From the NCBI GenBank assembly GCA_040386515.1, contig JAZKFG010000005.1, positions 9,313-73,312 on the forward strand: a stretch of 64,000 nt of DNA, written 5' to 3'. Shown piece after piece: positions 1 to 64,000 of the stretch. The notes under the pieces are model-generated. The model was not told where the DNA came from. It worked only from the letters and a program-made list of their open reading frames with translations, and made no database searches. The translations under genes and the position numbers were made by a program. Each line of letters starts with the position of its first letter. Within the stretch, counting starts at the first letter, position 1. Source of the DNA: Patescibacteria group bacterium (GTDB taxonomy: Bacteria; Patescibacteriota; Minisyncoccia; Phycocordibacterales; CAIZLB01).

Positions 1-401
1 TTAAGATCAAAAGCGCTAAATGACACTCGAGAAAGCGTTACCGCTGCCAACTGATCAAAAAGTGGAGATACGGCAGTGTGATTTCTCACTAAACCATCAA
101 CTAAATTAAGTCTATCTTGTAGATTTTTAATCTCAGTAATAGTTTCTGTAGTATTACGCTTTTGATATGCAGCAAGATCTTTCTCTGCTTGTGCTTTGGT
201 CGTGTTTGCCAATTTATCAAGGAAAAATACAACACCTCCCGAAACGAGACTACATACGAACAAGAAAAAACAGATAAGCGTTACGAGACTACCCGTAGTA
301 CTGTGACCTCCACTACTCTTTTGTATCTGACCATCCTCAGATACCACGTTATCAAGTGATGATTTTGGTATAAATGAAGTTGTTTGAAATCTTGTTTCCA
401 T
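1..401 (-). CDS. Membrane protein, PilN/PilO-like pilus assembly component; 3' end truncated by the window edge
   Basis: Minus-strand ORF starting with ATG at 399-401 immediately downstream of pilM. The translation (METRFQTTSF...LVTLICFFLFVCSLVSGGVVFF...) has a short cytoplasmic N-terminus, one TM helix and a periplasmic coiled-coil-like region. The ORF track did not list it because it runs off the window edge. Confidence 0.35.
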   Translation of the reverse strand, partial: METRFQTTSFIPKSSLDNVVSEDGQIQKSSGGHSTTGSLVTLICFFLFVCSLVSGGVVFFLDKLANTTKAQAEKDLAAYQKRNTTETITEIKNLQDRLNLVDGLVRNHTAVSPLFDQLAAVTLSRVSFSAFDL

Positions 402-446
402 ATATATAATATTTTTTTAAATATTCTATTCATTAGTATACCAAAA

Positions 447-1568
447 TCAATCCTGCAATGCACGAAGTGCAAGCCCGATCGCAGGTGCAAATGTTAATCC
501 GGTTGTTTTTAATGCTTCTTGCAAAAAGGCAGGAGTCTCAACTTTAGCAAAAGGCAATGAATATGCAACTTCGCATGCCAAACTTTTTTGCATAAGTTCC
601 AAGAATCCCTTGAGTCCTGAACTACCCCCCGTAAGCAGAACTTTACCGATTGTTTTACTAAACTTTTTTTGAAATGCACTGATTACTGATTGCACTTCAC
701 TCATTACGTATTCTTGATGAATACTGATAAGTTCTAAAATCTTAGCTTCGTCTGCCACGCCACTCTTACCAAGAGATCTCTTTAAATGCTCTGCTTGATC
801 AAATGTAATTCCCAAGCCTTTAGAAATTGAAAACGTAATATCCTGCCCTCCTCGGTTTATTGTGTGAGATGATACAAGCAAACCATTATCAATAATATAA
901 AGCTTCAGACTTGCTGCCCCAAAATCAACAATCATGACAGGACCAGATTCTCCTGAAAGACTCGCTCTGGCTGTTGCAAATGCTTCCACCTCAAAAAAAC
1001 TAGTCTCGAGCTTAGTCTCATTTACAATTGTCGTATAGCTATTAAGAACCTGATTATGAATAGCCACCATAAGTACATGCAGCTTTTTTTGATTTTCCTC
1101 TATTTGTCGAGTAGCATCGTCGTTTGACTCTATAAACTCCAAACTTGTATCTCGTGGCGACGGAATTACAAACCAATCCATTGTGACTTCATTGATTGGC
1201 ACAGGGATATATTTTCGCGCTTCAAGAGGAATCATAGTAGCAAGTTCCGCTTCAGCAACTGGAGGCACATCAATTACACTAACAAGACTAAGTTTAAGTG
1301 GAATAGACATTCCACCTTTAAGGGTTGTAATCTCAGCTTCTTTAATTAAATCCAATATTACAAGGGAAATATCCTTAGGCGACATATTAACAACTTGCCC
1401 AACAGAGAGTTTATTGTACGGTCCAAGACCTAACTCACCGTACGTTTCAAGTACAGCTCGGCCTTTCTTCTTCTTTATTTGCACTATTTTTAGTGACGAA
1501 GAACCTATGTCGATACCTATCACGCTGGTTTCAGGTATGGAAAAAATATTTTTAGTAAAAAAAGACAT
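447..1568 (-). CDS. pilM: Type IV pilus assembly ATPase-like protein PilM (actin/FtsA fold)
   Basis: 373 aa. The N-terminal VIGIDIGSSSLKIVQI motif and overall length are typical of PilM. Followed on the same strand by the PilN-like ORF. Confidence 0.75.
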   Translation of the reverse strand: MSFFTKNIFSIPETSVIGIDIGSSSLKIVQIKKKKGRAVLETYGELGLGPYNKLSVGQVVNMSPKDISLVILDLIKEAEITTLKGGMSIPLKLSLVSVIDVPPVAEAELATMIPLEARKYIPVPINEVTMDWFVIPSPRDTSLEFIESNDDATRQIEENQKKLHVLMVAIHNQVLNSYTTIVNETKLETSFFEVEAFATARASLSGESGPVMIVDFGAASLKLYIIDNGLLVSSHTINRGGQDITFSISKGLGITFDQAEHLKRSLGKSGVADEAKILELISIHQEYVMSEVQSVISAFQKKFSKTIGKVLLTGGSSGLKGFLELMQKSLACEVAYSLPFAKVETPAFLQEALKTTGLTFAPAIGLALRALQD

Positions 1569-1649
1569 ACGTTTAGATTATTATACCACTTATATTTTCT
1601 TTATCAAAAATTTACCAAAAGATTATGTGGTGTAGCACATACTTTTGAC

Positions 1650-2270
1650 ATGCCACTCATATATCATACAACATCTGTCAATGAAACCTTAGAGTCTCAT
1701 GTGTATATACGCTCATATAAAGATCCTGAGATAAAAGGAGCTATGCATGCCTATAAGTTCAATGGCGATACAAATGCCAAACAAAGATTTATTCTGTACA
1801 TCTTAGACCTATGTATTATTTTAGGTAATTGCATATATACTTCCCCTCCTTCAACCATGCATGCTCGAGGAGAAAAGAAAGTTGATAGTATGTTTGAGCT
1901 TTTAAAGAGTGCAGTTAGGATTTTGCGGCAATATACGCAAGGCAGTGCTCATGCTGCACAAAGTATATTTTCCATTTCATCAAAATATCTTAAGCATAAA
2001 AAAGCTCAGCATATTGGTGGCACACGAAAAATCCGAACTGCAGATATAGATAAGAGATACACGGTACGTACTGCGTATAAAATAAAACTTTGGATGAGCA
2101 TACACATACGTAAACAAAGGCATTTTTCATACGTAATACTCGACGACGTCTCCTCTACTGGCGCCACACTTATCGCTTGCCGAAATACCTTGTCAACATA
2201 CATGTCAATGATACAAAGAAAAAACCCAGATATTAGTTATAATATCCAGATTTTCTCTATTTTGCATTGA
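1650..2270 (+). CDS. comFC: ComF-family phosphoribosyltransferase-like competence protein
   Basis: PRTase signature VILDDVSSTGATLIAC plus the HIGGTRKIR motif typical of ComF/ComFC. Confidence 0.5.
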   Translation: MPLIYHTTSVNETLESHVYIRSYKDPEIKGAMHAYKFNGDTNAKQRFILYILDLCIILGNCIYTSPPSTMHARGEKKVDSMFELLKSAVRILRQYTQGSAHAAQSIFSISSKYLKHKKAQHIGGTRKIRTADIDKRYTVRTAYKIKLWMSIHIRKQRHFSYVILDDVSSTGATLIACRNTLSTYMSMIQRKNPDISYNIQIFSILH

Positions 2271-2330
2271 AAATTTTTAACGAAAAAAATCTGCATTCGT
2301 GATGGATGGCAATGACAAAATTCGAAAAAT

Positions 2331-2366
2331 AAAAAACCCACTTCGCGTAGCGGTGGGCTTTTTTAT
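2331..2366. terminator. Putative bidirectional intrinsic terminator between convergent genes
   Basis: A-tract, CCCAC...GTGGG stem and T-tract, lying between comF (+) and the helicase (-). Confidence 0.45.
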
Positions 2367-2379
2367 TTAGAGAATTTTA

Positions 2380-3894
2380 TTAAACGAATGTAAACGCCTT
2401 CCCTGTCCGCCCTGCTCGTCCTGCTCGGCCGATTCGGTGAACGTAGTCATCATGAGTCTGAGGAACAGTATAGTTGATCACGTGTGATACATCTTTTACG
2501 TCAATTCCTCGAGCAGCAACGTCTGTTGCAACAAGAACATCTGATATACCAGTTTTAAACTGATCAAGTGTTCGAGCTCGCTCTCGCTGTCGCTTATCAC
2601 CATGCAAGAATCCTGTTTTAAATCCTGCTTTTTCAAGACCATGTGCAACTTCTTCTACTTCTCTTTTTGTTTCCACAAAGATAATAGTTCTTGTAGCGCC
2701 TTCAGATTTTAACAAGTCGCATAGAGTTTTAAATTTATCTTCTCTTCGTACTTTGATAATATCTTGTTCTACAGTCTTAGTACTTCCTGGAACTGCAATG
2801 TCTACAACATGAGGTTCTTTTTGGAAAGTTTGTACAAGTGCTCGAATCTTTGGCGGCATAGTTGCTGAAAAGAATAGAGATTGTCGTACAGGATTTAGTC
2901 CTTTAAGGATCTCAGTAATATCATCAACAAATCCCATATCAAGCATATGGTCTACCTCGTCAAGAACAACGTTGTTGAACTGACTGTATACAATACATCG
3001 TCGGTGTGCCAAGTCTTTAATTCGTCCTGGTGTTCCGATAATAAAATGGTTTACCATTCGTAGATTTTGAATCTGTCGGAAAATTGGCATACCACCAACG
3101 CACACTGTAGAGAAAATTTTCATTCCTTTTGAGAACTCTTCAAATTCTTTATTGATCTGCATTGCAAGCTCACGTGTTGGAGCAAGAATAATAACTTTTT
3201 GAGTTGGATCTTTTAAAACCTTATCAATAAGCGGTAGTAAAAAGGCAGCTGTCTTTCCTGACCCTGTGTTTGCAAGTCCAAGAACATCTTGTCCTTTTAA
3301 TGCATACATAATAGTCTGGTCCTGAATAGGAGTAGGATTTTCATATCCTTTTTCCTTTAGGTTAGCCTGAACTTGATCTGCAAACTTAAAGTCAGCAAAT
3401 GTATGTTCTACAGATACTTTTTTAGTTTTAGCTTTTGCTTCTTTTTCAAGAGTAGCAACATCTGGTTTATATATAAATTTTGAGTGATCGATTCTTTCGC
3501 CTCGAGCAGGACCTCGTCCTCGTCCGCCGCCAAATCCTCCTCCACTTCTACCACCACCAAATCCACCTCGAGCTGGACCACCAAAACTTGGTCGTCCTGG
3601 TCGAAATGCCGGTCGGTCAAATCCTCCGCCTCGCTGACCTCCAAAATCATTACCGCCTCGTGGCGCGTAATCTCTTGACGGTCTTGGTGCAGCAGAAAAT
3701 CCTCCTCGTGAAAAGGCTGGTTTTGTAGGTGAGACATATGGTCTCGTTTGACGAACAATTCGTGTAGTGCTTGATGCAGTAGAAGGAGTACTTGAGAATC
3801 CTCTCGTTCGTGGTGATATTGATGGTTTTGATTTAAAAGATCGATCGGACGCATCACCTTGAGGCCGAGAGCTTATTCTATTTTTTGAGTACAT
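2380..3894 (-). CDS. DEAD-box ATP-dependent RNA helicase with an N-terminal Gly/Arg-rich (RGG-like) tail
   Basis: Core motifs are present in canonical order: motif I AxTGSGKT, motif Ia PTRELA, motif II DEVD, motif III SAT, motif V ARGID and motif VI HRIGRAGRAG. The first ~140 aa are RGG/GGF low-complexity sequence. Confidence 0.9.
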   Translation of the reverse strand: MYSKNRISSRPQGDASDRSFKSKPSISPRTRGFSSTPSTASSTTRIVRQTRPYVSPTKPAFSRGGFSAAPRPSRDYAPRGGNDFGGQRGGGFDRPAFRPGRPSFGGPARGGFGGGRSGGGFGGGRGRGPARGERIDHSKFIYKPDVATLEKEAKAKTKKVSVEHTFADFKFADQVQANLKEKGYENPTPIQDQTIMYALKGQDVLGLANTGSGKTAAFLLPLIDKVLKDPTQKVIILAPTRELAMQINKEFEEFSKGMKIFSTVCVGGMPIFRQIQNLRMVNHFIIGTPGRIKDLAHRRCIVYSQFNNVVLDEVDHMLDMGFVDDITEILKGLNPVRQSLFFSATMPPKIRALVQTFQKEPHVVDIAVPGSTKTVEQDIIKVRREDKFKTLCDLLKSEGATRTIIFVETKREVEEVAHGLEKAGFKTGFLHGDKRQRERARTLDQFKTGISDVLVATDVAARGIDVKDVSHVINYTVPQTHDDYVHRIGRAGRAGRTGKAFTFV

Positions 3895-3902
3895 TTGCTT
3901 GT

Positions 3903-3931
3903 ATCATAGCACAGTGTAAGACTGTTGACAA
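3903..3931 (-). promoter_or_regulatory. Sigma70-like promoter for the DEAD-box helicase
   Basis: On the minus strand the sequence reads TTGTCA-N17-TATGAT. The -10 element ends only ~8 nt before the ATG, so the message would be leaderless or nearly so. Confidence 0.35.
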
Positions 3932-3956
3932 GTCCCCCTATATTATGTTGGGGATA

Positions 3957-6179
3957 TTATTCTGGCGTTGTAGCAGAAGGAGTTTCTACGGTTTGAGTTG
4001 GTGTAGGCTCCTGCACTATTGGTTCTGGGACAATAACAGGTTCTACAGATGTTGAAGTACTCACAATCGGTTCAGACTGACTAGGCTGAACAGGTGAAGG
4101 TGTTTGAATATTTACATTAAACCCTCCCCCATTTTGAGCTGCCATTCGTAGAAGGTTTTTGAATTGATCTTTACTAATACACACTTCATCAGAACATACT
4201 TGTCCTTCTACATTTAGCTTTGAATCTTGTTTAACTGTAAATGTAGTATCGTCCGTAAACCATACAGCAATTTTCTCAACTTTTGCTGCCAATTCCTTCA
4301 CCGCATTCACAAGCGCCGCCAATATCGGACGATCAGCAAGAGTAAGAAACCCTCTCGCATCTTCTCCTACAGCTTCAGGAATATTCTCTTGTATGTTTTG
4401 AGCTGAGAACCCAGCATAGTTATTTACCGTGTCATATCCTGTTTCTGGTTTCCATTTATATACAATAGGGTTAATGCCTAGTATTTTATCTAATCCTGTT
4501 TTAAATTCTCCTTGTATATCTTTTAGTCTTTCATCAGATGATACGGTTACGTTACCAAGTGAGTCTACTACTAAGTTTGCTCCTCCACCTACGAGTGAGG
4601 TGAAGCGTATGGTTCCTGAGGCGGTGAGGTTGGCAGAGGGGGTTGAGGTGCCGATGCCGAGTCTACCATCATGAGTAAGTCTCATTTTTTCTGTTCGAGA
4701 TATTGTTCCTGATGCGATTGTTTCAAAAGACAATTCACCTGGAGCTGAAGTTGATGTCCAAGTTTGAGGAGCATATCCAGTAATTGCAGCTGCATTACGC
4801 ATTGATGTGCCATCATTTCCCCCAAATATTAAACCTGCTAATCTATCACCTGTTGCCATCGCTGCACCATCATTTGCATATAACTGTATAAATGAACCAC
4901 TTGAAGGTCCAGTTGCAGCGCTTGATTCACCAACGAATACTGCTCCAGATGATGTATTCCCTACACCAATTCCATTTGATCCCGCACCAGTAAACACACT
5001 AGTCGATGTTGAAATTTGCCCAATTTGTAATTTATATACAGGAGTTGTTGTTCCAATACCTAGATTACCAAGATGATCAAGCCGCATCCTCTCTGCTGGT
5101 GTTGCATTGTTTGCAGTTGAGAAAACTAAAGCACCTTTGTAAGTATTTATATCAGTAATAATTCCAGACATACGAGCAATATCTGTTCGAGTTGTACCTG
5201 TTCTTCGTGCAGTAAACAATATACCCGAACCTGTATTTACAGCCGCAGTTCCTCTGTTATCGAGTCGGAGAAAATCAGGAGCCGATCCACTAACTGAATC
5301 AGTGATATCGAGCTTGTATTCAGGACCTGTGTTGCCGATACCCACCAGTCCGCCGAACGGCGCCATCTGAATAGATCCCTTATTGGATGACAGATCATTT
5401 CCAGGAGCGATTTCGATAACATTATCATCAGCGCCTGCTGAGCGAATTATTGAGGCATTACCTCCATACATTTGCCCTGCACTTTGTTGACCTATAACCA
5501 ACCCTCTCCCTCCTGAATTTGCCCTTTCCAGAAAAATAAATTTATCTTTCGTACCCGTAATATGAATCCCTTGTGTCTTATTTACACCTAAATCAATAGT
5601 AAGTGCAGTGGTTGAACTCGCGGCAGTTGTTGTTCCAATAGCAACATTTCCAGCAGAATAATATGTAGTTGTTCCATTTGCTTGCCATAGAGATACTGAA
5701 GTCCACGTAGTTCCATTTGATGTATATAGAGTGTTGTCAGTAGTATTAAAATATAGTGATCCAGCAGGACCTACTGTTGGCGCAGAACTGTAAGAAAACG
5801 TTCCAAAAGATTTAAGAGCAGTTGGTGCAGCGTTGAGTGAAGTACGTGGAGATAGATCAGTGCCGTTGATATTTACTTGAACATACAGAGCTTGATCGAA
5901 GTTAACTCCTGTAGTATCTGATTCTGTGAATGAAGTACCAAAGTAACCATTAGCAACAGTTACTGTTTTTACAATTGGAGATCCTGTCGTACTTCCTCCT
6001 GAAAGCGAATCATAAAATGTAAATGTTGCGTTAACACTACTACTTAGTGGAGCACCATTACTAAAAAGTTGCCCCTGAAAACCTAAACTCTTTGAGGGTG
6101 ATGCAGCGAAAATACTTGCACTAGAAATAAGCGCAGTGATGAGAAAAGTGGAGATGAGTAATAAAGTTCTTTTCTGCAT
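3957..6179 (-). CDS. Secreted fibre-like protein, paralog 1 of 3. It has a signal peptide, a conserved N-module, a Gly-rich beta-repeat core, a C-terminal Peptidase S74-like intramolecular-chaperone domain and a Pro/Thr-rich tail.
   Basis: 740 aa. N-terminal signal/TM segment followed by the AASPSKSLGFQGQLFSNGAPLSSSVNATFTFYD module shared with 30384-34598 and 52899-54761. The C-terminus carries SSDERLKDIQGEFKTGLDKILGINPIVYKWKPETGYD...RGFLTLADRPILAALVNAVKELAAKVE, consistent with the SDxRxK autocleavage family. Confidence 0.8.
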   Translation of the reverse strand: MQKRTLLLISTFLITALISSASIFAASPSKSLGFQGQLFSNGAPLSSSVNATFTFYDSLSGGSTTGSPIVKTVTVANGYFGTSFTESDTTGVNFDQALYVQVNINGTDLSPRTSLNAAPTALKSFGTFSYSSAPTVGPAGSLYFNTTDNTLYTSNGTTWTSVSLWQANGTTTYYSAGNVAIGTTTAASSTTALTIDLGVNKTQGIHITGTKDKFIFLERANSGGRGLVIGQQSAGQMYGGNASIIRSAGADDNVIEIAPGNDLSSNKGSIQMAPFGGLVGIGNTGPEYKLDITDSVSGSAPDFLRLDNRGTAAVNTGSGILFTARRTGTTRTDIARMSGIITDINTYKGALVFSTANNATPAERMRLDHLGNLGIGTTTPVYKLQIGQISTSTSVFTGAGSNGIGVGNTSSGAVFVGESSAATGPSSGSFIQLYANDGAAMATGDRLAGLIFGGNDGTSMRNAAAITGYAPQTWTSTSAPGELSFETIASGTISRTEKMRLTHDGRLGIGTSTPSANLTASGTIRFTSLVGGGANLVVDSLGNVTVSSDERLKDIQGEFKTGLDKILGINPIVYKWKPETGYDTVNNYAGFSAQNIQENIPEAVGEDARGFLTLADRPILAALVNAVKELAAKVEKIAVWFTDDTTFTVKQDSKLNVEGQVCSDEVCISKDQFKNLLRMAAQNGGGFNVNIQTPSPVQPSQSEPIVSTSTSVEPVIVPEPIVQEPTPTQTVETPSATTPE

Positions 6180-6239
6180 GATAAATAAACGTAATATGAC
6201 TATTATTATATCTTTTTTGCGCTCAACTCACAAGAATTT

Positions 6240-7181
6240 CTACAGACTGAACAACGTCTTAGCCGTAAAATACACAACATAAAATCCAACAATCATATAC
6301 GGACCAAAAGGCAGCTCACTCTTAAGTTTCAATGCAGGCAAATATTTTATCAAACGTGCAGTAGTTTTTGATTTAAACAATCGAACATGGAGTGCATTAT
6401 CTTTATTTGAAAAAGCTTCAACAAGCTCTCGAAGAAGCATTATTGCAAGAGCCGCAATACATCCAATCCAGAATGAATAAATAATTGCAGTGAATCCACT
6501 TCCTATTCCAAGTGCCCAGCCAATCACAAGAGCAAGCTTTGCATCACCAAGCCCCATCCATCTTCCTCCCGACACTAGCCATAGTAGTGCAAATGGTAAT
6601 GCGGTTAACAATCCAGAAGAAATACTAAACAAGAAATCTACCGTTCCACTTGTACCAAAGAAAATAAGTGCCAGGAGCATTTTTGCCAAAGCAATGCCTG
6701 ATGCCAAATACACCAATCCATCTGGAATAATCTTATGCTTCATATCGTACACTGCAATAACAATAAAGAGTGCTGCGATTTTAAGATCAAATATTAAAAA
6801 CAAAATCTGAAGCCATGGATGTATTGCCAGCACATCAGTTACCGTTGATGTATCAAACATATGCATTCCGATAAATGAACCTCCGTGTGTTCCAAAGAAA
6901 TACGCATAAAATATACCTGTTAATAAAAATCCAGTGAGTAGTTCTACAGTTGGATATTGTGGAGATACCGCAGAATGGCAGTGTCGGCACTTTCCTTTAT
7001 TTACCACATAACTCAATACAGGAACAAGATCAAGAGGACCAAGTGTTGTGTTGCAAGAAAAACACTTTGATCTACCCTTTGCAATACTGAGGCCGGTATT
7101 ATATCGATAAATTACTACATTTAAAAAACTACCTATTACTATTGAGAAAATAAAGAATGTAAGTATGGCGAAATAAATCAT
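6240..7181 (-). CDS. pilD: Type IV prepilin leader peptidase / N-methyltransferase (A24 family)
   Basis: Polytopic membrane protein with an N-terminal CxxC...CxxC zinc-binding DiS-P-DiS-like segment (CFSCNTTL...CRHCHS) followed by the A24 peptidase region. Confidence 0.8.
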   Translation of the reverse strand: MIYFAILTFFIFSIVIGSFLNVVIYRYNTGLSIAKGRSKCFSCNTTLGPLDLVPVLSYVVNKGKCRHCHSAVSPQYPTVELLTGFLLTGIFYAYFFGTHGGSFIGMHMFDTSTVTDVLAIHPWLQILFLIFDLKIAALFIVIAVYDMKHKIIPDGLVYLASGIALAKMLLALIFFGTSGTVDFLFSISSGLLTALPFALLWLVSGGRWMGLGDAKLALVIGWALGIGSGFTAIIYSFWIGCIAALAIMLLRELVEAFSNKDNALHVRLFKSKTTARLIKYLPALKLKSELPFGPYMIVGFYVVYFTAKTLFSL

Positions 7182-7201
7182 GGTTATGAGTATAGCATAT
7201 A

Positions 7202-8092
7202 TTAAATAAGCATCTGAAGATACCGTTCATCATTAATAAGTTCTACCTCTTTATGAATCATATAGTTATAGGCAATATGACTGACTGCATTTTCTAAAAA
7301 ATGAGTTTTGAAATCATTATTTATAGAACCAATATTCACTTCAGAAAATCCAAGAGCAGTGAGCTGCCTTGCTCTTTCAACATATAAAAACACGCCTAGC
7401 TCTGTATACCCTCGTAAAACTTTATTGAACATAGCTAATAATTTTCCATTCAGAGCTGGAACGCAGAGCGTATATCCAACTACTTTTCCTTTATCTAAAA
7501 CTACTCCACCAATTAATTTTGGGTCATTTTGATATTGCTCTAAAAAATATAAATCATTTTGAGTTCTGGCGTATTTATTAAATTCCTCAGATCTTGTTGT
7601 ATTCCATTTTTCTATAAATGCTTTAATTCCCTCTATATGTTCTGGTTTGTATATTTCATACGTTAAGCCAATGTTTTTTCTTATTGCCTGATTGTATTTT
7701 TTACGAATGCTTTTGTTGGTTAGATCTGCAATAGATTGTAATTGAATTTCGTATTCAATATCTGAAATATATGGTTTGTCGGCTGGAATGGTTGAAGTCT
7801 GATTTGCAGCCATATATACTGGCTTAAAATATTGTTTAACAGCAGCAATCATTTCTGTGCTCGGATGATCAAATAAAAAGCGAATGTCGTTTAATTTTTC
7901 TTTATTAACAAGCAAAATATTTTCTGCACCGAACTCTGCAATGTATAAGCTTTTTAAGCTGCGAGTTAGGAATGTGTTTAGTACATATGGCGAGAAAAAG
8001 AAATACGGAAGGTATGAGCGTGATGAAAGAAACTCTTCAAGAATTTGATGAGCGTTTTCGGGTGGGATTTTGGTAATGGTTAGTTCGGACAT
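7202..8092 (-). CDS. Hypothetical protein (possible DUF2156/GNAT-like fold; weak)
   Basis: 296-aa ORF with no motif I can assign confidently. Confidence 0.4.
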   Translation of the reverse strand: MSELTITKIPPENAHQILEEFLSSRSYLPYFFFSPYVLNTFLTRSLKSLYIAEFGAENILLVNKEKLNDIRFLFDHPSTEMIAAVKQYFKPVYMAANQTSTIPADKPYISDIEYEIQLQSIADLTNKSIRKKYNQAIRKNIGLTYEIYKPEHIEGIKAFIEKWNTTRSEEFNKYARTQNDLYFLEQYQNDPKLIGGVVLDKGKVVGYTLCVPALNGKLLAMFNKVLRGYTELGVFLYVERARQLTALGFSEVNIGSINNDFKTHFLENAVSHIAYNYMIHKEVELINDERYLQMLI

Positions 8093-8097
8093 TTTTG

Positions 8098-8529
8098 CTA
8101 TTTCATCTTAGTAAACACTCTATCATCCTTACTCTCATCAAGATTCGGCTGCATCTTTTTCCACACCACTTGCATACCTGCATTAGCTGGATAAAAGGTA
8201 AATAACACATCACCCTTCTCATAAGTTGGAAGTGTATTCTTTTCTCCATACGAATCAAAAACCACATCGAATCCACTTCCATTTTGAACTACTGCTGCAT
8301 TAATATCTTTCATTGTCTGAAATCCATCAACTGAAACATGTGCCTTTTCATTCTTTACCGTAACGACATATGACCATGTTTGATTTGGTGGTACGTATTC
8401 TCCAAACTCATATGTTCCATTTGGATTTGAGGTTGCATATCTACTGCACATGTATGCAATAAGTATGGCAATAAGCGCGATAGCTACAGCGACTAGGTTT
8501 ATGATAGTTCGTTTCTTTTTCATTTTCAT
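8098..8529 (-). CDS. Hypothetical membrane-anchored protein
   Basis: N-terminal TM helix (LVAVAIALIAILIAYM) followed by a soluble domain. Confidence 0.45.
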   Translation of the reverse strand: MKMKKKRTIINLVAVAIALIAILIAYMCSRYATSNPNGTYEFGEYVPPNQTWSYVVTVKNEKAHVSVDGFQTMKDINAAVVQNGSGFDVVFDSYGEKNTLPTYEKGDVLFTFYPANAGMQVVWKKMQPNLDESKDDRVFTKMK

Positions 8530-8580
8530 ATATTCGATTATACCATATCAAGAAACCTATAAATCTGCTATGCTCTCTAC

Positions 8581-9168
8581 ATGAACATAACTTCAGCTAC
8601 ATTTGTCCGAGGATGCACTCATGACACAAACCTCATACAAGACAACATTCCTCAAATAGCCTTTATTGGCCGATCAAATGTCGGCAAGTCTTCAGTGATC
8701 AATTCTCTCGTAGGAAGAAAAGCTCTAGCTCGATCTAGTTCAACTCCAGGCTTTACAAAAGAAGCTAATTTCTTTTTGATAAATGAAAACACATACATTG
8801 TCGATCTTCCAGGATACGGATTTGCCAAAGGATCAAAGTCTGACCAAGAAAAAATTATGCGACTTATTCAGTGGTATGTGTTTCATCCTGATCTTGAACA
8901 AAAAAAGATTGTATTAATTCTTGATGCAAAAGTAGGACCATCACCTCAAGATGTTGAGACACTTCGACAGCTTGAAGAAGCAGGTAAAGATATTGTGATC
9001 GTTGTAAATAAAGTAGATAAGGTAAAGCAAGGAGAACTAAATAAAACACTTAAAGTAATTGATAGTGTTGTTGGAGGCCATACAGTTATTCAATACTCTG
9101 CTGAGAAAAAGATCGGCGTTGATAAGTTACGAGAGGTCGTATTTACAACAGTTAATGATATACTGTAA
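8581..9168 (+). CDS. engB: Ribosome biogenesis GTP-binding protein EngB/YsxC
   Basis: G1 motif GRSNVGKSS, G3 motif DLPGYG and G4 motif NKVDK, with the length and motif order typical of EngB. Confidence 0.75.
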   Translation: MNITSATFVRGCTHDTNLIQDNIPQIAFIGRSNVGKSSVINSLVGRKALARSSSTPGFTKEANFFLINENTYIVDLPGYGFAKGSKSDQEKIMRLIQWYVFHPDLEQKKIVLILDAKVGPSPQDVETLRQLEEAGKDIVIVVNKVDKVKQGELNKTLKVIDSVVGGHTVIQYSAEKKIGVDKLREVVFTTVNDIL

Positions 9169-9170
9169 AA

Positions 9171-9683
9171 ATGTTTAAACTCGTTAAAATCTTTTTAATT
9201 TGTGGAGTAATATGTATAGGTCTCATTACCTTAATTGGAATGAGCGGTGATACAGAATCTGATGAACCAGTATATAAAGTACATAATTCAGAAGAGATGC
9301 ATAAAGTTATTAACACTCTGATCGAAACAGGCACTCCTGCAGATTGTAAAAGAATGAAAGCGCCGTGGTTTACATTTTCAGATGAAGCATTAAATCCAGA
9401 ATTAAATTGCATTTGGAAATTTGCAAAGGCAAAAAAAGATGTGTCTATATGTAAGCTAATACCCAGCGAACAATTAAACTCATACGAACGTTTTTGCATT
9501 GGCGATGTTGTCCGTATCACTAAGAATGTAAAAGATTGTGATCAATTTTCTGACACAATCAAAGATGGGTGTATTTCCGAAGTTTCTCAAGCAATACCGG
9601 ATAGATTAATATGTAAAAATATTACGACACCTGATACACAAAAAGGATGTGAAATGGTTTGGGATAATATTTTTAACCAATAA
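9171..9683 (+). CDS. Cys-rich membrane-anchored/secreted hypothetical protein
   Basis: N-terminal TM/signal segment, and at least 10 Cys residues in the ectodomain. Confidence 0.45.
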   Translation: MFKLVKIFLICGVICIGLITLIGMSGDTESDEPVYKVHNSEEMHKVINTLIETGTPADCKRMKAPWFTFSDEALNPELNCIWKFAKAKKDVSICKLIPSEQLNSYERFCIGDVVRITKNVKDCDQFSDTIKDGCISEVSQAIPDRLICKNITTPDTQKGCEMVWDNIFNQ

Positions 9684-9695
9684 AGCACTACTTGC

Positions 9696-10259
9696 CTAAG
9701 CATTATACAATCTCACGCGTATAGTATTTCCTGAGAAATGATTGGTGAATTTCTCAACGTCTATTTCAACAGCTTCCCATTCCCTCTCTCCATATGAAGA
9801 TGTATGATGAACAATTAATGAGATTATTTTTCCATCTTCTTCTACATATCCAATCACAGGAACTAAGTGTCCTGTTTTTTGATTATCAATAAATGCAGGA
9901 CCAATTGAAACTATAAATATATTATCTTGGTCAATGTATCTTTTAAATTCTTGAATATCTTCAATTTTCATTCTCCCTGCATCAATTCCTCTATCATTGA
10001 ATTCTTTTGCTATTTTATGATGTATACAACCTACACCTAATTTGTATACTCCTTTTTCTTCCATTTCCTCTATAAGCGATGCGAATAATTGATCTTTATA
10101 TTTATCATGCAAATTAAAAACCATTTTCATACAGGCAATTCCGCATACTCTGTTTTCCCACTGTAATGCATGTTCTTTGTCTTTAAATCCTCTTTCCTGC
10201 CACTCGTGACTTGAGCGCTGTGAGAAAAATGGAATTATATGTATGACTTTCTTTTTCAT
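9696..10259 (-). CDS. Peptidase C39-like (papain-fold) domain protein
   Basis: RVCGIACMKMVFNLH resembles the C39 catalytic Cys motif (CGxAaLamvl), and a downstream GHLVPVIGY supplies the His. Confidence 0.45.
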   Translation of the reverse strand: MKKKVIHIIPFFSQRSSHEWQERGFKDKEHALQWENRVCGIACMKMVFNLHDKYKDQLFASLIEEMEEKGVYKLGVGCIHHKIAKEFNDRGIDAGRMKIEDIQEFKRYIDQDNIFIVSIGPAFIDNQKTGHLVPVIGYVEEDGKIISLIVHHTSSYGEREWEAVEIDVEKFTNHFSGNTIRVRLYNA

Positions 10260-10265
10260 ATTCGA

Positions 10266-11159
10266 CTACAACTCAATCTTGCCTTGTACAGTATGCAATT
10301 CAACATTTTTAATAGTTGGATATTGTGTAAGCGTATCCTTAAGTACAGCAAACAAATGCTGAGTCTGACAGCTACTTAATGAGCTAAGAGGTTTTCCTGC
10401 TCGAGTCATATTGCTTGTAAGCATTACCTTTGCAACACCTTTTTCAATAGTTACTGATTTATAAACTCCATATTCTGCCAATTCATTACCAAAAAGTATT
10501 TTCAATGACGCATCGGCAACCGATGTTGTTTTAGGCACCTGATATGTAACTGGATATGTTGCTGCACATGTCTCAGTTTCTGCAACTTTTTTATCTTGTA
10601 GATATACAGTCAATGACATTTCATTTGCAGGAGGAAGAGTAACAGTGAAATCTACTTTATTACTTTCCTTTCCCCAAGGTGATGTATATATTTTATATTT
10701 TCCAGGAGTGATACTCACATAGTTTTTGCATGGCTGGCCAGAATATGAATTATTCTCCTTACAAATATTTGCATCAATTTTTACACGTATAGTATTATCT
10801 TTTCTTGGCACATATCCAATACCTGCAAGAAATGCAACTTCCCCTTTACTGTTTTCAATGAGTGCATCCATATCACCTTCTAGGCCCGCGAAATTAACAC
10901 CCTTCAATTCAATAATTGTTCCAACTGGACCTGATGATTGCGAAATAGATGAAATAAATGGCGCATTATGATCAGTTGGAGTTTTTACTGTATTTTGTGT
11001 AGGAATAACAGGAGTTGGATTATTTGTATTCGTATCTGTTGTTGCAACAGCCGGCGCATCTTCCTTTTTATCAGTATATAAATATATACAGCCAGCAATT
11101 GCCAGTGCAGCTACAATAGCAAGAAGAGGGATAATATAGCCTTTTTGTGTATTTCTCAT
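10266..11159 (-). CDS. Membrane-anchored protein with an IPT/TIG-like Ig domain
   Basis: N-terminal TM helix, a Thr/Pro/Asn linker, and an ISSISQSSGPVGTIIELKGVNF IPT/TIG-like motif. Confidence 0.4.
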   Translation of the reverse strand: MRNTQKGYIIPLLAIVAALAIAGCIYLYTDKKEDAPAVATTDTNTNNPTPVIPTQNTVKTPTDHNAPFISSISQSSGPVGTIIELKGVNFAGLEGDMDALIENSKGEVAFLAGIGYVPRKDNTIRVKIDANICKENNSYSGQPCKNYVSITPGKYKIYTSPWGKESNKVDFTVTLPPANEMSLTVYLQDKKVAETETCAATYPVTYQVPKTTSVADASLKILFGNELAEYGVYKSVTIEKGVAKVMLTSNMTRAGKPLSSLSSCQTQHLFAVLKDTLTQYPTIKNVELHTVQGKIEL

Positions 11160-11198
11160 AATATATTATTATATCTTATATTCTCACCTCATGTGTGC

Positions 11199-12851
11199 CT
11201 AGTTATTCCCACTCAACTCATACCCAAGAGCATTCAATGCCTGATGCGATCTATCAAACACATCCCCACTCTCAACAATCCGTGTAAAGTCATGACTATG
11301 CTTCAACTGCTTTGCAATAAGCGGGCTGATACCAGTAATAATTGCTCGTCCACCTTTCTTTGAAATAGCTGCCAAAATATCATCGAGTGCTTCAATACCA
11401 TCTACATCAACATATACAAGCTCTCGAAGTCGCAGCACTATGATATTGCATCCGAATAACGTTTTCTCAATTCGATGTACATGCACATGCGCATTGGCAT
11501 ATGTAAGGTGACCTTTAATTGAGTACACGCACACATGAGCGTCTGGTGCGATTTCAAGCTTATGATCTGCTTCCCCTCCAATGATACGGTTAATTATTTT
11601 TTTATCTTTATTTACTACAAGTTCGAACTGTCCTTTTGACATTCGCTCAATAAGAATAATAAGCGAAATAGTTGTACCAACAAGAATACCAATCATGGCA
11701 TCTTCGTATACTGATATGGCCGCCACAATAATTGCCACCGCAAAGGCAGTTTTGTCACATGCGTAGAGTCTTTTAAAATGCTTAACCTCAACCATTCGAA
11801 TAGCTGCGAAAATAAGAATAGCTGCAATACCGGCCATTGGCATATAGTTAAATGCAGACAAAAGAACAATTGAAATAATGGCAACCATTAACGCGTTCAT
11901 TCCTTGTGACATTTTACTTGTTGCGCCTGATCGAACGTTAAGGGATGTTCGTACGAATACTCCAGTTGCAGGAAGTCCTCCAAAAAATCCAGAACCAATG
12001 TTAGCGAGACCGAGGCCAAGAATTTCTTTTCTCTGATCATGTTTTGTCTTTGTCATTCTATCGGCAATTTTTGCAGAAAGAATAGTTTCAAGAATTGCAA
12101 CGAGCGCTACAGTTGCAGCTGGAAGCACATATGAGTTTGCAAATACAAGATCAGGAATTGAGAAAATAGAGAGCTTTAGATTTGGAAACACTTCGCCAAG
12201 CGTAATCAGGTCAAATGGCAATGATCCCTTTTGTGCAAAATATCCTACTGCAATTGCAATAGGTGCAAGCAATACTGCTCCTGGAAGTTTTGGAAAAAAC
12301 TTGAGCATTGCAAACAAGAACGCAAGTGAGAAAATAAAAAACCCAGTGATAGCTGGACTTGCGAGTTGAATATGTGAAAATGTTTCTAGAACATTTGAAA
12401 GGAATCCTGCATGTTTAGTAAGATTTGTTAATCCGAATGCAAAGTTCAATTGGTTAAATCCAATTACAATTGCAACAGATAATGTAAATCCATGAATTAC
12501 ACTTGATGGAATATAGGTAATATATTTATCCAATCGAAGTGCCCATGCAATGATAATAATAATTCCGGCAATGATGGCAATACTTGAAAGTGCTGCAGGA
12601 CCAAACTGAAGCGCTGCCGCTGCAAGAATTGCAGTAAGAGCTCCGGCAGGACCAACGATGTTAAATTTACTTGCTGAAAATAGTGCTGCAATAAGTCCTC
12701 CCCACACTGCTGTAATAATTCCGTTCAATGGAGATGCACCCGAGGCGATGGCAATAGAGATAGAAAGCGGGATTGAAACTAGGGCTACGGTTAGGGCTGA
12801 TTTCCAGTTTTGCTTAAGTTGAGTAAAGAAATTCGTTTTGAATGTCTGCAT
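11199..12851 (-). CDS. SulP-family anion transporter with a C-terminal STAS domain
   Basis: 550 aa. The N-terminal sulfate-transporter signature (SIPLSISIAIASGASPLNGIITAVWGG) and a multi-TM core are followed by a STAS-like C-terminus. Confidence 0.85.
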   Translation of the reverse strand: MQTFKTNFFTQLKQNWKSALTVALVSIPLSISIAIASGASPLNGIITAVWGGLIAALFSASKFNIVGPAGALTAILAAAALQFGPAALSSIAIIAGIIIIIAWALRLDKYITYIPSSVIHGFTLSVAIVIGFNQLNFAFGLTNLTKHAGFLSNVLETFSHIQLASPAITGFFIFSLAFLFAMLKFFPKLPGAVLLAPIAIAVGYFAQKGSLPFDLITLGEVFPNLKLSIFSIPDLVFANSYVLPAATVALVAILETILSAKIADRMTKTKHDQRKEILGLGLANIGSGFFGGLPATGVFVRTSLNVRSGATSKMSQGMNALMVAIISIVLLSAFNYMPMAGIAAILIFAAIRMVEVKHFKRLYACDKTAFAVAIIVAAISVYEDAMIGILVGTTISLIILIERMSKGQFELVVNKDKKIINRIIGGEADHKLEIAPDAHVCVYSIKGHLTYANAHVHVHRIEKTLFGCNIIVLRLRELVYVDVDGIEALDDILAAISKKGGRAIITGISPLIAKQLKHSHDFTRIVESGDVFDRSHQALNALGYELSGNN

Positions 12852-12927
12852 ATATGTTTGTTAATGAAATTATAATTAAGAAGATTTTATTGTATTCCTA
12901 TTGACGCTAAAAATCAACTGTGGTTAA

Positions 12928-13545
12928 ATGGATGGTGGGAGTTTGGAGAGGTTCCAGACTAGCACCTTGACGGTCCCCAAGAAGAAAACACCACCACCTA
13001 CCACGTTGAACAATATGCCAAACACTTGGAAAGCACTCATTGTTTCACTTCCGCAACTGCTCGTTTCAACCATAATCAACCAGGCCGAAAAATATCCTGA
13101 GCACTGGGATAAGATAGAGTATTTGGATCCCACTCGGAAAAATGATATTAAGCCCAACCTCCACGAGAAGTTTTACCCTGGAGTCAAATGGGTACGCGAC
13201 ACCCTACTCACGCTAACCACCCGCCGAAGATTAATCGGAATGGAGGCAGGAGCCACGCCTGAAGAAGCCTTTGCTCAAATCTTGGAACACGAACACGGCA
13301 AGATTAAGGAGAAATTCAGAATTTTACGCTGCGATTATCCAGGACACTGTTTCCTTGTCCTCACAAATGAAGACGGCTCACTCAAAAAAGTGCCGCTCGA
13401 AGTTGGCATGGAACACATTGCCTATCCTGGCGATGTCCACGGAATAATTTGCGAGAAAGGCATTTTGGTTTTTGAAATCATCGTGGAGAATTTCGATACC
13501 AATGACATCAAGGGTTATACCCCTCCAATGGCCCGCGCTGCCTGA
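12928..13545 (+). CDS. Hypothetical protein encoded in a GC-rich compositional island
   Basis: ORF with visibly higher GC than its neighbours and GC-rich codons. The true start may be the internal Met (MPNTWKAL, ~13009). Confidence 0.45.
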   Translation: MDGGSLERFQTSTLTVPKKKTPPPTTLNNMPNTWKALIVSLPQLLVSTIINQAEKYPEHWDKIEYLDPTRKNDIKPNLHEKFYPGVKWVRDTLLTLTTRRRLIGMEAGATPEEAFAQILEHEHGKIKEKFRILRCDYPGHCFLVLTNEDGSLKKVPLEVGMEHIAYPGDVHGIICEKGILVFEIIVENFDTNDIKGYTPPMARAA

Positions 13546-13580
13546 TTTTTACAATCTGATTTAAAATCCGATTCACTCAC

Positions 13581-13627
13581 ATCGCCCACCCAGCTGTTAC
13601 AAACAAGCTGCGTGGGCGATTTTTTAT
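13581..13627. terminator. Bidirectional intrinsic terminator
   Basis: GC-rich stem ATCGCCCACCCAGCT...AGCTGCGTGGGCGAT followed by TTTTTT, between convergent genes. Confidence 0.6.
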
Positions 13628-13630
13628 TTA

Positions 13631-14509
13631 CTATTTTAACTTCCCTCGTAAAAGATTTCTATATCTAAACTCTTTTGCAACAAGACCAGTGTACGCAAAT
13701 CTTCCTTCAAAATCTGTTCCGGTGTAATCCATCAAACTTGGATTGACTTCATCTAATGATGAACTTATAGTCTTTTCTAGTTCTTCTCGCAAGTCTGCCA
13801 ATACTTCAACAACTCGTGCCGGTAAATTCTTAGAACGCATTTTTAAAAATAGTTTGATATCTAATATTGTTTCTCGGATTTCATCAATAATTGTTTCTTC
13901 ATGTAATTTGATTTGTTGTGTATCAGATTTTTCATATGAATTCATGTCAACATTTTCATCAATTTGAATTCCATCTTCGCCTGTAGAGATACGTTTCCAA
14001 ACACCACCTTGTTTAGTAATATTCTTCCCTGTACTTCCAGGTGCATGTCCAATAAAATAATTCTTAAATTTTATATCAACCACTTCATTGTGAGTTATTT
14101 TATTCACCTTATCCATAATTGAAGAAATCTCTTTTTTATATTCATCTTCAATCTGCCATTCATTACTCTCTCCTTCAATTAATCCAAGGGCGCCTTCAAA
14201 TAAATTTTCTAGAGATGTATCTGCCAATCTATATGTATTAGACAAATTCAATATTGCATACGGATCATTAAGTATTTGTTTTATTCTAGCCTTTAACTCA
14301 GAAGAAACATCACTATCATTAATCATCTCTAACAATCCAGAATCAATAAAAGTTTCATCCAATATTTCCTGAGCTTTTTTAGTACTCATATCTCCAGTCA
14401 TCATTTTGTCATATATGACCATACAGGTTTGACGAGCATTCTCCATATTTCCTAAAAACTGTCTCTTTGATTCCTGATTTTCTATTTGGTATGCGGTTGG
14501 GTTTTCCAT
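13631..14509 (-). CDS. Hypothetical protein
   Basis: 292-aa ORF with no recognisable motif. Confidence 0.45.
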   Translation of the reverse strand: MENPTAYQIENQESKRQFLGNMENARQTCMVIYDKMMTGDMSTKKAQEILDETFIDSGLLEMINDSDVSSELKARIKQILNDPYAILNLSNTYRLADTSLENLFEGALGLIEGESNEWQIEDEYKKEISSIMDKVNKITHNEVVDIKFKNYFIGHAPGSTGKNITKQGGVWKRISTGEDGIQIDENVDMNSYEKSDTQQIKLHEETIIDEIRETILDIKLFLKMRSKNLPARVVEVLADLREELEKTISSSLDEVNPSLMDYTGTDFEGRFAYTGLVAKEFRYRNLLRGKLK

Positions 14510-14720
14510 AGGGCTTATTATAGCATTTTACATTATGCACATGTCTCTTTGACATAAATCATATATTATGATATTTTATTGAAATGCATAGTAATTATTG
14601 CAAAAGAAATATAAACGTCCAGGCCACAGTAATGGGGTCGATTTTTGATGTGTATTCATCAAATTCGTTTGTATTTAGCTGCGATAATTTTATCTATTAA
14701 TTCTCTTTAATTTTTACTAG

Positions 14721-14755
14721 AAAAATCTCAGCTAAACGGAAGCTGAGATTTTTTC
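14721..14755. terminator. Orphan terminator-like hairpin in a divergent intergenic region
   Basis: AAAAATCTCAGC-taaacggaa-GCTGAGATTTTTT. Both flanking genes diverge away from it. Confidence 0.45.
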
Positions 14756-14794
14756 GTTTAGCATTACCAACAATAAAATAAAAAACATACATAT

Positions 14795-15367
14795 ATGGAC
14801 GAAACACCAACACATGTAGTATTCCTCAAGGGCAAGAAAACAACTCTTCGCCCCTTGGAGAAAAAAGATATTCCCTTGCTCACCAAGTGGATCAATGATC
14901 CTGAAGTGACGAAATATCTTTGCGCATATTTGCCCATGTCTATCAAAGACGAGGAGGATTGGTTTGAAAACCTTAGCAAAAGGAAACAAATTGATATAGT
15001 ACTCGGCATTGAAGTAGACGGTAAACTAATAGGAACAATGGGAGTTCATGGAATATCGTGGAAGGATAGAGCAGCAACGACTGGTGCAATGATTGGAGAG
15101 AAAGAATATTGGGGACAAGGATATGGAACTGACGCTAAAATGCAGCTCCTCAACTATGCTTTCAACACTCTTAATCTGCATAGAATCGCTTCCTCAGTAA
15201 TTGAGTTTAACAAACGCAGCCTTAACTACAGTCTGCATTGTGGATACAAGAAGGAAGGTGTAAGAAAAAAGCGTTTCTTTATTAACGGCAAATACCATGA
15301 TGAAATAATCTTGGCCGTCTTTAAAAAAGACTGGCTGCCGTACTGGAGAAAGTATCAAAAGAAATAA
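14795..15367 (+). CDS. GNAT-family N-acetyltransferase (RimJ/RimL-like)
   Basis: 190 aa with a RimL-like N-terminus (LRPLEKKDIPLLTKWINDPEV) and a conserved acetyl-CoA-binding core. Confidence 0.7.
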   Translation: MDETPTHVVFLKGKKTTLRPLEKKDIPLLTKWINDPEVTKYLCAYLPMSIKDEEDWFENLSKRKQIDIVLGIEVDGKLIGTMGVHGISWKDRAATTGAMIGEKEYWGQGYGTDAKMQLLNYAFNTLNLHRIASSVIEFNKRSLNYSLHCGYKKEGVRKKRFFINGKYHDEIILAVFKKDWLPYWRKYQKK

Positions 15368-15433
15368 TAATTAAATAGGTCGTTAAATTTCAAAGAGTCT
15401 GACCAGCTCTTTTTTTAATGGTACAATTTAATC

Positions 15434-16150
15434 ATGTTAAAAAACACTCATAAAGGATTTATGGCCATTGTAGTAGTTGTAGTAATTGCACTCATTGCAA
15501 TTACTGGTGCATATTATGCAGGCACATTGCATGCCAATAACGATGTTGAAGTAATTCAAGCAACAACAACAGATTCTCTACCTGTTGCATCAAATAAAAA
15601 ATCATACACATCAAATATTTTCGGCATTCAATTTGAATATCCGAAAGAATGGTATGCACATGAAAAATTAAGATTCGGAAGTGATATTTCTTTTTTGAGC
15701 ACTTCAACAAGACCAGACGAGCTCAATGCAAGCTGTGAGTGTGATGGTGATTTATATTATTCTCTCGCACGAATCAATGTAATGGATTCTTATGCAACAA
15801 AAGAAGAAGCTCTAAAAGAGACTACGAGCTTGCTTATGTATAGAGGCGTTACTGAACAAATGATTAACGACGAAAATATACAAAAACCAGAAACCTATCC
15901 TCGAGCACTCGAACTTGCAAAACAAGCTGGTGTAAAAATAGGTAAAACATTTTTTATAAATAAAAACGGTCTACGCGTTGTAAGACAATATGGATTTGGA
16001 GAACTGAATGGAGAAAGAATAGTGGAAGTGTACTTTGTGTATGTAGGAGATAAAATCTATCGTATTTCTGGAAAAAATAATGATGTATTTAATCCAGCTG
16101 AGGATGCTGTGCTTAGGGATATTGCAGAGTCTTTTAATGTTGTGAAATAG
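15434..16150 (+). CDS. Hypothetical membrane-anchored protein
   Basis: N-terminal TM helix (FMAIVVVVVIALIAITGAYYAG) followed by a soluble domain. Confidence 0.45.
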   Translation: MLKNTHKGFMAIVVVVVIALIAITGAYYAGTLHANNDVEVIQATTTDSLPVASNKKSYTSNIFGIQFEYPKEWYAHEKLRFGSDISFLSTSTRPDELNASCECDGDLYYSLARINVMDSYATKEEALKETTSLLMYRGVTEQMINDENIQKPETYPRALELAKQAGVKIGKTFFINKNGLRVVRQYGFGELNGERIVEVYFVYVGDKIYRISGKNNDVFNPAEDAVLRDIAESFNVVK

Positions 16151-16152
16151 AT

Positions 16153-16389
16153 TTACTTAATATCAGACAAATAACACAAAGGCGATGCTCCGCCTGGTTT
16201 TGACCATGCACTTGTCTTTCCACAAGTACGACCATTTTTCATAGTGTTGTATGGACACGGACAATTTCCTTTATAGTTTTGAATTGATTTACGAATCATT
16301 TCATTCTTCTTTGCAACGGATGTTGCAGCGAAAGATGTTTGAGGAAGAATGAGTAGTGTTAGTATGGTTATTGTTGAGAGTGTTTTCAT
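16153..16389 (-). CDS. Small secreted Cys-containing protein
   Basis: Signal peptide (LTLLILPQTSFAATS), then CPCPY...RTCGK...PLCY. Confidence 0.4.
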   Translation of the reverse strand: MKTLSTITILTLLILPQTSFAATSVAKKNEMIRKSIQNYKGNCPCPYNTMKNGRTCGKTSAWSKPGGASPLCYLSDIK

Positions 16390-16393
16390 ATGT

Positions 16394-17197
16394 TTATATT
16401 TTATTACACACTAAAACAGCGGCGGCATTTTTACCATCGTAAATAACAATTGTTGCTCTATCCCCTATGTTTAAATCTTCTATTGTCGCAGGACCGTCTG
16501 AGTTTTTAATTTCAGTCTCATCAGTAATATTCATTTTTTGACCAACTCCGTTCGCCCCTTTAATAGTGATTGCACCACTTCCTATTTCAACTATTTCTCC
16601 TGTACCGTTAGTTTCACCGCAAGGATTACTTCCTTGAAGAGTTTGAACACTACTCACCGGCGGTATATCCAAGAAAAATGTATAGAACGCATACGATGCA
16701 GCAGTGATAGCCAGGAGTATTGCAATAAGTATAGTTTTATATTTCTTTTCACGAATCCGTTTTGCAAGAATTAAAAATATTCCGTATCCAATGAGTACAC
16801 CAATTGCATTCAGTATCACATCATCAATATCAAAAATTCCTACCTTTAATACCACTTGTAGAGTTTCAATAATAAGCCCTGAGAGTATTGAAAGAATAAC
16901 AGACTTTTTCCATGTCATATTTCTATGTACCAGAGGCACGAGAAATCCTATTGGTAGTAGTAACCCAATATTTCCTATGAGATTAATTCCTGCGATAAGC
17001 CATCCTTTATAGCCGAATAAATACGGGAGAATAGTTTTGAATGGAATGAAGTTTGCTTCGTGACCTGCATTTGCTCCGCCGAAGTTGAGCATGAGTTGCC
17101 CTACTCTGATCATAGGTATGTCTTTAAATACCATTACTTTAATTAGTATGGCAATGTAGGCAATGAGGAGTATTAGTGGGATGAGACGTTTTTTCAT
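16394..17197 (-). CDS. VanZ-like family membrane protein with a C-terminal extracytoplasmic domain
   Basis: Multi-TM N-terminal region with VanZ-like segments (NLIGNIGLLLPIGFL, SGLIIETLQVVLKVGIFDIDDVILNAIGVLIGY). Confidence 0.55.
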   Translation of the reverse strand: MKKRLIPLILLIAYIAILIKVMVFKDIPMIRVGQLMLNFGGANAGHEANFIPFKTILPYLFGYKGWLIAGINLIGNIGLLLPIGFLVPLVHRNMTWKKSVILSILSGLIIETLQVVLKVGIFDIDDVILNAIGVLIGYGIFLILAKRIREKKYKTILIAILLAITAASYAFYTFFLDIPPVSSVQTLQGSNPCGETNGTGEIVEIGSGAITIKGANGVGQKMNITDETEIKNSDGPATIEDLNIGDRATIVIYDGKNAAAVLVCNKI

Positions 17198-17235
17198 AGC
17201 TTAATGGTATCAGTAAGCAATGGTTAAGTTAAGTA

Positions 17236-17571
17236 TTATGTAACTTTTTGCTTTTTAACATACTCCCTACAAAAACCATAAAAAATTAAAAATGTTAGCA
17301 CCACGAATATCAAACCAAATATTGGAAATATAAATATATACTCACTTACAAAAATAACTTTATTAACATTATCAGGATCATACACAATTGGAAATATTTC
17401 CCCCACTTTGTATACATCATGGTTTCTACTTGTATATATAATTCTGTTAGTATATTCCTGCCCCTTATTATCTTTAAATGAATAGTCAAGATTCATTCCT
17501 CTTGTACCTGAAAAATATTCTACACCGATAACAACCGCATCTGTCTTACTACCTGTAAAATACAATATCAA
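17236..17571 (-). CDS. Hypothetical protein with a C-terminal TM helix
   Basis: 111-aa ORF with a hydrophobic C-terminus. Confidence 0.35.
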   Translation of the reverse strand: MILYFTGSKTDAVVIGVEYFSGTRGMNLDYSFKDNKGQEYTNRIIYTSRNHDVYKVGEIFPIVYDPDNVNKVIFVSEYIFIFPIFGLIFVVLTFLIFYGFCREYVKKQKVT

Positions 17572-17668
17572 TCCTTTTACTGAGAAAGTAGCTCCGGTTA
17601 ACGTAAATATTAAAAGAAGAAATGAAAGTATTATATTTTAAAGCTTTTTTTTCATGTATGTTTTTTAA

Positions 17669-18175
17669 TTATTTATTTACTTCTAAATCCATCTGAGCTT
17701 TAATGTCCAAAGCCCTTTCCATAATATGATCACCCACAGGACCCCAATCAAAATATTGTTTATAATCTTTAGGATCAATGAGTTTAATTTCTGTAATTTC
17801 TCCATCATCAGGATCTTCCATAAAATCACCATATGGTTCAACAAGACATACTGATCTTGTTTGAGTTGTAGGAACTTCAAATTCATAAATATCTTGAAAT
17901 CCTATAAATCTTTGTTTGATTACTCTCATATTAGATTCTTCTTGCACTTCTCGTACAACCGTTTCTCTAGCAGTCTCACCCTCTTCAGTTCCGCCACCTG
18001 GCGGTGTCCAACTATCTTTTTTCTTTGCGTATACGATGACAAGTTGATCTTTGTAAAAACAGAATGCGTGAACACCTTTAACTTTTCTGTCTCCGAGTTC
18101 TGATTCACTTTCAATATCGTTGTAGATAACTTCAAATGATTTATCAGGAGTATTGATTATAGATTTAATTTGCAT
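17669..18175 (-). CDS. NUDIX hydrolase
   Basis: Nudix box GGGTEEGETARETVVREVQEESN. Confidence 0.8.
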   Translation of the reverse strand: MQIKSIINTPDKSFEVIYNDIESESELGDRKVKGVHAFCFYKDQLVIVYAKKKDSWTPPGGGTEEGETARETVVREVQEESNMRVIKQRFIGFQDIYEFEVPTTQTRSVCLVEPYGDFMEDPDDGEITEIKLIDPKDYKQYFDWGPVGDHIMERALDIKAQMDLEVNK

Positions 18176-18179
18176 TGTG

Positions 18180-18251
18180 CGGGCCCACTCAGAGTCGAAC
18201 TGAGAATTGCGCGTTTGGAGTGCGATGTTTTACCATTGAAACTATGGACCC
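18180..18251 (-). tRNA. tRNA-Trp (anticodon CCA); no CCA encoded
   Basis: Cloverleaf folded by hand, with a 7-bp acceptor (one GU) and a T-arm CTCAG-TTCGACT-CTGAG. The anticodon loop is CUCCAAA; the anticodon stem has only 3 Watson-Crick pairs. Confidence 0.55.
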
Positions 18252-18312
18252 ATATATACAACAAAAGCTGTACTCACCCAGTGTAGCACAGCTCTCGTTA
18301 TTTATAAATGGA

Positions 18313-18630
18313 TTAAAACTTAACTGCCGTTCCTGAAACATTGATCATGAGCATACTCCCTCGTGCTCCAATAACCTCAAAATCGAAGTCAATCCCCACA
18401 ACAGCGTCAGCCCCTCGTGCAGCTGCATTCTGTTCTAGTTCCTGAAGAGCAAGTTCTCGAGCTTTTTTAATCTCTACTTCATATGTATTTGATCGTCCTC
18501 CAAAGAAATCTGTAAATCCTCCGAAAATATCTTTCACAAAGTTAATACCCAATACATTCTCAGCAGTGATTACACCTATATATTCTCTAATTTCCTTCCC
18601 TTGAATTGTTGGTGTAGTTGTGAGTATCAT
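18313..18630 (-). CDS. YbjQ/UPF0145-family protein
   Basis: 105 aa; GVITAENVLGINFVKDIFGGFTDFFGGRS is typical of the family. Confidence 0.8.
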   Translation of the reverse strand: MILTTTPTIQGKEIREYIGVITAENVLGINFVKDIFGGFTDFFGGRSNTYEVEIKKARELALQELEQNAAARGADAVVGIDFDFEVIGARGSMLMINVSGTAVKF

Positions 18631-18635
18631 ATAGA

Positions 18636-18800
18636 TTATTTCTTTGATTCTTCAAACATTTCTCGCTTTCGAGTAACTTTACTATACTTTTTCATCTTAA
18701 GCTTTGGCATAGTTGAACTACCAGCCTTACCTGACTTGTGCATGTAAATTGTTTCTCCAGTTTTTTTGTTTTTTAGTTTTACGATTTTTTTCTGTGGCAT
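18636..18800 (-). CDS. Small Lys-rich basic protein (hypothetical)
   Basis: The 96-aa ORF in the track overlaps tRNA-Tyr. It is trimmed here to the internal Met (MPQKKIVKLKNKK..., 54 aa). Confidence 0.3.
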   Translation of the reverse strand: MPQKKIVKLKNKKTGETIYMHKSGKAGSSTMPKLKMKKYSKVTRKREMFEESKK

Positions 18801-18820
18801 ATGTTTAATATTTTTATTTT

Positions 18821-18906
18821 TGGTGCGCAGAGTAGGATTTGAACCTACGTAGCCCGAAGGCGTCTGATTTACAGTCAGATGCGATTGACCACTCCGCCAT
18901 CTGCGC
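18821..18906 (-). tRNA. tRNA-Tyr (anticodon GTA), class II long variable arm, CCA encoded
   Basis: Acceptor GCGCAGA/TCTGCGC, anticodon arm TCTGA-CTGTAAA-TCAGA, T-arm GTAGG-TTCAAAT-CCTAC, and a 3' ACCA. Confidence 0.8.
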
Positions 18907-18972
18907 ATGTTTACTGTACCTATCAAATATACACTATTTTAAGGAAAAAACAATGCCCTATATACATATATG

Positions 18973-19000
18973 AAAAACCCTGCCGTAAAGCAGGTTTTTT
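18973..19000. terminator. Intrinsic terminator downstream of clpB
   Basis: AAAAACCCTGC-cgtaaa-GCAGGTTTTTT with flanking A- and T-runs. Confidence 0.6.
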
Positions 19001-19004
19001 CTAT

Positions 19005-21695
19005 TTACTCGCCAACCTCAACTTTTTCCTTCTTTGCTTTAGCAGTCGCAAATGAACTTTTCTTCGTATCAAACTTTAGATTGCCTTCTTTATCCATATC
19101 AATTGTTACTTTAGCATTCTCTCGTAGACCTTCTGTAATCATCATCGAGGCAAGAGGTGTTAGAACTTTTGACTGAATCAATCGTCGTAGCGGTCGAGCA
19201 CCGTATTGTGGACTATACCCTTCTTTAGCAAGATAATCGTACACTGATGATTTGAACTCAAGGGTAATCTCTTTCTCAGCAAGCCGGGCGTGAACTTTCT
19301 GCACTTCAATGTCTACAATTTTTCGAATTGCTTCAGGACCAAGAACATCAAAGAGCACAATCTCATCAAGTCGGTTTAAGAATTCTGGCTTAAAGCTTTC
19401 TTTAAGTGCATCCATCACCTTATCTTTCATGCCATTATAGTTTTGCTTATCATCTTGTGAAGAGGCAAAACCAATATTTTGCATACGATCAATATATTGA
19501 GCACCAATGTTTGATGTCATGATAATAATTGTATTTTTAAAGTTCACTGTTCTTCCCTTTGAATCTGTCAGACGTCCGTTATCAAGAACCTGAAGTAAAA
19601 TGTTAAATATATCCGGATGAGCCTTTTCAATCTCATCGAACAGGATTACTGAATACGGTTTATGTTTAACTTTATCTACCAGTGTTCCACTATCTTCGTG
19701 ACCAACATATCCTGGTGGCGCTCCGATAATCTTAGACACCGTGTGACGCTCACTAAACTCTGACATATCTACTCTGATCAATGATTTCTCATCATCAAAC
19801 ATAAAGTTTGCCAATGCTTTTGTAAGTTCAGTCTTTCCTACTCCAGTTGGACCTAAGAATATAAATGAACCGATAGGTCGAAGCGGATCATGAATACCAA
19901 CTCGTGATCGCTTAATAGTATCAACTACTCGCTTTACGGCATCATCCTGCCCTATTACCTGGCCTTTAAGAACTTCTTCCATTCGCGCAAGCTTCAACAC
20001 TTCTTCTTCAAGCATGCTTGTAACAGGGATACCTGTCCATCGAGCAACAACCTGTGCGATATCAGCTTCATTGATTTCTTCTTTAAGAATTCTTTTTTCA
20101 GAATCCATTTTTCGAAGTTTTTTAAGCTTATTCTCAAGATCTTTTTCTAGGAATGGAAGTTTGCCGTATCGAATCTCTGCAGCCTTTGCAAGATCAGCCC
20201 GAGCTTCTGCTCGCTCTGCTTCTTGTCTCAATGTTTCCAATGTCTTTTTAATTTCTTTAATGGCATTGATAGCTTCTTTCTCACCAATCCATTTTGCTTC
20301 AACATCTTTAACGTCATCTTTAACATTGGCAATACTATTTTCAATATCGCGAATACGATCTTTAGTTACTTTGTTTTCAGGATCTTTTCGTAATGCCTCT
20401 CGCTCAATCTCAAGACGCATAATCTTTCTATGAGCATCTTCTACTACCTGAGGTTTATTTTCAAGAGAAATTTTCAGTGTTGAGGCAGCTTCATCAATAA
20501 GATCAACTGCCTTATCAGGAAGCTGTCTATCTGTAATATATCGACTTGATAGTTTTACTGCAGCAACAATTGCCTCATCGAGAATTCGCACTCCATGGAA
20601 TAATTCATACTTATCTTTAAGACCTCGTAGAATTGCAGTGGCATCTTCTATACTCGGCTCATCAACATATACAGGCTGGAATCGTCGCTGCATTGCAGGA
20701 TCTTTTTCAATATGTTTTTGATACTCTCGAAGTGTTGTAGCACCGATTGCTTTAAGTTCACCTCGTGAAAGTGCTGGCTTTAGCATGTTTGAAGCATCAA
20801 GAGATCCTTCTGCTCCACCTGCACCCATAATAGTATGAGTTTCATCGATGAAAATAAGAATTCGTCCGTCAGCTTTTTCAACTTCTTTTAAAATACTTTT
20901 TAGTCTGTCTTCAAATTCTCCTCTGTACTTTGTACCAGCAACCAAAGTTCCCATATCAAGAGAAAGTAATTCTTTGTCTTTCAAAGATTCTGGCACATCT
21001 CCCATAGCAATACGATTTGCTAATCCTTCTACGATTGCAGTCTTTCCAACTCCCGCTTCTCCGAGAAGTATTGGATTGTTTTTTGTTCTTCGTGAAAGAA
21101 TTTGTATTACTCTACTGATCTCTGCATCTCGTCCAATTACAGGATCAAGCTTATGCTCTCGAGCAAGTGCTGTTAAGTTACGAGTGTATTTCGCAAGAGC
21201 TTTTGTTTTCTTTTCACCTCCTTGTGCAGATGCTGTTCCTGAACCTTTTTGTGACTTCAAAGATTCAAGTGCTTTCATGCATGCTTCTTTATCTATTTTA
21301 AATTTTTCAATCAACTCTCGTGCTGGGTTTAATGAATCAAAAAAAGCAATGAACAAATGTTCAACTGATACAAAGTTATCTTTAGTCTGAGTAGCGACCA
21401 ATCCTGATGATTCTATAACCTGAGCAAGCTCTGGAGTAAGGAAAAGCTGGTACGCTGGACTTAATGTATTTGAAGATTCTCCGCCATCAATTGCCTCTAG
21501 GGCATTATCAAACATGAGGGGGTAATCAACCTCCAGTTTTTCAAGTAAAGTCACCACTAAAGAGTCTTCTTGATTTAACAAAGAAGCCAATAAGTGCATA
21601 GGCTGGACGTTGGTTTGTCCCCTTTCAATAGCAAGCTCGTGCGCTCGGCGAATCGCCTCTTTCGCACGTGTTGTAAAATGGTTTAGAGGTGGCAT
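19005..21695 (-). CDS. clpB: ATP-dependent chaperone ClpB (AAA+ disaggregase)
   Basis: 896 aa with a Clp N-domain, two AAA+ modules (GEAGVGKT and GPTGVGKT Walker A motifs) and a coiled-coil middle domain. Confidence 0.95.
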   Translation of the reverse strand: MPPLNHFTTRAKEAIRRAHELAIERGQTNVQPMHLLASLLNQEDSLVVTLLEKLEVDYPLMFDNALEAIDGGESSNTLSPAYQLFLTPELAQVIESSGLVATQTKDNFVSVEHLFIAFFDSLNPARELIEKFKIDKEACMKALESLKSQKGSGTASAQGGEKKTKALAKYTRNLTALAREHKLDPVIGRDAEISRVIQILSRRTKNNPILLGEAGVGKTAIVEGLANRIAMGDVPESLKDKELLSLDMGTLVAGTKYRGEFEDRLKSILKEVEKADGRILIFIDETHTIMGAGGAEGSLDASNMLKPALSRGELKAIGATTLREYQKHIEKDPAMQRRFQPVYVDEPSIEDATAILRGLKDKYELFHGVRILDEAIVAAVKLSSRYITDRQLPDKAVDLIDEAASTLKISLENKPQVVEDAHRKIMRLEIEREALRKDPENKVTKDRIRDIENSIANVKDDVKDVEAKWIGEKEAINAIKEIKKTLETLRQEAERAEARADLAKAAEIRYGKLPFLEKDLENKLKKLRKMDSEKRILKEEINEADIAQVVARWTGIPVTSMLEEEVLKLARMEEVLKGQVIGQDDAVKRVVDTIKRSRVGIHDPLRPIGSFIFLGPTGVGKTELTKALANFMFDDEKSLIRVDMSEFSERHTVSKIIGAPPGYVGHEDSGTLVDKVKHKPYSVILFDEIEKAHPDIFNILLQVLDNGRLTDSKGRTVNFKNTIIIMTSNIGAQYIDRMQNIGFASSQDDKQNYNGMKDKVMDALKESFKPEFLNRLDEIVLFDVLGPEAIRKIVDIEVQKVHARLAEKEITLEFKSSVYDYLAKEGYSPQYGARPLRRLIQSKVLTPLASMMITEGLRENAKVTIDMDKEGNLKFDTKKSSFATAKAKKEKVEVGE

Positions 21696-21715
21696 ATTTT
21701 GAGTATAACATGGGT

Positions 21716-21772
21716 GTCAAATTTTTGACCTTTTTAACACAAATGTCACTCTTATATTATACAAGAGTGACA
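21716..21772. promoter_or_regulatory. Two palindromic operators in the clpB upstream region
   Basis: GTCAAA-tt-TTTGAC lies at 21716-21729. A perfect 10-bp inverted repeat TGTCACTCTT-N9-AAGAGTGACA lies at 21744-21772, and its spacer contains a TATAAT on the clpB strand. The second site resembles the CIRCE class (CACTC-N9-GAGTG core). Confidence 0.4.
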
Positions 21773-21809
21773 TGAAGTATTTGTGAAGTTTTGAAATCAA
21801 ATTATTTCT

Positions 21810-23555
21810 TTATACTCTATCTTTAATTTCCTTTAGCAATTCTTCAATCATTTGATCAAGATGCACAGGATCTTTTTTACCATCTCTACCTTCAAGAGCC
21901 ATAAGCTCAGCTTCCATTTCCTTATCTCCAATCACTAGATTGTATGGAATTCGCTCTGTCTTTGATGCTCGAACTTTTTTACCAAGACTGTCTCCTGAAT
22001 CATCTAGCTCAACTCGTATGCCGGCTGCTTTCATTTTTGCATATACCGCATCTGCAAAATGAGCCTGTCTCTCACCTATTGGAATAATCTTAACTTGAAC
22101 CGGTGAAAGCCATACTGGAAAATGTCCGGCATAGTGTTCAATCATCACACTTAAGAATCTTTCAATAGAACCCATAATTGCAACGTGTAGCATTACAATA
22201 TCTTCTTTTTCTCCTTTTTCATTAATACAGAAAAGCTCAAATCTTTTTGGCATTACAAAGTCTAGCTGTATTGTTGCAACTTGATGATTTCGTCCGATTG
22301 CATCCTTTGCCATGAAGTCAATTTTAGGACCGTAAAATGCTGCTTCACCTGGACCATCAATACTTTTTGAAACATTCGATTCGATTACTTTTTTCAATGT
22401 ATCCTCAGCAATATCCCAGTTTTTCACATCTCCAAGATATTTTTCTGGAGTTTCAGGATCTCGTCGAGACAATCGAGGAACAATTTGATTAAATCCAAAA
22501 GTAGAATAAAAATCAAAGATAATTTTCCACACACTTTTAATCTCTTCATCAATCTGATTCACTCGGCAGAATACGTGGGCATCGTCTTGTGTAATACAAA
22601 GCACTCGTGAAAGTCCTGACAATTCTCCTGACTGCTCATCTCTATATACTGCTGTTGTCTCACAATATCTCTGCGGCATATCTCTATAACTTCGCATCTG
22701 TGAATCGAAAATCTGTGTATGGTGCGGACAGTTCATCGGCTTCATAACATACTCGTGATTTTCTCTTGTTGTAATTTTAAACAAGTCATCTTTATATTTA
22801 TCCCAATGACCTGACTTCTGATACAACTCTTTTTTAGTAATGTGAGGAATTGAAACTTTCTGATATCCATATTTTGATCGAAGCTCCATAACATAATCAT
22901 TTAAAAGCTCTCGAAGAATTGTTCCCTTTGGAGTCCACAGTGGTAGTCCAGGTCCAACAAGCTCAGAAAATGTAAACAACCCCATTTCTTTTCCAAGCTT
23001 CTTATGATCTCTCTTCTTCGCCTCTTCAAGATTGAATATATATGTATCCAATTCATCTTTTGTAGAAAATGCCAAACCGTAAATTCGTGTAAGCATTTTA
23101 TTTTTCTCATCCCCTCTCCAATATGCTCCAGCAATTCGAGTAATTTTAAAACTCTCTGGATCAATAATTTTCATGCTTGATACATGACCACCTCGGCAAA
23201 GATCAGTAAAATCACCTGATGTATATAGAGTGATTTCTTCACCTCGAGAAACAATACCTTCAATAAGCTCAAGTTTGTATGGATTACCTGCAAATATTTC
23301 CCGTGCTTCATCAGCTGAAACTGTTCGCGCAATAAAACCATCCCATATTGGCAAAAGATTTTTCATAACGGCCTCAATCTTAGGAAGATCCTCCTCCGTA
23401 ACCTTAGCCATATCAATATCATAGTAAAAACCATCATCCACAGCAGGACCTAGGGTAATCTGTGCGGTTGGATATAGCTTTAAAACGGCCGCACCAAGAA
23501 GGTGTGCCAATGAATGTCTAATATGTTCTATTGGTTCTGTATTCATATTTTCCAT
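21810..23555 (-). CDS. thrS: Threonyl-tRNA synthetase (lacks the N-terminal TGS domain)
   Basis: 581 aa with an N2 editing domain (HSLAHLLG), a class II catalytic core and a C-terminal anticodon-binding domain. Confidence 0.9.
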   Translation of the reverse strand: MENMNTEPIEHIRHSLAHLLGAAVLKLYPTAQITLGPAVDDGFYYDIDMAKVTEEDLPKIEAVMKNLLPIWDGFIARTVSADEAREIFAGNPYKLELIEGIVSRGEEITLYTSGDFTDLCRGGHVSSMKIIDPESFKITRIAGAYWRGDEKNKMLTRIYGLAFSTKDELDTYIFNLEEAKKRDHKKLGKEMGLFTFSELVGPGLPLWTPKGTILRELLNDYVMELRSKYGYQKVSIPHITKKELYQKSGHWDKYKDDLFKITTRENHEYVMKPMNCPHHTQIFDSQMRSYRDMPQRYCETTAVYRDEQSGELSGLSRVLCITQDDAHVFCRVNQIDEEIKSVWKIIFDFYSTFGFNQIVPRLSRRDPETPEKYLGDVKNWDIAEDTLKKVIESNVSKSIDGPGEAAFYGPKIDFMAKDAIGRNHQVATIQLDFVMPKRFELFCINEKGEKEDIVMLHVAIMGSIERFLSVMIEHYAGHFPVWLSPVQVKIIPIGERQAHFADAVYAKMKAAGIRVELDDSGDSLGKKVRASKTERIPYNLVIGDKEMEAELMALEGRDGKKDPVHLDQMIEELLKEIKDRV

Positions 23556-23599
23556 GGTAGCACGGAGTTAGCACATGGTTCAATGAGTATGCAAACCCC

Positions 23600-23887
23600 C
23601 TAAAGCTTCTTTGCTCTGGGATTGTAGTAATATTTTACATATAGAAACCCAACAAGAAAAAATAAGATGATTTCAAATGGAGTGTTTGAATTCAAGAAAC
23701 TACTTCTTCCAGTACCAGAGGATGGTTTATGATACATAAATATAAATTCAAAATATTTATTGTGTATTTGAAATGTTGATTGAATATATATCAAAAGAAT
23801 CCCAACAGCATACACGAGAATCAACCAAGTTGCTGCAATAAAAATCATATTCTTAAACATTAAAACTCCTTTTTGCTGATTTTTCAT
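23600..23887 (-). CDS. Hypothetical small membrane protein
   Basis: Two predicted TM helices. Confidence 0.35.
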   Translation of the reverse strand: MKNQQKGVLMFKNMIFIAATWLILVYAVGILLIYIQSTFQIHNKYFEFIFMYHKPSSGTGRSSFLNSNTPFEIILFFLVGFLYVKYYYNPRAKKL

Positions 23888-23926
23888 ATTTATAGTATAT
23901 CAAAATTAATATGCTAAACTAAATAT

Positions 23927-24175
23927 ATGGATCAAAACAACCCAATCAAAAAAACAGATGATCAATCAGATATTAACAAAACAGATATTATATTAACTGA
24001 TGATGCCATTGAAGAACTCTTGCCTACTGAGGAAGAATTAGCTCTTGAAAAAGACCCTATGACAGAGGCTCAAGCTGAAGAAGAAGTAGGTGCGGACGAA
24101 CCTGTTGAAGAAGGAGGTCAGGTTAATTTCAATGAGGAAGATGAAGAGGATGACAAGCAAAAATCTATCAGTTAG
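23927..24175 (+). CDS. Hypothetical acidic protein
   Basis: 82 aa, very Asp/Glu-rich. Confidence 0.3.
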   Translation: MDQNNPIKKTDDQSDINKTDIILTDDAIEELLPTEEELALEKDPMTEAQAEEEVGADEPVEEGGQVNFNEEDEEDDKQKSIS

Positions 24176-24190
24176 TATACACTGTCCCGT

Positions 24191-25258
24191 ATGAGTGTTC
24201 TCAGAAAAACACATGAAATAATCGACGATTTGCTTTCGGCAATCGATAGTGCACAGAATGAAATTCTGCTGCAGATTTTTTATATTGATAATGATGAAGT
24301 CTTTTCTCGCTTTGTTGAGAAAATGATTGAAAAGTCTATTGCAGGCATTAGAGTATATTGTTTGGTTGATGCATTAGGTGCAGGACAACTCGCAGTTCGA
24401 GGTGTTGAAAAGCGACTGAAGGATGCGGGTGTGCGTGTTGAATATTTTAACTGGCTTACTCCTTGGAAGCGAGGTAATAAAAAGTTTTGGTATTTTAGAA
24501 ATCATAAAAGATCTCTGATTATAGATAACAAAGTAATGCATCTTGGAGGATGGTGTATTGGTGAGAAAACCCAAGACTGGATTGAGGCACATATTGTCAC
24601 TCGCGACATTGATGCTGTTCAAGCTGGAGCCACTGACTTTTGGAATATGTATAAGTATTCTCACAAAACCCAGCTCAAGTTTTCGCATCAGAAAAAGTTT
24701 TTATATACTTCTAGTTCTAATATTGCGTATACCTATCAGGCTCCTCTTTTGAAATCTCGCTTCATTTACTACACGCATAAAAAGCTTGTTCAAAATACTC
24801 AAAATCGCATTGTACTTATAACTCCATATTTCTCCCCTATTCACGGATTAATTCACGCAGGATATGAGGCTCGAAAAAGAGGCGTGTCTATTGATATTTA
24901 CATACCAGAAAAAACAGATCACCATTTTGTAGATCTTGTTGCCAAAACATATATTCATAAATTATTGAAAGCCGGAGCAAATGTATATCTTTCGAAAACA
25001 ATGATTCATGCAAAAGTGTGTTTGTTTGATAACACTGCATATATTGGAACCATGAACCTTGATACTATTTCTCTTCGATACAATTTTGAAAATGGATTAT
25101 TCACTCGTCAAAAAGAAACTATTACCGAACTCGAGCAGGACTTGATTATCCTTCAAAGTCAGTGTGAGAAAATAGATTTAGTTGAATGGGAAAAAAGAAT
25201 GACGTGGTTTCAAAAGCTTTTAGGAAGAGTTATGAAAGTGTTGAGACCTTTTGTATAA
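24191..25258 (+). CDS. Phospholipase D-family protein (cardiolipin synthase-like)
   Basis: Two HxK(x4)D motifs: NHKRSLIIDNKVMHLGGWCIG and IHAKVCLFDNTAYIGTMNLD. Confidence 0.65.
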   Translation: MSVLRKTHEIIDDLLSAIDSAQNEILLQIFYIDNDEVFSRFVEKMIEKSIAGIRVYCLVDALGAGQLAVRGVEKRLKDAGVRVEYFNWLTPWKRGNKKFWYFRNHKRSLIIDNKVMHLGGWCIGEKTQDWIEAHIVTRDIDAVQAGATDFWNMYKYSHKTQLKFSHQKKFLYTSSSNIAYTYQAPLLKSRFIYYTHKKLVQNTQNRIVLITPYFSPIHGLIHAGYEARKRGVSIDIYIPEKTDHHFVDLVAKTYIHKLLKAGANVYLSKTMIHAKVCLFDNTAYIGTMNLDTISLRYNFENGLFTRQKETITELEQDLIILQSQCEKIDLVEWEKRMTWFQKLLGRVMKVLRPFV

Positions 25259-26462
25259 CCTGAACAATCTTTCTTACATGTTTCCATGTTGTTCCTTGTC
25301 CCAAACTGATTCTAAGACTTGACCCTCCGCAATCTTTCCCGAGTGCGTCTACCACAAAAGACCTAGATTCTTCTTGTGAATTTTGACATGCGGTTACTGC
25401 TGACACTTCTACTCCTGCAACGTCAGCTTGAAATACTGCAAATTCAGAATCAATTCCAGGAATGCAAATATTAATATTATTTACAATTCGTGAATCTCGC
25501 TCAAGCGAACCATTTACAAAAACATGTTCTGGCAAATTGCTGAATATAAATTCTTGCATTGGAGCAATTCTTTTTACTTCGCTTTCTCTTTTTTTGAAAA
25601 CATTTTTCAAAGCTAAAGCAAATCCAGCAATGCTTGGAAGATTTTCTGTGCCTGCGCGCAATTCCATCTCCTGTCCACCACCTTTATATATTGATGAAAT
25701 CTTTGTTCCTCGTTTTACATACAAACATCCAATTCCTCGTGGACCGTATATTTTTCCTCCGTCTAGCGTAAGTAAATCAACTCCGAGTTTGTCAATTGGC
25801 ATGTCAAGATAACATGGTGCCTGACATGCATCAGTATGAAAATATGGATAGGCGCTTTCAGAATTCTTTCTATACCCTCTTACCATTCGAGCAATATCTT
25901 TAAGAGGTTGAATTGTTCCGATTTCATTATTTACAAGCATTATAGAAACGAGAATAATATTTTTCTCTGTTTCAAAAACTTTTTTCAATTCAGACAAGTC
26001 AACAACTCCTTCTGCATCTACAGATACAAAACTTGCAGAAACTTTCCCTTTCTTAACTAAGCTCTCAACAACTTTTTTAACCGCAGGATGTTCTATGACA
26101 GAAGTGACAATATGCGGAATAACAGAATTGGTCTCATACCAAGCCTCTACCACCCCAAGAATTGCCATATTGTTTGACTCTGTTCCGCTTCCTGTAAAGA
26201 AAATCTCATCAGAATGGACACTGTTGGCCGATGTACCTGACAGGAGCATTGAAACCTCTTTTCGGCTACTTTCGAGCATTTTCTTAGCTTGTACTGCCGA
26301 TCCGTACAATGCTCCTGGGTTTTTGTCGTAATTCTTATAGATATTAGACATTAACGATAAAACATTGTCACTTATGGGTGTGAGAGTCGCGTAGTCAGCG
26401 TAAATCTTTTTTGAAGGCCGTTTTGACGGCCGAAATGGGTAAAAAATCCTTGAAAACATTGT
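25230..26462 (-). CDS. Class V aminotransferase-fold cysteine desulfurase-like protein
   Basis: PLP-Lys region LDGGKIYGPRGIGCLYV and an active-site-Cys-like SAVTACQNSQ. The track ORF extends to 26603 and overlaps infB, so the start is set at the internal Met (MFSRIF). Confidence 0.6.
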   Translation of the reverse strand, partial: TMFSRIFYPFRPSKRPSKKIYADYATLTPISDNVLSLMSNIYKNYDKNPGALYGSAVQAKKMLESSRKEVSMLLSGTSANSVHSDEIFFTGSGTESNNMAILGVVEAWYETNSVIPHIVTSVIEHPAVKKVVESLVKKGKVSASFVSVDAEGVVDLSELKKVFETEKNIILVSIMLVNNEIGTIQPLKDIARMVRGYRKNSESAYPYFHTDACQAPCYLDMPIDKLGVDLLTLDGGKIYGPRGIGCLYVKRGTKISSIYKGGGQEMELRAGTENLPSIAGFALALKNVFKKRESEVKRIAPMQEFIFSNLPEHVFVNGSLERDSRIVNNINICIPGIDSEFAVFQADVAGVEVSAVTACQNSQEESRSFVVDALGKDCGGSSLRISLGQGTTWKHVRKIVQVIQKVSTLS

Positions 26463-26475
26463 GTTTTTTCTATAA

Positions 26476-28776
26476 ATGTGTATTATAATGTATACCATGA
26501 CAGTCAATAATAATCCACAGTCAGAAGATGATTCATTCGGAGGAGCCTTCGGTGGTGCTTTTGGTGGAGCGTTCGAAGTTAAGTTCAATAGTGATGGATC
26601 CACGTCTAAAGTAGCAGCAACAGAGAAAGAAGAAGCTCCTGTTAAGAAAACTGCTCGAAAAACAAAAAAAGATGAGGTTGTTATCGTTAAAAAAGAAGTT
26701 CGGACATCTTCGCGAACATTTGCTGCAGCTGATAGAGTTGCTCCTGCCCCAAAACCTAGTCAATCAACATCCGGAGATTCGTGGATGAAGGATTTTCCAT
26801 TTACATATGAAAAAAATAAGCCGGCAGCAGCACCTGAAACAACAGCCCCTGTTGCACAAACTCCAGCACCTCAAGTTGCCCCAGAGCCAGTTCGAGTTAC
26901 TCCAACATACGTTTCTTCTCCTGCCCCAACTCCATTTAAATCTAAAATAATCACACCAGAAGAAAAAAAGAAAAATCTAGAAGCCGCAGCTGCTGCAGCA
27001 CCTATAGCAAAAGCAGCAAGTGATGACCGAGGTACTGCATTTGCAAAAACATTCCTTAAAGGATCAGGTATAAAACATAAACCGCGTCCGACAACATCTG
27101 GACCAAGTACATACAAACCATCCGGACCGTCAAGACCTTACTACGAACCACGAGTACGAAGAACTAAAGTTAAAAACGCTCCGACACTTAAAACTCGAAT
27201 TAGTGGAAAATCAAATCAAAATGTTCTTGAAGTTAAAAAGCATATTGGTGCTGATGTAAAAGCCAAAGCTCCGGTTGTAGTAATCATGGGTCACGTTGAT
27301 CACGGAAAATCAACATTGCTTGATTATATTCGAAGTGCAAATACTGCAGATCGAGAGGTTGGAGGTATTACACAAAAGATGTCTGCATACGAAATAGTTC
27401 ACAATGGCAATCCAATTACTTTTTTGGATACACCAGGACACGAAGCATTTAACTCTATGAGAACACGAGGTGCACGAGCAGCAGATATTGCAGTGCTTGT
27501 TGTATCAGCAGAAGATGGCGTAAAACCTCAGACACTTGATGCGCTTGCCTCTATTCAAGAAGCTGGTGTTCCCTTTTGTATTGGGGCAAGTAAAATAGAC
27601 AGAGAAGGAGCTGATATTGAAAAGACAAAACAATCTCTTGCAGAAAATAGTATTTTCGTTGAAGGATACGGTGGAGATATTTCTATTATTCCTTTTTCAG
27701 GAAAGACAGGAAAAGGAGTTGATGATCTTTTGGATATGATTTTACTTATGGCTGAAGTTGCAGATCTTACAGCTGAGTATGATGTTCCGGCAGAATGTCT
27801 TGTTATCGAATCAGGACGAGATAAAGTTAGAGGAATTCACGCAACACTTATTGTAAAAAACGGAGAGCTTGTTACTGGATCATTTTTAGTATCAGGAGGC
27901 GAGATTTCACCAGTGCGAATTATGGAAAATTATGAAGGAAAAGCAATTAAGAAAGCTATTCCAGGACAGCCTGTACGAATTGTAGGATGGACTGATGCAC
28001 CTCAGGTTGGTGACATGTGTATTATGTGTCGAGACAAAGAGTCAGCAGAAGTTCTTGCAGCAGAACAAAAAGAGTTGCTAGCCCTTGGTGCAGAAATGGA
28101 TGGAACAAATAAGACAAAGCCAAATCCTCAAGTAAACATTCGAGCAATGTATGGTCTTGAAAAAGATGATACATGGACACTTCCCCTTGTACTTAAGGCA
28201 GACAGTGTTGGAACCCTTGATGCAGTAAAGCAAGAGATCGCAAAGATTCAGCTTGATCGAATTATTGTTCGAGTTATTCGAGCAGAGACTGGAGATATTA
28301 ATGAAAATGATATTAAGCTCGCACAAGGCAGTAAGGATTCTATAGTTCTTGGCTACAATACAAAAATTGATGCACAAGCTCGACGTGTTGCCGAAACTCA
28401 GAAAACCACAGTTGAAACATTTGATATTATTTACAAGCTTACAGAATGGGTTACCGAAGAAGCAAAGAAGCGAGCACCTAAAGTTACAAGTGAAGAATCT
28501 CATGGTCAGCTTAAAGTTCTTAAGACATTTAGTATTAATAAGAACAAGCAAGTTATGGGAGGAAAAGTTGAAACTGGAAAACTATCTCTCGGTGATACTG
28601 TTAAAATTCTTCGACGAGACAATGAAATTGGTCAAGGAACAATTGTTGAATTGCAGCAAATGCGAGCTGCAGTTAAAAGCGTTGAGGCTGAAAATGAATG
28701 TGGACTTATGGTTGAATCAAAAATAGAAATTGTAAGTGGAGACGTTCTCTCAGCTGTATCGATTGTAGAAAGATAA
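26476..28776 (+). CDS. infB: Translation initiation factor IF-2
   Basis: 766 aa. A low-complexity N-terminal region is followed by a GTPase domain ([17 protein letters not shown]) and C-terminal IF-2 domains. The exact start is uncertain. Confidence 0.9.
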
Positions 28777-28787
28777 ATAATATACCT

Positions 28788-29129
28788 ATGAAAAAAACAA
28801 ACAACATACGAAGTAAAGAAGTAACACGAGGACGAGGAACATCAATTGTACGAAAGTTAGTTGATGAGTATATTACTCGTAACTCAGGAGGTCAGTCATT
28901 GATTACAGTAACATCTATTGAACAAGCAGATAGAAGTAATAATGTACTTATTCGAGTAAGCGTTCTTCCTGAAACTCAAGAAAATGCAGTGGTTGATTTT
29001 CTTGAAAGAAATGCATCTGATATGCGAAATTATATCAAAGAAAATTCACGATTAGGCATGCTCCCTTTCCTTTCTTTTGAAATTGATAAGGGTGAAAAAC
29101 ACCGACAAAGTATTTTTGAGATTATATAG
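28788..29129 (+). CDS. rbfA: Ribosome-binding factor A
   Basis: 113 aa lying directly downstream of infB, which is the conserved arrangement. The sequence carries the KH-like RbfA core. Confidence 0.7.
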   Translation: MKKTNNIRSKEVTRGRGTSIVRKLVDEYITRNSGGQSLITVTSIEQADRSNNVLIRVSVLPETQENAVVDFLERNASDMRNYIKENSRLGMLPFLSFEIDKGEKHRQSIFEII

Positions 29130-29165
29130 TTTCGTGCTATATTGGGTGAAGCTGTAGTGTTTATA

Positions 29166-29242
29166 GGGCGCAGTGGCGAAGTGGTTTAACGCGGCAGTTT
29201 GCAAAACTGATATTTCGCCGGTTCAAATCCGGCCTGCGCCTC
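29166..29242 (+). tRNA. tRNA-Cys (anticodon GCA)
   Basis: Acceptor GGGCGCA/TGCGCCT, anticodon loop TTGCAAA, T-arm GCCGG-TTCAAAT-CCGGC. Confidence 0.7.
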
Positions 29243-29260
29243 CTGTTGGATAAAATAGTC

Positions 29261-29343
29261 GCCTTGGTGGTGGAATGGTAGACACGAGAGACTTAAAATC
29301 TCTTAGCAGCAATGCTGTGCGGGTTCGAGTCCCGCCCGAGGCA
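29261..29343 (+). tRNA. tRNA-Leu (anticodon TAA), class II long variable arm
   Basis: Acceptor GCCTTGG/CCGAGGC, anticodon arm AGAGA-CTTAAAA-TCTCT, T-arm GCGGG-TTCGAGT-CCCGC. Confidence 0.8.
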
Positions 29344-29394
29344 CATAACAAGAAAGAGTATCCGAAAGGATACTCTTTCCATATTAGCCGAGGG

Positions 29395-29501
29395 AAAAGT
29401 CTGTAAGACTTTTAGGGATTCGAAAAGCTTTACGATGTTTGTGAGGACCTCTGGTCCGAATCAAACCGTAAAGGTGTACTGAAGCTGTAAGCTTCGAGTC
29501 C
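29395..29501 (+). ncRNA. Candidate structured RNA element in the tRNA-Cys/tRNA-Leu trailer (copy A; homologous to 59344-59456)
   Basis: Two hairpins with covarying stems, a closing helix GGATTC/GAGTCC, and conserved blocks CGAAAAGCTTT, TTGTGAG and AAAGGTGTACTGA shared with the tRNA-Lys trailer. Confidence 0.35.
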
Positions 29502-29517
29502 ATGTTATACTCTTCAT

Positions 29518-29907
29518 ATGAAAAAAGTATTTAAGATACTAATATACATATTCCTTATTACCTTATTGTGGGTTATATTTCTAAATACTTTTGGCATTAG
29601 ATTATTCGCAATACATGATTCTTTATTAGAAAGCAAGATCATGACTCTTTTAGATACAGAACATATCAATCTTCCTGAGGGAGAATATAATACTAGGAAA
29701 ACCTACATTCATAAATTTAATGATGATGATTATATTATCTATCAATATTATACTGGTATTCCAGATGACTCTTCATCATCTCTCAAAAAAACAATTATTC
29801 TCGGAGTTAATAATGATGGGAGCTTTTATATAAAATCTGAAAAGAGTAAATCTAACTGCTCTCGAGGTAAAGTTTGGTTTGGTCCTCATGCAGGTTGGTG
29901 TAAATAA
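29518..29907 (+). CDS. Hypothetical membrane-anchored protein
   Basis: N-terminal TM helix (ILIYIFLITLLWVIFL). Confidence 0.4.
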   Translation: MKKVFKILIYIFLITLLWVIFLNTFGIRLFAIHDSLLESKIMTLLDTEHINLPEGEYNTRKTYIHKFNDDDYIIYQYYTGIPDDSSSSLKKTIILGVNNDGSFYIKSEKSKSNCSRGKVWFGPHAGWCK

Positions 29908-29910
29908 TAT

Positions 29911-30381
29911 ATGAACAAATTTAAATACTCTATATACAAACTCACCCACCCTTTCTTCCGTCTCTATTGGAGAATCTTTAAACCTAAAACTTTTGGAACC
30001 AAAGCTTTACTTATATATAAAGACAGTATTCTTCTTACTAAGAATATTAATAGTTCACACTGGGGACTTCCTGGAGGAAAAATAGATAAAGGAGAAACTC
30101 CAGAACAATGTATTTGCAGAGAATTGCAAGAAGAGTTAACTTTATCTTGTTTAGTTCCAGAATTTAAACTTGGAACATTTACATCCAATAATGAAGGTAA
30201 AAGAGATACTGTATATGTATTTGCATTTCTCCTCCCTTCTCAAGATTTTACAAAGCAATGGGAATTACATGATGCAGAATGGTTTAGTATTACAGATTTA
30301 CCAAAAGACACAAGTCCAGCAACACTGAGGAGAATTAATGAGTTTAAAAACAATGAAAGAAATATAGTGAGTATTTGGTAG
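29911..30381 (+). CDS. NUDIX hydrolase
   Basis: Nudix box GGKIDKGETPEQCICRELQEELTL. Confidence 0.8.
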   Translation: MNKFKYSIYKLTHPFFRLYWRIFKPKTFGTKALLIYKDSILLTKNINSSHWGLPGGKIDKGETPEQCICRELQEELTLSCLVPEFKLGTFTSNNEGKRDTVYVFAFLLPSQDFTKQWELHDAEWFSITDLPKDTSPATLRRINEFKNNERNIVSIW

Positions 30382-30383
30382 AG

Positions 30384-33300
30384 TTACTCCCCATCAACAA
30401 CAGGAGCTGGAGTTTCAACCGGTGCAACAGGTTCAGGTGCAGGAGGAGTTACTTCTTCAGTGACTTCAGGTTCAGGAGTTGCACTTGATGAATCTGAAGG
30501 TGGAGGTACAACAGGTACTGTTGGTGCTGATGATGAATGTCCTCCTCCACCATTATTACCCTTTGCATTTAACATCATTTGCTTAAACTCTTGCTTTGTC
30601 ATACACACTTCCTCAACACAGAATTGTCCGTCGAGCTTGATTGAACTATTTTCAGGCACTGCCAGAGTTTTACCATCATCTTTAAACCATGCTGCAATCT
30701 GTTCAACTTTTGTCGCTAATTCTTTTACTGCATTTACAAGTGAAGCAAGAATAGGTCTGTCTGCAAGAGTTAAGAATCCTCGTGAATCAGTCGATACCGC
30801 TTCAGGAATTGCAGACTGAACATTCTGAGCACTAAATCCGGCATAACTATGTTCAGTGTCATATCCAGTTTCTATTTTCCATTTATACAAAATCGGATTA
30901 ATTTGCTTAATCTTATCAAGTCCAGAAATAAACATTCCTTGAATATCTTTTAGTCGTTCGTCAGATGATACGGTTACATTTCCAAGAGAATCAGTGATTA
31001 AGTTGGCACCCCCTGAACCAAGATTAATAAATCGAATTGTTCCAGATGCGGTCAATGTTGCTGATGGAGTACTTGTTCCAATACCCACATTTCCATTTGA
31101 AGTTATTCGCATTCGCTCAACATTATTCGAACCAAAGATAACATCAGTTGCATCAAGTGTTGCCATCATAATATTTCGTGAAGTTCCTGCCGTGTTAAAT
31201 ATTGCATCAACAGTATTTCTTGGAATTGATCCAAGGAAGTTTCCGGTGTAATTCACTCCTGCCTGGCTAAATGCAAAATAGTGATCAGATGTATCTTTGA
31301 TGAGGAATCTAAAGTCAGCTCCATTTCCTGTGCTTGTATTACCCATCTGAACCCCTGATGCACCGTTAAAGTTATCTGAAATATTTGCTGCAAACGTACT
31401 ATTACCTCCTATTGAAAGCGGAACAAAGGCAGCACTATTTGCGTTTACAGATAATTTGGCAAGCGGTGTTGTAGTTCCAATTCCAACATTTCCATTTGCC
31501 TGAACATTAAACAATGACGCATTAGATGCGCTCCAAATATCTATAATTGGGGCAGTTTGTGAAGTTGTTGCTTGTGCTGCAAATGTAGTACTGCCGATAT
31601 TAGTAGAAAATACATGCAACTTTGCTAAAGGTGATGTTGTTCCTATTCCGAAGTTTCCATTTGCATCCAGTGTCATTTTTGGAACAGTTCCTCCACCAGT
31701 TGTATCATTACTATAAAAAGTCAGAGCGTACGCAGATGACATTCTTAAGCCACGTGTGTTTCTCAAATCATAATCCATGTTAATACTTCCGTATTTTGTT
31801 CCTGTGTTTGTATTGCTAAATATCCAATCAAGACCGTAGCCCTGACCGGTCCCTCCTCCTCCAAGTGTAATACGTGTACTTCCTGTTTGATTACCTCCAA
31901 GATGTAATGCACTCATTGCAGAAGTGGTTCCAGTACTTATCCAACCATTTGAGGAATTAACAAACAATGCCGGCGCTGACGATGTTCCAACATTGAAACT
32001 ACCAGCAACATCAAGCTTTGCAGACGGTGACGAAGTTCCTATCCCAACATTTCCAGATGTTCCATCAATAACAAGCAACGGTGCTACTGTGTTTGTTATA
32101 AGAAACTTTCCAGCCCCTCCACTATTTGCAGAGCCGGTTGAAAGTATGTCAAAAGTTTTACCTCCAGTGTCTGTATTGACAAATTTCCAAACTGTACCAC
32201 CTGCTGCAGCAGAAGCCATTGTAAATAATGATCCAGGTGTTGTAGTTCCTATTCCGACATTTCCAGCAGATGTAATTCGAAGCCGTTCAGTTATGTTACC
32301 TGCATTTGGTCGAGTACTAAGAGCGATATATCCTCCATAATTTCCAGAAATTGAATCATCTCGTCCAGATCGAATCGCTGCATTAATTGCAACTGCCCCA
32401 GAGGTATTGTATTTTGCCCCGAATGAAAGCGTACCTCCATAATCTACAGTCGGTGACCCATCATTTGCAATAATGGCAACTTGACCCGAGCTAGTTCCAT
32501 TAACTAAAGTTTTATTCGGCGAAGCAAATACCGCTGTAAATGCTCGGTCAGAAGCACTACTTCCATCAAGTGTACCTGATTGAACACTCAATAAGCTGTT
32601 TGGAGAAGTTGTTCCAATTCCGACATTTCCAGCGTTAGTTATTTGAAATACAGACGTTCCATTTTTTGCAATTGAAACAAAATCAGCATTACCAGTGTTA
32701 TCAATTTTCAATGTTGGTGCAGCTGAGAAACCACTTTGTAGATGCATCAATGCAATACCAGGTTCATTTAATCGAACAAAAGATGTACCTGAAACATATA
32801 CATCTAATGCTGCTGCAGGCGTTGTTGTTCCAATTCCAACACTTCCAGCTAAGTAACCAACATTAGAACCATTAGTAATCCACTGACTACTCACCTTACT
32901 TGCCCACTCAGTTGTTGACGCACTAAGAGGAATTACATATCCTGAAGTGAGTGATAATATTCCAGTAGTAGATGAGTATGATAGTCCTGTTGCATCTGTT
33001 GAAAATGAATTCCGCACACTTGATGTACTAAATATTCCAGTGAGCTGCGAACCATCTCCAATAAATGCTGTGGCGTTCACATTTCCACTAAAGTAACCAT
33101 TACCAATTACTGAAAGTTTTTGCACTGGAGTTGTTGTGCCCATACCAACATTTCCATTATCCAAAATACTAAACAACGCAGTATTTGCAGAGTTGGTTGT
33201 CTGGAAGTTTATTCCCGTTGTTGTTCCAATCCCCTTTATTGCAAGACGTGAACTAGGAGTTGTCGTGCCTCCGATTCCGACATTGCCATTTAACAAAATA

Positions 33301-34598
33301 ATCATTTTTGCACTATCAGACGGACCGATAACGGTCGAGTTTGCAATTGCATTAGTTAATGATGTTCCAAAGGCAGAAGCATTGTTAGCAGTGACTGAAT
33401 TGGAAAATCCAAATGCCATACTATTTGATGAAGATGCGGCTATTACGTTATTGTATCCAAATGCATTACTCAAAGAACCTAAAGCGCTGTTATTATTTCC
33501 AAACGCCGACGTACGAAATCCATTTGCCGTATTGAGTGCACCCACTGCAGATGCATAATCCCCACCTGTTGCGAGGTTATTATTTCCGAAAGCACTTGCA
33601 TATTGTCCGACAAGACCAGCTGAGGTAGAACTACCTGCGACGTTTCCGGCACCGAATGCAGATGTCAAATGGCCGGCTGCCTTATTCTGCAATCCCATAG
33701 CACTATTTCCATACATCCAAGACAGAGAACCTGTTGCCACATTTGCCATACCTACTGAGATAGAATAATTACCTGCAATATTCCCATTTCCAATAGCGCC
33801 ACCTCCACCAGGAAATAGAGGGTCTACCATGTTATCAAGTCCGAATGTATATGAGTTTGAGGCTGCGGCAACCTGAGTTGGCAATGAGTGCGAAGACTGG
33901 ACATCTATTGACCCTGCACCTCGAGCATTACCACTTATGTCTCCCATTACGACAGCATTGTTTGAATTTATAACCTTAATATCACCCTGAACAGTTAGCG
34001 CTGAACCTGGCGTCGTTGTTCCAATTCCAACATTCCCTGTATTAAAATACGTATCACTGTCATTCATCAACCATGGTGATGTAGAAGCTGAACTAGCCGT
34101 AACATTCCAAGATGTTCCATCAGATACAAACAATGTATTTGAGACATTGTTAAAATACAAAGATCCAGCTGGACCTACTGTTGGCGCTGATGCATATGAA
34201 AATGCTCCAAAAGATTTTAATGCGGTTGGCGCAGCATTAAGTGCAGTTCGTGGAGATAAGTCAGTACCATTAATATTTACCTGAACATATAATGCTTGAT
34301 CAAAGTTAACACCAGTTGTGTCCGCTTCAGTAAAAGATGTTCCAAAATATCCGTTAGCAACAGTTATTGTTTTTGCAATTGGAGAACCTGTTACTACTCC
34401 TCCTGAGAGTGAATCGTAAAATGTAAATGTTGCGTTTACTGATGATGATACTGGCGCATTGTTACTGAAAAGTTGCCCTTGGAAACCGAGTGCTTTTGAT
34501 GGACTTGCAGCATATATATTTACAGCGAAAAAAAGCGTAGAAATTGCAGAAATGAGAATGGTAAATAAAGTTCTTCTCTTCATGATGCATACACGCAA
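30384..34598 (-). CDS. Giant secreted fibre-like protein (1404 aa), paralog 2 of 3. It has the same N- and C-terminal modules as paralogs 1 and 3, around an expanded Gly-rich repeat core.
   Basis: Signal peptide; the shared N-module AASPSKALGFQGQLFSNNAPVSSSVNATFTFYD...; at least 9 copies of the (N/A/S)GNVGIGTTTPxxxLxV repeat; and the C-terminal SSDERLKDIQGMFISGLDKIKQINPILYKWKIETGYD...RGFLTLADRPILASLVNAVKELATKVE with a Pro-rich tail. Confidence 0.85.
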   Translation of the reverse strand: MRVCIMKRRTLFTILISAISTLFFAVNIYAASPSKALGFQGQLFSNNAPVSSSVNATFTFYDSLSGGVVTGSPIAKTITVANGYFGTSFTEADTTGVNFDQALYVQVNINGTDLSPRTALNAAPTALKSFGAFSYASAPTVGPAGSLYFNNVSNTLFVSDGTSWNVTASSASTSPWLMNDSDTYFNTGNVGIGTTTPGSALTVQGDIKVINSNNAVVMGDISGNARGAGSIDVQSSHSLPTQVAAASNSYTFGLDNMVDPLFPGGGGAIGNGNIAGNYSISVGMANVATGSLSWMYGNSAMGLQNKAAGHLTSAFGAGNVAGSSTSAGLVGQYASAFGNNNLATGGDYASAVGALNTANGFRTSAFGNNNSALGSLSNAFGYNNVIAASSSNSMAFGFSNSVTANNASAFGTSLTNAIANSTVIGPSDSAKMIILLNGNVGIGGTTTPSSRLAIKGIGTTTGINFQTTNSANTALFSILDNGNVGMGTTTPVQKLSVIGNGYFSGNVNATAFIGDGSQLTGIFSTSSVRNSFSTDATGLSYSSTTGILSLTSGYVIPLSASTTEWASKVSSQWITNGSNVGYLAGSVGIGTTTPAAALDVYVSGTSFVRLNEPGIALMHLQSGFSAAPTLKIDNTGNADFVSIAKNGTSVFQITNAGNVGIGTTSPNSLLSVQSGTLDGSSASDRAFTAVFASPNKTLVNGTSSGQVAIIANDGSPTVDYGGTLSFGAKYNTSGAVAINAAIRSGRDDSISGNYGGYIALSTRPNAGNITERLRITSAGNVGIGTTTPGSLFTMASAAAGGTVWKFVNTDTGGKTFDILSTGSANSGGAGKFLITNTVAPLLVIDGTSGNVGIGTSSPSAKLDVAGSFNVGTSSAPALFVNSSNGWISTGTTSAMSALHLGGNQTGSTRITLGGGGTGQGYGLDWIFSNTNTGTKYGSINMDYDLRNTRGLRMSSAYALTFYSNDTTGGGTVPKMTLDANGNFGIGTTSPLAKLHVFSTNIGSTTFAAQATTSQTAPIIDIWSASNASLFNVQANGNVGIGTTTPLAKLSVNANSAAFVPLSIGGNSTFAANISDNFNGASGVQMGNTSTGNGADFRFLIKDTSDHYFAFSQAGVNYTGNFLGSIPRNTVDAIFNTAGTSRNIMMATLDATDVIFGSNNVERMRITSNGNVGIGTSTPSATLTASGTIRFINLGSGGANLITDSLGNVTVSSDERLKDIQGMFISGLDKIKQINPILYKWKIETGYDTEHSYAGFSAQNVQSAIPEAVSTDSRGFLTLADRPILASLVNAVKELATKVEQIAAWFKDDGKTLAVPENSSIKLDGQFCVEEVCMTKQEFKQMMLNAKGNNGGGGHSSSAPTVPVVPPPSDSSSATPEPEVTEEVTPPAPEPVAPVETPAPVVDGE

Positions 34599-34695
34599 GT
34601 GATGCTTATATTATATGCGTTTTTCGTAACTTTAACAAGAAAAAACTCCACAGAATTGTGAAGTTTTTTCGAGCAAATTTTTTACAATTTTTTAA

Positions 34696-35322
34696 CTAAT
34701 AATTTGACTGAAAAGTGGCCGGATATGTCACACTAACTTCCCCATTTGCAGATGTTGCAACTGCTCTAAAATAATATGTTCGATTTGACTCAAGCGGAAG
34801 CGAAACAACATTGTTTGCTGTAAGCAAACTTGTGCCCGTCATCACCCCTGTACCGCTCAAAGTAACGGTCATTGGAGTCACAAATACATTTTCTGTTCCC
34901 GTGATTGGAGAAGTACTGTAGAATACGCTTACTCGACTAGGAATATTTGTATTTACATTAAATGTAGCTGTATTTCCATTCAATGTTACTCCAACAGGAG
35001 TTGTAAACATTGGCGCTGAACCTAATGTAGTCCCGCCCATTTGTGAATTTATAACCGACATGGTCTGAGGACCAACTCTTCCTACTTGGCTAATGCCATT
35101 TTTAGCCTGAAATCTAGTTACCGCCGCTTTTGTAAGTGATCCAAAGTACCCTGTTACAAGTCCTGATGGATACACGCTGCTATCCGTTGCGAGAAATCTC
35201 TGCAAATCAGAGACATCTGTTCCTTGCGAACCTAACTCTAATTGTCTTGTCAGAGCTGCAAAAGTTAATGCAGGTGCCAAGGCAAACGCTAAACAAATTA
35301 ATACTATGTTGAATTTTTTCAT
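34696..35322 (-). CDS. Secreted protein with a peptidoglycan-binding (PG_binding_1-like) domain
   Basis: Signal peptide plus the GTDVSDLQRFLATDSSVYPSGLVTGYFGSLTKAAVTRFQAKNGI motif typical of PGRP-type PG-binding repeats. The C-terminal half is Thr/Val-rich and beta-rich. Confidence 0.5.
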   Translation of the reverse strand: MKKFNIVLICLAFALAPALTFAALTRQLELGSQGTDVSDLQRFLATDSSVYPSGLVTGYFGSLTKAAVTRFQAKNGISQVGRVGPQTMSVINSQMGGTTLGSAPMFTTPVGVTLNGNTATFNVNTNIPSRVSVFYSTSPITGTENVFVTPMTVTLSGTGVMTGTSLLTANNVVSLPLESNRTYYFRAVATSANGEVSVTYPATFQSNY

Positions 35323-35511
35323 AAGTTTATTTTAATTGGAATTAACTGTCACTATGAATAATTATAAGTATTGAGCTTGTAGCATAACTCAAATATTGTT
35401 AAAGAATATTCTTGGGATGCACGACAAGAATGTTAATGCGCGGAAACTGCTACATAATTAATTATGTGCACGTTTGCTAACTCATGACAAGGACTTATGC
35501 ACCGAAAAAGA

Positions 35512-36540
35512 CTATGAAATCGTAATGTGTTTAATCTTCCGTATTACCTTATGATATATATCTTTTACAGCCATCAATTCGTGTTCATGTGTAAGCTTTT
35601 TGGGGAGCGCTGGTATTTTGCTTCGAAGCTTGGCACTTGTCGGACTTTCATGCTGAATAACATACATGAGTGCTTCAGTTAAAAACTTGGCCGACTGCAT
35701 AGGAACAAGCGGTGCCGCAACAAAGGGCTCAAATTCATATGCATCTCCTACTCGCGTCGCAATACACGGAACATGCATATACATTGCGGTCAATAACGTA
35801 TATAAATCACCTGAACTCGTTCGAGGGGAAATAAATATATCGAAGGCAGGAATATATTGTTCAGGATTTTCCACCTGATCAACAATAAAACAAATCCCCT
35901 GAACATGTGAATTTTCAATTTGCTTTTGCAAAGCAGAATCAACATGACCATCATGCAAAATAACAAAAATAGTATTAGTTAAGTTTTTATATTTATCGGC
36001 GAGATAGGCAGCATCAATCAAATGCTCGACCCCATTCCCTTCATCCTGTCGTATAACAGTTCCAACTATTCGAATATTTTTTGTAAATGCAATGCCAAGC
36101 TTTTTATATATAAAACTTCGGGCTGTGTCTTTTTTTAATATCTCAGTTGTAGGAATCAAATCAATGCCGCGATAAATAAGCGAACGCTTTGATTTTCCAG
36201 CAAGGTGATATTGATCAATATGATCCATATCGTATTTTGAAGTACAAATTGTATGACCATACAAATGTCGTGCACACAGTTGTTTTAAAATATACCAATA
36301 GGTAAACATTATCGGCGCATATAATGTGCGGACAACTTTGATTCTATGCAAAAAAGCAATTAGTGCATATATGCCAAAAGTTTCCTTACCTGTTGCGCGC
36401 ATATGAATAACATCAGGAGTTGTTTCTTTGAGCACATTCCAAAAACGCTTATAGTCAGAAAACCCTTTCTCTACAAGGTAAATATCCTGCTCTGGTATGT
36501 GAGGAGGAGTATATGAATGTATAAAGTGTAATACTCTCAC
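35512..36540 (-). CDS. GT4-family (GT-B fold) glycosyltransferase
   Basis: 342 aa. N-terminal MRVLHFIHSY and a C-terminal donor-binding half typical of group 1 glycosyltransferases. Confidence 0.55.
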   Translation of the reverse strand: MRVLHFIHSYTPPHIPEQDIYLVEKGFSDYKRFWNVLKETTPDVIHMRATGKETFGIYALIAFLHRIKVVRTLYAPIMFTYWYILKQLCARHLYGHTICTSKYDMDHIDQYHLAGKSKRSLIYRGIDLIPTTEILKKDTARSFIYKKLGIAFTKNIRIVGTVIRQDEGNGVEHLIDAAYLADKYKNLTNTIFVILHDGHVDSALQKQIENSHVQGICFIVDQVENPEQYIPAFDIFISPRTSSGDLYTLLTAMYMHVPCIATRVGDAYEFEPFVAAPLVPMQSAKFLTEALMYVIQHESPTSAKLRSKIPALPKKLTHEHELMAVKDIYHKVIRKIKHITIS

Positions 36541-36578
36541 GCATGTATATTATACCGCGATATACAAAAGCATACTAA

Positions 36579-39449
36579 TTACTTAATCATGCTTAATGGA
36601 GACTTCACTTCTTCTTTTTTCTCTTCCTTTTTATATTTTTCCATAATACCTTCTTCAACCATATCTCGATCTTGACCGTATGTTAGATATGAAAGCTCTT
36701 TAAGATTTTCTACAATATTTGGATTGCCTTTTTCTTGCGGCATCATTTGTATGTTAAATGGCTTTGTCGGCTTTCCATATGAGAGCATTTTCACATAGGC
36801 ATTAAAGTTATCAATATTCATAATATCGTTCGCCATAAAAGTGGGCTCAAATTGCTTTTCAAGATATTCTGCATCCTCAGCACCAACTCGATAGACCACC
36901 ATATTTCCAACGTTACCAAACACAGATGCCTTGATTTTATCATCAAGCTGAGCAATGAACTGATGAGCCATTGTAAGCGACAATTTATACTTTCGTGCCT
37001 CTGACAAAATAGTTGAAATAGACGGTGTGGTTACGTTTTGGAACTCGTCGATATACAAATAAAACGGCGGCATATCTTTTCCGAATGAATCCACACGCGA
37101 AAGTGCGGCCATCAAAATCTTTCCTACAATAATCAAACCGATAAGGTTAGAGTTAATTTCACCCAACTTTCCTTTTGCCAAGTTCACCAGCAAAATCTTT
37201 TTCTTATCCATGATTTCTCGAAAATTAAAACTAGAATGTTCCTGAGCGATAATCGGTCGCATAATATCATTGGCCAAAAATACATCAAACTTTGATGTGA
37301 TATATGGCACCATGTTTGCAAGGCCAGATTCCCCGCTTGTCTTTTCTGCAATTTCAACCCAAAATTGCCGCACGATCGGATTTTTACATCGTGAGATTTT
37401 CATGTCTCGGAAGCTTTTAACGGCCATTACTCGAGAAACATCAAGGAGTGTACACCCGCTCGATGGATCTTCGATTACAAGCATTGTGGCATTTCTAAAA
37501 TACTGCTCAAACATCGGCCCCATACTTTCAGGCACGCCACCGTATAACTTTTGGAAAATACTAAAAAGCTCGTTTACCACGAATGTTTTTTGCTCAGGAT
37601 GCGATGGATCATATTCGAGCATGTTCAATGCCATTGGACGTTCTGTATAACTTGGATCAAAATAAATAACATCATCAAATCTATCCTTTGGGATTTTTGA
37701 AAGAATATCCTGAATGTCAGATCCGTGCGGGTCGATAAAACACACTCCTTCTCCATTTTTAATATCTTGAAGAATGAGATTTTTAAGAATACTTGATTTA
37801 CCCACACCAGTTTGTCCGATCACATACATGTGTCGAAGTCTGTCTTCTGGCGCCATGTAAACTGGCTGTTCAACATTTCTATGAAGATTCTTACCGAGAA
37901 GCACACCTGTGCGAGGAAGGTCGAGTGGGGCCGGAGCAGTTCCAGCTTTTGACTGCTTGAGCTGCGGCGCATTTGTAGCTCCAGAAAGCATTGGAAAATG
38001 CATCACACTCGAAAGCTCTTTTATAGAAAGCGGAATAATTTCTTTTTGATTAAAAATACGAAATGAAAAATCATGCAAAAAACTTTGTAGTCTAGCTTTC
38101 TCTGGTCGCTCCCACGAAAATCCATTTCCAAGCGCATTATTAAACTGATTAAAACTTGATTCAAGATCAGAAAGTATTTGCTCGGCACGAATCGTATTCG
38201 CAGCTGATGCAACAAGACGAATATTTGTTTCAACAATTGGCGTAGTTATTTTCTTGGTGATTTGCTCAAGGGCTATCTGGTCAACAACTTTTTCTTTATC
38301 TTTTTTATTTTTATCATCTCCATTGACTGCGTGCTCAACCAATTCTTTCCCAAGCTCTCCTGCAGCTTTAGTAAAATGTCCCCACATGGTGTGGCGAATA
38401 TCGATAGACTTTTTCAACGAATCACCCTTACGCACTTTATCAAGAGACTCTTTAAAAAGCTTTGTATAATAATCTCCGACCTGACTAAATACAACCTGCA
38501 CAGATGCCCCTTCTCCCTCTCTTTGAATCTTAGAGAGCGTATTGAGTGTTACCTGCAAAGGATCATGATCAAATTCATCATACATTTTTATAGGAAAAAT
38601 TTCATTCTTAGTTGAAGTTGCATATGAGCCAACGCTTGATCCATCAGAGTTAAAGATATTATAATCGTCATGTTTTATTTCTATTTTTGCACCTGGAAAT
38701 ACAGACAAAATATGCTTTTCAAAAAGATCCGCTTTTGCATCTGGAATAGAAACATAGAAAATAAATTCTTCACTTGCATCAGCCACTGCAAGCTCAATAG
38801 TCATATGATTTTTACTATCTCCCTGCTTTTTACCAGCATCAGAAATAGACATCATACCTGCATAAAATTGTTCCATTGCAGAAAGAAGTTCTTTCAATGG
38901 CCGTTGTCCTGCATCTTTTTTATCAGCTTTAAAATCAGGCAAAGACACTTCATACAATGTATGCGTGATTGATTTTTGTATTGGCTCGCCTTCTTTTAAA
39001 TCCTTAATTGTTAAACCCGCTTTCAAATATTCAACAAGAAATCTATGGAAATCATCTTCGAGATGAGGGTTTTTGGTTTGATGAATGGCAGACAAAGCAT
39101 TATGAATACCGTATTTTTCCATTAAGGTAAAATACTCTTCCATGTTTTTATCATGTGCTTCAGGCGAAAGCTTAAGAACTATTTCTGTACCTCGAGTCTC
39201 ATGCTCTTGAGGTGTAGCCTTATACGATTCATGCAAAAGATCACGGCCAGTATTGGCATGATATTCTTTTATTTCCTCGCGGATAATCTGATCCTGTTCT
39301 TTTTGTCCGCCAATAGTTGCTTCATGTGCTTTTACTTGCGCACGTAAATAATCCAACTCTTCTTCTAAGGTTGTAAAAGGTTTTTTTTCAGGCTCTGCAG
39401 AGAGATTAGGTTGGCCTGCAATATTTTCTATGTGTTCTCTATCGATCAT
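36579..39449 (-). CDS. P-loop ATPase of the FtsK/HerA/VirB4/TraG superfamily (AAA_10/DUF87-like) with a ~500-aa uncharacterised N-terminal domain
   Basis: Walker A GQTGVGKSS is followed by CFIDPHGSDI, which matches the DPxGE motif of DUF87/VirB4/VirD4 ATPases. Walker B is YLYIDEFQ, and a downstream RKYKLSLTMAHQ matches the RK...Q motif of conjugative ATPases. No TM helices. Confidence 0.55.
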   Translation of the reverse strand: MIDREHIENIAGQPNLSAEPEKKPFTTLEEELDYLRAQVKAHEATIGGQKEQDQIIREEIKEYHANTGRDLLHESYKATPQEHETRGTEIVLKLSPEAHDKNMEEYFTLMEKYGIHNALSAIHQTKNPHLEDDFHRFLVEYLKAGLTIKDLKEGEPIQKSITHTLYEVSLPDFKADKKDAGQRPLKELLSAMEQFYAGMMSISDAGKKQGDSKNHMTIELAVADASEEFIFYVSIPDAKADLFEKHILSVFPGAKIEIKHDDYNIFNSDGSSVGSYATSTKNEIFPIKMYDEFDHDPLQVTLNTLSKIQREGEGASVQVVFSQVGDYYTKLFKESLDKVRKGDSLKKSIDIRHTMWGHFTKAAGELGKELVEHAVNGDDKNKKDKEKVVDQIALEQITKKITTPIVETNIRLVASAANTIRAEQILSDLESSFNQFNNALGNGFSWERPEKARLQSFLHDFSFRIFNQKEIIPLSIKELSSVMHFPMLSGATNAPQLKQSKAGTAPAPLDLPRTGVLLGKNLHRNVEQPVYMAPEDRLRHMYVIGQTGVGKSSILKNLILQDIKNGEGVCFIDPHGSDIQDILSKIPKDRFDDVIYFDPSYTERPMALNMLEYDPSHPEQKTFVVNELFSIFQKLYGGVPESMGPMFEQYFRNATMLVIEDPSSGCTLLDVSRVMAVKSFRDMKISRCKNPIVRQFWVEIAEKTSGESGLANMVPYITSKFDVFLANDIMRPIIAQEHSSFNFREIMDKKKILLVNLAKGKLGEINSNLIGLIIVGKILMAALSRVDSFGKDMPPFYLYIDEFQNVTTPSISTILSEARKYKLSLTMAHQFIAQLDDKIKASVFGNVGNMVVYRVGAEDAEYLEKQFEPTFMANDIMNIDNFNAYVKMLSYGKPTKPFNIQMMPQEKGNPNIVENLKELSYLTYGQDRDMVEEGIMEKYKKEEKKEEVKSPLSMIK

Positions 39450-39535
39450 ATATTGTTACGATTTCATATATAAGTATACCTATGTCGTCTCGATAAAGAA
39501 AGAACAAAAAAAATAATCGCTCCGATATGTTGCGA

Positions 39536-40345
39536 TTATTTTTCTTCTGTTAATATTTCACATCCGTTTTTGGTAACCACAATAGTATGTTCTACATGTA
39601 CACTCAATCCTTTATCCTGAGTCGCATATGTATATCCATCTTTAAGCAGTTTCATTCGAGGGCTTTTTTCAGTTAGAATAGGCTCAATAGCTAAAACCAT
39701 TCCTTCTCGAAGTATTGGGCCGCTTCCTTTTTTACCGAAGTTAGGCATAAACGGATCTTCATGCACACCATGTCCAATACCATGTCCACCAAGCTCATAT
39801 GGAAGTGAAAACTTATGTGTTTTATCATGCGATGCCAATACAGTCTTTTCTATAGCATGACCCACTGTACCAGTTCGCACTCCTGGCTTTACTGTGGCCA
39901 GAGCGGCCGCTAGAGCCTCTGTAGCCACTTGTATCATGCGAGAACCAACTGTATTGTAACTATCCCCACCCACAACAATTGTGACAGCACTGTCGGTAAA
40001 TAGCCCCTTATAGATCAATCCCATATCCAGGACGACAACGTCTCCGCTCTTTAATGTTTTAGGATTTTCATTTGGTATTCCGTGGACGATTTCTTCATTT
40101 ACAGAAATACAAATAGCTCCTGGAAATGGCCGAGTAGCACCTCCTGGCGTATAGTTTAAAAATGCAGGAACAGCTCCAACTTCTTCACAAAGTTTTCGAG
40201 CTTCTTTATCAAGTTCCAATGTTGTTACGCCAGCTACAGTTTTTGCTTTCAGCGTATTTAAAATTTGCGCCAAAAAACGCCCACCTTCTCGAAGTAGGTT
40301 GATTTCATTTTCCGTATAAATTGTAATTGGTGAATATGAAGACAT
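39536..40345 (-). CDS. map: Methionine aminopeptidase, type I
   Basis: 269 aa with the metal-binding residues of the pita-bread fold. It sits at the canonical position after adk and secY. Confidence 0.9.
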   Translation of the reverse strand: MSSYSPITIYTENEINLLREGGRFLAQILNTLKAKTVAGVTTLELDKEARKLCEEVGAVPAFLNYTPGGATRPFPGAICISVNEEIVHGIPNENPKTLKSGDVVVLDMGLIYKGLFTDSAVTIVVGGDSYNTVGSRMIQVATEALAAALATVKPGVRTGTVGHAIEKTVLASHDKTHKFSLPYELGGHGIGHGVHEDPFMPNFGKKGSGPILREGMVLAIEPILTEKSPRMKLLKDGYTYATQDKGLSVHVEHTIVVTKNGCEILTEEK

Positions 40346-40351
40346 GATATA

Positions 40352-40969
40352 TTAAGCAGGCAAATGAGATCGAATGAGTGCTTGCACTTCTTCAATACTG
40401 CCTTCGCCTGGAATTTGAACGAAATCAAATCGCGGATTTGCTTTAAAGTATTCAACAGCCTGCATCACTTCAGTTTCAAACCAGTGTGATCGAAGCTCAA
40501 GTTGTTCTTTTGTCTGATCATCAACTCGCCCACGCTCATGCATACGAGCAACAGACCAGTCATGACTCACATCTAAGAATACGATTTTTGGTTTTACAAA
40601 AAGTGTTTCGTCGAATCTATTGTAAAATGACAAAGCATCTTCAATAATTTTTGCTTCTGTAAGAGATCGAGGAGCACCGTCGAACATAATATGCTCTTCG
40701 GCTGTATAGTCTTTACACAAGATATATCCCCACATGCTTATGGCAAGAAATTCAGGTTCTCGTCTTCCCTCAAGATATGCTTGCTTTGCAAGATTTCCAG
40801 AAACTGTTTTTTCTTCGATAAATGAACGAAAATACACACCTGTTTCTATGTGAATCATTTGCGCATTTGCATCTTGCTGCTTAAAGTATTCTTCTAAAAG
40901 CTTTATCTGAGTACCCTTTCCTGAACCAGAGCGACCAATGCATATTATAGTTTGAGGTAACATATGCAT
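40352..40969 (-). CDS. adk: Adenylate kinase-like protein
   Basis: P-loop GRSGSGKGTQ (compare GPPGAGKGTQ) and FDGAPRSLTEA (compare LDGFPRT). Canonical position between secY and map. Confidence 0.75.
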   Translation of the reverse strand: MHMLPQTIICIGRSGSGKGTQIKLLEEYFKQQDANAQMIHIETGVYFRSFIEEKTVSGNLAKQAYLEGRREPEFLAISMWGYILCKDYTAEEHIMFDGAPRSLTEAKIIEDALSFYNRFDETLFVKPKIVFLDVSHDWSVARMHERGRVDDQTKEQLELRSHWFETEVMQAVEYFKANPRFDFVQIPGEGSIEEVQALIRSHLPA

Positions 40970-40989
40970 TAAGTATACAATATTATTTC

Positions 40990-42264
40990 TTAATACTCTC
41001 GCATTCCGATCTGAGCATCTGTCTTTTTGATGATATCAATGATAGTTGAAACCACGATAAGCACTCCAGTTCCTCCGATTGTAATAGACGCAATTCCAGT
41101 GAATGACTGTACAATACTTGGCAGAATTGCAATCAATCCTAGGAATAGGGCTCCAACAAGAGTTGTTCGAGTTACGATCTTTGACAAATAATCAATTGTT
41201 GCATCTCCTGGTCGAATACCTGGAACAAATGCTCCGCCTCGCTGTAGGTTTTCTGATATTTTCTTTGGATCAAATGTGATCGCTGTGTAGAAGTACGTAA
41301 AGAAGAATACAAGAAGGAAATACAATATTCCGTGTACAAGTGCATTTTGCAACCAGTATGACAAGAATGTTCCAGCATTTGCCAAGAAAGGCACACTTGA
41401 AGTCTTGATAAAGTTTGCGATAAATGATGGGAACATCAAAAGTGTAAGCGCAAAGATAATTGGCATTACTCCAGCTTGGTTTAGACGAATTGGAATATAT
41501 GTCTGAGTACTTCCTGCTCCCTGACTTGCAGATGAACGAGCCTGACGAGCATATGTAACTGCAACAAGTCTTTCTGCCTCAGTGATGTAAATAATTGCTG
41601 CGATAGCAAGAATTACAAGTACAACCATTGCAATAAGCGTTGGAGCTTGTGATGGGTCATATGTTGCAATTACTCGAGACAATGCTTGTGGAAATCCTGA
41701 GATAATACCTGTTGCAATAATAAGAGATATACCATTTCCAATACCAAATTCTGTAAGTCGTTCACCAATCCACATAAGGAGTACTGATGAGGCAACTACA
41801 ATGATACCGATTTGAATAAATCCAAATGCTGACAATGCACCAAATACATCTGGAGATTGCTTGCTGATAATTGCTACAAGACTAAATGTCTGAATAAGCG
41901 CAAGCGGCACAGTAAGCATTCGACTATATTGTGAAAGCTTCTGTCGTCCAGCAGCTCCTTCTTCTTGCTGTAATTCCTTCATTCGAGGGAATATCATAGT
42001 CATCAACTGAACAATGATAGACGCAGTGATGTATGGTCCAGCTCCAAGCATAAGAATTGATAGACTTGAAAGTCCACCTCCTGAGAATAGGTTAAGAACC
42101 TGGAAGAAACTATTGTCTCCAAGAAATCGTTCAAGTGCCAGAGTGTTAACTCCAGGAACTGGAATAGCTGATAACGCACGAAAAACTATAAGCATGCCGA
42201 GTATGAAGAATACTCGATTACGTATAGTTTTTTCGGCGAAAATTGTTTTTAGTTTAGTTAGCAT
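40990..42264 (-). CDS. secY: Preprotein translocase subunit SecY
   Basis: 424 aa with 10 TM helices. Canonical position after L15. Confidence 0.95.
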   Translation of the reverse strand: MLTKLKTIFAEKTIRNRVFFILGMLIVFRALSAIPVPGVNTLALERFLGDNSFFQVLNLFSGGGLSSLSILMLGAGPYITASIIVQLMTMIFPRMKELQQEEGAAGRQKLSQYSRMLTVPLALIQTFSLVAIISKQSPDVFGALSAFGFIQIGIIVVASSVLLMWIGERLTEFGIGNGISLIIATGIISGFPQALSRVIATYDPSQAPTLIAMVVLVILAIAAIIYITEAERLVAVTYARQARSSASQGAGSTQTYIPIRLNQAGVMPIIFALTLLMFPSFIANFIKTSSVPFLANAGTFLSYWLQNALVHGILYFLLVFFFTYFYTAITFDPKKISENLQRGGAFVPGIRPGDATIDYLSKIVTRTTLVGALFLGLIAILPSIVQSFTGIASITIGGTGVLIVVSTIIDIIKKTDAQIGMREY

Positions 42265-42697
42265 ATACTTTTCCTCCTGCTTTTTCTATCTTTTCGATAG
42301 CAGATGCAGAAACTGCAACTTTTTTAAATGTTAAGGCCTGAGTAATTTCTCCTGTACCTAGTACTTTAATACTTGGAACTTTTCCTTTTACAAGCTCAAC
42401 TAGTTTAAGGTCAACAAACTTTTTAGGTGTAAGAACTGTGTTAGCCTCTACCTGCGATAAATCTTTAAGATTTACAATGATAGGCTTAATCTCGAAAGAT
42501 TTGTTCATGTTCTTTCCTCGTCCTCGTAGTTTAGGAATTTTCTTAATAACTTCTCGGATCTCTGGACGCATTTTTCGTCCGGCACGTGATGCCTGACCTT
42601 TTTGTCCACGACCTGAAGTCTTTCCTCTTTTACTTCCTCGTCCTACCTGCTGTTTTGTTTTTCTTTGTGTATTTCTTTTAAGTGTATGTAATTGCAT
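42254..42697 (-). CDS. rplO: 50S ribosomal protein L15
   Basis: N-terminal Gly/Arg/Lys-rich region (GRGSKRGKTSGRGQKGQ) and operon position. Confidence 0.9.
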   Translation of the reverse strand: MQLHTLKRNTQRKTKQQVGRGSKRGKTSGRGQKGQASRAGRKMRPEIREVIKKIPKLRGRGKNMNKSFEIKPIIVNLKDLSQVEANTVLTPKKFVDLKLVELVKGKVPSIKVLGTGEITQALTFKKVAVSASAIEKIEKAGGKVYAN

Positions 42698-42701
42698 ATG
42701 T

Positions 42702-43346
42702 TTACTTTAAATGTTTAACTTTTTTACTTGTAGACAGCATTGACAGAGCAAGGATAGCAGCCTGAGCATTGTTCATTCGGTTTTTTGTACCTGAACGTAG
42801 CTTTCCGATAACATCCTTAATTCCTGCAATCTCGATTACATCACGAACTGATGAACCTGCTACGATTCCCTTTCCTGGTGCTGGTCGGATTTCAACTCGT
42901 GCAGATGAGAATTTTGCAGCAACTTCGTGTGGAATCATTCCATCTTTGTTTAGAGGAATTCGGATAAGATTTTTCTTTGCTTTTCGGTATGCCTTATCAA
43001 CTGCAGCTGCAGTATCAAGTCCTTTACCTGTTCCAAATCCTACTCGTCCTTTTTTGTCTCCAGCAATAACTGCTACAGCAAAACTAAACTTTCGTCCTCC
43101 TGAAGTAACTCGAGTTACTCGTCGAATATCAACGATTTTCTGATCAAATTCTGGCTTTGGTTTAGGCTCTCGCTTTGGACCTCCTCTTCTGTCTCCTCGA
43201 TCTGGTCGTGGATTCTTTCGGAAAGTTCTCTGGTCAGAAGGTGCTGATGCTTCAGTAGACGCAGGTGCAGCAGAAGCAGTCTCAGTAGGAGTAGTAACCT
43301 CTGTTGTTTCTTCGTTTGTTTGTGTTGGCTCTATTATATCTGTCAT
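42702..43346 (-). CDS. rpsE: 30S ribosomal protein S5 (with an N-terminal Thr/Ala/Glu-rich extension)
   Basis: S5 dsRBD plus C-terminal domain (VVAVIAGDKKGRVGFGTGK...). It lies between L18 and L15 with no L30 gene between. Confidence 0.9.
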   Translation of the reverse strand: MTDIIEPTQTNEETTEVTTPTETASAAPASTEASAPSDQRTFRKNPRPDRGDRRGGPKREPKPKPEFDQKIVDIRRVTRVTSGGRKFSFAVAVIAGDKKGRVGFGTGKGLDTAAAVDKAYRKAKKNLIRIPLNKDGMIPHEVAAKFSSARVEIRPAPGKGIVAGSSVRDVIEIAGIKDVIGKLRSGTKNRMNNAQAAILALSMLSTSKKVKHLK

Positions 43347-43380
43347 ATGTGTTTATTATCTATGTATACTATGTATGTGA

Positions 43381-43722
43381 TTAAAATTCTAGTCCCGCTT
43401 CTCGAGCAGCGTCGGCTAATGCAAGCACTCTTCCTGTAAAGATGTACCCGTTTCGATCAAATACAACCTTAGTTATATTCTTAGCTTTTGCAGCTTTTGC
43501 TAATTCCTGTCCAACTTTTGTAGCTGAATTCATCTTTGTATCTTTCATTGCAGATGAATTAGCCTGTGCAAGAGTTGTTCCTGTCATATCGTCAATAAGC
43601 TGTGCATAGATAGCCTTGTTAGACTTGAATACAGTTAGTCGTGGTCGTTCTGCAGTTCCACTAACTTTTGAACGTATTCTATTTTTGATTCTGTCTCTAC
43701 TTGAGAGGTATATTTTTTTCAT
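43381..43722 (-). CDS. rplR: 50S ribosomal protein L18
   Basis: Operon position and a conserved C-terminus ([22 protein letters not shown]). Confidence 0.9.
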
Positions 43723-43745
43723 ATATGTGATTTATTTAAATTAAA

Positions 43746-44279
43746 CTATGCAGCTTTTTTACCTTGTTTTCGTAATATAACTTCACCTTCATATCTAAAT
43801 CCTTTTCCTTTATACGGTTCAGGTTTCTTTAGAGAACGAATTTTAGCAGCAAAGCCTCCAACTGATTCTTTGTCGATACTTGTAAATGTAAAGACACCCT
43901 TTTCAGAAGTTACTGTTACATCACTTGGAATTTCAACTTTTGTTGGATGTGAAAATCCAAGAGCAAGGTTTAGGATATTTCCCTGAACATCACCTTTGTA
44001 TCCAACTCCTTCTAGAATTAGTTTTTTCACAAATGGAGTATTAACACCTTCAATCATGTTTTTAACATGTGATGCGTATGTTCCCCAAAGTGATCTACCA
44101 AAAGAAGTATTTTGCTTGTGAACAAAAGAAACTTTATCCCCTTCAATCACAATATCAACTATTGGTAATATCTTTTTTGAAATTTCACCTTTTGGACCTT
44201 TTACAGTCACCATTCCATCTGCAACAGTAACTGTTGTTCCATTAGGTATTTGTAGTATTTGTTTTCCGATTCTTGACAT
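43746..44279 (-). CDS. rplF: 50S ribosomal protein L6
   Basis: MSRIGKQILQIP... duplicated-domain L6. Confidence 0.9.
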   Translation of the reverse strand: MSRIGKQILQIPNGTTVTVADGMVTVKGPKGEISKKILPIVDIVIEGDKVSFVHKQNTSFGRSLWGTYASHVKNMIEGVNTPFVKKLILEGVGYKGDVQGNILNLALGFSHPTKVEIPSDVTVTSEKGVFTFTSIDKESVGGFAAKIRSLKKPEPYKGKGFRYEGEVILRKQGKKAA

Positions 44280-44387
44280 ATGTTTTTAGTATTATTTCGT
44301 ACTTTTGCAGTATATAACTTATAAAGTAGAAGATCTTTAGCTTATGCAAGGCGCTCCTGTGCCTCAATCCCTTGCGGGATTGTTTTG

Positions 44388-44780
44388 TTACCAGATCTTG
44401 AAGAGAAACTCTCCTCCAACTTTCTGACTTCGAACTTCTGAATCAGATAGTACTCCTTTTGGTGTACTTACCAGTAATGCTCCGTATCCATTTTTTACCT
44501 GGTGAGCATCAAGGTATGATCCATACATTCGTCGTGAGAATTTTGAAAGCTGGTGTACACCTGTGATCCGAGGCTTTCCATCTGCTTCGTATAGCATTCC
44601 AACTTCGATGTATTGAATTGGTGCAGTTCCTGTAACTTTCACTTTTCCAACGAACCCAAGTGCTGAAAGCTTCTCAAGTACAGCCTGTCTAAATTTTGAA
44701 AAACCAAATGTAACCACCTCTTTTCCTGCAAGGTTACCTGTTTTCAAGTTATTTATTATTTGTGATATTCCGTGATTCAT
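44388..44780 (-). CDS. rpsH: 30S ribosomal protein S8
   Basis: Conserved C-terminus SDSEVRSQKVGGEFLFKIW. Confidence 0.9.
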   Translation of the reverse strand: MNHGISQIINNLKTGNLAGKEVVTFGFSKFRQAVLEKLSALGFVGKVKVTGTAPIQYIEVGMLYEADGKPRITGVHQLSKFSRRMYGSYLDAHQVKNGYGALLVSTPKGVLSDSEVRSQKVGGEFLFKIW

Positions 44781-44822
44781 ATATTTATATTTACTTTATC
44801 TTAATAGTGAAGTTATTGACTG

Positions 44823-45008
44823 TTACCATGATGATTTTTTAATACCTGGGATCATTCCTTCGTTTGCAAGCTCTCTAAAGCAAATTCGGCAAAGATCGAA
44901 GTCTCTCATGTATCCTCGCTTTCGTCCACATTTAAAACATCGACGAACTACTCGACTTTTAAACTTTGGTGTTTTTTTTGCTCTTTCAATTACTGATTTT
45001 TTTGCCAT
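44823..45008 (-). CDS. rpsZ: 30S ribosomal protein S14 type Z (zinc-binding)
   Basis: 61 aa with the CxxC...CxxC motif ([20 protein letters not shown]). Confidence 0.9.
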
Positions 45009-45025
45009 GATATTTTCTTATATTA

Positions 45026-45583
45026 TTATTTCTTTTTTTCGTCTGCTTTTTTAAATAGGAATCCAAGAGTATCCAAAAATGCTTTTGTCTCCGGAGCTGC
45101 CTTACTTGTCGTAACAACAGTTACCCCTAGACTAAACACGTCTGCAATATTCTCATCTGATGTTTCAGGGAATACAGTATGTTCTTTAATACCGAATGAA
45201 AAGTTACCCATTGGGTCAACTCCAGTTGCAGCAATACCTCGGAAGTCTTTTGTTCGTGGAAGACCAATATTTACAACTTTCTCAAGGAAAGACCACATCT
45301 TTTCTCCTCGCAATGTTACTTTGTATCCTGATGGATCTCCAGCTCGTAGTTTAAATGTTGCAATTGACTGCTTAGCTGTTGTCGTAACAGGCTTCTGTCC
45401 TGTGATTTTTGTTACTCGATCAAGCATAAGCTCTTTCTTCTTTGCATCTTTGATAGATCCAATAGTTGTACTTACAATAACCTTCTCAATTCGAGGAGCT
45501 TGTAATTTGTTAGTATATTTGAAATCCTTTTTAAGGTGATCAAATGCTTTTTTTGCTTTTTCTTTTACAGTTGTGTGTGACAT
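45026..45583 (-). CDS. rplE: 50S ribosomal protein L5
   Basis: 185 aa at the conserved position between L24 and S14. Confidence 0.9.
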   Translation of the reverse strand: MSHTTVKEKAKKAFDHLKKDFKYTNKLQAPRIEKVIVSTTIGSIKDAKKKELMLDRVTKITGQKPVTTTAKQSIATFKLRAGDPSGYKVTLRGEKMWSFLEKVVNIGLPRTKDFRGIAATGVDPMGNFSFGIKEHTVFPETSDENIADVFSLGVTVVTTSKAAPETKAFLDTLGFLFKKADEKKK

Positions 45584-45606
45584 ATATGTATTATTATTTT
45601 ACAGGA

Positions 45607-45822
45607 TTATTTCACGAGTGAAACGTTTGATATATGAATAGGATGCGAAACTTCTACAAGCTGTCCTTTCTGTCCTTCTTTTGTTCCTTTCTTATGCACT
45701 TTTTTCATATTAATACCCTCAACAAGAACTTTTCCTTCTTTTGCAAGAACAGTCAAAACAGTAGCTGTCTTGCCTTTGTCGTCTCCTGCGAGTATTTTTA
45801 CTGTGTTTCCTTTTTTTATCAT
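45607..45822 (-). CDS. rplX: 50S ribosomal protein L24 (short, KOW domain only)
   Basis: MIKKGNTVKILAGDDKGKTATV is a KOW motif. Confidence 0.85.
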   Translation of the reverse strand: MIKKGNTVKILAGDDKGKTATVLTVLAKEGKVLVEGINMKKVHKKGTKEGQKGQLVEVSHPIHISNVSLVK

Positions 45823-45861
45823 ACGTTTATTATTATGTTATTTAAATTATTTACACGTGCG

Positions 45862-46233
45862 CTATACAATTTCGGGTGCTTTTGAAGCAATAGTCTGATA
45901 TCCTCGTTCTGCAATCTCTCGTGGGATTGGACCGAAAATTCGTCCTGCAATTGGCTCACCTTTTGTCTTGTCGATAAGAACTACTGCATTTTCGTCAAAA
46001 CGAACATATGATCCGTCTTTTCGTCGAATTGCTTTTCGTGTTCGAACAACAACTGCTTTGTGCACGTCTTTTCTTTTTGTTCCCTTTCGAGGTTCTGCTT
46101 TCTGAACAGCAAGGATAACAGTGTCGCCGATATGTGCATATCGTCTCTTTGATGATCCAAGTACTTTAAATACTCGACCGATCTTTGCGCCTGAGTTATC
46201 TGCTATTGCTACTATTGTTTGTGGTTGTATCAT
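45862..46233 (-). CDS. rplN: 50S ribosomal protein L14
   Basis: MIQPQTIVAIADNSGAK at the N-terminus. Confidence 0.95.
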   Translation of the reverse strand: MIQPQTIVAIADNSGAKIGRVFKVLGSSKRRYAHIGDTVILAVQKAEPRKGTKRKDVHKAVVVRTRKAIRRKDGSYVRFDENAVVLIDKTKGEPIAGRIFGPIPREIAERGYQTIASKAPEIV

Positions 46234-46237
46234 ATAT

Positions 46238-46483
46238 TTATTTTACTAGAGTAAATCTTTTATCTTTTGATATTGGAGCTGTCTCTATGATTTTAACCAT
46301 ATCTCCAATTTTTTTAGTATTTCCAGCATCGTGTGCCTTATACTTTTTTGAGATAGTTACGAATTTCTGATATTTTGACATCTTTACATATCGGTCAACT
46401 TTAACCACGATAGTATCTGTCATCTTGTCAGATGTTACTACTCCTTCCAGTATTTTTTTATTTGTTGTTACTTCTTTTTTCAT
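46238..46483 (-). CDS. rpsQ: 30S ribosomal protein S17
   Basis: OB-fold motifs (LEGVVTSDKMTDTIVVKV). It lies directly after L16, with no L29 gene between. Confidence 0.9.
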   Translation of the reverse strand: MKKEVTTNKKILEGVVTSDKMTDTIVVKVDRYVKMSKYQKFVTISKKYKAHDAGNTKKIGDMVKIIETAPISKDKRFTLVK

Positions 46484-46500
46484 ATGTTTATATAAATATA

Positions 46501-46923
46501 TTATCGTGATACCATTTTTGTCTTAACAGGAAGCTTTGAGTTAGCTTTTCTGAATGCTTCTTTTGCAATCTCTGGAGTTACTCCATCAACTTCAAATAAC
46601 ATACGTCCTGCATATGTCTCAAAACAGAATCCATCTGGCTCTCCTTTTCCTGATCCCATCGGTACTTCAGCAGCTTTTTTTGTAAATGGTCTGTCAGGGA
46701 AAATTCGTGTCCAAATTCGTCCAGTTTTACCTAGAGTTTTTGCAATAACTTTTCGAGCAGATTCGATCTGGTTTGAAGTTATACGTGACTGAGTAACAGC
46801 CATAAGACCGTGAGCTCCGTTTGCTAGTGTAAGGCCACGTGTTTCCACTTTAGAACTCAACACTTTAGGATTGCGTCGAGTAACTTGCCATTTTCGATGT
46901 TTTACTTTTTTTGGGAATAACAT
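46501..46923 (-). CDS. rplP: 50S ribosomal protein L16
   Basis: MLFPKKVKHRKWQ N-terminus. Confidence 0.95.
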   Translation of the reverse strand: MLFPKKVKHRKWQVTRRNPKVLSSKVETRGLTLANGAHGLMAVTQSRITSNQIESARKVIAKTLGKTGRIWTRIFPDRPFTKKAAEVPMGSGKGEPDGFCFETYAGRMLFEVDGVTPEIAKEAFRKANSKLPVKTKMVSR

Positions 46924-46944
46924 AGTAGTATATTATTTATTTAA

Positions 46945-47610
46945 TTATCGAGTTAATCCTTTCTCAAAGATATCTCCTTTATAAATCCACACCTTGATAC
47001 CAATATCTCCGTACAACATGTGTGCTTTGTTTCGAGCAAAGTCGATATCAGCTCGAAGAGTCTGTAGAGGCACTCGTCCTCGTTTGATTTCTTCACTTCG
47101 TGCCATATCTGCTCCACCTAGACGTCCACCAAGGTAGATTCGAACTCCCTTGATATCTTTAACGGCCATAACTTTTTCAACCATTTGTTTTAGGACTCGT
47201 CGGTATGGAAGTCGCTTCTCAATACCTTCAGCAATCATTTGACTTACAATTGCAGAGTTTGCTTCTGCATTTTTAATTTCAACAACTTCAACCTGTAGAT
47301 TTGGTTTTACCTCACCTGACTTGATAAGAATTTTCTCAAGTGCTGCTTTGATTTTAATAACACCCTCACCACTTTTACCAATCACAATACCTGGTCGTGA
47401 TGTGTTAATAATAACTTTAATCACTTTTGTATTTCGCTCGATTTCTACAAGTCCAATAAATTGACCCTTAAGATTTTTCTCAAGCCATTCTCGCATTACG
47501 ATATCTCCTCGAAAATGCTTTCGGAAATCAGCGTTAAGAGAAAACCATCGAGATTTCCAGTCTTTTGTGATACCAAGTCTATGTGCGTACGGATGAACAA
47601 TTTTTGTCAT
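46945..47610 (-). CDS. rpsC: 30S ribosomal protein S3
   Basis: KH domain plus S3-C domain. The start is set at the internal Met (MTKIVHPYAHRLGITKDWKSRWF), which matches the canonical S3 N-terminus and avoids overlap with rplV. Confidence 0.9.
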   Translation of the reverse strand: MTKIVHPYAHRLGITKDWKSRWFSLNADFRKHFRGDIVMREWLEKNLKGQFIGLVEIERNTKVIKVIINTSRPGIVIGKSGEGVIKIKAALEKILIKSGEVKPNLQVEVVEIKNAEANSAIVSQMIAEGIEKRLPYRRVLKQMVEKVMAVKDIKGVRIYLGGRLGGADMARSEEIKRGRVPLQTLRADIDFARNKAHMLYGDIGIKVWIYKGDIFEKGLTR

Positions 47611-47632
47611 ATGATTGAATAGTGTGTTTAAA

Positions 47633-47998
47633 TTATTTTGTTTTCTTGTTAGCTTTAACTTTTGCCTTTGGATGATCACCTACTGCAAGAGTAACAACAA
47701 TATGAGAAGTTCTCTTATTGATTCGAGCACCTACACCTCGAGCTCGTGGCATCATTCTTTTAAGAACAAACCCTTCGTCAACAGTGATGTTTTTGATTCG
47801 TAGTGTTCCTACTTCATTTCCAGCATGCACTGCGTTTGCAATAGCACTCTCAAGAAGCTTTTTGATAACTGGAACAACTCGCTTTGGTGTAAAGTTTAGT
47901 GTGTTAAGAGCAGCGTCAACTTTCTTACCTTTAACAAGGTCAGTTACAAGTCTAACTTTTCTAGGTGATTGTCGATAATTTTTAAGTATTGCTTTCAT
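47633..47998 (-). CDS. rplV: 50S ribosomal protein L22
   Basis: MKAILKNYRQSPRKVR N-terminus. Confidence 0.9.
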   Translation of the reverse strand: MKAILKNYRQSPRKVRLVTDLVKGKKVDAALNTLNFTPKRVVPVIKKLLESAIANAVHAGNEVGTLRIKNITVDEGFVLKRMMPRARGVGARINKRTSHIVVTLAVGDHPKAKVKANKKTK

Positions 47999-48027
47999 AA
48001 ATTTGAGATGTATTGATTAACGGACGA

Positions 48028-48375
48028 CTATTTTTTCTTTGCGGCTGCAGGAGCTGCCTTTGCTGACTTAGCAGCTGTAATTTCAGCTTGCTTCTTAGCA
48101 GCATCTTGCTCTTTCTGCATCTTTCCTCCATGACGAGTAAATTTACGAGTTAGAGAGAATTCACCAAGTCTATGACCTACCATATCTTCAGTTACAAGAA
48201 CTTCAACATGAACACGTCCATTGTGTACTCCGAAAGTAAATCCAATCATTTCAGGTGAAATAGTACTGCTTCGGTACCATGTTTTGATAACGCCAGCTTG
48301 TGCAGGAGTCTTACCCTCTATTTTCTTTAGAAGTCTTTCTGCGATATATGGGCCTTTTGATAGTGATCTTGTCAT
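48028..48375 (-). CDS. rpsS: 30S ribosomal protein S19 (with a C-terminal Ala/Lys-rich extension)
   Basis: GPYIAERLLKKIEG...TWYRSSTISPEMIG...HNGRVHV is conserved S19 sequence. Confidence 0.9.
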   Translation of the reverse strand: MTRSLSKGPYIAERLLKKIEGKTPAQAGVIKTWYRSSTISPEMIGFTFGVHNGRVHVEVLVTEDMVGHRLGEFSLTRKFTRHGGKMQKEQDAAKKQAEITAAKSAKAAPAAAKKK

Positions 48376-48430
48376 ATTATTTGTCTTTTGTGTCTATTGA
48401 TATTAGCAATTTATTGTGATTTAGTCAATG

Positions 48431-49264
48431 TTATTTCTTTTTTCGTCTTGAAACGATAAGGCGATTTGAGTATTTCTTAGGAGTTCGAGATTTCTGTCCT
48501 TTTCCAGTTGGTTTACCGTAAATTGAGATAGCTCGTCTTCGTCCTCGTCCTTGTCGTCCTTCACCTCCTCCGTGTGGGTGATCTACTGGGTTCATGGCTG
48601 TACCTCGAACTGTCGGTCGAATACCTTTCCATCGACTCTTTCCGGCTTTACCGAAGTTCTGAAGATGACTTTCTTCATTTGAAACTTCTCCGATAGATGC
48701 GCAGGCAGTATCGATAATCTTTCGAACCTCAGATGAAGGCATTTTTACTAGTGCGTATCCAGCATCATGGGCTACGATTTGAGCATAGTTACCAGCTGAT
48801 CGAACAAGCTTTCCACCTCCTTGTGGCTTTAGTTCAATATTATAAATGTTTGTTCCTACAGGAATGTTTTTCAAAACCATTCGACATGCAAGCTTAACCT
48901 CTGTTTTCTCTCCTACAACAAATGTATCACCAACTTTGATACTTTTTGGAGCAATAATGTATCGCTTCTCACCATCTTCATACTGTACCAGAGAAATAAA
49001 GGCAGTTCGGTTTGGATCGTATTCAATTGAAACAATTTTTGCAGGAATATTCTTTTTATCGTATTTAAAGTCAATTTCTCGATAACTTCTTTTGTTACCT
49101 CCTCCTTTGTGACGAGTTGTGATTCTACCTGTGTTGTTTCTTCCAACAGATCGCATTCGACCGTATGTAAGAGCCTTGTGAGGTGTACTTGTAGTCAAGA
49201 TGTCACCATACTCGATGGTAACCATATTTCTTCTTGACGCTGATCGTGGACTATATCTTTTCAT
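48431..49264 (-). CDS. rplB: 50S ribosomal protein L2
   Basis: 277 aa with GRNNTGRITTRHKGGG and the C-terminal HPHGGGEGR. Confidence 0.95.
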   Translation of the reverse strand: MKRYSPRSASRRNMVTIEYGDILTTSTPHKALTYGRMRSVGRNNTGRITTRHKGGGNKRSYREIDFKYDKKNIPAKIVSIEYDPNRTAFISLVQYEDGEKRYIIAPKSIKVGDTFVVGEKTEVKLACRMVLKNIPVGTNIYNIELKPQGGGKLVRSAGNYAQIVAHDAGYALVKMPSSEVRKIIDTACASIGEVSNEESHLQNFGKAGKSRWKGIRPTVRGTAMNPVDHPHGGGEGRQGRGRRRAISIYGKPTGKGQKSRTPKKYSNRLIVSRRKKK

Positions 49265-49300
49265 ATGTTTTATATATTGTGTGTAAAATTATAAGCTGTA

Positions 49301-49576
49301 TTATGCAATGTCTATCTTGTCACCTTTTTTAAGTGTAAGAATTGCTTTTTTAAATCCTGAAACTCGACCTGGTCTACCTCGTCGAAGTACATTTCGAGGC
49401 TGAGTGTTCACAATGTTAATCTTAATAGGACTAACTTTGTAAGTCAGTTTTACCTCCTGTCGTAGGTTATCCTTATTAGCATTTTGTGACACAAGAAAGA
49501 TGTACTTATTTTTATCAGTACTTATCATTGCCTTCTCAGTTACTCTTGGTTTTATTATGTAGGTTTCTTTTTTCAT
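49301..49576 (-). CDS. rplW: 50S ribosomal protein L23
   Basis: 91 aa at the operon position between L4 and L2. Confidence 0.85.
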   Translation of the reverse strand: MKKETYIIKPRVTEKAMISTDKNKYIFLVSQNANKDNLRQEVKLTYKVSPIKINIVNTQPRNVLRRGRPGRVSGFKKAILTLKKGDKIDIA

Positions 49577-49595
49577 ATATGTACTATTACGCTGC

Positions 49596-50312
49596 TTATG
49601 CTTTATTAAATCTTTCTACAAGACTATCGATTGATTCTTTTGGCGATACAAAAACGATATATTTGTATTTTGAAACAATCAGAGGGTTAATACTTGAAAC
49701 TGTCTGAACTTCGATGTTTTTAAAGTTTCGAGCACTCAAGATAGTATTCATATCATGTGATGGAGTAACGATAAGTGCAGCGTTATGCTTTTTTGAAGCA
49801 AGAGTTGTAAATGAATCGTTTGCACCAGCAAGATTAGCGATCAAAGATTTGATTTCTGTAGTCTTTGGAGTTGTGATTGCTAGAGTATCTAGGAAAATGA
49901 TTTCTGAGTCAGAAAACTTCTTAGAAAGAATAGTTGCAATAGCTTTATCTTTAGCTTTCTTGTTTACTTTTCTGTCGAAGTTTTTATCATTTCGAGGACC
50001 GTGAGCTACACCTCCACCTACCCAGATAGGAGATCGTGAAGATCCGTGTCGTGCTCGACCTGTACCTTTTTGTCTCCATGGCTTCTTTCCTCCTCCAGAT
50101 ACTTCACCTCGTGTTCGAACGTGCGCGAAAGGATGTCGAGCAGATGTCTGAAGAGATGTGATAACCTGGTGAACAAGGTCACCGTTCCATGATAGTCCAA
50201 AACATGATTCTGGAAGTGCAATAGTTCCTGCAGCCTTTCCTTCTTTAGATAGGATTGGAGCATTGAAATCTACTACTTTTTTTGTCTTTTTTTCTTGTGT
50301 TGTCTTTGTCAT
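49596..50312 (-). CDS. rplD: 50S ribosomal protein L4
   Basis: GGGKKPWRQKGTGRARHGS motif. Confidence 0.95.
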   Translation of the reverse strand: MTKTTQEKKTKKVVDFNAPILSKEGKAAGTIALPESCFGLSWNGDLVHQVITSLQTSARHPFAHVRTRGEVSGGGKKPWRQKGTGRARHGSSRSPIWVGGGVAHGPRNDKNFDRKVNKKAKDKAIATILSKKFSDSEIIFLDTLAITTPKTTEIKSLIANLAGANDSFTTLASKKHNAALIVTPSHDMNTILSARNFKNIEVQTVSSINPLIVSKYKYIVFVSPKESIDSLVERFNKA

Positions 50313-50348
50313 ATATTTTTTGTGATACTACAGTATAAATTGCGCTAA

Positions 50349-50960
50349 TTACTTTTGTACGATTTCTACAACAGTACCTCGTCGACCTGGAACAGCTCCT
50401 TTGATGTACAAAAGATTATTTTCTGTGTCCACTGCTACTACAGTCATATTTTTAAATGTCATCTTGTCTCCACCCATTCTTCCTGCCATACGTGTTCCTT
50501 TGAACACTCTCTGGTATCCACCGGCACCTGATGATCCTCGCTCTCTTTCTGAGTGCTTCTGACCATGTGATCCAGGACCTCCTTTGAAGTTATATCGCTT
50601 TACAACACCCTGGAAACCTTTAGCTTTAGTTGTTCCTGATACAGTAACGATATCACCTGATACGAATTCGAATGGAAGAGTATCTCCCTTCTCACCAAAA
50701 AGGCCTTGTACCTCTTTTAAGAGCGCAAAGCCTTTTTTAGCATCAGATGCAATACCACTATGAATTTTTACAGCTTTAGACAGCTGGTTAACAGATTTAG
50801 ATCCAAATCCAATTTGTACGGCGTCATACCCATCAGTAGTTTTATCTTTCTTCTGAGTAATAGTCATAGGACTAAATGACAAAACAGTTGCAGGGTAAAC
50901 CTTGCCTGTTTCATCAAATAACTGAGTCATATTCTGTTTTGTTGCGATTGTATACTTCAT
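50349..50960 (-). CDS. rplC: 50S ribosomal protein L3
   Basis: 203 aa with the conserved FKGTRMAGRMG region. Confidence 0.95.
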   Translation of the reverse strand: MKYTIATKQNMTQLFDETGKVYPATVLSFSPMTITQKKDKTTDGYDAVQIGFGSKSVNQLSKAVKIHSGIASDAKKGFALLKEVQGLFGEKGDTLPFEFVSGDIVTVSGTTKAKGFQGVVKRYNFKGGPGSHGQKHSERERGSSGAGGYQRVFKGTRMAGRMGGDKMTFKNMTVVAVDTENNLLYIKGAVPGRRGTVVEIVQK

Positions 50961-51074
50961 ATTTTTATTGTTAATCTTTTGTATAAGGTATATACCAGAG
51001 CAGGTTTGTGTGTCGAGTAACTCATTGAGTCTTGGACACTATCCTGATGATCCTTTACATAAGAGGTTTGTAAA

Positions 51075-51434
51075 CTACATCATCTTAACATCAACGTTTA
51101 CCCCTGAAGGTAGAGTCATGTTAGTGAGTGACTCGATCACTTTAGCAGAAGGGTTAAGAATGTCAATCAATCTTCTGTGTGTTCGTGACTCAAACTGTTC
51201 TCGTGAGTTCTTATAGATGAACGCTGAACGGTTTACAGTGTACTTCTTGATCTCAGTTGGTAGAGGTACTGGACCATGTACTATTGCATCATGTTTTAAT
51301 GCTGTTTCTACAATCTGTTTTACAGATGTATCTAGCAAACGAGCATCATATGCTCGAACACGAATTCGTAGTTTTGAAGTAACTTCAACGTCTGATTTAG
51401 ACTTCTTTTTTGTGCTTTTTATGGCTGTTGACAT
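51075..51434 (-). CDS. rpsJ: 30S ribosomal protein S10 (with an N-terminal Lys/Ser-rich extension)
   Basis: S10 core (RIRVRAYDARLLD...) heading the S10 operon, after a ~17-aa extension. Confidence 0.85.
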   Translation of the reverse strand: MSTAIKSTKKKSKSDVEVTSKLRIRVRAYDARLLDTSVKQIVETALKHDAIVHGPVPLPTEIKKYTVNRSAFIYKNSREQFESRTHRRLIDILNPSAKVIESLTNMTLPSGVNVDVKMM

Positions 51435-51480
51435 AGATTTGGATATTACACTATTTTATCAAAAAATGCAATGACTATAG

Positions 51481-51508
51481 ATTATAGCACTGCATTTTTT
51501 GTTGATAA
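51481..51508 (-). promoter_or_regulatory. Putative S10-operon promoter in the tuf-rpsJ spacer
   Basis: On the minus strand: TTATCA-N16-TATAAT. Confidence 0.35.
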
Positions 51509-51536
51509 TGCGTACGTTAGTTTATTTTTTGACTAA

Positions 51537-52742
51537 TTACGCAACGATTTTTGTTACAACTCCGGCTCCTACAGTCTTACCTCCTTCTCGGATAGCAAAT
51601 CGTGTATTGTCCTCTAGAGCGATTGGAGCTACAAGCTTTACTTTAAAAGTAACTGTATCTCCAGGCATAACCATTTTTCCTTCTTCAGCTAGTGTTACTT
51701 CACCTGTTACGTCAGTTGTTCGAACGTAGAACTGTGGCTTATAACCTGAGAAGAATGGTGTATGTCGTCCTCCTTCTTCTTTCTTCAAGATGTATACTTC
51801 TGCTTCAAAGTCTGTATGAGGCTTAACTGAACCTGGTTTAGCAAGTACCTGTCCTCGTGAAATATCTTCTTTCTTTACAGATCGTAGTAGTAGTCCAGCG
51901 TTATCTCCAGCCATACCTTCTGATAGAGATTTGTTGAACATTTCAACCCCTGTAACGATAGTCTTAACAGTGTCTTTTAGACCTACGATTTCGATTTCTT
52001 CACCAATTTTGATGATTCCTTTCTCGATTCGTCCTGTAACTACAGTTCCTCGTCCTTCAATAGAGAATACGTCTTCTACTGGCATTAGGAAAGGTTTGTC
52101 AGTCTCACGTACTGGTGTTGGGATAAATGAGTCGATAGCGTCAGCTAGATCAACGATTTTCTGTGCCCACTCATCACTAACATCTGCTGCGTTCAAAGCT
52201 TTTAGAGCTGAACCTCGGATAACTGGTGCGTTAGCTCCATCAAATCCGTTCTTTGTTAGAAGTTCACGTATTTCCTCTTCTACAAGGTCAAGCATGTCTT
52301 TATCATCAACCATGTCACACTTGTTCATAAATACAAGAATCTGAGGTACTCCAATCTGCTTTGCAAGAAGAACGTGCTCACGTGTTTGTGGCATAGGTCC
52401 GTCTGTTGCTGCAACCACAAGGATAGCACCGTCCATCTGAGCTGCTCCTGTAATCATGTTTTTGATGTAGTCGGCGTGACCTGGAGCATCAACGTGTGCG
52501 TAGTGACGTGTTGGTGTCTCGTATTCACAGTGAGCAAGAGAAATAGTAATTCCTCGAGCTTTTTCCTCTGGAGCTTTGTCAATTTCGTTCATTCCTAGAA
52601 GTTTGGCTCCATAACCATTTCCCTTCTTTGAAAGAACACTAAGAATAGCCGCTGTAAGAGTTGTCTTACCGTGGTCAACGTGGCCGATTGTACCAACGTT
52701 TACGTGTGTTTTTGATCGATCGAATGCTTCTGCTACTGCCAT
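51537..52742 (-). CDS. tuf: Elongation factor Tu
   Basis: 401 aa with [18 protein letters not shown] and NKCD motifs. Confidence 0.97.
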
Positions 52743-52898
52743 ATATTTTTATATTCAATTAATTAATATTTTATGTAATTTTGCGAATTTTTGGTTTGGG
52801 GTAAATGTACGTGAATAACTTACCTCAAAGCAAAAAGAAAATCGCAATGGATACAAGTGTAGCAACTGCGATTCTTATTGTCAATCAATATTATAATC

Positions 52899-54761
52899 TT
52901 ATTCTGTTGTTGTGTCTGTTACTGGTGCCGGAATTGGATCTGGCACAGGTTGTACAGCTGGTTCAACCTCAGGTGCTGGCGCTGGTGTAACTGGTACTTC
53001 AACTATTTGTTCAGGAGTACTGCTTGAAGTCGGTGCTGGTGGAGGTACAGAAGGAAGCGGCTGCTGAATAATATTAATGTTTTGACTTGTCATCAGTGTT
53101 TCAATTTGATCCCCTGTTATACAAACTTCTTGACCATTAGTTTTTTGAACACATAGATTTTTAGTTTTAACAATATCGGTCTCTACAAGTTTTGTTTTAA
53201 CCGCTTCAGCAAATCCCTCCACCTTAGCAGCAAGCTCCTTCACCGCATTCACAAGCGCCGCAAGGATAGGACGGTCAGCTAATGTAAGAAAACCTCGTCC
53301 ATCTGTTCCTACAGCTTCTGGAATATTTTCTTGAACATTTTGTGCACTAAATCCTGCATATGCATTTGTTGTATCGTACCCAGTCTCTGGTTTCCATTTA
53401 TACATGATTGGGTTAAGACCTAGGATTTTCTCTAATCCTGTTTTAAATTCTCCTTGTATATCCTTTAGTCTTTCGTCAGATGATACGGTTACGTTACCAA
53501 GTGCATCAGTTGAGAGTGATCCTGCACCAAGTGATGCAAAACGTACTGTTCCTGTTGTTGTAAATTGAGCTGTTGGGGTTGAGGTTCCGATGCCGACAAA
53601 TCCGTTTGCCATAATTCTCATTCTTTCAGAAGTGGTTGTTCCGACAGTCGTACCAAATATTAAATCGGTATCAAGCACAGTCGGAGTGTGGACCTGTGCG
53701 GACATAGCACGAATGAATGCAGTTGTTGTTCCTGGATCTGTGAGCTGCGAGTCGTTACTTGAAAAATTAATCATTCCAATTGGTTCATTTGCAGATATAG
53801 CGTAACGAAATGATCTAAGGTTGAGACTTCCACTAGATGAGGCGGCACCAGTTAGGACATATGTGCCCGATCCAGCTACAACCAAACGAGCATCCACAAC
53901 TGAAGAACCTATGCCAACATCTCCAGGAGTAGTAATAATCATTTTATCACTACTTGCAGTTGTGTTTGTTGCAGCACGGTTTGCATTTCCAAAACGCAAC
54001 ACACCAGCTGACATACGCATATAGCCAAATGGACGACCTACTGGATCGGCAGAATCAGCAACATTAGTATCCTCTATTCGAAGGAATCCACCATTAGCAC
54101 CAGAAATTCTAAGTGATGCGGTTCCAGCAGGATTCACCACATGAAAAAGTTCACTTGGAGTACTCGTTCCAACCCCAACCTTTCCAGCAATATAAGTAAT
54201 ATCAGTACCACTTGTTACCCATGGAGTTGATACAGTCCACGTTGTTCCGTTTGATATATACAGAGTGTTATCAGTTGTATTGAAATACAGAGATCCAGCT
54301 GGACCAACTGTTGGTGCACTTGCATATGAGAATGCTCCAAAAGACTTAAGAGCAGTAGGGACTGCATTCAAAGCAGTTCGAGGACTTAGATCTGTACCGT
54401 TGATATTTACCTGAACATACAATGCTTGATTGAAGTTTACTCCTGTTGTATCTGCTTCTGTAAATGATGTTCCAAAGTAACCATTTGCAACAGTTACTGT
54501 TTTTACAATCGGAGAACCTGTTACAGCTCCACCTGAGAGTGCATCATAAAATGTAAATGTTGCATTTACTGATGATGAAAGTGGAGCTCCACTACTATAT
54601 AGCTGTCCTTGAAAGCCAAGAGACTTTGAAGGAGAGGCAGCGAAGATAGTTGTTGCTGAAAATATACCAACAACAAGCATGGCAGACAAAAGATATTTTT
54701 TTGTAGTTAAAGTTCGTTTCATGTATATAGTTATTGTATATGTTTTTTCACTAATTAACAA
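52899..54761 (-). CDS. Secreted fibre-like protein, paralog 3 of 3 (conserved N-module, Gly-rich core, S74-like C-terminal domain, Pro-rich tail)
   Basis: 620 aa. Signal peptide; N-module AASPSKSLGFQGQLYSSGAPLSSSVNATFTFYD...; C-terminus SSDERLKDIQGEFKTGLEKILGLNPIMYKWKPETGYD...RGFLTLADRPILAALVNAVKELAAKVE; Pro/Ala/Val-rich tail. Confidence 0.8.
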   Translation of the reverse strand: MLISEKTYTITIYMKRTLTTKKYLLSAMLVVGIFSATTIFAASPSKSLGFQGQLYSSGAPLSSSVNATFTFYDALSGGAVTGSPIVKTVTVANGYFGTSFTEADTTGVNFNQALYVQVNINGTDLSPRTALNAVPTALKSFGAFSYASAPTVGPAGSLYFNTTDNTLYISNGTTWTVSTPWVTSGTDITYIAGKVGVGTSTPSELFHVVNPAGTASLRISGANGGFLRIEDTNVADSADPVGRPFGYMRMSAGVLRFGNANRAATNTTASSDKMIITTPGDVGIGSSVVDARLVVAGSGTYVLTGAASSSGSLNLRSFRYAISANEPIGMINFSSNDSQLTDPGTTTAFIRAMSAQVHTPTVLDTDLIFGTTVGTTTSERMRIMANGFVGIGTSTPTAQFTTTGTVRFASLGAGSLSTDALGNVTVSSDERLKDIQGEFKTGLEKILGLNPIMYKWKPETGYDTTNAYAGFSAQNVQENIPEAVGTDGRGFLTLADRPILAALVNAVKELAAKVEGFAEAVKTKLVETDIVKTKNLCVQKTNGQEVCITGDQIETLMTSQNINIIQQPLPSVPPPAPTSSSTPEQIVEVPVTPAPAPEVEPAVQPVPDPIPAPVTDTTTE

Positions 54762-54768
54762 ATAATTA

Positions 54769-55164
54769 TTATATATACGAAGTATAAATCAAAACAGATT
54801 CCAAAACTTTACTCAAATCAGTATCTGCTTTAACAAAATAATGATGAGCTCCTAGACCCATTGTGTCAGCAATTGAATCCATGTCTCCTCTATTCGAAAG
54901 AATAATAATAAATACTTGCTTTCCCCAACTATCCTGCGTACGAAGTTTCGTAATAAATTCAACACCATCCATAATCGGCATAGATAAATCTGTAACAATA
55001 ACTTGAGGTCGTTCACGTTCTGCAATTTCCAACCCTTCCTTTCCATTGGTCGCAGTTAAAAGATCAAAACCGTAATCAGAGAATTTCTCAACAAGAAGCT
55101 TTAAAAAAGACTCTTCATCGTCAACAAACAGGATTTTCTTTTTTTCATCATCCCCTTTATTCAT
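54769..55164 (-). CDS. Stand-alone response-regulator receiver (CheY-like REC) domain protein
   Basis: 131 aa with an acidic pocket (FVDDEE) and a phospho-acceptor Asp in IVTDLSMPIMDG. It lies 8 bp upstream of fibre paralog 3 on the same strand. Confidence 0.75.
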   Translation of the reverse strand: MNKGDDEKKKILFVDDEESFLKLLVEKFSDYGFDLLTATNGKEGLEIAERERPQVIVTDLSMPIMDGVEFITKLRTQDSWGKQVFIIILSNRGDMDSIADTMGLGAHHYFVKADTDLSKVLESVLIYTSYI

Positions 55165-55243
55165 AAGTTAAATTATACAATACAATTAAGAATTTCTATA
55201 GGGTTGATTGCCATTTTGTTGTCAAATACGTATAATGCAATAT

Positions 55244-55618
55244 ATGAAGCCTATACATAACACGTATAAACTAGCGTTGATTATTGTCCTACTTATCGGA
55301 GCTGCTATAGGAGCTTATTTTCTATACAAGAATAAGACGCCTGTATTAAATGATATTGATGCAGCTAAACAAGAAGCTCTTGAGGTTAAGCAAGGCCTAA
55401 GCAAGCATCTTGTGCTGCCTGATGGAGAAGAGCCAGACATTCGAAAGATTAATCAGAAGCTAGAGGATCCATTTTTTGTAAATGCAGAAATCGGCGATTA
55501 TTTAATTATTTTCTATAAGAGTCGTATTGCTTACATCTACTCTCCAAGTAAAGATATTATTACGAATGCAGGGGTTGTCTTTGTAAATCCGCAGCAAGCT
55601 AGTACAACTAAAAAATAA
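55244..55618 (+). CDS. Hypothetical membrane-anchored protein
   Basis: Start set at MKPIHNTYK. It has an N-terminal TM helix (LALIIVLLIGAAIGAYFLY). Confidence 0.4.
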   Translation: MKPIHNTYKLALIIVLLIGAAIGAYFLYKNKTPVLNDIDAAKQEALEVKQGLSKHLVLPDGEEPDIRKINQKLEDPFFVNAEIGDYLIIFYKSRIAYIYSPSKDIITNAGVVFVNPQQASTTKK

Positions 55619-55681
55619 AGACCGGGACTTTGAGTTGTCCACGGCCTATTGGAAATAGATTCATATTAAGTGACAAGGAAA

Positions 55682-56041
55682 TTAAACAAGCTCTAGGAGT
55701 CGAATGTTAATTCCCTTGCGAAACCAATGCTTGGTGCAGCGAATTTTAGCCCTACAATCATTCGTAAGCGAGGAAACGAGTTTTGAAGTCAAAGGAATAC
55801 GAACTTCTTTATCACATATTCCATTTGGCAATACGATGGAAACATATCCCTTCTTTATATCAGAAATTTCAACGACTAGGTCGCAGGTAAAGTATTCAAT
55901 TCGCTCACAGAGCATTATCAAAGAAATACCAACCAGCGCCACAAAAGGGGCATATATCGGATTTAAAAAAATCATACATAGGATGGGTAAAGGTGCAATT
56001 TGCACTATATACTCATATTTTCCAAAAAACAATGTTCCCAC
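55682..56041 (-). CDS. Hypothetical small membrane protein (uncertain; competes with an unlikely N-terminal extension of ruvA)
   Basis: 119-aa ORF with hydrophobic segments, lying opposite the ruvA upstream region. Confidence 0.25.
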   Translation of the reverse strand: MGTLFFGKYEYIVQIAPLPILCMIFLNPIYAPFVALVGISLIMLCERIEYFTCDLVVEISDIKKGYVSIVLPNGICDKEVRIPLTSKLVSSLTNDCRAKIRCTKHWFRKGINIRLLELV

Positions 56042-56059
56042 TCTATGCTATGATAGAGC

Positions 56060-56657
56060 CATGATTTCATATCTTGAAGGAACAGTTCGCGATATAGACA
56101 GTAAATGCATATGCCTTATGACAACAGCTGGCGTTGGGTATCAGGTACAACTTGGCAAAATGGATTTAGAGAGTGTGAATTTAGGCGATGCAGCTTCATT
56201 CTATATTTATACAAATGTGAGAGAAGATGCACTTGACTTGTTTGGATTTGTTGAGCGGTCAGATAAAATAATGTTTGAGCAGCTTACATCGATTTCTGGT
56301 ATTGGACCACGGTCAGCACTGAGCATACTTTCCCTTTCAGGAAGTGAAGTGTTGTACGAACATGTGGTGAAAAATAATACTGCATATCTGACACAAATTT
56401 CTGGTATTGGAAAAAAGATTGCTGAAAAGATTGTATTAGAACTACGAGACAAGCTTCCGAAAATTGCTTTTGATTTTTCAAAATCTGGAAATACTGGAAC
56501 AAGTACGCATATTGAAGACATTGAAGTATTTGAGGCACTTAAGGCTATGGGTTACTCTGCCAAGGAGGCTAAGAATGCGCTCGATAATATTCCAACAGGA
56601 CTTTCTACAACGAGTGAGAAGATTAAGGCTGCGCTGCGAGTTGTTGAGAGAGATTAA
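56060..56657 (+). CDS. ruvA: Holliday junction DNA helicase subunit RuvA
   Basis: The start MISYLEGTV matches the canonical RuvA N-terminus (MIGRLRG...). Helix-hairpin-helix motifs (ISGIGPRSA, ISGIGKKIAEKI) and a C-terminal domain III are present. Confidence 0.8.
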
Positions 56658-56777
56658 TATATATGCTACGCTAACATCAAACCTATGTTGATGAGAAAAT
56701 CCCTACAGACTTGGTCAGGCTTCACGAGCTAAAAAATCTTTTTATTAAAAGATACTTTTTAACTCAACATCACTCAT

Positions 56778-57626
56778 ATGCAAAACTCTTTATTGAACAC
56801 TCGATGTGTTCAGATGGCCTGTATGAATTTAGGTATTCCCTACAAGTCATACGATGATAATCAAAACTTTATAGAAATACGTATTCACAATAAGCCGTAT
56901 TTCTTTGTAAACTTTTCAACGCCTTTTAATGGTGAAGGAATTAGTTTTGTCTGCAAAGATAAATATTTTACGTACAAACTTCTCCAACATGTTATTCGCA
57001 TGCCGAGGACACTCTCCTTCTTTGATCCTGAATATCCGAATGATGCATATAAACAATATGTTAAGGAAAAAGATAACCCTGAAATTGTTGATTCAATAGT
57101 GGAGAACTTTTCATTTCCAATAATTGTAAAAATGAATCAAGGCTCAATGGGTAGAAATGTATTTGTATGCAATACCAAATCAGAAATACTCCAAGCAGTT
57201 GAAACAATTTATAAAAAAGATTCTACTCTGTATGATTATATAGCTCTTGCTCAAGAACATATTTCAATTCAAAAAGAGTACCGAGTGATTATCTTTAAGC
57301 GGGAAATTATGCTTATATATGAGAAGGACTTCTCGAGGGCAATCATATCGGACAATATTAGTCCGCTGCATCAGGAAAATTCAAAGGCGGTTCTTATTGA
57401 AGATATAGCGATTCGTACAACATTACAAAACTTTATCGAACCTATATTTGACTCCTTTGATATACAATTCGCTGGACTTGATATTATAGTTGATAATAGA
57501 GGACAGTTATATCTTCTTGAGATAAATAGCAAGCCAGGGTTCTCATATTTCGTACGAGACAATGGAGAGCAGAGGTTGATGCACATGTACGAGGATATAT
57601 TCACTAAACTAATTAACACAAAATAA
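56778..57626 (+). CDS. ATP-grasp fold protein (RimK/glutathione synthetase-like ligase)
   Basis: KMNQGSMGRNVFV and LLEINSKPGF motifs. Confidence 0.55.
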   Translation: MQNSLLNTRCVQMACMNLGIPYKSYDDNQNFIEIRIHNKPYFFVNFSTPFNGEGISFVCKDKYFTYKLLQHVIRMPRTLSFFDPEYPNDAYKQYVKEKDNPEIVDSIVENFSFPIIVKMNQGSMGRNVFVCNTKSEILQAVETIYKKDSTLYDYIALAQEHISIQKEYRVIIFKREIMLIYEKDFSRAIISDNISPLHQENSKAVLIEDIAIRTTLQNFIEPIFDSFDIQFAGLDIIVDNRGQLYLLEINSKPGFSYFVRDNGEQRLMHMYEDIFTKLINTK

Positions 57627-57630
57627 ACAT

Positions 57631-58476
57631 ATGGCACATATTTTAAATGGAAAAAAACTAAGCATTGAGAGAGCAGAAAAATTGAAAGAGACTGTTTCCC
57701 TTCTCCCCACTCAACCAACTTTAGTCATTATACAAATTGGAGATGTTGCTGAATCTAATATTTATATTCAAGGAAAAACAAAGATGGCCGAAAAGATTGG
57801 TGCCAGGGTGCAACGTGAAAAATATTCTGCAAATATTTCTGAGAAAGAAATTATTAAGGATATTGAAAAGTTTAATCAAGACAAATCAGTTCACGGCATT
57901 ATTATACAGCTCCCTATTCCTGAGAGTTTAGATAAAAATAGTATTATTGATGTCATAGATCCAAATAAAGATGTTGATGGTTTGACTGCGCAAAATATAA
58001 AACAGCTTTGCATTAACAATACTGGAATAATTCCAGCAACTACAAAAGGCATACTAACATTGTGTAAAGAAAACAATATTGTTTTACAAGGAAAACATAT
58101 TGCTATCATGGGAAGATCTACTCTTGTTGGAAAACCCACAATGCTTGCGTGCGTAAATGAAAATGCAACAGTGACTTTGTGTCACAGCTATACGAAGGAT
58201 TTAGAAAAGATTACTCAGAGTGCTGATATTATTATTACTGCAACAGGTACGCGAAATCTTATTACGAAAAATCATGTTCGAACAGGACAAATTATTATTG
58301 ATGTAGGCATACATGCAATTGAAGAAGAAAATAGAAAAGTAAGTGGAGATGTTTCTTATGATGAGGTTGCGGAAATTGTTGAAAGCATTACTCCAGTTCC
58401 TGGAGGTGTTGGACCGATGACAGTTATTTCTCTTTTTGAAAATCTTGTTGATGCATACAAAAAACACGCCTTGTAA
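57631..58476 (+). CDS. folD: Bifunctional methylenetetrahydrofolate dehydrogenase/cyclohydrolase
   Basis: 281 aa with the FolD motifs GRSTLVGKP, DVGI and TPVPGGVGPMT. Confidence 0.9.
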   Translation: MAHILNGKKLSIERAEKLKETVSLLPTQPTLVIIQIGDVAESNIYIQGKTKMAEKIGARVQREKYSANISEKEIIKDIEKFNQDKSVHGIIIQLPIPESLDKNSIIDVIDPNKDVDGLTAQNIKQLCINNTGIIPATTKGILTLCKENNIVLQGKHIAIMGRSTLVGKPTMLACVNENATVTLCHSYTKDLEKITQSADIIITATGTRNLITKNHVRTGQIIIDVGIHAIEEENRKVSGDVSYDEVAEIVESITPVPGGVGPMTVISLFENLVDAYKKHAL

Positions 58477-58707
58477 AAAACAGAAGCGTGAGTGTAAAAA
58501 TAAAACGGTGGGATGGATTCCTCATGGAATCCGAAAAGGGACAAGTAATCCCTCTTCGAAGCAAAATGAGCTGGGAATCAATAAGCATTGGGGGCAGTAA
58601 ACTTCTTCGAAGAGGGAGTGTGTCAATTGAAAGTCGCGAACATTCAAGACACGTCAACAGATTGAAAGTGCATATGACAACTGGGATTGCCACAGAGAAA
58701 ATATACA

Positions 58708-59190
58708 CTACTTCAGGAAGTCATACAATACTACTCCCGCACATACAGAAACGTTTAATGATTCTTTATCTCCTTTCATTTCTATTTCGATAATAGAATC
58801 ACAGAGTTTTAATATTTCTTTCGGCACGCCGTCTACCTCATTTCCAAAAATACACAAGATCTTTTCAGGTTTTGTAAATGATGTGAGGGGGACAGAATTA
58901 GAAGCTTGCTCAATTGCAACAATAACAAAGCCTTCTTTTTTGGCTTTTTTAATTATATCCTTAGCTTTTTCTATATATTCCCATGCCACAGTTTTCTCTC
59001 CACCAAGGGCTGTTTTTGCAATCTCTTTTTGAGGGCCAGATGAAGATCTGCCAAATCGATCTGTCGGTCTTGGCGTTGTACCAGATAGAAATATCTTTGA
59101 AGCACCGAAACAATCAGCTGATCTAAATATAGAACCAACATTATAAGCGCTTCGAATGTCAGGAAGGAGTATATGGACAATAGGATTCAT
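58708..59190 (-). CDS. SpoU/TrmH-family RNA 2'-O-methyltransferase
   Basis: SPOUT motifs IFGNEVDGVP and SLNVSVCAGVVLYDF. Start set at MNPIVH. Confidence 0.7.
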   Translation of the reverse strand: MNPIVHILLPDIRSAYNVGSIFRSADCFGASKIFLSGTTPRPTDRFGRSSSGPQKEIAKTALGGEKTVAWEYIEKAKDIIKKAKKEGFVIVAIEQASNSVPLTSFTKPEKILCIFGNEVDGVPKEILKLCDSIIEIEMKGDKESLNVSVCAGVVLYDFLK

Positions 59191-59221
59191 GTAGTGTATT
59201 ATACACAAGTATTGGTTTTAT

Positions 59222-59294
59222 GCGTTCGTAGCTCAGTCGGTAGAGCACCTGCCTTTTAAGCAGAGGGTCGTAGGTTCGATTCCTACCGGACGCA
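59222..59294 (+). tRNA. tRNA-Lys (anticodon TTT)
   Basis: Acceptor GCGTTCG/CGGACGC, D-arm GCTC-AGTCGGTA-GAGC, anticodon loop CTTTTAA, T-arm GTAGG-TTCGATT-CCTAC. Confidence 0.85.
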
Positions 59295-59297
59295 CAG

Positions 59298-59335
59298 ATA
59301 GAAATAGCCGCACATTTGTGCGGCTATTTCCTTAT
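59298..59335 (+). terminator. Hairpin immediately 3' of tRNA-Lys (terminator or processing stem)
   Basis: 13-bp stem AAATAGCCGCACA/TGTGCGGCTATTT followed by CCTTATTT. Confidence 0.45.
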
Positions 59336-59343
59336 TTGTCCGA

Positions 59344-59456
59344 GCAAGCCAACTGCTTGGCTTGCGTGTAGGAATCGAAAAGCTTTGCCTTATTTTCGAG
59401 CAACATTGTTGTGAGAAAATGGCAAAGGTGTACTGACCCTGTAAGGGTCGATCCGA
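59344..59456 (+). ncRNA. Candidate structured RNA element in the tRNA-Lys trailer (copy B; homologous to 29395-29501)
   Basis: Same architecture and conserved blocks as copy A, with compensatory stem changes. Confidence 0.35.
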
Positions 59457-59562
59457 CGGATGCATAAGATTTAATTCCCTTCTCGTACTCCTATTATACC
59501 AAACAATCACAACTATGCAAGGGACTTGTCAAGTGGCTGTCAAGTATATATAGTATGGTGAT

Positions 59563-61458
59563 ATGAAATACATCTATGTCATAAAAGAATATATTACTGT
59601 TGCTTGGCAATGCCTTGCATATATTTACAAATTCGACAAAAAAGGTACTGTCGGTCGTTTATCTATTCTCCTCTTATTCCCCGTCATTGCCAATATATTG
59701 AATATTGCCAATGCCCATCTTGCTGACAGCATGCAGAAAAACTTTGGTACTGGATTAATCAGTGCAATAATACCCATTTTTTTAGTAGTAGTATTTTTAG
59801 AAATTGTTGATGAAATATTTACATACTTGAACCGTCGCGTACAATGGGTAACGAATTCAAAGCTAAACTTAATTTTGGATATTGAAAGACAAAAGAAAAG
59901 AGCACAATTTTCTTTACCATTTATTGATTCTGAAGATAATGATCAATTAAATCAAAGAATTCTGACCAGTGGAGATGGATACAATTCCCAACTTAGTCTC
60001 TTAAGTTCTATCCCTCAATTTCTAACAACTTTTATTAATGTTTCATTTGCGCTTTGGATTGTGGTTATGTTTAATCCTCTGTGGGCATTAATTTTATTTG
60101 CAACATCAGTGCCTAAGTTTTTTATTTTATTTACTAATTCTTTTGCAATACGAAAAAACTCTGAAAATCATCTTACGTATAACCGCATAACAAATACATA
60201 TAGAGACCAGATTACAAACTATACAAACTTGAAAGATAGTAAAGTATCAAATGCGACAAAACCTCTTCTTGATATATATGTGGACAGGAGAGAATTTTAT
60301 AGAGAAACACAGTATGCATTATTTAAGAAGTATTTAAATTTAAACTCCCTGGCTGGCTTATTTGCACTATGCTTTGGATTCTTTGTGCAATATTTAGTTA
60401 TTAAAGAAGTAATACTAGGAACAGTCCTTATTGGCCAGGCAACATTGATTGTGCTTCAAATTTTCAGGCTTCAATCAGGAATCGATGCCTTGGCGTATTT
60501 TTTACCGGCACAATACGAAAATGTTGTAAGTGCTAAGTACTTATTCCTATATCTTTCTACACAGGAAAATGTCGAGAAACAAGATGCAGAGATAATAATG
60601 ACAACTCAAGATACAGAAAACACAATTGAAATGAAAGATGTAATATTCTCTTATCCTGAAATCCATTTCGAGGAAATGCGAAATCTTGTGAAAGAAATCG
60701 ATACTGTCTCAGAAAAGTTTTTTGGTTTAAATAAAAAGGAAGAACATAACAAAAAGAAAAGCAATGATTTTACATTAACCATTCCCTCACTCACTATCAA
60801 AAAAGGAGAGCGAGTTGCGGTGGTAGGAAAAAACGGAAAAGGTAAAACAACATTTTTGCAGCTTGTTCTTAATCTATATCAACCGGACCAGGGTGAGATA
60901 AAAGTGTTTGGAAATGTACTTAAAGACATGAATCAGACAGATGTACAAAAATATTTCTCTATGCTCTTCCAGGATTATGGGCAATCGAATTTTAAAGTGA
61001 ATGAATATATTGGACTTTCTGAAGTAACTGATCCAGATCTTGAACGCGTTAAAATTGCTGCGCAACTTTCGACTGCTTCTGAATTTATAGAAAAATGGAG
61101 AGACCAGTATACGCAGCAATTAGGTGTTTCATTTAAAGGAGTAAAACCATCCAAAGGCCAGTGGCAAAAACTTGCCCTCGCCCGAGCAATATATAAAGAC
61201 GCACCAATACTCGTACTCGATGAACCAACCTCAGCCATCGATCCAGTTTCTGCAAAACAAATATTCGAAAACCTTGCGCAGCTCGATCCTGAAAAAATAT
61301 TAATTTACGTGTGTCACACAATGGTTGATATTCCCATTGTTGCCACACGAGTAATTGTATTCGAAGATGGAAATATTGTTGGTGACGGAACTCATGAACT
61401 ACTTCTAAAAACTTGCCCTCAGTATAAGGAGTTGTATGAGAGTGAAAGAAGAGCGTAA
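59563..61458 (+). CDS. ABC transporter, fused permease/ATP-binding protein
   Basis: N-terminal 6-TM domain; the nucleotide-binding domain has Walker A GKNGKGKTT, Walker B ILVLDEPTSAID and a degenerate signature SKGQWQKLALA. Confidence 0.75.
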   Translation: MKYIYVIKEYITVAWQCLAYIYKFDKKGTVGRLSILLLFPVIANILNIANAHLADSMQKNFGTGLISAIIPIFLVVVFLEIVDEIFTYLNRRVQWVTNSKLNLILDIERQKKRAQFSLPFIDSEDNDQLNQRILTSGDGYNSQLSLLSSIPQFLTTFINVSFALWIVVMFNPLWALILFATSVPKFFILFTNSFAIRKNSENHLTYNRITNTYRDQITNYTNLKDSKVSNATKPLLDIYVDRREFYRETQYALFKKYLNLNSLAGLFALCFGFFVQYLVIKEVILGTVLIGQATLIVLQIFRLQSGIDALAYFLPAQYENVVSAKYLFLYLSTQENVEKQDAEIIMTTQDTENTIEMKDVIFSYPEIHFEEMRNLVKEIDTVSEKFFGLNKKEEHNKKKSNDFTLTIPSLTIKKGERVAVVGKNGKGKTTFLQLVLNLYQPDQGEIKVFGNVLKDMNQTDVQKYFSMLFQDYGQSNFKVNEYIGLSEVTDPDLERVKIAAQLSTASEFIEKWRDQYTQQLGVSFKGVKPSKGQWQKLALARAIYKDAPILVLDEPTSAIDPVSAKQIFENLAQLDPEKILIYVCHTMVDIPIVATRVIVFEDGNIVGDGTHELLLKTCPQYKELYESERRA

Positions 61459-61662
61459 TTACTTCAACACCAACCCTTCTAACTCTTCCCACATATCACA
61501 TTCACCCATATGGCTTTCGTGATATATATCTAAAAGCACTCCCATATCATCCTTTACTCTTTTTCCGTATCCATCGCTTAACTTTTTTGCCTGAGTATAT
61601 ACATATGGTGTTAATCCACTCTCCTTTTGCGTAGCACCAAGTGCTTGAGCAATAGTCTTATA

Positions 61663-62208
61663 TTACCACCAAAGCACTCCAAAGAACTCCTCTGGTGCCA
61701 CGTGTAATGCTCTAATACTATCAATACTTTGCCAAGCTCTGGCCTTCTGTGAGGGTGTTCTCTTTTCTCTTGGAATACTTAAAAGTTCAGCATATGCGTG
61801 TGCCGCTGGAAAAGTCTTTTTAGAAATATCTTCCTTAATCTCAGTTCCACCAGCATACTCCTGTACTTTTACTTCTTTAAAATCAGATACAATGGCTACT
61901 GTCTTTTCATCCAAATCCTCTTCCACAAAAAGATATATGTGCGGTGATGCAATGTAGTTTTCTATATTTTTTACAATATATTCTTTAATATCTTTTTTTG
62001 CCTGCAACAAACCCTTAGCAACAAAAATATGCTTATCAAAGAAAAGACCCTGAGAAGTTGTTGCACCCTCAAAGTCCTCTATGTTGAATGTATCTGCATG
62101 AATATAAAACACTTGTGCAAATTCACGTTTACTCCGAAGACTCTCAACTATGCGCTGAGTATGGTCTTGTATTTTCTTAACATGAGTACCGTGAATTAGG
62201 TAAAGCAT
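61663..62208 (-). CDS. holA: DNA polymerase III delta subunit-like protein (HolA-like). The frame continues past an in-frame TAA for a further 67 codons, to 61462.
   Basis: The N-terminus MLYLIHG... and FYIHADTFNIEDFEGATTSQGLFFDKHIFVAKG match the HolA N-domain pattern. The stop at 61663-61665 (minus strand) is followed in the same frame by YKTIAQALGATQKE...LEGLVLK*. Confidence 0.45.
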   Translation of the reverse strand: MLYLIHGTHVKKIQDHTQRIVESLRSKREFAQVFYIHADTFNIEDFEGATTSQGLFFDKHIFVAKGLLQAKKDIKEYIVKNIENYIASPHIYLFVEEDLDEKTVAIVSDFKEVKVQEYAGGTEIKEDISKKTFPAAHAYAELLSIPREKRTPSQKARAWQSIDSIRALHVAPEEFFGVLWW

Positions 62209-62209
62209 A

Positions 62210-62581
62210 CTATTCCTGAGCCAATGTTTCTTTCAACTCTGCAATTTCAAGTTCTTCATCAACAACACTTAATTCAGCAGCAAGCTGCTCAATTTCCTCG
62301 AACTCTGCCTGTACTTCTGCAAGGCCTGCTTTAACTTCTTCTTCAATTTTTGTTAATTCTACATCCATTTCTGCATCTATTTTTGCAAGCTCGGCTTTTC
62401 CTTCTTCAGTCGCCTCCTCTTCAAACATTTCATCAATGTCTTGCTGAATTAGGGCAGCAATTTTATCTTTTGTCTCGTCATCCAACTCTGTCACCGACTC
62501 CAATAGAGAAACAATTTCTTGCTTAATACTGTCTTTGATTGAACTATCTTTTATGCTTTGTGCGTATTCTTGTATTGTCAT
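62210..62581 (-). CDS. Hypothetical acidic coiled-coil protein
   Basis: 123 aa, Glu/Asp-rich with heptad-like periodicity. Confidence 0.35.
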   Translation of the reverse strand: MTIQEYAQSIKDSSIKDSIKQEIVSLLESVTELDDETKDKIAALIQQDIDEMFEEEATEEGKAELAKIDAEMDVELTKIEEEVKAGLAEVQAEFEEIEQLAAELSVVDEELEIAELKETLAQE

Positions 62582-62596
62582 ATATGTAAATAAATA

Positions 62597-63214
62597 TTAT
62601 TGAACTTCTTGTAATCGACCTAGTAGGAACATTTCTTGCGCATATCTTTCTTGAAGTTTTTTAGTTTTGGCCTCAGATGCTTCTTTCATCATTCGAGTAT
62701 TATTTACCATTGATTCAAGTTTTCTTTTTGCAGAAAATTCTTGCGCACTTCGTATTTTATTTCTTCCCCACTCCATAACATTTTTACCTTTTTGTTTTGT
62801 TCCTTCGTATGCCGCCGCAATCGCATCTCGTCCCGCTGTAACTCCTTCTCTTGTTTTATTTGCTAGCGCCTCTTTAACTTTTCCTGCTGCGTCTTTAACT
62901 TTCATAAAACCTTTAACTGCAATATCATCAATTGATAACATTGTTGCGGCCCCTTCTTTTACTCCTGATTTTAATAGATTTGCTCCACCTCTTACTGCCT
63001 TCGCACCAACTTTTAATGCTCCTTTGAATAATTTAAATACACCTTTTCCAGTTTTTAATGCTGCCTTCGCCAACACTTCAGCACCACCCTTAAGCACTGC
63101 TCCAAGTTTTCCCATTCGCTCATGGCCTACTGAATTAAATTTTCCTCCTTCTTGCGAAGCAGCTGGTGCTTCTACTAATTGTCCTTCTTGTATGTTTGGG
63201 TTTTCTTTTGTCAT
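62597..63214 (-). CDS. Hypothetical Lys/Ala-rich protein
   Basis: 205 aa; Ala/Lys/Gly-rich, with repeats predicted to form amphipathic helices. Confidence 0.4.
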   Translation of the reverse strand: MTKENPNIQEGQLVEAPAASQEGGKFNSVGHERMGKLGAVLKGGAEVLAKAALKTGKGVFKLFKGALKVGAKAVRGGANLLKSGVKEGAATMLSIDDIAVKGFMKVKDAAGKVKEALANKTREGVTAGRDAIAAAYEGTKQKGKNVMEWGRNKIRSAQEFSAKRKLESMVNNTRMMKEASEAKTKKLQERYAQEMFLLGRLQEVQ

Positions 63215-63284
63215 AGGTAAATTGTATCACACCCTTCATGAAGGATGTAATAGTATTTACAGCTATATATAGTAAGCTTTTTAA

Positions 63285-64000
63285 CTACTGTGCGCCACCC
63301 CAACTTAACCCCTTCTTCACACTGGTCTCAATAGGCACAACCTTATCCTCTCCAATACTGTCCAATATTCTCTCCATAACGCCTCGAATATGCTTGATGC
63401 TTTCATCGACAAATTTAAGATTACTATTATCCATTTCAAAAATAAGTTCATCATGCACCTGTGCCACAATGCCAATTTTATCACTTAAATTATTTTTCTT
63501 AATCCACGCATCAATATTTACCATAGCCATTTTTACCATGTCGGCGTTCGTTCCCTGAATAGGCGCATTGATAGCCATACGCTCTGCAGCCGCTTTTATA
63601 AATGAAATAGGTGACTTTATCTCAGGGAAATATCGTCGTCGCTTAAAGAGCGTTTCTGTATACCCTTTTCTCTCTGCCTGGATTTTGCAGTCCTGTAAAT
63701 ATTTTGCTAAGCCTGAAAATGTACTGTAATAGTTCAAATAAAAATCCTGCGCTTCTGTTTGTTTTACTCCAAGACCTTTGGCCAAAGCCTGAACCCCCAT
63801 ACCATATAGAATTCCGAAGTTAATTGTTTTAGCATGACGTCGCATTTCTGGAGTTACATCAGCAACATCAACTTTATACATTCTGGCTGCAACTCCTGTA
63901 TGAATATCTTCGCCGTTTGTGAAGATTTCAATAAGCTCTTTATCTTTTGATAAAATGGCAGCAATTCTAAGCTCTACTTGAGAATAATCGATAGTCACCA
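63285..64000 (-). CDS. polA: DNA polymerase I (family A) C-terminal polymerase domain; the N-terminal part lies beyond the window
   Basis: Motif A DYSQVELRIAA, motif B RRHAKTINFGILYGM and motif C VAQVHDELIFE. Confidence 0.85.
   Translation of the reverse strand, partial: VTIDYSQVELRIAAILSKDKELIEIFTNGEDIHTGVAARMYKVDVADVTPEMRRHAKTINFGILYGMGVQALAKGLGVKQTEAQDFYLNYYSTFSGLAKYLQDCKIQAERKGYTETLFKRRRYFPEIKSPISFIKAAAERMAINAPIQGTNADMVKMAMVNIDAWIKKNNLSDKIGIVAQVHDELIFEMDNSNLKFVDESIKHIRGVMERILDSIGEDKVVPIETSVKKGLSWGGAQ

Follow-up and report, generated by a model that had tools for sequence, protein, structure and literature searches.

Results

Three paralogous fibre genes with a common architecture

The DNA analysed here (the window) is a 64-kb stretch of the MAG of a Patescibacteria (CPR) bacterium with a tiny genome, and it contains three complete minus-strand ORFs, genes A, B and C, that are true paralogues (Table 1). 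In each product, a signal peptide and a 138-aa N-module come first; a divergent core then leads to a conserved stalk end with a Peptidase_S74 chaperone/protease domain, and a Pro-rich tail closes the protein. As read from the translations, all three proteins begin with a predicted Sec-type signal peptide with the cleavage motif IFA|A or IYA|A. The N-modules are 83-89% identical in amino acid sequence, a conserved block of ~140 aa surrounds the sequence SSDERLKDIQG, and the 100-aa C-terminal tails, which end in a Pro-rich stretch, are 31-42% identical. A preliminary description of this DNA had placed the genes and their modules accurately, and its account of a signal peptide with a conserved N-module at one end and an SSDERLKDIQG-containing C-module with a Pro-rich tail at the other is confirmed. 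No fourth copy was detected by tblastn in the 64-kb window.

The lengths that had been given for the middles of these proteins (740, 1404 and 620 aa for A, B and C) are those of the whole ORFs; the cores themselves span ~337, ~996 and ~201 aa. These cores are divergent, as described, but not wholly unrelated, since they have in common a GNVGIGTTTP repeat unit (repeat family D4, 12 copies across the three genes) and stretches with identities as low as 25-27%. The A core can be aligned to B and C solely as stretches of 25-44% identity, and the C core gave no tblastn match to the A or B cores. Gene B carries nine of the repeat units, spanning 31048 to 34037; eight lie in its core and the ninth (31048-31094) falls within the conserved stalk end. 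By eye, the B core also contains a YadA-head-like Ser/Ala/Gly/Asn repeat stretch, without a Pfam match at E<=0.01, and one tail-fibre 'GLSYSSTTGILSLTSGYVIPLSASTTEWA' unit.

The product of gene A has an identical counterpart in the database, P0004, a protein of a Patescibacteria group bacterium that NCBI calls "tail fiber domain-containing protein"; P0004 and P0001 (gene C) are on one 235,694-bp contig. Following the NCBI annotation, translation of genes B and C probably starts inside the longest ORF, at the ATG codons at 34583 (1399-aa protein P0122) and 54722 (607-aa protein P0001), respectively. By eye, a TATAAT-like -10 element lies within ~40 nt upstream of the ATG of each gene, and the three upstream regions have no sequence in common.

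Table 1. Features of the three fibre genes, in window coordinates
Feature	Position	Strand	Basis or comment
Gene A, MAT-like S74-type fibre precursor, 740 aa	3957..6179	-	ORF and translation
A signal peptide (predicted), MQKRTLLLISTFLITALISSASIFA before AS	6105..6179	-	Basic n-region, hydrophobic core and I-F-A motif, by reading
A N-module, 138 aa, beta-sandwich and beta-hairpin; proposed cell-proximal docking domain	5691..6104	-	
A variable core, ~337 aa	4680..5690	-	Alignment to B/C; repeat family D4
A GN(V/L)GIGTTTP capping-loop units, n=2	5023-5069, 5605-5651	-	Repeat family D4
A conserved last stalk rung and S74 intramolecular chaperone/protease domain	4260..4679	-	Pfam
A catalytic motif SDERLK (Ser548...Lys553)	4521..4538	-	Translation
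A C-terminal tail: Cys-x5-Cys mini-domain, Pro-rich segment, final Glu	3957..4259	-	Translation
Gene B, 1404-aa ORF	30384..34598	-	ORF and translation
B signal peptide (predicted), MKRRTLFTILISAISTLFFAVNIYA before AS	34509..34583	-	Translation
B N-module, 138 aa	34095..34508	-	Alignment and translation
B variable core, ~996 aa	31107..34094	-	Repeat family D4 and translation
B conserved last stalk rung and S74 domain	30687..31106	-	Pfam, profile, translation
B catalytic motif SDERLK	30948..30965	-	Translation; predicted mature fibre 1182 aa, fragment 192 aa
B C-terminal Cys mini-domain and Pro-rich tail	30384..30686	-	Translation
Gene C, 620-aa ORF, directly upstream of tuf	52899..54761	-	ORF and translation
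C signal peptide (predicted), MKRTLTTKKYLLSAMLVVGIFSATTIFA before AS	54639..54722	-	Translation; AF2 helix at residues 2-21
C N-module, 138 aa	54225..54638	-	Alignment, AF2, translation
C variable core, ~201 aa	53622..54224	-	Low AF2 confidence as monomer
C conserved last stalk rung and S74 domain	53202..53621	-	Pfam, profile, AF2, Foldseek
C catalytic motif SDERLK	53463..53480	-	Translation; predicted mature fibre 387 aa, fragment 192 aa
C C-terminal Cys mini-domain and Pro-rich tail	52899..53201	-	AF2 and translation

The proteins resemble mosaic adhesive trimer fibres

Peptidase_S74 was found in all three proteins above the Pfam gathering score (A, E=2e-10, residues 548-604; B, E=2e-11; C, E=6e-12), and no other Pfam domain was detected in them, even at E<=0.01. 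Gene A also matched PHROGs tail-fibre families, and gene B matched the tail-fibre family phrog_9942 (E=7e-29). On its own, gene C is similar in sequence to the Bdellovibrio fibre Bd1334 (8OML, E=4.5e-6). When a profile of the family was compared with the PDB, we recovered Bd2133 (8OND, 2.6e-14), Bd1334 (8OML, 3.7e-11), Bd3182 (8OJN/8ONB/8ONC, 2.8e-9) and Bd2439 (8OL4, 1.7e-5), together with a phage tail fibre (8JOV, 1.3e-8), the MyRF ICA domain (7DC3, 2.7e-6) and the S16 long tail fibre (6F45). For the conserved stalk rung and S74 domain, profile A3 matched Bd2133, Bd1334, Bd3182, MyRF ICA and phage tail fibres. The repeat unit of the cores corresponds to NVGIGTTxPxAKL, the capping-loop motif of mosaic adhesive trimer (MAT) fibres (Supplementary Fig. 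18 of Caulton et al. 2024, PMC10769870). The SDERLK sequence, intact in A, B and C, fits the S74 catalytic motif SDxxxK, and Bd3182 cleaves itself at the equivalent Ser782 (PMC10769870). Autocleavage at Ser|Asp is predicted to free a 192-aa fragment from each protein; in gene A, a cut at Ser548|Asp549 would leave a 523-aa mature fibre.

An AF2 model of gene C as a monomer (mean pLDDT 64 at full length) is confident at the stalk end and S74 domain (pLDDT 85-91), poor in the core (40-60), and shows a hairpin and helix in the tail (~80) before a low-confidence Pro-rich stretch. With Foldseek, the stalk end and S74 region, as the better-predicted part of this model, accounted for matches to the MyRF ICA domain, the T5 L-shaped tail fibre, the endosialidase chaperone and Bdellovibrio fibres. 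TM-scores against trimeric fibres were low; these scores and the low core confidence arise because a monomer was modelled.

Together, these analyses support the view that this Patescibacteria MAG carries paralogous genes for secreted fibres or adhesins, conserved at their ends and variable in between, and we consider that A, B and C probably belong to the S74 subtype of the MAT superfamily and act as surface fibres in the manner proposed below. Patescibacteria are absent from the MAT-bearing lineages given by Caulton et al. (PMC10769870), and we found no report of this family in Patescibacteria in the searchable literature.

Conserved ends reflect protein constraint

Among the direct repeats of the window, the modules rank as the first three families, and with blastn E-values of 1e-37 to 1e-106 their similarity is far beyond chance. 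Their nucleotide identity, previously put at ~80-85%, is 69-78% by blastn, and values of 80-83% are confined to the best 300-nt blocks of some pairs. The perfect runs of tens of nucleotides noted earlier exist between A and C (32, 28 and 26 nt), whereas the longest runs for A-B and B-C reach just 20-21 nt.

Between paralogues, dS ranges from 0.9 to >1.5, near saturation, and dN/dS is 0.10-0.14, a mark of purifying selection. Identical residues use the same codon at a fraction of 0.45-0.57, compared with 0.41-0.44 expected from codon bias, and no run of identical codons was significant (permutation P 0.05-0.94). Homology stops at the ORF ends, and the flanks of A, B and C are unrelated. Because dS is near saturation and codon use near expectation, the nucleotide similarity of the modules is, as judged from these sequences, a by-product of protein constraint and not of recent gene conversion. 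DNA conservation of the modules is thus no greater than protein conservation and codon bias predict; at synonymous sites, where the paralogues are near random, the terminal modules have essentially no excess identity, and the proposal that such an excess marks an operating conversion or cassette system in this genome fails.

Among related genomes, the cores have turned over, and modules of types A, B and C occur in chimeric combinations. Two homologues, P0002 and P0121, are on the same 43-kb contig of another MAG. P0002 joins an A-type signal peptide (24/25) and an A-type pre-cleavage block to a C-type S74 domain (99-100% over ~80 aa), and in P0121 an A-type signal and an A-type tail enclose an N-module and an S74 domain that are both B-type. 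A third homologue, P0008, is B-like at both ends around a core of 435 aa, compared with 995 aa. These block-wise chimeras indicate that fibre modules are exchanged over evolutionary time. As the mosaicism was read from protein sequences of MAGs, assembly chimeras at conserved blocks may be its source.

A different reading is that recombination acts on the conserved 5' and 3' DNA modules, and that gene conversion or cassette exchange among the three loci is currently reshuffling the cores to vary a surface adhesin. It would account for dispersed direct repeats bracketing divergent cores, for the stretches of 28 and 32 nt, identical between A and C, that flank the SDERLK codons, for relatives whose module types switch in conserved blocks, once exactly at SSDERLKDIQG, and for the identical 30-aa N-terminus of the paralogues P0002 and P0121. 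Such ongoing reshuffling is nevertheless unlikely, given the synonymous divergence and codon use of the paralogues. Moreover, modules of 69-78% identity with exact runs mostly <=20 nt are a poor RecA-type substrate; A, B and C are all full-length genes with their own starts; and the window contains no silent cassettes and no template repeat. Among the window ORFs that we scanned (about 40/48 non-fibre ORFs >=150 aa), there was no recombinase, reverse transcriptase, integrase or phage gene. We observed no sign of an active gene-conversion switch in the source genome. Of the host- or prey-attachment variation system suggested earlier, the attachment role is supported by the MAT homology as the best inference, while operating variation is contradicted by a dS of 0.9 to saturation and the lack of silent cassettes in the window.

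Genomic context and enzymatic or phage origins

The window is cellular in content (pilM, DEAD helicase, pilD, NUDIX, secY, a ribosomal protein operon, tuf, ruvA, ClpB and ThrRS). Of the neighbours reported for the fibre genes, pilD (6240-7181) and a REC-only protein (54769-55164) are as described; the ATPase at 36579-39449, described as VirB4-like, instead fits models of VirD4/TraG-type coupling proteins, and a PG_binding_1 gene and a glycosyltransferase gene lie between it and gene B.

An alternative is that the proteins are secreted enzymes resembling tailspikes, acting as glycan depolymerases or lyases on host surface polymers, with S74 serving for folding only and adhesion not their main role. 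The S74 domain was first defined in endosialidases, and domains of the pectate-lyase/beta-helix, GDSL-lipase and F5/8 type C families (Pfam) occur in patescibacterial homologues with the same C-module. We regard this as improbable, as A, B and C lack such Pfam matches and their cores are matched by fibre stalk units and by tail-fibre families of PHROGs rather than by families of enzymes. An origin as remnant prophage, tailocin or contractile-injection-system tail-fibre genes, in keeping with the phage tail-fibre PHROGs and structures among the best family matches and with the NCBI name, is very improbable given the signal peptide on each protein (unexpected on a virion fibre assembled in the cytoplasm), the scattered position of the genes between housekeeping loci, the absence of genes for capsid, tail, baseplate, integrase or lysis from the scanned ORFs, and an N-module that was not found in viral contigs or viral structure predictions.

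Discussion

A model for fibre assembly and function

We propose that A, B and C are MAT-type fibres, each expressed independently from its own TATAAT-like element and unrelated upstream region. The precursors would be exported via Sec and lose their signal peptides at IFA|A or IYA|A. Outside the cytoplasm, the C-terminal S74 intramolecular chaperone would set three chains in register and nucleate an intertwined beta-helix/beta-prism stalk, with GNVGIGTTTPxxKL loops capping its units. A cut at Ser|Asp by the Ser-Lys dyad of SDERLK would follow, releasing chaperone, Cys mini-domain and Pro-rich tail as a fragment of the same length in all three. Mature fibres would be held on the cell by the N-terminal beta-sandwich module, docked to a common surface element, and the divergent core and tip, pointing outward, would bind host-cell ligands that differ among A, B and C; no recognised binding domain was found in the cores. 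Bdellovibrio is diderm, and an outer membrane is thought to be absent from Patescibacteria, so the docking partner would differ from that of Bdellovibrio.

Strong purifying selection on docking and folding, not recent homogenisation, would maintain the conserved ends, and the family may diversify over evolutionary time by block exchange between paralogues or strains at conserved segments, notably the S74 cleavage-site block. Given their homology to Bdellovibrio MAT prey-recognition fibres, a host-attachment role is the best inference for A, B and C, which makes them a good candidate host-attachment family.

Comparison with known systems

Programmed gene-conversion systems for antigenic variation (Neisseria pilE/pilS, Borrelia vlsE, Mycoplasma genitalium MgPa/MgPar) pair one expression site with promoterless partial cassettes and near-identical conserved DNA. 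Like them, the genes described here are dispersed copies with conserved segments around variable surface-protein segments; unlike them, they are complete genes, with modules that are 69-78% identical in nucleotide sequence and saturated at synonymous sites. MYRF, whose ICA domain (7DC3) is the best per-domain fold match to the gene C model (TM 0.58-0.62, 25-28% identity), has the trimerise-then-self-cleave logic predicted for A, B and C. It is, however, a eukaryotic membrane-tethered transcription factor, and the likeness is confined to the ICA module and upstream beta-helix rung. Phage S74 fibres and spikes, such as K1F endosialidase (3GW6), T5 L-shaped tail fibre pb1 (4UW8) and the S16 long tail fibre, have a trimeric beta-helical stalk followed by S74 with a Ser-Lys dyad, and release the chaperone after folding, as predicted here. 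In contrast, A, B and C are cellular, apparently Sec-exported and without a virion, and their N-terminal domain was not found in viral sets.

The nearest system is the S74 subfamily of Bdellovibrio bacteriovorus MAT fibres, for example Bd3182 (Caulton et al., Nat Microbiol 2024, PMC10769870). A, B and C differ from these in belonging to a Patescibacterium thought to lack an outer membrane, in number and type (three copies in the 64-kb window, all S74-type, versus 21 in strain HD100), and in having an extra Cys mini-domain and Pro-rich tail after the chaperone. In both, a signal peptide precedes a conserved ~130-aa beta-rich N-domain without a PDB homologue (a likeness of the N-domains by description), followed by a stalk whose repeated units carry the NVGIGTTxPxAKL capping loop and by a C-terminal S74 domain with the SDxxxK motif. 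Both are found in bacteria that live on other bacterial cells, in genomes with several paralogues of very unequal length whose ends are conserved and whose middles are mosaic, and sequence and fold matches connect A, B and C with Bd2133, Bd1334, Bd3182 and Bd2439.

Three minus-strand genes encode proteins with a common plan

A preliminary description of the window, made by a model from the DNA alone, had placed three paralogous fibre genes on the minus strand. ORF calling and translation confirmed long ORFs at exactly the coordinates proposed, and we refer to these genes as A, B and C. All three have identical database entries, of which two lie on a 235,694-bp contig and bear the NCBI name [quoted passage not shown].

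Translation of each segment revealed a plan common to A, B and C: a signal peptide, a conserved 138-aa domain that we call the N-module, a core, a conserved 140-aa block that comprises the last stalk rung and a Peptidase_S74 (S74) domain, and a 100-aa tail. As read from the sequence, the signal peptides (25-28 aa) have a basic n-region and a hydrophobic core, and end in IFA↓A or IYA↓A; an AF2 model of C is helical at this position (residues 2-21). The cores span ~337 (A), 996 (B) and 201 aa (C). The tails (31-42% identity between the three) contain a Cys-x(5-9)-Cys mini-domain and finish in a Pro-rich segment. Counted from the first Ser of SSDERLK, each of the three proteins nevertheless has 194 aa before its stop.

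We also observed several smaller features of these genes. A, B and C are each predicted to release a C-terminal fragment of exactly 192 aa; the length from SSDERLK to the end is variable (160-201 aa) in homologues from other MAGs, and the final residue is Glu in A, B, C and most close homologues. The G+C content is 0.40-0.42 at the fibre genes (2001-6000, 32001-34000, 52001-54000) versus 0.34-0.38 for most of the window, which may reflect a Gly/Ala/Thr/Ser-rich composition rather than foreign origin. By eye, a TATAAT-like element lies within ~40 nt upstream of each gene and an obvious Shine-Dalgarno sequence is absent there; the upstream regions are otherwise unrelated.

Coordinates of the fibre genes, their segments and other features of the window
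Feature	Coordinates	Strand	Remarks
Gene A	3957-6179	minus	740-aa ORF
Gene B	30384-34598	minus	1404-aa ORF; identical database entry starts at internal ATG 34583 (1399 aa)
Gene C	52899-54761	minus	620-aa ORF; identical database entry starts at internal ATG 54722 (607 aa)
SDERLK catalytic motif	4521-4538 (A), 30948-30965 (B), 53463-53480 (C)	minus	start of S74 domain
Predicted released C-terminal fragment	3957-4538 (A), 30384-30965 (B), 52899-53480 (C)
Last ~35 aa of N-module	5691-5800 (A), 34095-34204 (B), 54225-54334 (C)
Upstream region with TATAAT-like element (by eye)	6180-6215 (A), 34584-34620 (B), 54723-54745 (C)		GATATAAT, CATATAAT, ATATACAAT
pilM	447-1568
pilD	6240-7181
PG_binding_1 and GT4 glycosyltransferase genes	34696-35322 and 35512-36540		between B and the VirD4-like ATPase
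VirD4/TraG-type coupling-protein-like ATPase	36579-39449	minus	956 aa; T4SS-DNA_transf, TraG-D_C, TrwB_AAD_bind
Five tRNA genes (Trp, Tyr, Cys, Leu-UAA, Lys)	18179-18251, 18821-18906, 29167-29344, 59222-59295

The stalk and S74 domain are homologous to Bdellovibrio MAT fibres

Pfam model PF13884 (Peptidase_S74) matched A, B and C at 41-46 bits against a cutoff of 22 (E 2e-10 to 6e-12), and residues S, D, R, L and K of SDERLK are invariant across 16 family members. When gene C was compared with all PDB sequences by phmmer, the sole match was Bd1334 of Bdellovibrio bacteriovorus (8OML, E = 4.5e-6). When built from 16 family members, a profile that spans the stalk end and the S74 domain matched Bd2133 (8OND, E 2.6e-14), Bd1334 (8OML, 3.7e-11), Bd3182 (8OJN/8ONB/8ONC, 2.8e-9), a phage tail fibre (8JOV, 1.3e-8), the MyRF ICA domain (7DC3, 2.7e-6), Bd2439 (8OL4, 1.7e-5) and the phage S16 long tail fibre (6F45, 2.7e-3) in the PDB. 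The best Foldseek matches were those same Bdellovibrio fibres, followed by the endosialidase chaperone below the 0.001 line. As the full-length model is of low confidence overall (mean pLDDT 64), these fold matches derive chiefly from its stalk end and S74 domain, which are better predicted.

[quoted passage not shown] 2024, PMC10769870). MAT fibres have intertwined trimeric beta-prism stalks and variable tips, sit on the predator surface and bind prey glycans (PMC10769870). Thirteen MAT paralogues have a C-terminal S74 domain that carries an SDxxxK motif, Bd3182 cleaves itself at S782, and the MAT capping-loop consensus is NVGIGTTxPxAKL (PMC10769870, Supplementary Fig. 18 for the consensus). 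We found 12 copies of the NVGIGTTxPxAKL motif in A, B and C. From this homology we conclude that A, B and C are probably MAT/S74 fibres, in a phylum for which the literature we found contains no report of them: Patescibacteria are missing from MAT Table S3 (PMC10769870), and "mosaic adhesive trimer" and a CPR term co-occur in none of the top-ranked papers of our literature search. A trimeric autotransporter adhesin was rejected, as no YadA anchor was matched and the C-terminus consists of S74 and a Pro-rich tail instead of a beta-barrel anchor.

The N-module defines a large family of N-terminal domains

The N-module matched no NCBIfam model, and no Pfam model at E<=10. Its AF2 model, built from a 34-sequence alignment, is confident (pLDDT 85) and consists of a ~90-aa beta-sandwich followed by a beta-hairpin motif. 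In a search of 1.84 billion cluster representatives, the N-module profile matched 10,782 at E <= 1e-3, 337 at <= 1e-10 and 36 at <= 1e-30; the N-module alignment matched a single fragment in a set of 5.8 billion proteins. BFVD gave no match at E <= 1e-3, and a scan of viral contigs gave nothing significant. The N-module begins within the first 60 residues in 122 of the 129 retrieved proteins, which range from 110 to 3,225 aa. S74 is also present in 30 of 136 new representatives among the top N-module matches, and the N-domain in 24 of the 120 best S74-sharing homologues. Few of the matching clusters bear a taxonomic name; the matches that have one come from Patescibacteria, Parcubacteria and Kaiserbacteria MAGs and one Elusimicrobia MAG.

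The last ~35 aa of the N-module have the pattern FxYxSAPxxGxAGSLYFNTxxxxLYxSxGxxW. In the representative search this hairpin also matched alone as a multi-copy repeat, with 6-19 stretches in other, unrelated-looking large proteins. As the hairpin repeats by itself elsewhere, the N-module is best described as combining a sandwich domain with a single copy of a hairpin repeat that is mobile in its own right. A giant N-module protein of >3,498 aa is encoded in the related MAG JAZKJG01 (JAZKJG010000001.1, locus L001, 9908 to beyond 20402), with an ORF that runs past the end of the locus; many tandem tail-fibre-like repeats, 'GLTYNSSTGATSLTAGYVIPLTASTTEWA', follow its N-module, and the gene lies just downstream of ORFs of 1098 and 1229 aa (rpoB/rpoC by size only).

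DNA similarity of the terminal modules reflects protein constraint

The preliminary description had interpreted conserved DNA ends around variable cores as a substrate for gene conversion or cassette shuffling of a surface adhesin. The repeats themselves are real: the common ends are the three strongest direct-repeat families of the 64-kb window (blastn E-values between modules 1e-37 to 1e-106), and tblastn found no fourth or partial copy in the window. Their DNA-level similarity had been overstated. Identity was put at ~80-85% and is only 69-78% over the modules, reaching 80-83% in the best 300-nt blocks of some pairs, and the long perfect runs are confined to the A-C pair (32, 28 and 26 nt), as the other pairs share just 20-21 nt. 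The middles, described as completely different, are unalignable overall, yet they share the GN(V/L)GIGTTTP unit and stretches of 25-27% identity; a repeated 47-nt sequence encoding this unit occurs twice in A, nine times in B and once in C. The 400-nt flanks of the three genes have no common sequence, with homology ending at the ORF boundaries and no shared promoter.

Amino-acid identity (N-module 83-89%, S74 block 77-87%) exceeds nucleotide identity in the same regions (67-79%), and third-position identity in the modules is 0.44-0.60. NG86 estimates of dS between the modules of A, B and C are 0.9-1.5 or saturated, with dN/dS of about 0.10-0.14. At identical degenerate residues the codons agree in 45-57% of cases, compared with 41-44% predicted from codon usage, and a permutation test detected no unusually long identical-codon runs (P = 0.05-0.94). 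The claimed excess of nucleotide identity in the terminal modules is thus essentially absent at silent sites. As dS is near saturation and codon identity is close to the bias expectation, we conclude that the nucleotide similarity of the modules is the residue of strong purifying selection on two protein modules after long divergence. The same pattern of protein constraint, not conversion, recurs in JAZKJG01, where two paralogues share a ~93-aa stretch that is identical by eye, yet their DNA is ~81% identical (517-nt blastn alignment).

The NG86 dS values, the codon-identity test and the run-length permutation led us to reject recent gene conversion within the window. A programmed gene-conversion cassette system was also rejected. 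It would involve one expression locus, silent partial donors and near-identical or recently homogenised DNA; A, B and C are all complete ORFs with a start, a signal peptide and a -10-like element (by eye), and their modules show 69-78% identity with dS from 0.9 to saturated. A diversity-generating retroelement was rejected, as the scanned ORFs contain no reverse transcriptase and the 64-kb window no template-like repeat. The apparent gene-conversion signal of A, B and C vanishes when synonymous sites are looked at, and nucleotide similarity between dispersed paralogues alone is no evidence of gene conversion.

Homologues in related genomes point to block exchange

Comparison with related genomes, which the preliminary description had recommended, was informative and uncovered core turnover and chimeric homologues. 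Two homologues, P0002 (779 aa) and P0121 (1232 aa), share one 43,119-bp contig of another Patescibacteria MAG. The P0002 signal peptide is A-type, matching at 24 of 25 positions (A matches the other window paralogues at just 36-39%), and its block before the cleavage site, SLVGGGANLVVDSLGNVTV, is also A-type. After that block, starting with SSDERLKDIQG, the S74 domain of P0002 matches that of C at 99-100% identity across about 80 aa. This A-to-C switch maps to the two longest perfectly matching A-C stretches of DNA in the window (28 and 32 nt), which flank the SDERLK codons. P0121 combines the same A-type signal as P0002 with an N-module of B type (100% from residue ~30), a different core, an S74 domain of the type found in B and the homologue P0008, and an A-type tail. 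Among the other homologues, P0005 has a B-like signal and an A-type tail (88%), and P0008 is B-like at both ends (91%) with a core of 435 aa versus 995 aa.

Informative sites in these proteins form long unbroken runs of one parental type and then of the other (Fisher P 2e-5 to 6e-6, uncorrected for breakpoint choice), indicating that blocks were exchanged among family members in this lineage. At the level of protein comparison between MAG sequences, the data argue for block exchange among family members and core turnover between related genomes. Assembly chimeras at conserved blocks may instead be the source of the mosaicism in the MAGs. With block exchange as the preferred reading, the proposal of a gene-conversion substrate would hold only as occasional module exchange on an evolutionary scale; an operating cassette system was not seen in this genome.

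Fibre genes are dispersed among housekeeping genes

A, B and C are dispersed among housekeeping genes. Gene A is flanked by the type IV pilus genes pilM and pilD, with a DEAD-box helicase gene in between. B has a NUDIX gene on one side and, on the other, genes for a PG_binding_1 protein, a GT4 glycosyltransferase and a VirD4/TraG-like ATPase, then map, adk, secY and a ribosomal protein operon. The tuf gene lies directly downstream of C, and a REC-only regulator and ruvA lie upstream; ClpB, ThrRS, FolD and others are encoded elsewhere in the window. Apart from the tRNA genes, no Rfam family reaches its gathering score in the window. No phage structural protein, integrase, recombinase or reverse transcriptase was present among the ~40 of 48 non-fibre ORFs of at least 150 aa that were scanned, and a prophage context for the fibre genes was rejected, as no prophage genes occur among these ORFs.

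The ATPase near B had been called VirB4-like; the models it matches are those of a VirD4/TraG-type coupling protein. This gene is just upstream of B, between map-adk-secY and the GT4/PG_binding_1 pair. The window has no synteny with 16 fetched loci, the one notable match being a 29%-identical VirD4-like gene (8879-10576) in the metagenome locus L008, ~2 kb from a distant N-module gene. The proximity of VirD4-like genes to N-module genes may be a recurring association or a coincidence.

Discussion

Little is known about how ultrasmall episymbiotic Patescibacteria recognise their hosts and stay attached to them, and type IV pili are the adhesion machinery studied in the literature we found. Homology to the characterised MAT family supports reading A, B and C as adhesins for host attachment, as first suggested in the preliminary description. 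Patescibacterial "tail fiber domain-containing proteins" share their architecture with Bdellovibrio prey-recognition MATs, making them concrete candidate host-specificity determinants. Block-wise module exchange at defined junctions is also a pattern that comparative genomics can now look for. The three genes would thus be a solid, if mechanistically unsurprising, homology-based lead for host recognition in this group.

This homology offers a testable mechanism. The fibres would be exported by Sec and lose their signal peptides, after which the C-terminal S74 chaperone would align three chains and nucleate a beta-helical stalk. After trimerisation, the Ser-Lys dyad of SDERLK would cut between Ser and Asp, by analogy with Bd3182 S782 and phage examples. 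This would free the 192-aa fragment, and the mature fibre would be 523 residues long for A, 1182 for B and 387 for C. The fibres would dock to a common surface element through the conserved N-module, and the divergent cores and tips would confer differing reach and ligand specificity. In line with this layout, the AF2 monomer of C begins with a signal helix and a confident N-sandwich. Its core is of low confidence, as would be expected if the chain can fold only within a trimer. The S74 domain, which contains a long helix, is again confident, and after it come a small Cys domain made of a hairpin and a helix and a Pro-rich tail of low confidence.

Taken jointly, these results raise the possibility, which we regard as tentative and on balance doubtful, that MAT-type fibres are a general host-recognition device of episymbiotic Patescibacteria, built on N-module docking and module swapping. 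If so, the N-module would dock onto a shared component of a cell wall that has no outer membrane, with a possible connection to the type IV pilus apparatus, two of whose genes, pilD and pilM, flank A; interplay between MAT fibres and type IV pili has been a subject of speculation (PMC10769870). Host range would be adjusted as paralogues or strains trade cores and chaperone modules at a small number of conserved junctions, above all at the S74 cleavage-site block. With >10,000 cluster representatives and no Pfam model, the N-module family would then stand for a very large group of surface fibres in bacteria, most of it unrecognised so far.

A, B and C display three of the features by which MATs are recognised, namely a signal peptide, stalk units with the capping loop, and several paralogues with a mosaic remainder. 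The MAT N-domain has no PDB homologue and is presumed to hold the fibre on the cell (PMC10769870); the N-module agrees with it in position, size, beta-rich fold and lack of PDB relatives, and may be a homologue. The block exchange and core turnover that we describe resemble the "mosaic" behaviour described for MATs and phage tail fibres.

Follow-up and report, generated by a model that had tools for sequence, protein, structure and literature searches.

A phage-type S74 chaperone domain and a conserved module behind it in three putative surface fibres of a Patescibacteria group bacterium

Described proteins with an S74 chaperone domain

Surface fibres that carry an S74 chaperone domain, and do not belong to a phage, have been characterised in Bdellovibrio, where they form the MAT (mosaic adhesive trimer) family (Caulton et al. 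2024, PMC10769870). The MAT fibres are located on the surface of the predator, and one of them, Bd3182, cleaves itself at S782 in an SDxxxK motif, a reaction that is lost in the S782A mutant (PMC10769870). All of the MATs have a conserved, beta-rich N-terminal domain of ~130 aa behind a signal peptide (PMC10769870), and the supplement of the same paper lists, for these fibres and for MyRF, the same capping-loop motif that is described here.

The S74 domain is also found in eukaryotes, as the ICA domain (7DC3) of the membrane-bound transcription factor MYRF, where a transmembrane helix and then a luminal region lie behind it, and where the N-terminal part is freed by cleavage into the cytoplasm and nucleus. 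In phages, the K1F endosialidase (3GW6), T5 L-shaped fibre pb1 (4UW8), and GA-1 neck appendage (3GUD) proteins belong to the same Pfam family as the proteins described below, with the same fold and the S-D-x-x-x-K motif, whereas phage fibres attach to the virion through other N-terminal domains and fold in the cytoplasm. The S74 profile matches ~126,000 protein clusters, and outside phages the domain is very common on bacterial proteins, where it has been documented before, so that its occurrence on such proteins is not new.

The window analysed here is a stretch of 64,000 nucleotides from a Patescibacteria group bacterium. An earlier note had described in it a phage-type chaperone domain on secreted proteins encoded outside any prophage, and this reading is supported, although the novelty that it implied was overstated, given that such fibres have been described (PMC10769870) and that one of the three proteins, paralog A, is 100% identical to an NCBI entry already annotated as [quoted passage not shown]. 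No paper that connects S74 or tail-fibre domains with Patescibacteria turned up in the literature search. What is new is the arrangement behind the chaperone, which is followed by a conserved Cys-hairpin and helix and a Thr/Ser/Pro-rich tail, absent from the phage versions examined.

Three paralogs with conserved ends and a variable middle

The peptide with the SDERLK motif, which had been reported for three paralogs, is present in three open reading frames, all on the minus strand. Paralog A (3957..6179) is a reading frame of 740 aa with a Pfam S74 match. Paralog B (30384..34583) starts with the ATG at 34583 and comprises 1399 aa, with S74 and the Cys-hairpin tail up to the stop codon, and paralog C (52899..54722) starts with the ATG at 54722 and has 607 aa, again with S74 and the Cys-hairpin tail. 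These two ATGs are likely to be the true starts, given that the lengths of 1399 and 607 aa are also those of the database proteins that B and C match. A promoter-like consensus match (TTGTGA-17-TATAAT; 6205..6233, minus strand) lies 26 nt upstream of the start codon of A, and a similar site precedes B (34610-34638), in scans for promoters and terminators that returned no more sites than expected from shuffled sequences. The fibre genes have a GC content of 0.405-0.411, where that of the window as a whole is 0.375, and the proteins are rich in Thr, Ser, Gly, and Ala.

The paralogs had been taken to be secreted, and segments resembling a signal peptide were indeed found at their N-termini, each with a basic start, a hydrophobic stretch of ~17 aa and, by a heuristic reading, a processing site between F-A-A and S-P. 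In A, this segment (6105..6179, minus strand; aa 1 to ~25) reads MQKRTLLLISTFLITALISSASIFA, with ASP after the putative cut, and its maximum 12-residue hydropathy is 2.59, within a range of 2.3-2.6 over the paralogs. These segments resemble an ordinary signal peptide, and the proteins are probably exported through the Sec pathway.

A conserved beta-sandwich follows, which covers aa 26-163 of A (5691..6104, minus strand), with the pattern GFQGQL...LSPR...P.AL, and the same domain is encoded at 34092-34508 in B and at 54225-54638 in C, on the same strand. Between the paralogs, it has 89-91% amino-acid identity, in contrast with a nucleotide identity of 75-78%, which indicates that the domain is under purifying selection. 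Recent gene conversion was considered as the cause of this conservation, and was rejected, given that the nucleotide sequences have diverged to this extent. The domain lies directly after the signal peptide in all of the 121 proteins examined, and is probably the cell-proximal anchor, responsible for retention at the surface. A search with its profile recovered short fragments alone (all of 277 aa or less), none of them named Bdellovibrio.

The middle of the proteins is a variable stalk, which in A is rich in Thr, Gly, Ser, and Ala, and spans aa 164-547 (4539..5690, minus strand), with three capping-loop motifs, VGIGNTGPEYKL, LGIGTTTPVYKL, and LGIGTSTPSANL. Scanned at the strict setting ([VL]G[IV]G...P...L), A has three such motifs and B seven, where shuffled sequences would be expected to yield 0.002-0.01 (0.002 for A), and C has none. 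The stalk segment EKMRLT..G.LGIGT..P aligns to Bd2133 and Bd1334 in phmmer, with E values of 0.05-0.06. The mature fibres would be between 390 and 1182 residues long, a spread of approximately threefold, and the three paralogs have a mosaic layout, in which the ends are conserved and the middle varies.

The likeness to the S74 class of the MATs, represented by Bd3182, is one of layout, and the N-terminal domains of the two sets may be homologous or convergent. Both sets are chromosomal and non-phage, with several paralogs per genome, conserved ends, and variable middles, and both have the same order of domains, that is, a signal peptide, a beta-rich N-terminal domain of ~130-140 aa, a capping-loop stalk, and S74 with SDxxxK, the capping loops ([VL]G[IV]G..xP...L) of the MAT stalks being found in A and B. 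The hosts differ, however, with monoderm-type Patescibacteria here and a Gram-negative predator in Bdellovibrio, and while 140 aa follow S782 in the 922-aa Bd3182, the window proteins have 192 aa after the Ser, including the Cys-hairpin, helix, and tail. The surface location of the MATs and the cleavage of Bd3182 were shown by experiment, while those of the window fibres are predicted.

The chaperone domain and the module behind it

All three paralogs match the Pfam model PF13884 (Peptidase_S74), as the earlier note had predicted for a profile search, with 41.2, 44.4, and 46.1 bits (E values of 2e-10, 2e-11, and 6e-12), and in each case the alignment spans positions 1-57 of the 58 in the model. 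The gathering cut-off is 22 bits, and the matches lie well above the level of chance. In A, the domain covers aa 548 to ~645 (4245..4538, minus strand), as supported by Pfam, AF2, and Foldseek, and opens with the catalytic motif S548-D-E-R-L-K553 (4521..4538, minus strand), Ser548 being the predicted site of autocleavage. The equivalent codons are found at 30965-30948 in B (Ser1207, 30965-30963) and at 53480-53463 in C (Ser415, 53480-53478), both on the minus strand. The span of 3957-4400 originally assigned to the domain in A does hold the C-terminal portion of the chaperone, together with the sequence behind it, but misses the catalytic motif, which lies ~120-140 nt upstream of the end of that span. 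The Ser, Asp, Arg, and Lys of S-D-x-R-x-K are invariant, together with four further positions, in an alignment of 32 diverse relatives, and the same four residues are likewise invariant in an alignment of 18 sequences.

The structure predicted by AF2 for the C-terminus of A, as a monomer, has a pLDDT of 90-97 across the chaperone domain and, as anticipated, matches solved chaperones. The best Foldseek match in the PDB is the MyRF ICA (7dc3), with an E value of 2e-5, a probability of 1.0, and a TM score of 0.6 on the target, followed by weaker matches to T5 pb1 (4uw8), K1F endoNF (3gw6), the Bd2133 fibre, and GA-1 (3gud). These further matches have E values of 0.02-0.9 and high rmsd, which is to be expected where a monomer model is set against intertwined trimers. 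The modelled fold is that of the solved chaperone domains, and the conserved residues, together with the analogy to Bd3182, K1F, and T5, suggest that the domain would trimerise and cleave itself at the Ser. As in MYRF, which also has a capping-loop motif upstream and is the closest structural match, the S74 domain is not C-terminal, although MYRF lacks the Cys-hairpin and low-complexity tail.

The paralogs had been described as ending with the chaperone, a claim that does not hold, as ~95 further residues follow its last helix. These residues comprise a conserved module and a low-complexity tail, so that 192 aa are found after the Ser, and S74 is not the extreme C-terminus. The module of A (4125..4244, minus strand; aa ~646-685) begins with WFTDD, continues with a C662-x4-C667 beta-hairpin, and closes with the helix ISKDQFKNLLRMA. 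Both Cys are invariant in the 18 aligned sequences, AF2 predicts the hairpin and helix with a pLDDT of 75-80, and no Pfam model covers the module, while NCBIfam has no model that matches the fibre proteins. The last part of A (3960..4124, minus strand; aa 686-740) is a low-complexity tail rich in Pro, Thr, Ser, and Glu, which is predicted to be disordered and has Glu as its last residue. A universal C-terminal Glu signal was considered and rejected, given that 11 of 12 close relatives end in Glu, but only 32 of the 135 tail-bearing proteins overall.

In most S74 relatives, by comparison, the chain stops 82-140 aa beyond the Ser, the median for the viral S74 reading frames being 95 aa, and the Cys-hairpin tail was found in 135 cellular proteins, but in none of 63 viral S74 termini. 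The module is present in 111 of 138 top cellular cluster representatives, a proportion that is too high for cellular S74 proteins in general, given that the selecting profile itself included the tail. An N-terminal hydrophobic segment is found in 70% of the tail-bearing cellular proteins, in contrast with 10% of the viral S74 reading frames, and the tail thus goes together with export signals. Few organism names are found among the members of the clusters with the tail or the N-terminal domain; one of these is Candidatus Paceibacterota.

Genomic setting, competing readings, and implications

The combined evidence is best explained by the genes encoding Sec-exported, homotrimeric surface fibres of Patescibacteria (CPR), built like the S74-class MATs and the distal tail fibres of phages, a reading to which we assign a probability of roughly two in three. 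Under this reading, the signal peptide would carry the unfolded chain across the membrane, and the C-terminal S74 domains of three chains would then associate and template the folding of the stalk, an interdigitated beta-helix, starting at its C-terminal end. The Ser-Lys dyad of SDERLK would cut the chain at S548 in A, S1207 in B, and S415 in C, freeing a 192-residue fragment that contains the chaperone, the Cys-hairpin and helix, and the Thr/Ser/Pro-rich tail. The mature fibre would be held on the cell by its N-terminal beta-sandwich, with the variable stalk pointing outward, and the module behind the chaperone may be what adapts the folding device of phages to fibre assembly beyond the cytoplasm. 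Most probably, the fibre would serve to bind structures on the surface of a different cell, for example the host on which an episymbiont lives, and adhesion to a host cell is plausible by analogy with the described fibres.

The setting of the genes is a housekeeping one, as first claimed, with pilM, a DEAD-box helicase, prepilin peptidase, EngB, ClpB, ThrRS, and IF-2 among the neighbours, together with map, adk, secY, L3/L4, tuf, ruvA, and folD. Paralog A adjoins the prepilin peptidase gene (pilD), near pilM, and C lies directly upstream of tuf, beside the ribosomal protein cluster. The claim that B adjoins map, on the other hand, was incorrect, as the two are ~5 kb apart, separated by genes for a PG_binding_1 protein, a glycosyltransferase, and a VirD4-like ATPase. 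The window also has five tRNAs, none of which adjoins any of the fibre genes. The gene order EngB-DUF5991-pilD-fibre is maintained in a related metagenome contig (L003), while the relatives in two other contigs (L001 and L002) lie in contexts unrelated to that of A, and relatives are found after rpoC.

The "phage-type" label given to the domain is apt, although "domesticated", as the earlier note has it, implies a direction of transfer that is no more than possible. A viral scan based on a profile (a single protein query returned zero matches) recovered viral contigs whose S74 domains reach 62-66% identity with those of the window, the likeness of the metagenomic phage domains extending to the strand just before the Ser, and in one contig (L006) the S74 protein directly follows a major tail protein and a tape measure protein. 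The presence of such similar domains in genuine phage tail modules, the PHROGs tail fiber families matched by all three paralogs, and the S74 domains reported on injection-system fibres might all suggest prophage remnants, or the fibres of a phage-derived particle, such as a tailocin or an extracellular contractile injection system. This is highly improbable, however, given that the genes occupy three separate loci, each flanked by core genes, and that none of the 40 larger reading frames scanned in the window has a Pfam match to a capsid, terminase, integrase, sheath, tube, or baseplate protein, in agreement with the earlier claim that it holds no phage genes. The signal-peptide-like N-termini of all three proteins, which 90% of viral S74 reading frames lack, the maintenance of the pilD-fibre synteny, and the absence of the window-type tail from the viral termini argue in the same direction. 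The domain was defined on the K1F endosialidase and is present on depolymerase tailspikes, and the Bd3182 monomer resembles the P22 tailspike, so the proteins might also be secreted, tailspike-like enzymes that degrade glycans and use S74 as the endosialidases do. This too is very unlikely, as a Pfam scan at E<=0.01 showed none of the three paralogs to have a glycosidase, lyase, or pectate-lyase domain, and the PHROGs matches are to fibre families, rather than depolymerase families, although the central region may hold a cryptic active site.

A structural role in the envelope, as an S-layer-like protein or a wall-associated coat or spacer that recognises nothing specific and uses S74 as a folding device alone, fits the data equally well, and is the most probable of the rivals, although it appears unlikely. 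The N-terminal domains of the three paralogs are nearly identical, the proteins are rich in Thr, Ser, Gly, and Ala, with no lectin or enzyme domain in Pfam, and the positions of C beside the tuf and ribosomal cluster, and of relatives after rpoC, would suit high constitutive expression. A variable middle between conserved ends is, however, how recognition proteins are built in phages and MATs, and the threefold spread in mature length would be odd in a regular lattice, although neither point is decisive. For paralog A, a role as an accessory protein or tip adhesin of the type IV pilus, linked to pilD and pilM, is suggested by the conserved adjacency to pilD, and by the possible interplay between MATs and pili raised by the authors of the MAT study (PMC10769870). 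Type IV pili are reported to drive episymbiosis in Saccharibacteria (10.1101/2024.11.25.624915). This role is, nevertheless, scarcely probable, as the N-terminus has an ordinary signal peptide in place of a prepilin leader (G|F-type motif), and the contexts of B and C, like those of the L001 and L002 relatives, are unrelated.

A more specific form of the surface-fibre reading is that these proteins are the host-recognition adhesins of episymbiotic Patescibacteria, a phage-like receptor-binding repertoire of several paralogs, in which swappable middles between conserved anchor and chaperone ends would set the host. The Cys-hairpin and Thr/Ser/Pro-rich tail would then be a previously undescribed device for the folding of phage-type trimers, nucleated at the C-terminus, after Sec export, perhaps by keeping the C-termini of the three chains joined at the envelope up to the moment of cleavage. 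This more specific reading is tentative, and rather doubtful. Host recognition by the epibionts of this group is poorly understood, and it is mainly the type IV pili that have been implicated so far. An exported, phage-fibre-like family with swappable middles would be an obvious candidate for the determinants of host range, and its members could be located by sequence in thousands of uncultured genomes. Annotation pipelines now lump cellular and prophage S74 fibres together as "tail fiber domain-containing protein", and the contrast between cellular and viral proteins, in the Cys-hairpin tail and the export signal, would provide a simple sequence rule for parting the S74 fibres of cells from those of prophages.

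The S74 chaperone domain and protein architecture

The window, which has a GC content of approximately 37.5% and carries core genes, encodes three S74 fibre paralogs on the minus strand: A (3957-6179; 740 aa), B (listed as 30384-34598, with a likely start at ATG 34583; 1399 aa), and C (listed as 52899-54761, with a likely start at ATG 54722; 607 aa). The Pfam model PF13884 (Peptidase_S74, "chaperone of endosialidase") matches all three along its full length, with scores of 41-46 bits where the cut-off is 22 bits. All 32 diverse relatives in one alignment share, without exception, the four motif residues (the Ser, Asp, Arg, and Lys of S-D-x-R-x-K), together with a Gly, an Ala-Gln pair, and a Pro that come later in the chain. 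Residues 470-740 of A were modelled with AlphaFold2, with a pLDDT of 90-97 over the chaperone. The top Foldseek match of this C-terminal model in the PDB is the MyRF ICA domain (7dc3; E 2e-5, probability 1.0); behind it come 4uw8 (the T5 L-shaped fibre including its chaperone), 3gw6 (chaperone of the K1F endosialidase), 8ond (the Bd2133 fibre of Bdellovibrio), and 3gud (chaperone of GA-1).

The earlier note had proposed a phage-type chaperone domain on these paralogs, to be abandoned if neither a profile nor a structural match existed; both were found, by Pfam and Foldseek, and together with the invariant residues they confirm the domain in all three proteins. Its coordinates for the feature (3957-4400) cover the rear half of the chaperone of A and the part downstream, and leave the motif just outside, its SDERLK codons being at 4538-4521 (at 30965-30948 in B and 53480-53463 in C, all on the minus strand). 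NCBI lists a protein with 100% identity to A, on a 236-kb contig, under the name [quoted passage not shown]. At its core, this is a type of protein that was known before and already carries the matching annotation.

Each paralog has a mosaic layout of six parts, which are, from the N- to the C-terminus, a signal-peptide-like segment, a conserved beta-sandwich (the window-type N-terminal domain, a presumed anchor), a Thr/Ser/Gly/Ala-rich stalk of very unequal length (approximately 390 to 1180 mature residues), the S74 chaperone, a conserved post-chaperone module, and a disordered Thr/Ser/Pro/Ala/Glu-rich tail. The stalk motif [VL]G[IV]G..xP...L occurs three times in A and seven times in B, against 0.002-0.01 expected. 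The post-chaperone module follows the pattern W[FL]xD..., then C-x(2-14)-C-[VIL]-[TS]-x-x-[QE]-[LF]-x-x-[LM][LI], with both Cys invariant in the 18 aligned relatives in which the module is conserved; it is predicted to form a beta-hairpin and a helix in the AlphaFold2 model of A, and no model covering it was found in Pfam or NCBIfam.

Exactly 192 residues follow the catalytic Ser in A, B, and C, a number that is constant (3960-4538, 30387-30965, and 52902-53480) despite indels between their tails. A C-terminal Glu is found in 11 of 12 proteins of the closest clade versus 32 of 135 tail-bearing proteins overall. In some tail-bearing relatives, including the database proteins P0010, P0014, and P0018, the Cys-hairpin is followed by an extra Ig-like domain (PF16403) or by repeated "ANDNPFN...NDNAS", so that the chaperone-side fragment, if released, can itself be multidomain.

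Relatives in phages and in exported cellular proteins

S74-bearing proteins are also very common: at E<=1e-3, the S74(+tail) profile recovered 126,299 clusters, each counted by its 50% identity representative, and 23,136 of these were still recovered at E<=1e-10. A profile scan of IMG/VR located related S74 domains at 80 viral loci, with 57-66% identity over the chaperone in the best of them; one viral contig (L006) carries a genuine siphophage tail module, in which the S74 protein comes immediately after a major tail protein and a tape measure protein of 1316 aa, and the strand just ahead of the Ser is conserved in these phage proteins as well. On these grounds, the "phage-type" label holds and the module is truly of that kind, with no direction of transfer implied.

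Most relatives end 82-140 aa beyond the Ser, and the median in 63 complete viral S74 ORFs is 95 aa. The Cys-hairpin module was sought in these 63 viral ORFs and found in none; it lies approximately 100-140 aa past the Ser in 111 of 138 new top-scoring cluster representatives, a cellular set ranked by a profile that includes the tail, which is distinct from a frequency among all cellular S74 proteins. These 111 representatives range from 200 to 4372 aa, and the window-type N-terminal domain occurs in only 8 of the 102 that are full-length. Since 70% of the full-length tail-bearing proteins have a hydrophobic segment at the N-terminus, versus only 10% of the viral S74 ORFs, even with the most favourable start codon taken, the tail is associated with export. 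The conserved post-chaperone module sets the exported cellular S74 proteins apart from the viral ones, and is new.

Genomic neighbourhood

Paralog A has a prepilin peptidase on one side and a DEAD-box helicase on the other, pilM being close by, and C sits immediately upstream of tuf and of the L3/L4 cluster. Paralog B is flanked by a NUDIX gene and a PG_binding_1/glycosyltransferase/VirD4-like ATPase group, and does not adjoin map, as had been claimed, this gene being approximately 5 kb away. The Pfam scan of 40 window ORFs returned cellular functions only, which bears out the reported lack of phage context. The order EngB, DUF5991, prepilin peptidase, S74 fibre is repeated, with a 703-aa relative, in an independent metagenome contig (L003). 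In both, the DUF5991 protein (window 8098-8529; L003 1667-2107) is small, with an N-terminal hydrophobic segment, beside the prepilin peptidase and fibre genes.

The window-type N-terminal domain is also present in a Patescibacteria MAG (L001) and a Saccharibacteria MAG (L002). In L001, a confirmed rpoC and two small ORFs stand just upstream of the relative, and L002 has, in the same position, an ORF of equal length (1229 aa). Fibre genes with this domain stand within the conserved transcription/translation neighbourhood in the window (51537-54722), L001 (2803-8468), and L002 (614-5463). At more than 1100 aa, and possibly more than 2800 aa, the L001 relative is a giant protein, and its "TASTTEWA" repeats span approximately 50 aa each.

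Other features of the window include a 956-aa VirD4/TraG-like coupling-protein ATPase (T4SS-DNA_transf, TraG-D_C) just upstream of B, with the PG_binding_1 protein and glycosyltransferase (36579-39449 and 34696-35322); a 2025 paper reports a conjugation-type type IV secretion system in Patescibacteria (PMC12102498). The helicase beside A (2380-3894) has a low-complexity Gly/Arg/Ser/Pro-rich (RGG-like) N-terminal extension of approximately 150 aa, with the core starting at about residue 188, and RuvA (55704-56657; 317 residues) has RuvA_N from residue 120, after an extension of approximately 119 aa. A Peptidase_C39_2-like protein (9696-10259) and its 297-aa neighbour (10266-11159), whose N-terminus carries a hydrophobic segment and to which no Pfam model matched, may be a secreted or processing pair.

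Proposed assembly, precedent and possible role

In the most probable mechanism, the chain would be exported through Sec, after which three chaperone domains would come together and drive the folding of the stalk, beginning at its C-terminus. A Ser-Lys dyad would then cut at the Ser, setting free the 192-aa fragment of chaperone and tail, the latter with a putative role of its own, while the constrained N-terminal domain would retain the fibre, and the variable stalk would be displayed outward.

The use of phage-fibre architecture for bacterial surface fibres, as the earlier note proposed, is supported, and an experimentally characterised example already exists. In B. bacteriovorus, 21 "mosaic adhesive trimer" (MAT) proteins have been described (Caulton et al. 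2024; PMC10769870), 13 of them with a C-terminal S74 domain that carries SDxxxK; the fibres lie exposed on the surface, are trimeric over their whole length, and are kin to the K1F and T5 fibres, Bd3182 is autocleaved at S782, which S782A blocks, and MyRF also has the MAT capping-loop motif (PMC10769870). The layout of A, B, and C is that of the MATs, which therefore provide a characterised precedent; Bd3182 has 140 aa beyond its Ser, versus 192 here. The stalk repeat "EKMRLT..G.LGIGT..P" aligned with the Bdellovibrio fibres Bd2133 and Bd1334 in a phmmer search of PDB sequences. The literature searched contained no report of such fibres in Patescibacteria, and their placement in this group is thus new.

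The genomic setting, the signal peptides, and the synteny make fibres of a prophage or an injection system unlikely. A depolymerase finds no support in the sequence-level domain searches, and a link to type IV pili has its one basis in the neighbourhood of A. The fibres may, possibly, form a structural coat. As cultivated Patescibacteria are all reportedly obligate epibionts (10.1101/2024.11.25.624915), and by analogy with the MATs, the most attractive role for these surface fibres would be adhesion through the binding of the host-cell surface.

Follow-up and report, generated by a model that had tools for sequence, protein, structure and literature searches.

Genomic islands and P4-like prophages leave attL/attR duplications at tRNA and tmRNA genes, and elements that target these genes at a T-loop sublocation reportedly provide examples of such duplications. 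Folded single-stranded recombination sites are a second relevant group: in the attC sites of integrons it is the structure that is conserved and not the sequence, and CTXphi attP(+) is said to form a forked hairpin that is used by XerCD. The function of a third group, the REP/REPIN, BOX and Correia (MITE-like) repeats, is debated between RNA and DNA. Here we describe two copies, A and B, of a folded element located behind tRNA genes in a 64,000-nucleotide stretch of Patescibacteria DNA (the window), and compare the element with each of these systems.

The original prediction was of two elements with the same architecture, and both their sequences and their coordinates were confirmed (Table 1). 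A hairpin follows each tRNA locus as described, and hairpin H1, the closing helix P1, the conserved blocks CGAAAAGCUUU and AAAGGUGUACUGA and the hairpin H2 (here P3) are all present, the last with the compensatory stem changes that had been pointed out (GAAGCU/AGCUUC in copy A versus GACCCU/AGGGUC in copy B). Parts of the description had to be revised. The stretch of ~45 nt that had been considered variable is in fact the distal part of the hairpin P2, the base of which is formed by CUUU.../...AAAG of the two conserved blocks. In addition, the element extends 5' of H1 (segment b') and, in copy B, also 3' to 59464. Both copies share a common fold, in which H1 is followed by a three-way junction (P1, J12 GAAAAG, a long P2, J23 GUGUACU and P3), and both copies fold to this architecture with z = -3.4 and -4.7 relative to shuffled sequences. 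The tandem G.A motif UGAG/CGAA is conserved in P2. P3 also takes in parts of CUGA and UCGA, the GA of the former pairing with the UC of the latter; the A-U pair is proven by CUGU..ACGA at L123 and CUGG..CCGA at L119 (L-numbers are the locus labels used in this analysis). The key feature of the element, its tRNA 3'-end frame, was absent from the original prediction.

Table 1. Features of the two element loci in the window.
Feature	Position	Strand	Remarks
tRNA-Cys	29167-29243		ARAGORN
tRNA-Leu(UAA)	29261-29344	+	ARAGORN; Rfam tRNA, 59.5 bits
tRNA-Leu 3' segment from T-loop, UUCGAGUCCCGCCCGAGGCA	29324-29343	+	source of the element A frame
Hairpin after tRNA-Leu, AAAGAGUAUCC-GAAA-GGAUACUCUUU	29353-29378	+	terminator-like, bidirectional; called as terminator only on - strand
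Copy A, whole	29387-29501	+	
Copy A b', GCCGAGG	29387-29393	+	position of complement to tRNA acceptor 3' strand
Copy A H1, AAAAGUC-UGUAA-GACUUUU	29395-29413	+	stem covaries among orthologues
Copy A P1 5' strand (a'), GGGAUUC	29415-29421	+	complements T-loop/T-stem 3' nucleotides; pairs with 29496-29501
Copy A J12, GAAAAG	29422-29427	+	conserved junction strand; family consensus GAARAS
Copy A P2, long hairpin	29428-29473	+	base CUUUACG/CGUAAAG; apex GGACC-UCU-GGUCC
Copy A J23, GUGUACU	29474-29480	+	conserved junction strand
Copy A P3, GAAGCU-GUA-AGCUUC	29481-29495	+	UGUAA pentaloop reading; final UC T-loop-derived
Copy A P1 3' strand, GAGUCC	29496-29501	+	with 29493-29495 forms UUCGAGUCC
tRNA-Lys(UUU)	59222-59295	+	ARAGORN, Rfam; 3' segment UUCGAUUCCUACCGGACGCA frames element B
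tRNA-Lys intrinsic-terminator-like hairpin, then CUUAUUUGU	59301-59330	+	upstream of element B
Copy B, whole	59338-59464	+	
Copy B b', GUCCG	59338-59342	+	then AG
Copy B H1, CAAGCCAA-CUGC-UUGGCUUG	59345-59364	+	
Copy B P1 5' strand, UAGGAAUC, and J12, GAAAAG	59369-59382	+	UAGGAAUC complements tRNA-Lys UCGAUUCCUA
Copy B P2	59383-59427	+	base CUUUGCC/GGCAAAG
Copy B J23, GUGUACU, and P3, GACCCU-GUA-AGGGUC	59428-59449	+	
Copy B P1 3' strand, GAUCC, and P0 3' strand, CGGAUGCA	59450-59464	+	

The frame is made from the 3' end of the gene that precedes the element. The order is gene[...a b], trailer/terminator hairpin, b', AG, H1, CGU, a', core and a b. Here a b denotes the 3' end of the gene itself, which starts at T-loop position 54/55 and takes in the discriminator as well as a few bases of the trailer; b' and a' together form the Watson-Crick complement of a b, interrupted by H1; and the core is J12-P2-J23-P3. 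In the single strand b'a' pairs with the downstream copy of a b (helices P0 and P1) and closes the conserved three-way junction, the 3' strand of P3/P1 being a copy of the upstream tRNA or tmRNA 3' end that begins in the T-loop. The arms also form a long palindrome, a b x L x' b' a', centered on the terminator. Segment b' complements the acceptor 3' strand, discriminator and trailer, and at L090, L004 and L002 the tRNA has G.U pairs, yet b' is Watson-Crick. The duplicated tRNA end measures 20-60 bp; at L036 and L088 the trailer and terminator are repeated after the core as well. In the window, UUCGAGUCC of copy A is a truncated copy of the tRNA-Leu T-loop/T-stem, and 59447-59464 of copy B (GUCGAUCC-GA-CGGAUGCA) is a decayed copy of the tRNA-Lys 3' end. 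The acceptor copy has been lost in copy A, L119 and L123, and in the copy A lineage b' is imperfect and its 3' partner is lost. The frame of copy A stops at 29501/29502, where a lineage-specific gene islet of ~5 kb starts. No extra tRNA 3'-end copy bounding an island was found within the window.

Linkage of the element to tRNA-type genes is general. Among the 121 pattern matches listed, 86 have a same-strand tRNA that ends 12-360 nt upstream, and these tRNAs represent at least 15 amino-acid specificities; in these 86 cases the sequence after the core was often identical at 20-26 of 26 positions to the 3' end of the upstream gene, counted from the T-loop. Of the apparent "orphan" copies, L084 follows a tmRNA gene and L096 and L038 follow tRNAs with group I introns. 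Such introns reside in the anticodon loops of Patescibacteria tRNAs (PMC13011429), which explains why no ARAGORN tRNA was seen upstream of some "orphan" copies. Two simple explanations were rejected. A complete tRNA that was duplicated in tandem and then had its body exchanged does not fit, as b' complements the 3' strand and is not a copy of the 5' strand, and H1 did not resemble the tRNA body, whichever way round the two were compared. An inversion switch between the inverted arms was rejected because the orientation of the core relative to the tRNA is constant.

Homologues were sought in other genomes. A covariance model built from other genomes matched only A and B within the window (82.6 and 79.9 bits), and a scan with an exact pattern identified no fewer than 118 loci, spread over ~106 assemblies. 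The matches listed are titled Patescibacteria or unclassified bacteria with one exception, a contig labeled Nitrospira that looks mis-binned. In a MAFFT alignment, 94.9% of the cells were paired versus 76.4% after shuffling, with none of 500 shuffles reaching 94.9%, and the covariation score was 0.455 versus 0.122 for shuffled alignments and at most 0.097 for slid controls. The check that had been suggested, for homologues and covariation, was positive, and the claim of a conserved, structured element with real compensatory changes that is linked to tRNA genes is upheld. A viral origin was rejected on a scan of IMG/VR with the family pattern, which had 0 matches. With Rfam 15 at gathering thresholds, only five tRNAs were reported in the whole window; both copies at E values up to 10 had chance-level matches only, far under the gathering scores, and loci with other module types had no match. 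The families covered included hammerhead, twister, twister-sister, pistol, hatchet, HDV-like, riboswitches, YrlA, tmRNA, int-alpA and the IS605/HEARO motifs. The element was not found described in the literature searched, including by the literal sequence GUGUACUGA. Copies A and B are confirmed as real members of a large, undescribed Patescibacteria family of folded cassettes behind tRNA and tmRNA genes. Elements may be dense, with three of four tRNAs within one 8-kb stretch (L003) carrying one behind them. The mean identity of P2 was 0.65 within a genome versus 0.58-0.59 between genomes, with a few near-identical pairs, which points weakly to homogenization of cores within genomes. Copies in one genome are often as divergent as copies in different genomes, and each copy therefore seems to be maintained individually.

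The element resembles the att duplications in several respects: it has a direct repeat of the gene 3' end, from the T-loop to the 3' end or just past it, and the gene remains intact; tmRNA is also a target; and there are tandem arrays at one gene and variable adjacent gene content. Insertions at tRNA genes are typically marked by a direct copy of the tRNA 3' end that begins in the T-loop, and the alternative offered in the original prediction, a recombination or attachment site flanking tRNA genes, has accordingly gained strong support. In contrast to att duplications, the repeats usually enclose only ~100-130 bp of DNA, with no integrase gene (most modules have no ORF), there is an inverted copy of the target together with a conserved three-way-junction core, and a single family uses at least 15 tRNA specificities. 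With attC and CTXphi attP(+) the element may share its layout: inverted arms ~70-130 nt apart would fold to a hairpin whose stem reproduces the duplex target, with conservation of structure and strand specificity, a likeness that would hold for DNA and RNA alike, and the order predicted after integration at such sites (target copy, payload, inverted arm, spacer, target copy) is the order of the element. It differs from both in that the payload is mostly absent, that the arms differ for each tRNA and that any role of IntI or Xer is hypothetical, and from attC in the strong sequence conservation of the spacer.

Similarity to the REP/REPIN, BOX and Correia repeats lies in a length of ~100-150 nt, the lack of a protein, multiple copies per genome, an intergenic position beside terminators, near-perfect stems, a modularity as in BOX, and a function that can likewise be debated between RNA and DNA. 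Unlike these repeats, the element is strictly tied to the 3' ends of tRNA-type genes, its terminal inverted repeats copy the local tRNA end and not a family-wide sequence, and it has neither a small target duplication nor a partner transposase among the neighboring genes. Membership of the REP/REPIN or MITE groups was rejected on the basis of arms that vary by tRNA and a duplication that is a 20-60 bp tRNA end. The closing helices derived from acceptor/T-stem sequence and the context of tRNA transcription are reminiscent of mascRNA, YrlA and viral tRNA-like structures. In contrast to these, the T-loop nucleotides of the element are paired (in P1 and P3), so that no elbow forms, pairing in P0 runs past the discriminator into the trailer, the acceptor copy can be dispensed with, having been lost from copy A and from several orthologues, and there is no match to the Rfam tRNA clan; a tRNA-like substrate of RNase P, RNase Z or the CCA-adding enzyme was rejected given the paired T-loop and discriminator and the loss of the acceptor copy in some members. 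Two further candidates were also rejected. A retron ncRNA (msr-msd) likewise has inverted repeats, and the element has a conserved AG after b', but there is no reverse transcriptase (RT) and no conserved gene neighbor. For a hammerhead, the order and lengths of the junction strands, mapped by hand, do not fit CUGANGA / GAA / H17.

The reading that we favor, tentatively and as falling a little short of probable, is that the element is a non-autonomous insertion/recombination cassette that is docked at the segment from the T-loop to the 3' end of tRNA-type genes and acts as a folded single strand. It would be, or descend from, a non-autonomous module for which tRNA genes, intron-containing tRNA genes and tmRNA genes are the docking sites. 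Insertion would leave the gene intact and displace a copy of its 3' end, as do integrative elements that target tRNA genes, and a locus-resident frame (b'-H1-a' ... a-b) would house an exchangeable core. The folded strand, either DNA exposed in replication or transfer or a read-through RNA, would be the cis-acting form and be recognized by a factor encoded elsewhere. Supporting this reading are the family-wide fold, its covariation and its tRNA/tmRNA linkage, and the duplicated frame, sometimes with trailer and terminator.

Cores also behave as exchangeable units. At L088, two different cores lie between ~95-nt blocks that are 100% identical; arrays of two or three modules with differing core types occur behind one tRNA (L068, L025, L064, L046, L078 and L087); and in a single genome one core (~96% identity over ~100 nt) is present in different arms (L013 and L069). 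At the orthologous rbfA/tRNA-Cys/tRNA-Leu locus, relatives carry the P2 subtype of either copy A or copy B, and L120 has another core type. The copy B subtype is found at the tRNA-Leu locus of relatives (L119 and L121) and also in L019 and L020, and the distribution of subtypes at this locus is not congruent with RbfA identity. It is important to note that this exchange of P2 could be ordinary gene conversion between conserved blocks and not transposition. There is also gene turnover at the element boundary: the gene content to the right of element A differs in every relative, and kilobases of unrelated genes separate the tRNA from the element at L042, L050, L065 and L106, those of L065 being flanked by a ~45-bp direct repeat of b' and H1. 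This "cargo" is heterogeneous (a CopA/CsoR islet, hydrolases, membrane proteins).

Several results weigh against the insertion cassette. No recombinase, transposase, reverse transcriptase or recurrent gene was found adjoining ~120 copies, and a crude motif test, for the tyrosine type only, covered 823 ORFs of 150 aa or more from the loci and found the tyrosine-recombinase motif in none of them. Free or circular forms and "empty sites" were not seen either. We know of no mechanism that yields both an inverted and a direct copy of a target of ~20-45 nt. Finally, the element is retained behind tRNA-Leu in relatives with 79-100% RbfA identity, and its junction nucleotides are invariant amid flanks that cannot be aligned; the kept position and invariant junctions fit selection on every copy, that is, a host function.

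An elaboration of the cassette that we consider rather unlikely is that the frames are programmable docking sites of a previously unrecognized cassette system, in which the complement of the gene end, from the T-loop on, would act as a nucleic-acid guide by pairing with the target copy, and the core would be positioned for cleavage/joining at T-loop position 53/54. The catalyst might be an unlinked enzyme or the core itself (ribozyme/DNAzyme-like), and cores of several types, as small structured RNAs or DNAs, would be inserted, swapped and arrayed in a layout like that of repeats and spacers, the tRNA gene serving as "leader."

A host function would be accounted for if the element were a non-coding RNA, which we regard as the main rival, possible without being probable. 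Such an RNA would be made with the tRNA or tmRNA by read-through, or where a terminator is missing, and would fold as H1 and the three-way junction. P0 and P1, from the duplicated tRNA 3' end, would be a stabilizing or processing clamp, and the conserved junction may bind a protein or ligand or be catalytic, for example in self-cleavage or 3'-trailer processing. Consistent with an RNA, and unfavorable to the insertion cassette, the orientation is fixed, always with the element on the tRNA sense strand, folding favors this strand over its complement in 89 of 116 copies (mean 3.8 kcal/mol, p = 2.6e-12), GCGAAGC loops favor it 15:1, and the core looks RNA-like (A-rich three-way junction, tandem G.A motif, UGUAA pentaloop). 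The strong covariation, the invariance of unpaired positions within J12, J23 and the loop of P3, and the apparent keeping of each copy individually also favor an RNA, as does retention of the locus across genus-level divergence, during which the acceptor copy b decays and P1, the core and H1 are kept. Terminators bear on both sides. About 38% of the copies have none between tRNA and element (e.g., L010, L029, L037 and L024) and must therefore be co-transcribed, but a terminator-like hairpin with a T-run is upstream of the element in 45 of 73 copies (62%) and a terminator-like hairpin follows it in only 17 of 73 (23%). No promoter-like site was found upstream of A or B, and arrays would require read-through of several terminators. 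The helices are almost purely Watson-Crick, with no excess of G.U over A.C: the ratio of isolated G.T to A.C mismatches was 21:23 for the elements, against 41:5 for the tRNAs at these loci, a control that is inflated by conserved, non-independent G.U pairs. P0 pairs through discriminator and trailer and the T-loop is fully paired, so the element does not imitate a mature tRNA end on which RNase P, RNase Z or CCA addition could act. Rfam gave no ribozyme or riboswitch match, even at E up to 10, and arms that copy the neighboring gene, including trailer and terminator, are left unexplained by an RNA. The position of the terminators, the lack of a promoter and the lack of wobble excess are unlike a normal RNA gene and fit the insertion cassette. 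With regard to strands, GC skew as a replication-strand argument is confounded by gene orientation.

It is improbable that the elements are passive by-products with no function, either att-site duplications left as scars when ordinary islands or phages that target tRNA genes repeatedly enter and leave, or products of template-switching during replication at the palindromic tRNA terminators. In favor of this, att sites classically show a tRNA 3' end repeated directly from the T-loop onward, the genes beside the element vary among relatives, the long palindrome is centered on the terminator, and the helices are almost purely Watson-Crick. However, a scar would not carry a core of ~70 nt with invariant junctions and covarying stems across over 100 species and after 15 or more types of tRNA, no integrase is found nearby, and the insert is usually only ~100-130 bp.

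The suggestion that the element is a cis-regulator of the downstream gene, as a riboswitch or attenuator leader, is rejected as hardly credible. Copy A does end 16-17 nt before the ATG at 29518 (the distance had been put at 17 nt), and a three-way junction with conserved nucleotides resembles an aptamer. Yet the 189 nearest downstream genes include no recurrent family (the largest cluster has 4) and ~40% are on the opposite strand, the genes after the orthologous copy differ in every relative, a promoter-like site at 59526-59554 separates copy B from its ABC-transporter gene, and an extended -10-like box, TGTTATACT, lies between copy A and its ATG. The element looks more like a small insertion/recombination module than like something that regulates the gene after it. 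Recent duplication of a single tRNA flank as a segment, which had been raised against the prediction and would account for two similar copies 30 kb apart in one genome, can be dismissed almost completely, as the arms match their own, different tRNAs (Leu versus Lys), the P2 hairpins of A and B are only ~62% identical, and both loci have counterparts in other genomes.

Patescibacteria (CPR) have very small genomes, in which mobile DNA and regulatory RNA are considered scarce. The family described here is one conserved, structured, protein-less type of element in more than 100 species, at no fewer than 15 kinds of tRNA gene and at tmRNA. If it is an insertion/recombination cassette, it would represent a new use of the tRNA segment from T-loop to 3' end as a docking site and may explain why hot spots of gene turnover adjoin tRNA genes in CPR; as an RNA, it would be a widespread CPR ncRNA family that is absent from Rfam. 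Annotators should take a partial tRNA copy in such genomes for a piece of a structured module and not simply for a prophage scar. Either way, the covariance model, exact boundaries, arrays and core types provide testable objects for an uncultivated phylum.

Copies A and B, the elements behind tRNA-Leu and tRNA-Lys in the window, each folded independently to one common architecture (z = -3.4 and -4.7 versus shuffles), composed of hairpin H1, a closing helix P1, the junction strand J12 (GAAAAG), a long hairpin P2, J23 (GUGUACU) and P3, a hairpin whose loop is UGUAA. When a covariance model derived from sequences of other genomes was run on the 64 kb, it had exactly two matches, one at each copy. 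The original prediction of a structured element behind both tRNA loci was therefore borne out, as was the hairpin predicted after each of them, the order at both loci being tRNA, hairpin, element. Its anatomy could be refined: the base of P2 is formed by the CUUU.../...AAAG portion of the two blocks that had been described as conserved. On the + strand only B's hairpin was called as a terminator; A's qualified on the - strand alone.

The element belongs to a large family that is sharply delimited and spread across the phylum. The exact pattern GTGTACTGANNNTGTAANNNTCGA, scanned over one genome per species, returned at least 118 stretches, with about 106 assemblies among the matches listed. Titles of the records listed include Parcubacteria/Paceibacterota, Nomura-, Kaiser-, Zambryski- and Taylorbacteria, Minisyncoccia and MAGs labelled 'Saccharibacteria', and many others listed are titled merely 'uncultured bacterium' or 'bacterium'. 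L106 (JBEBJM010000043.1), a 5.4-kb contig under the label Nitrospira sp., carries a Patescibacteria-type tRNA cluster with the element and is probably mis-binned. The exact pattern had no matches in IMG/VR. Rfam 15 returned five tRNAs and nothing else at gathering thresholds, and no credible match to copies A and B at E values up to 10. About 30 extra copies outside the exact pattern were found in these loci by the covariance model, with the J23 variants CUGUACUGA, CUGCACUGA and CUGAACUGA and the J12 variant GAAAAGG. Homologues and covariation had been proposed as the check on the original prediction, and besides the large family, pair counts were far over those of both controls. From a plain MAFFT alignment of 34 copies, RNAalifold recovered the three-way junction with 94.9% paired cells versus 76.4% in shuffles (reached by 0/500) and a covariation score of 0.455, compared with 0.122 for the shuffles and at most 0.097 when partners were slid by 1-3 columns; 11 of the 18 pairs had changes on both sides. 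Compensatory changes at positions fixed by the search pattern, CUGU...ACGA (L123) and CUGG...CCGA (L119) in relatives of the window organism, show that GA in CUGA is paired to UC in UCGA and that P3 abuts P1 with zero unpaired bases between them.

The frame around this core is built from the 3' end of the adjacent gene. A same-strand tRNA ends 12-360 nt (mostly 83-155 nt) upstream of J23 in 86 of 121 pattern matches, and at least 15 amino-acid specificities are represented. The bases after P3 are a copy of that tRNA's 3' end (T-loop 54/55, T-stem 3' strand and acceptor 3' strand), often with an identity of 20-26/26, and in some loci (L036, L088, L046, L071) the copy extends into the trailer and terminator; the 'UCGA' of the element is thus the T-loop UUCGA. 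Upstream of the core, a' complements the T-stem 3' strand and T-loop nucleotides 54-60, and b' complements the acceptor 3' strand, discriminator and trailer bases, with H1 placed between b' and a' and bordered by AG and CGU. Written out in full, the locus reads gene[...a b] - x L x' (trailer/terminator hairpin) - b' - H1 - a' - core - a b, with b'/b forming P0 and a'/a forming P1. A derivation of b' from the tRNA 5' acceptor strand was rejected, as the tRNAs of L090, L004 and L002 have G.U pairs there, yet b' is the Watson-Crick complement. No relationship was detected between H1 and the tRNA body in either orientation. Apparent orphan copies follow genes missed by the tRNA mode of ARAGORN, namely a tmRNA (L084), whose 3' end (...CCCCCAUCUCCAC) was copied into the arms, and tRNAs with group I introns (L096, L038), of a kind reported for Patescibacteria (PMC13011429). 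Group I introns are present in L011 and L044 too, but kilobases away from the elements. In L100, the first 150 nt behind tRNA-Pro(UGG) contain a 30-nt duplicate of the whole T-arm and acceptor 3' strand, preceded by an H1-like hairpin (CUGGGAG loop) and without a core, a possible 'empty frame'. Of the two window copies, copy B retains the full frame, but decayed (GUCCG...CGGAUGCA), and copy A retains just UUCGAGUCC of its tRNA-Leu copy, with the breakpoint at 29501|29502.

Modules occur in arrays, and cores and frames have different histories. Two units in L088 share a ~95-nt block (T-loop, a, b, terminator, b', H1, a') that is 100% identical and differ in their cores, and two to three modules, each bounded by a tRNA-end copy, stand behind one tRNA in L068, L025, L064, L046, L078 and L087. 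Some array modules contain a second core type of about 130 nt with GGGGUCG and a terminal GUGACCG, which has J12 and a P2-like hairpin in common with type 1, lacks P3 and had no match in Rfam. It occupies the same tRNA-3'-end frame in L016 (the first 130 nt behind tRNA-Val(GAC)), L064 (second module), L046, L068, L025, L060, L030 and L120, often after a type-1 module of the same array. Within one genome, L013 (tRNA-Gln) and L069 (Glu-type arms) have cores about 96% identical over ~100 nt, with differences in the T-stem arms, in b' and in the H1 stems.

The order Aminotran_5 / infB / rbfA / tRNA-Cys / tRNA-Leu / element is kept in L005, L119 and L121-L123 (RbfA identity 79-100%, a range covering all except L005, which was placed by locus similarity); the element is absent from L124 (RbfA identity 70%), and L120 has the other core type with a P3 remnant. 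Among these relatives the flanks cannot be aligned, and J12, J23 and the P3 loop show no variation. Both the locus-type H1 and P1 are retained, the truncation point of the acceptor copy b varies by relative, and P2 occurs in two subtypes, that of window copy A (also L005, L122, L123) and that of copy B (L119, L121), distributed out of line with RbfA similarity. In the window the longest Aminotran_5-like and infB ORFs share about 130 nt at their overlapping 5' ends, and the true starts probably lie further inside; the infB product IF-2 has a long, low-complexity N-terminus. Each relative has different genes to the right of element A, and in the window the truncation point of the tRNA-Leu copy is exactly the start of a lineage-specific ~5-kb islet, ahead of a conserved right flank. 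Kilobases of unrelated genes also separate tRNA and element in L042, L050, L065 and L106; in L065 they are bounded by a ~45-bp direct repeat (T-run+b'+H1+CGU).

Features of the window and of loci from other genomes
Feature	Sequence	Coordinates (strand)	Basis or remark
Aminotran_5-like ORF	window	25230-26603 (-)	
infB ORF	window	26476-28776 (+)	
tRNA-Cys/tRNA-Leu(UAA)	window	29167-29344	tRNA prediction, Rfam
Post-tRNA hairpin, A side	window	29353-29378	
Covariance-model match, A	window	29412-29504	82.6 bits
Islet	window	29502-34598	
129-aa unknown protein	window		islet gene
Stretch with extended -10-like box	window	29503-29518	TGTTATACT; 6 nt upstream of ATG 29518; suggests leaderless or near-leaderless mRNA
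NUDIX hydrolase	window	29911-30381	islet gene
1404-aa repeat protein	window	30384-34598 (-)	islet gene; C-terminal Peptidase_S74 'chaperone of endosialidase'
PG_binding_1	window	34696-35322	conserved right flank
GT4 glycosyltransferase	window	35512-36540	conserved right flank
956-aa protein	window	36579-39449 (-)	T4SS coupling-protein (VirD4/TraG/TrwB-like) domains; adjoins the flank
tRNA-Lys(UUU)	window	59222-59295	tRNA prediction, Rfam
Post-tRNA hairpin, B side	window	59301-59330	
Covariance-model match, B	window	59367-59458	79.9 bits
Stretch with TTGTCA-17-TATAGT	window	59526-59563	ends 9 nt upstream of ATG 59563 (ABC-transporter gene); suggests the same leaderless or near-leaderless picture
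tmRNA gene	L084	2957-3367	
tmRNA and element	L084	2957-3535	
Group I intron	L096	2539-2777	immediately upstream of element
Group I intron	L038	6333-6647	immediately upstream of element
c-di-GMP-II riboswitch	L038 (Patescibacteria MAG)	3723-3806 (-)	58.9 bits, over gathering threshold
Locus behind tRNA-Asn	L065	440-3960 (oriented)	3.2 kb of genes (hydrolase-like, unknown) between H1 and a'

Tentatively, we read the element as a non-autonomous insertion or recombination cassette, or as the descendant of one, that would dock on the segment from T-loop to 3' end. Insertion would leave the gene intact and displace the 3' copy, as with tRNA/tmRNA-targeting integrative elements. The active form would be a folded single strand, in which the displaced copy would pair with its own complement and offer the conserved junction to an unlinked factor. 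Formally it is closest to the folded CTXphi attP or an integron attC, where the order after integration is target copy, payload, inverted arm, spacer, target copy. The weak points of a cassette are that no enzyme for it was found around the loci (among 823 ORFs of 150 aa or longer, 0 had a tyrosine-recombinase motif), that no free form was seen among them and that we know of no route to arms matched to each tRNA, for which our best guess would be gene conversion from the adjacent gene with hairpin-templated correction.

Function as a single strand in the tRNA sense is favored by the fixed orientation relative to the tRNA, by the purine-rich junction strands, tandem G.A motif and UGUAA pentaloop, by a 15:1 excess of GCGAAGC loops in the sense strand, by the greater stability of that strand than of its complement in 89/116 copies (mean -3.8 kcal/mol, p = 2.6e-12), and by the absence of a terminator between tRNA and element in about 38% of copies. 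The main rival, possible although we hold it less probable, is a host non-coding RNA made by read-through, perhaps catalytic or protein-binding, with P0/P1 as its clamp; this would account for why the junction is invariant and why one locus has retained the element for so long. Several observations speak against a conventional RNA gene: a terminator-like hairpin with a T-run lies upstream of the element in 45/73 copies and downstream in 17/73, the terminator is repeated in every unit of arrays, neither A nor B is preceded by a promoter-like site on either strand, and B sits between the tRNA-Lys terminator and the next gene's promoter-like site. Terminators, arrays and copied trailers are left unexplained by a host RNA. 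The ratio of G.T/T.G to A.C/C.A among isolated helix mismatches was 21:23 for the elements, compared with 41:5 for tRNAs from these loci; as conserved G.U pairs inflate the tRNA control, this is suggestive rather than decisive against a conventional RNA gene; in the model-fitted alignment G.U and A.C stood at 47:29 among 1825 Watson-Crick pairs. That the element is a passive scar is improbable because the core is conserved. A leader of the downstream gene, the cis-regulator of the original prediction, was rejected as very improbable, as the 189 nearest downstream genes include no recurrent family and about 40% lie on the opposite strand. Recent segmental duplication was rejected as having next to no probability.

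The element has single features in common with tRNA-att duplications, REP/BOX/MITE-type repeats, retron RNAs and tRNA-like RNAs, yet each of these kinds has at least one defining trait that it lacks. It may also share single features with folded single-stranded DNA recombination sites and probably departs from them in at least one defining respect. We rate it with the small structured insertion and recombination modules at tRNA genes, and consider it rather unlikely to be a categorically new, guide-framed cassette system at the T-loop. Whether it is a cassette or a host RNA, a family that is large, phylum-wide and absent from both Rfam and the literature searched is of interest.
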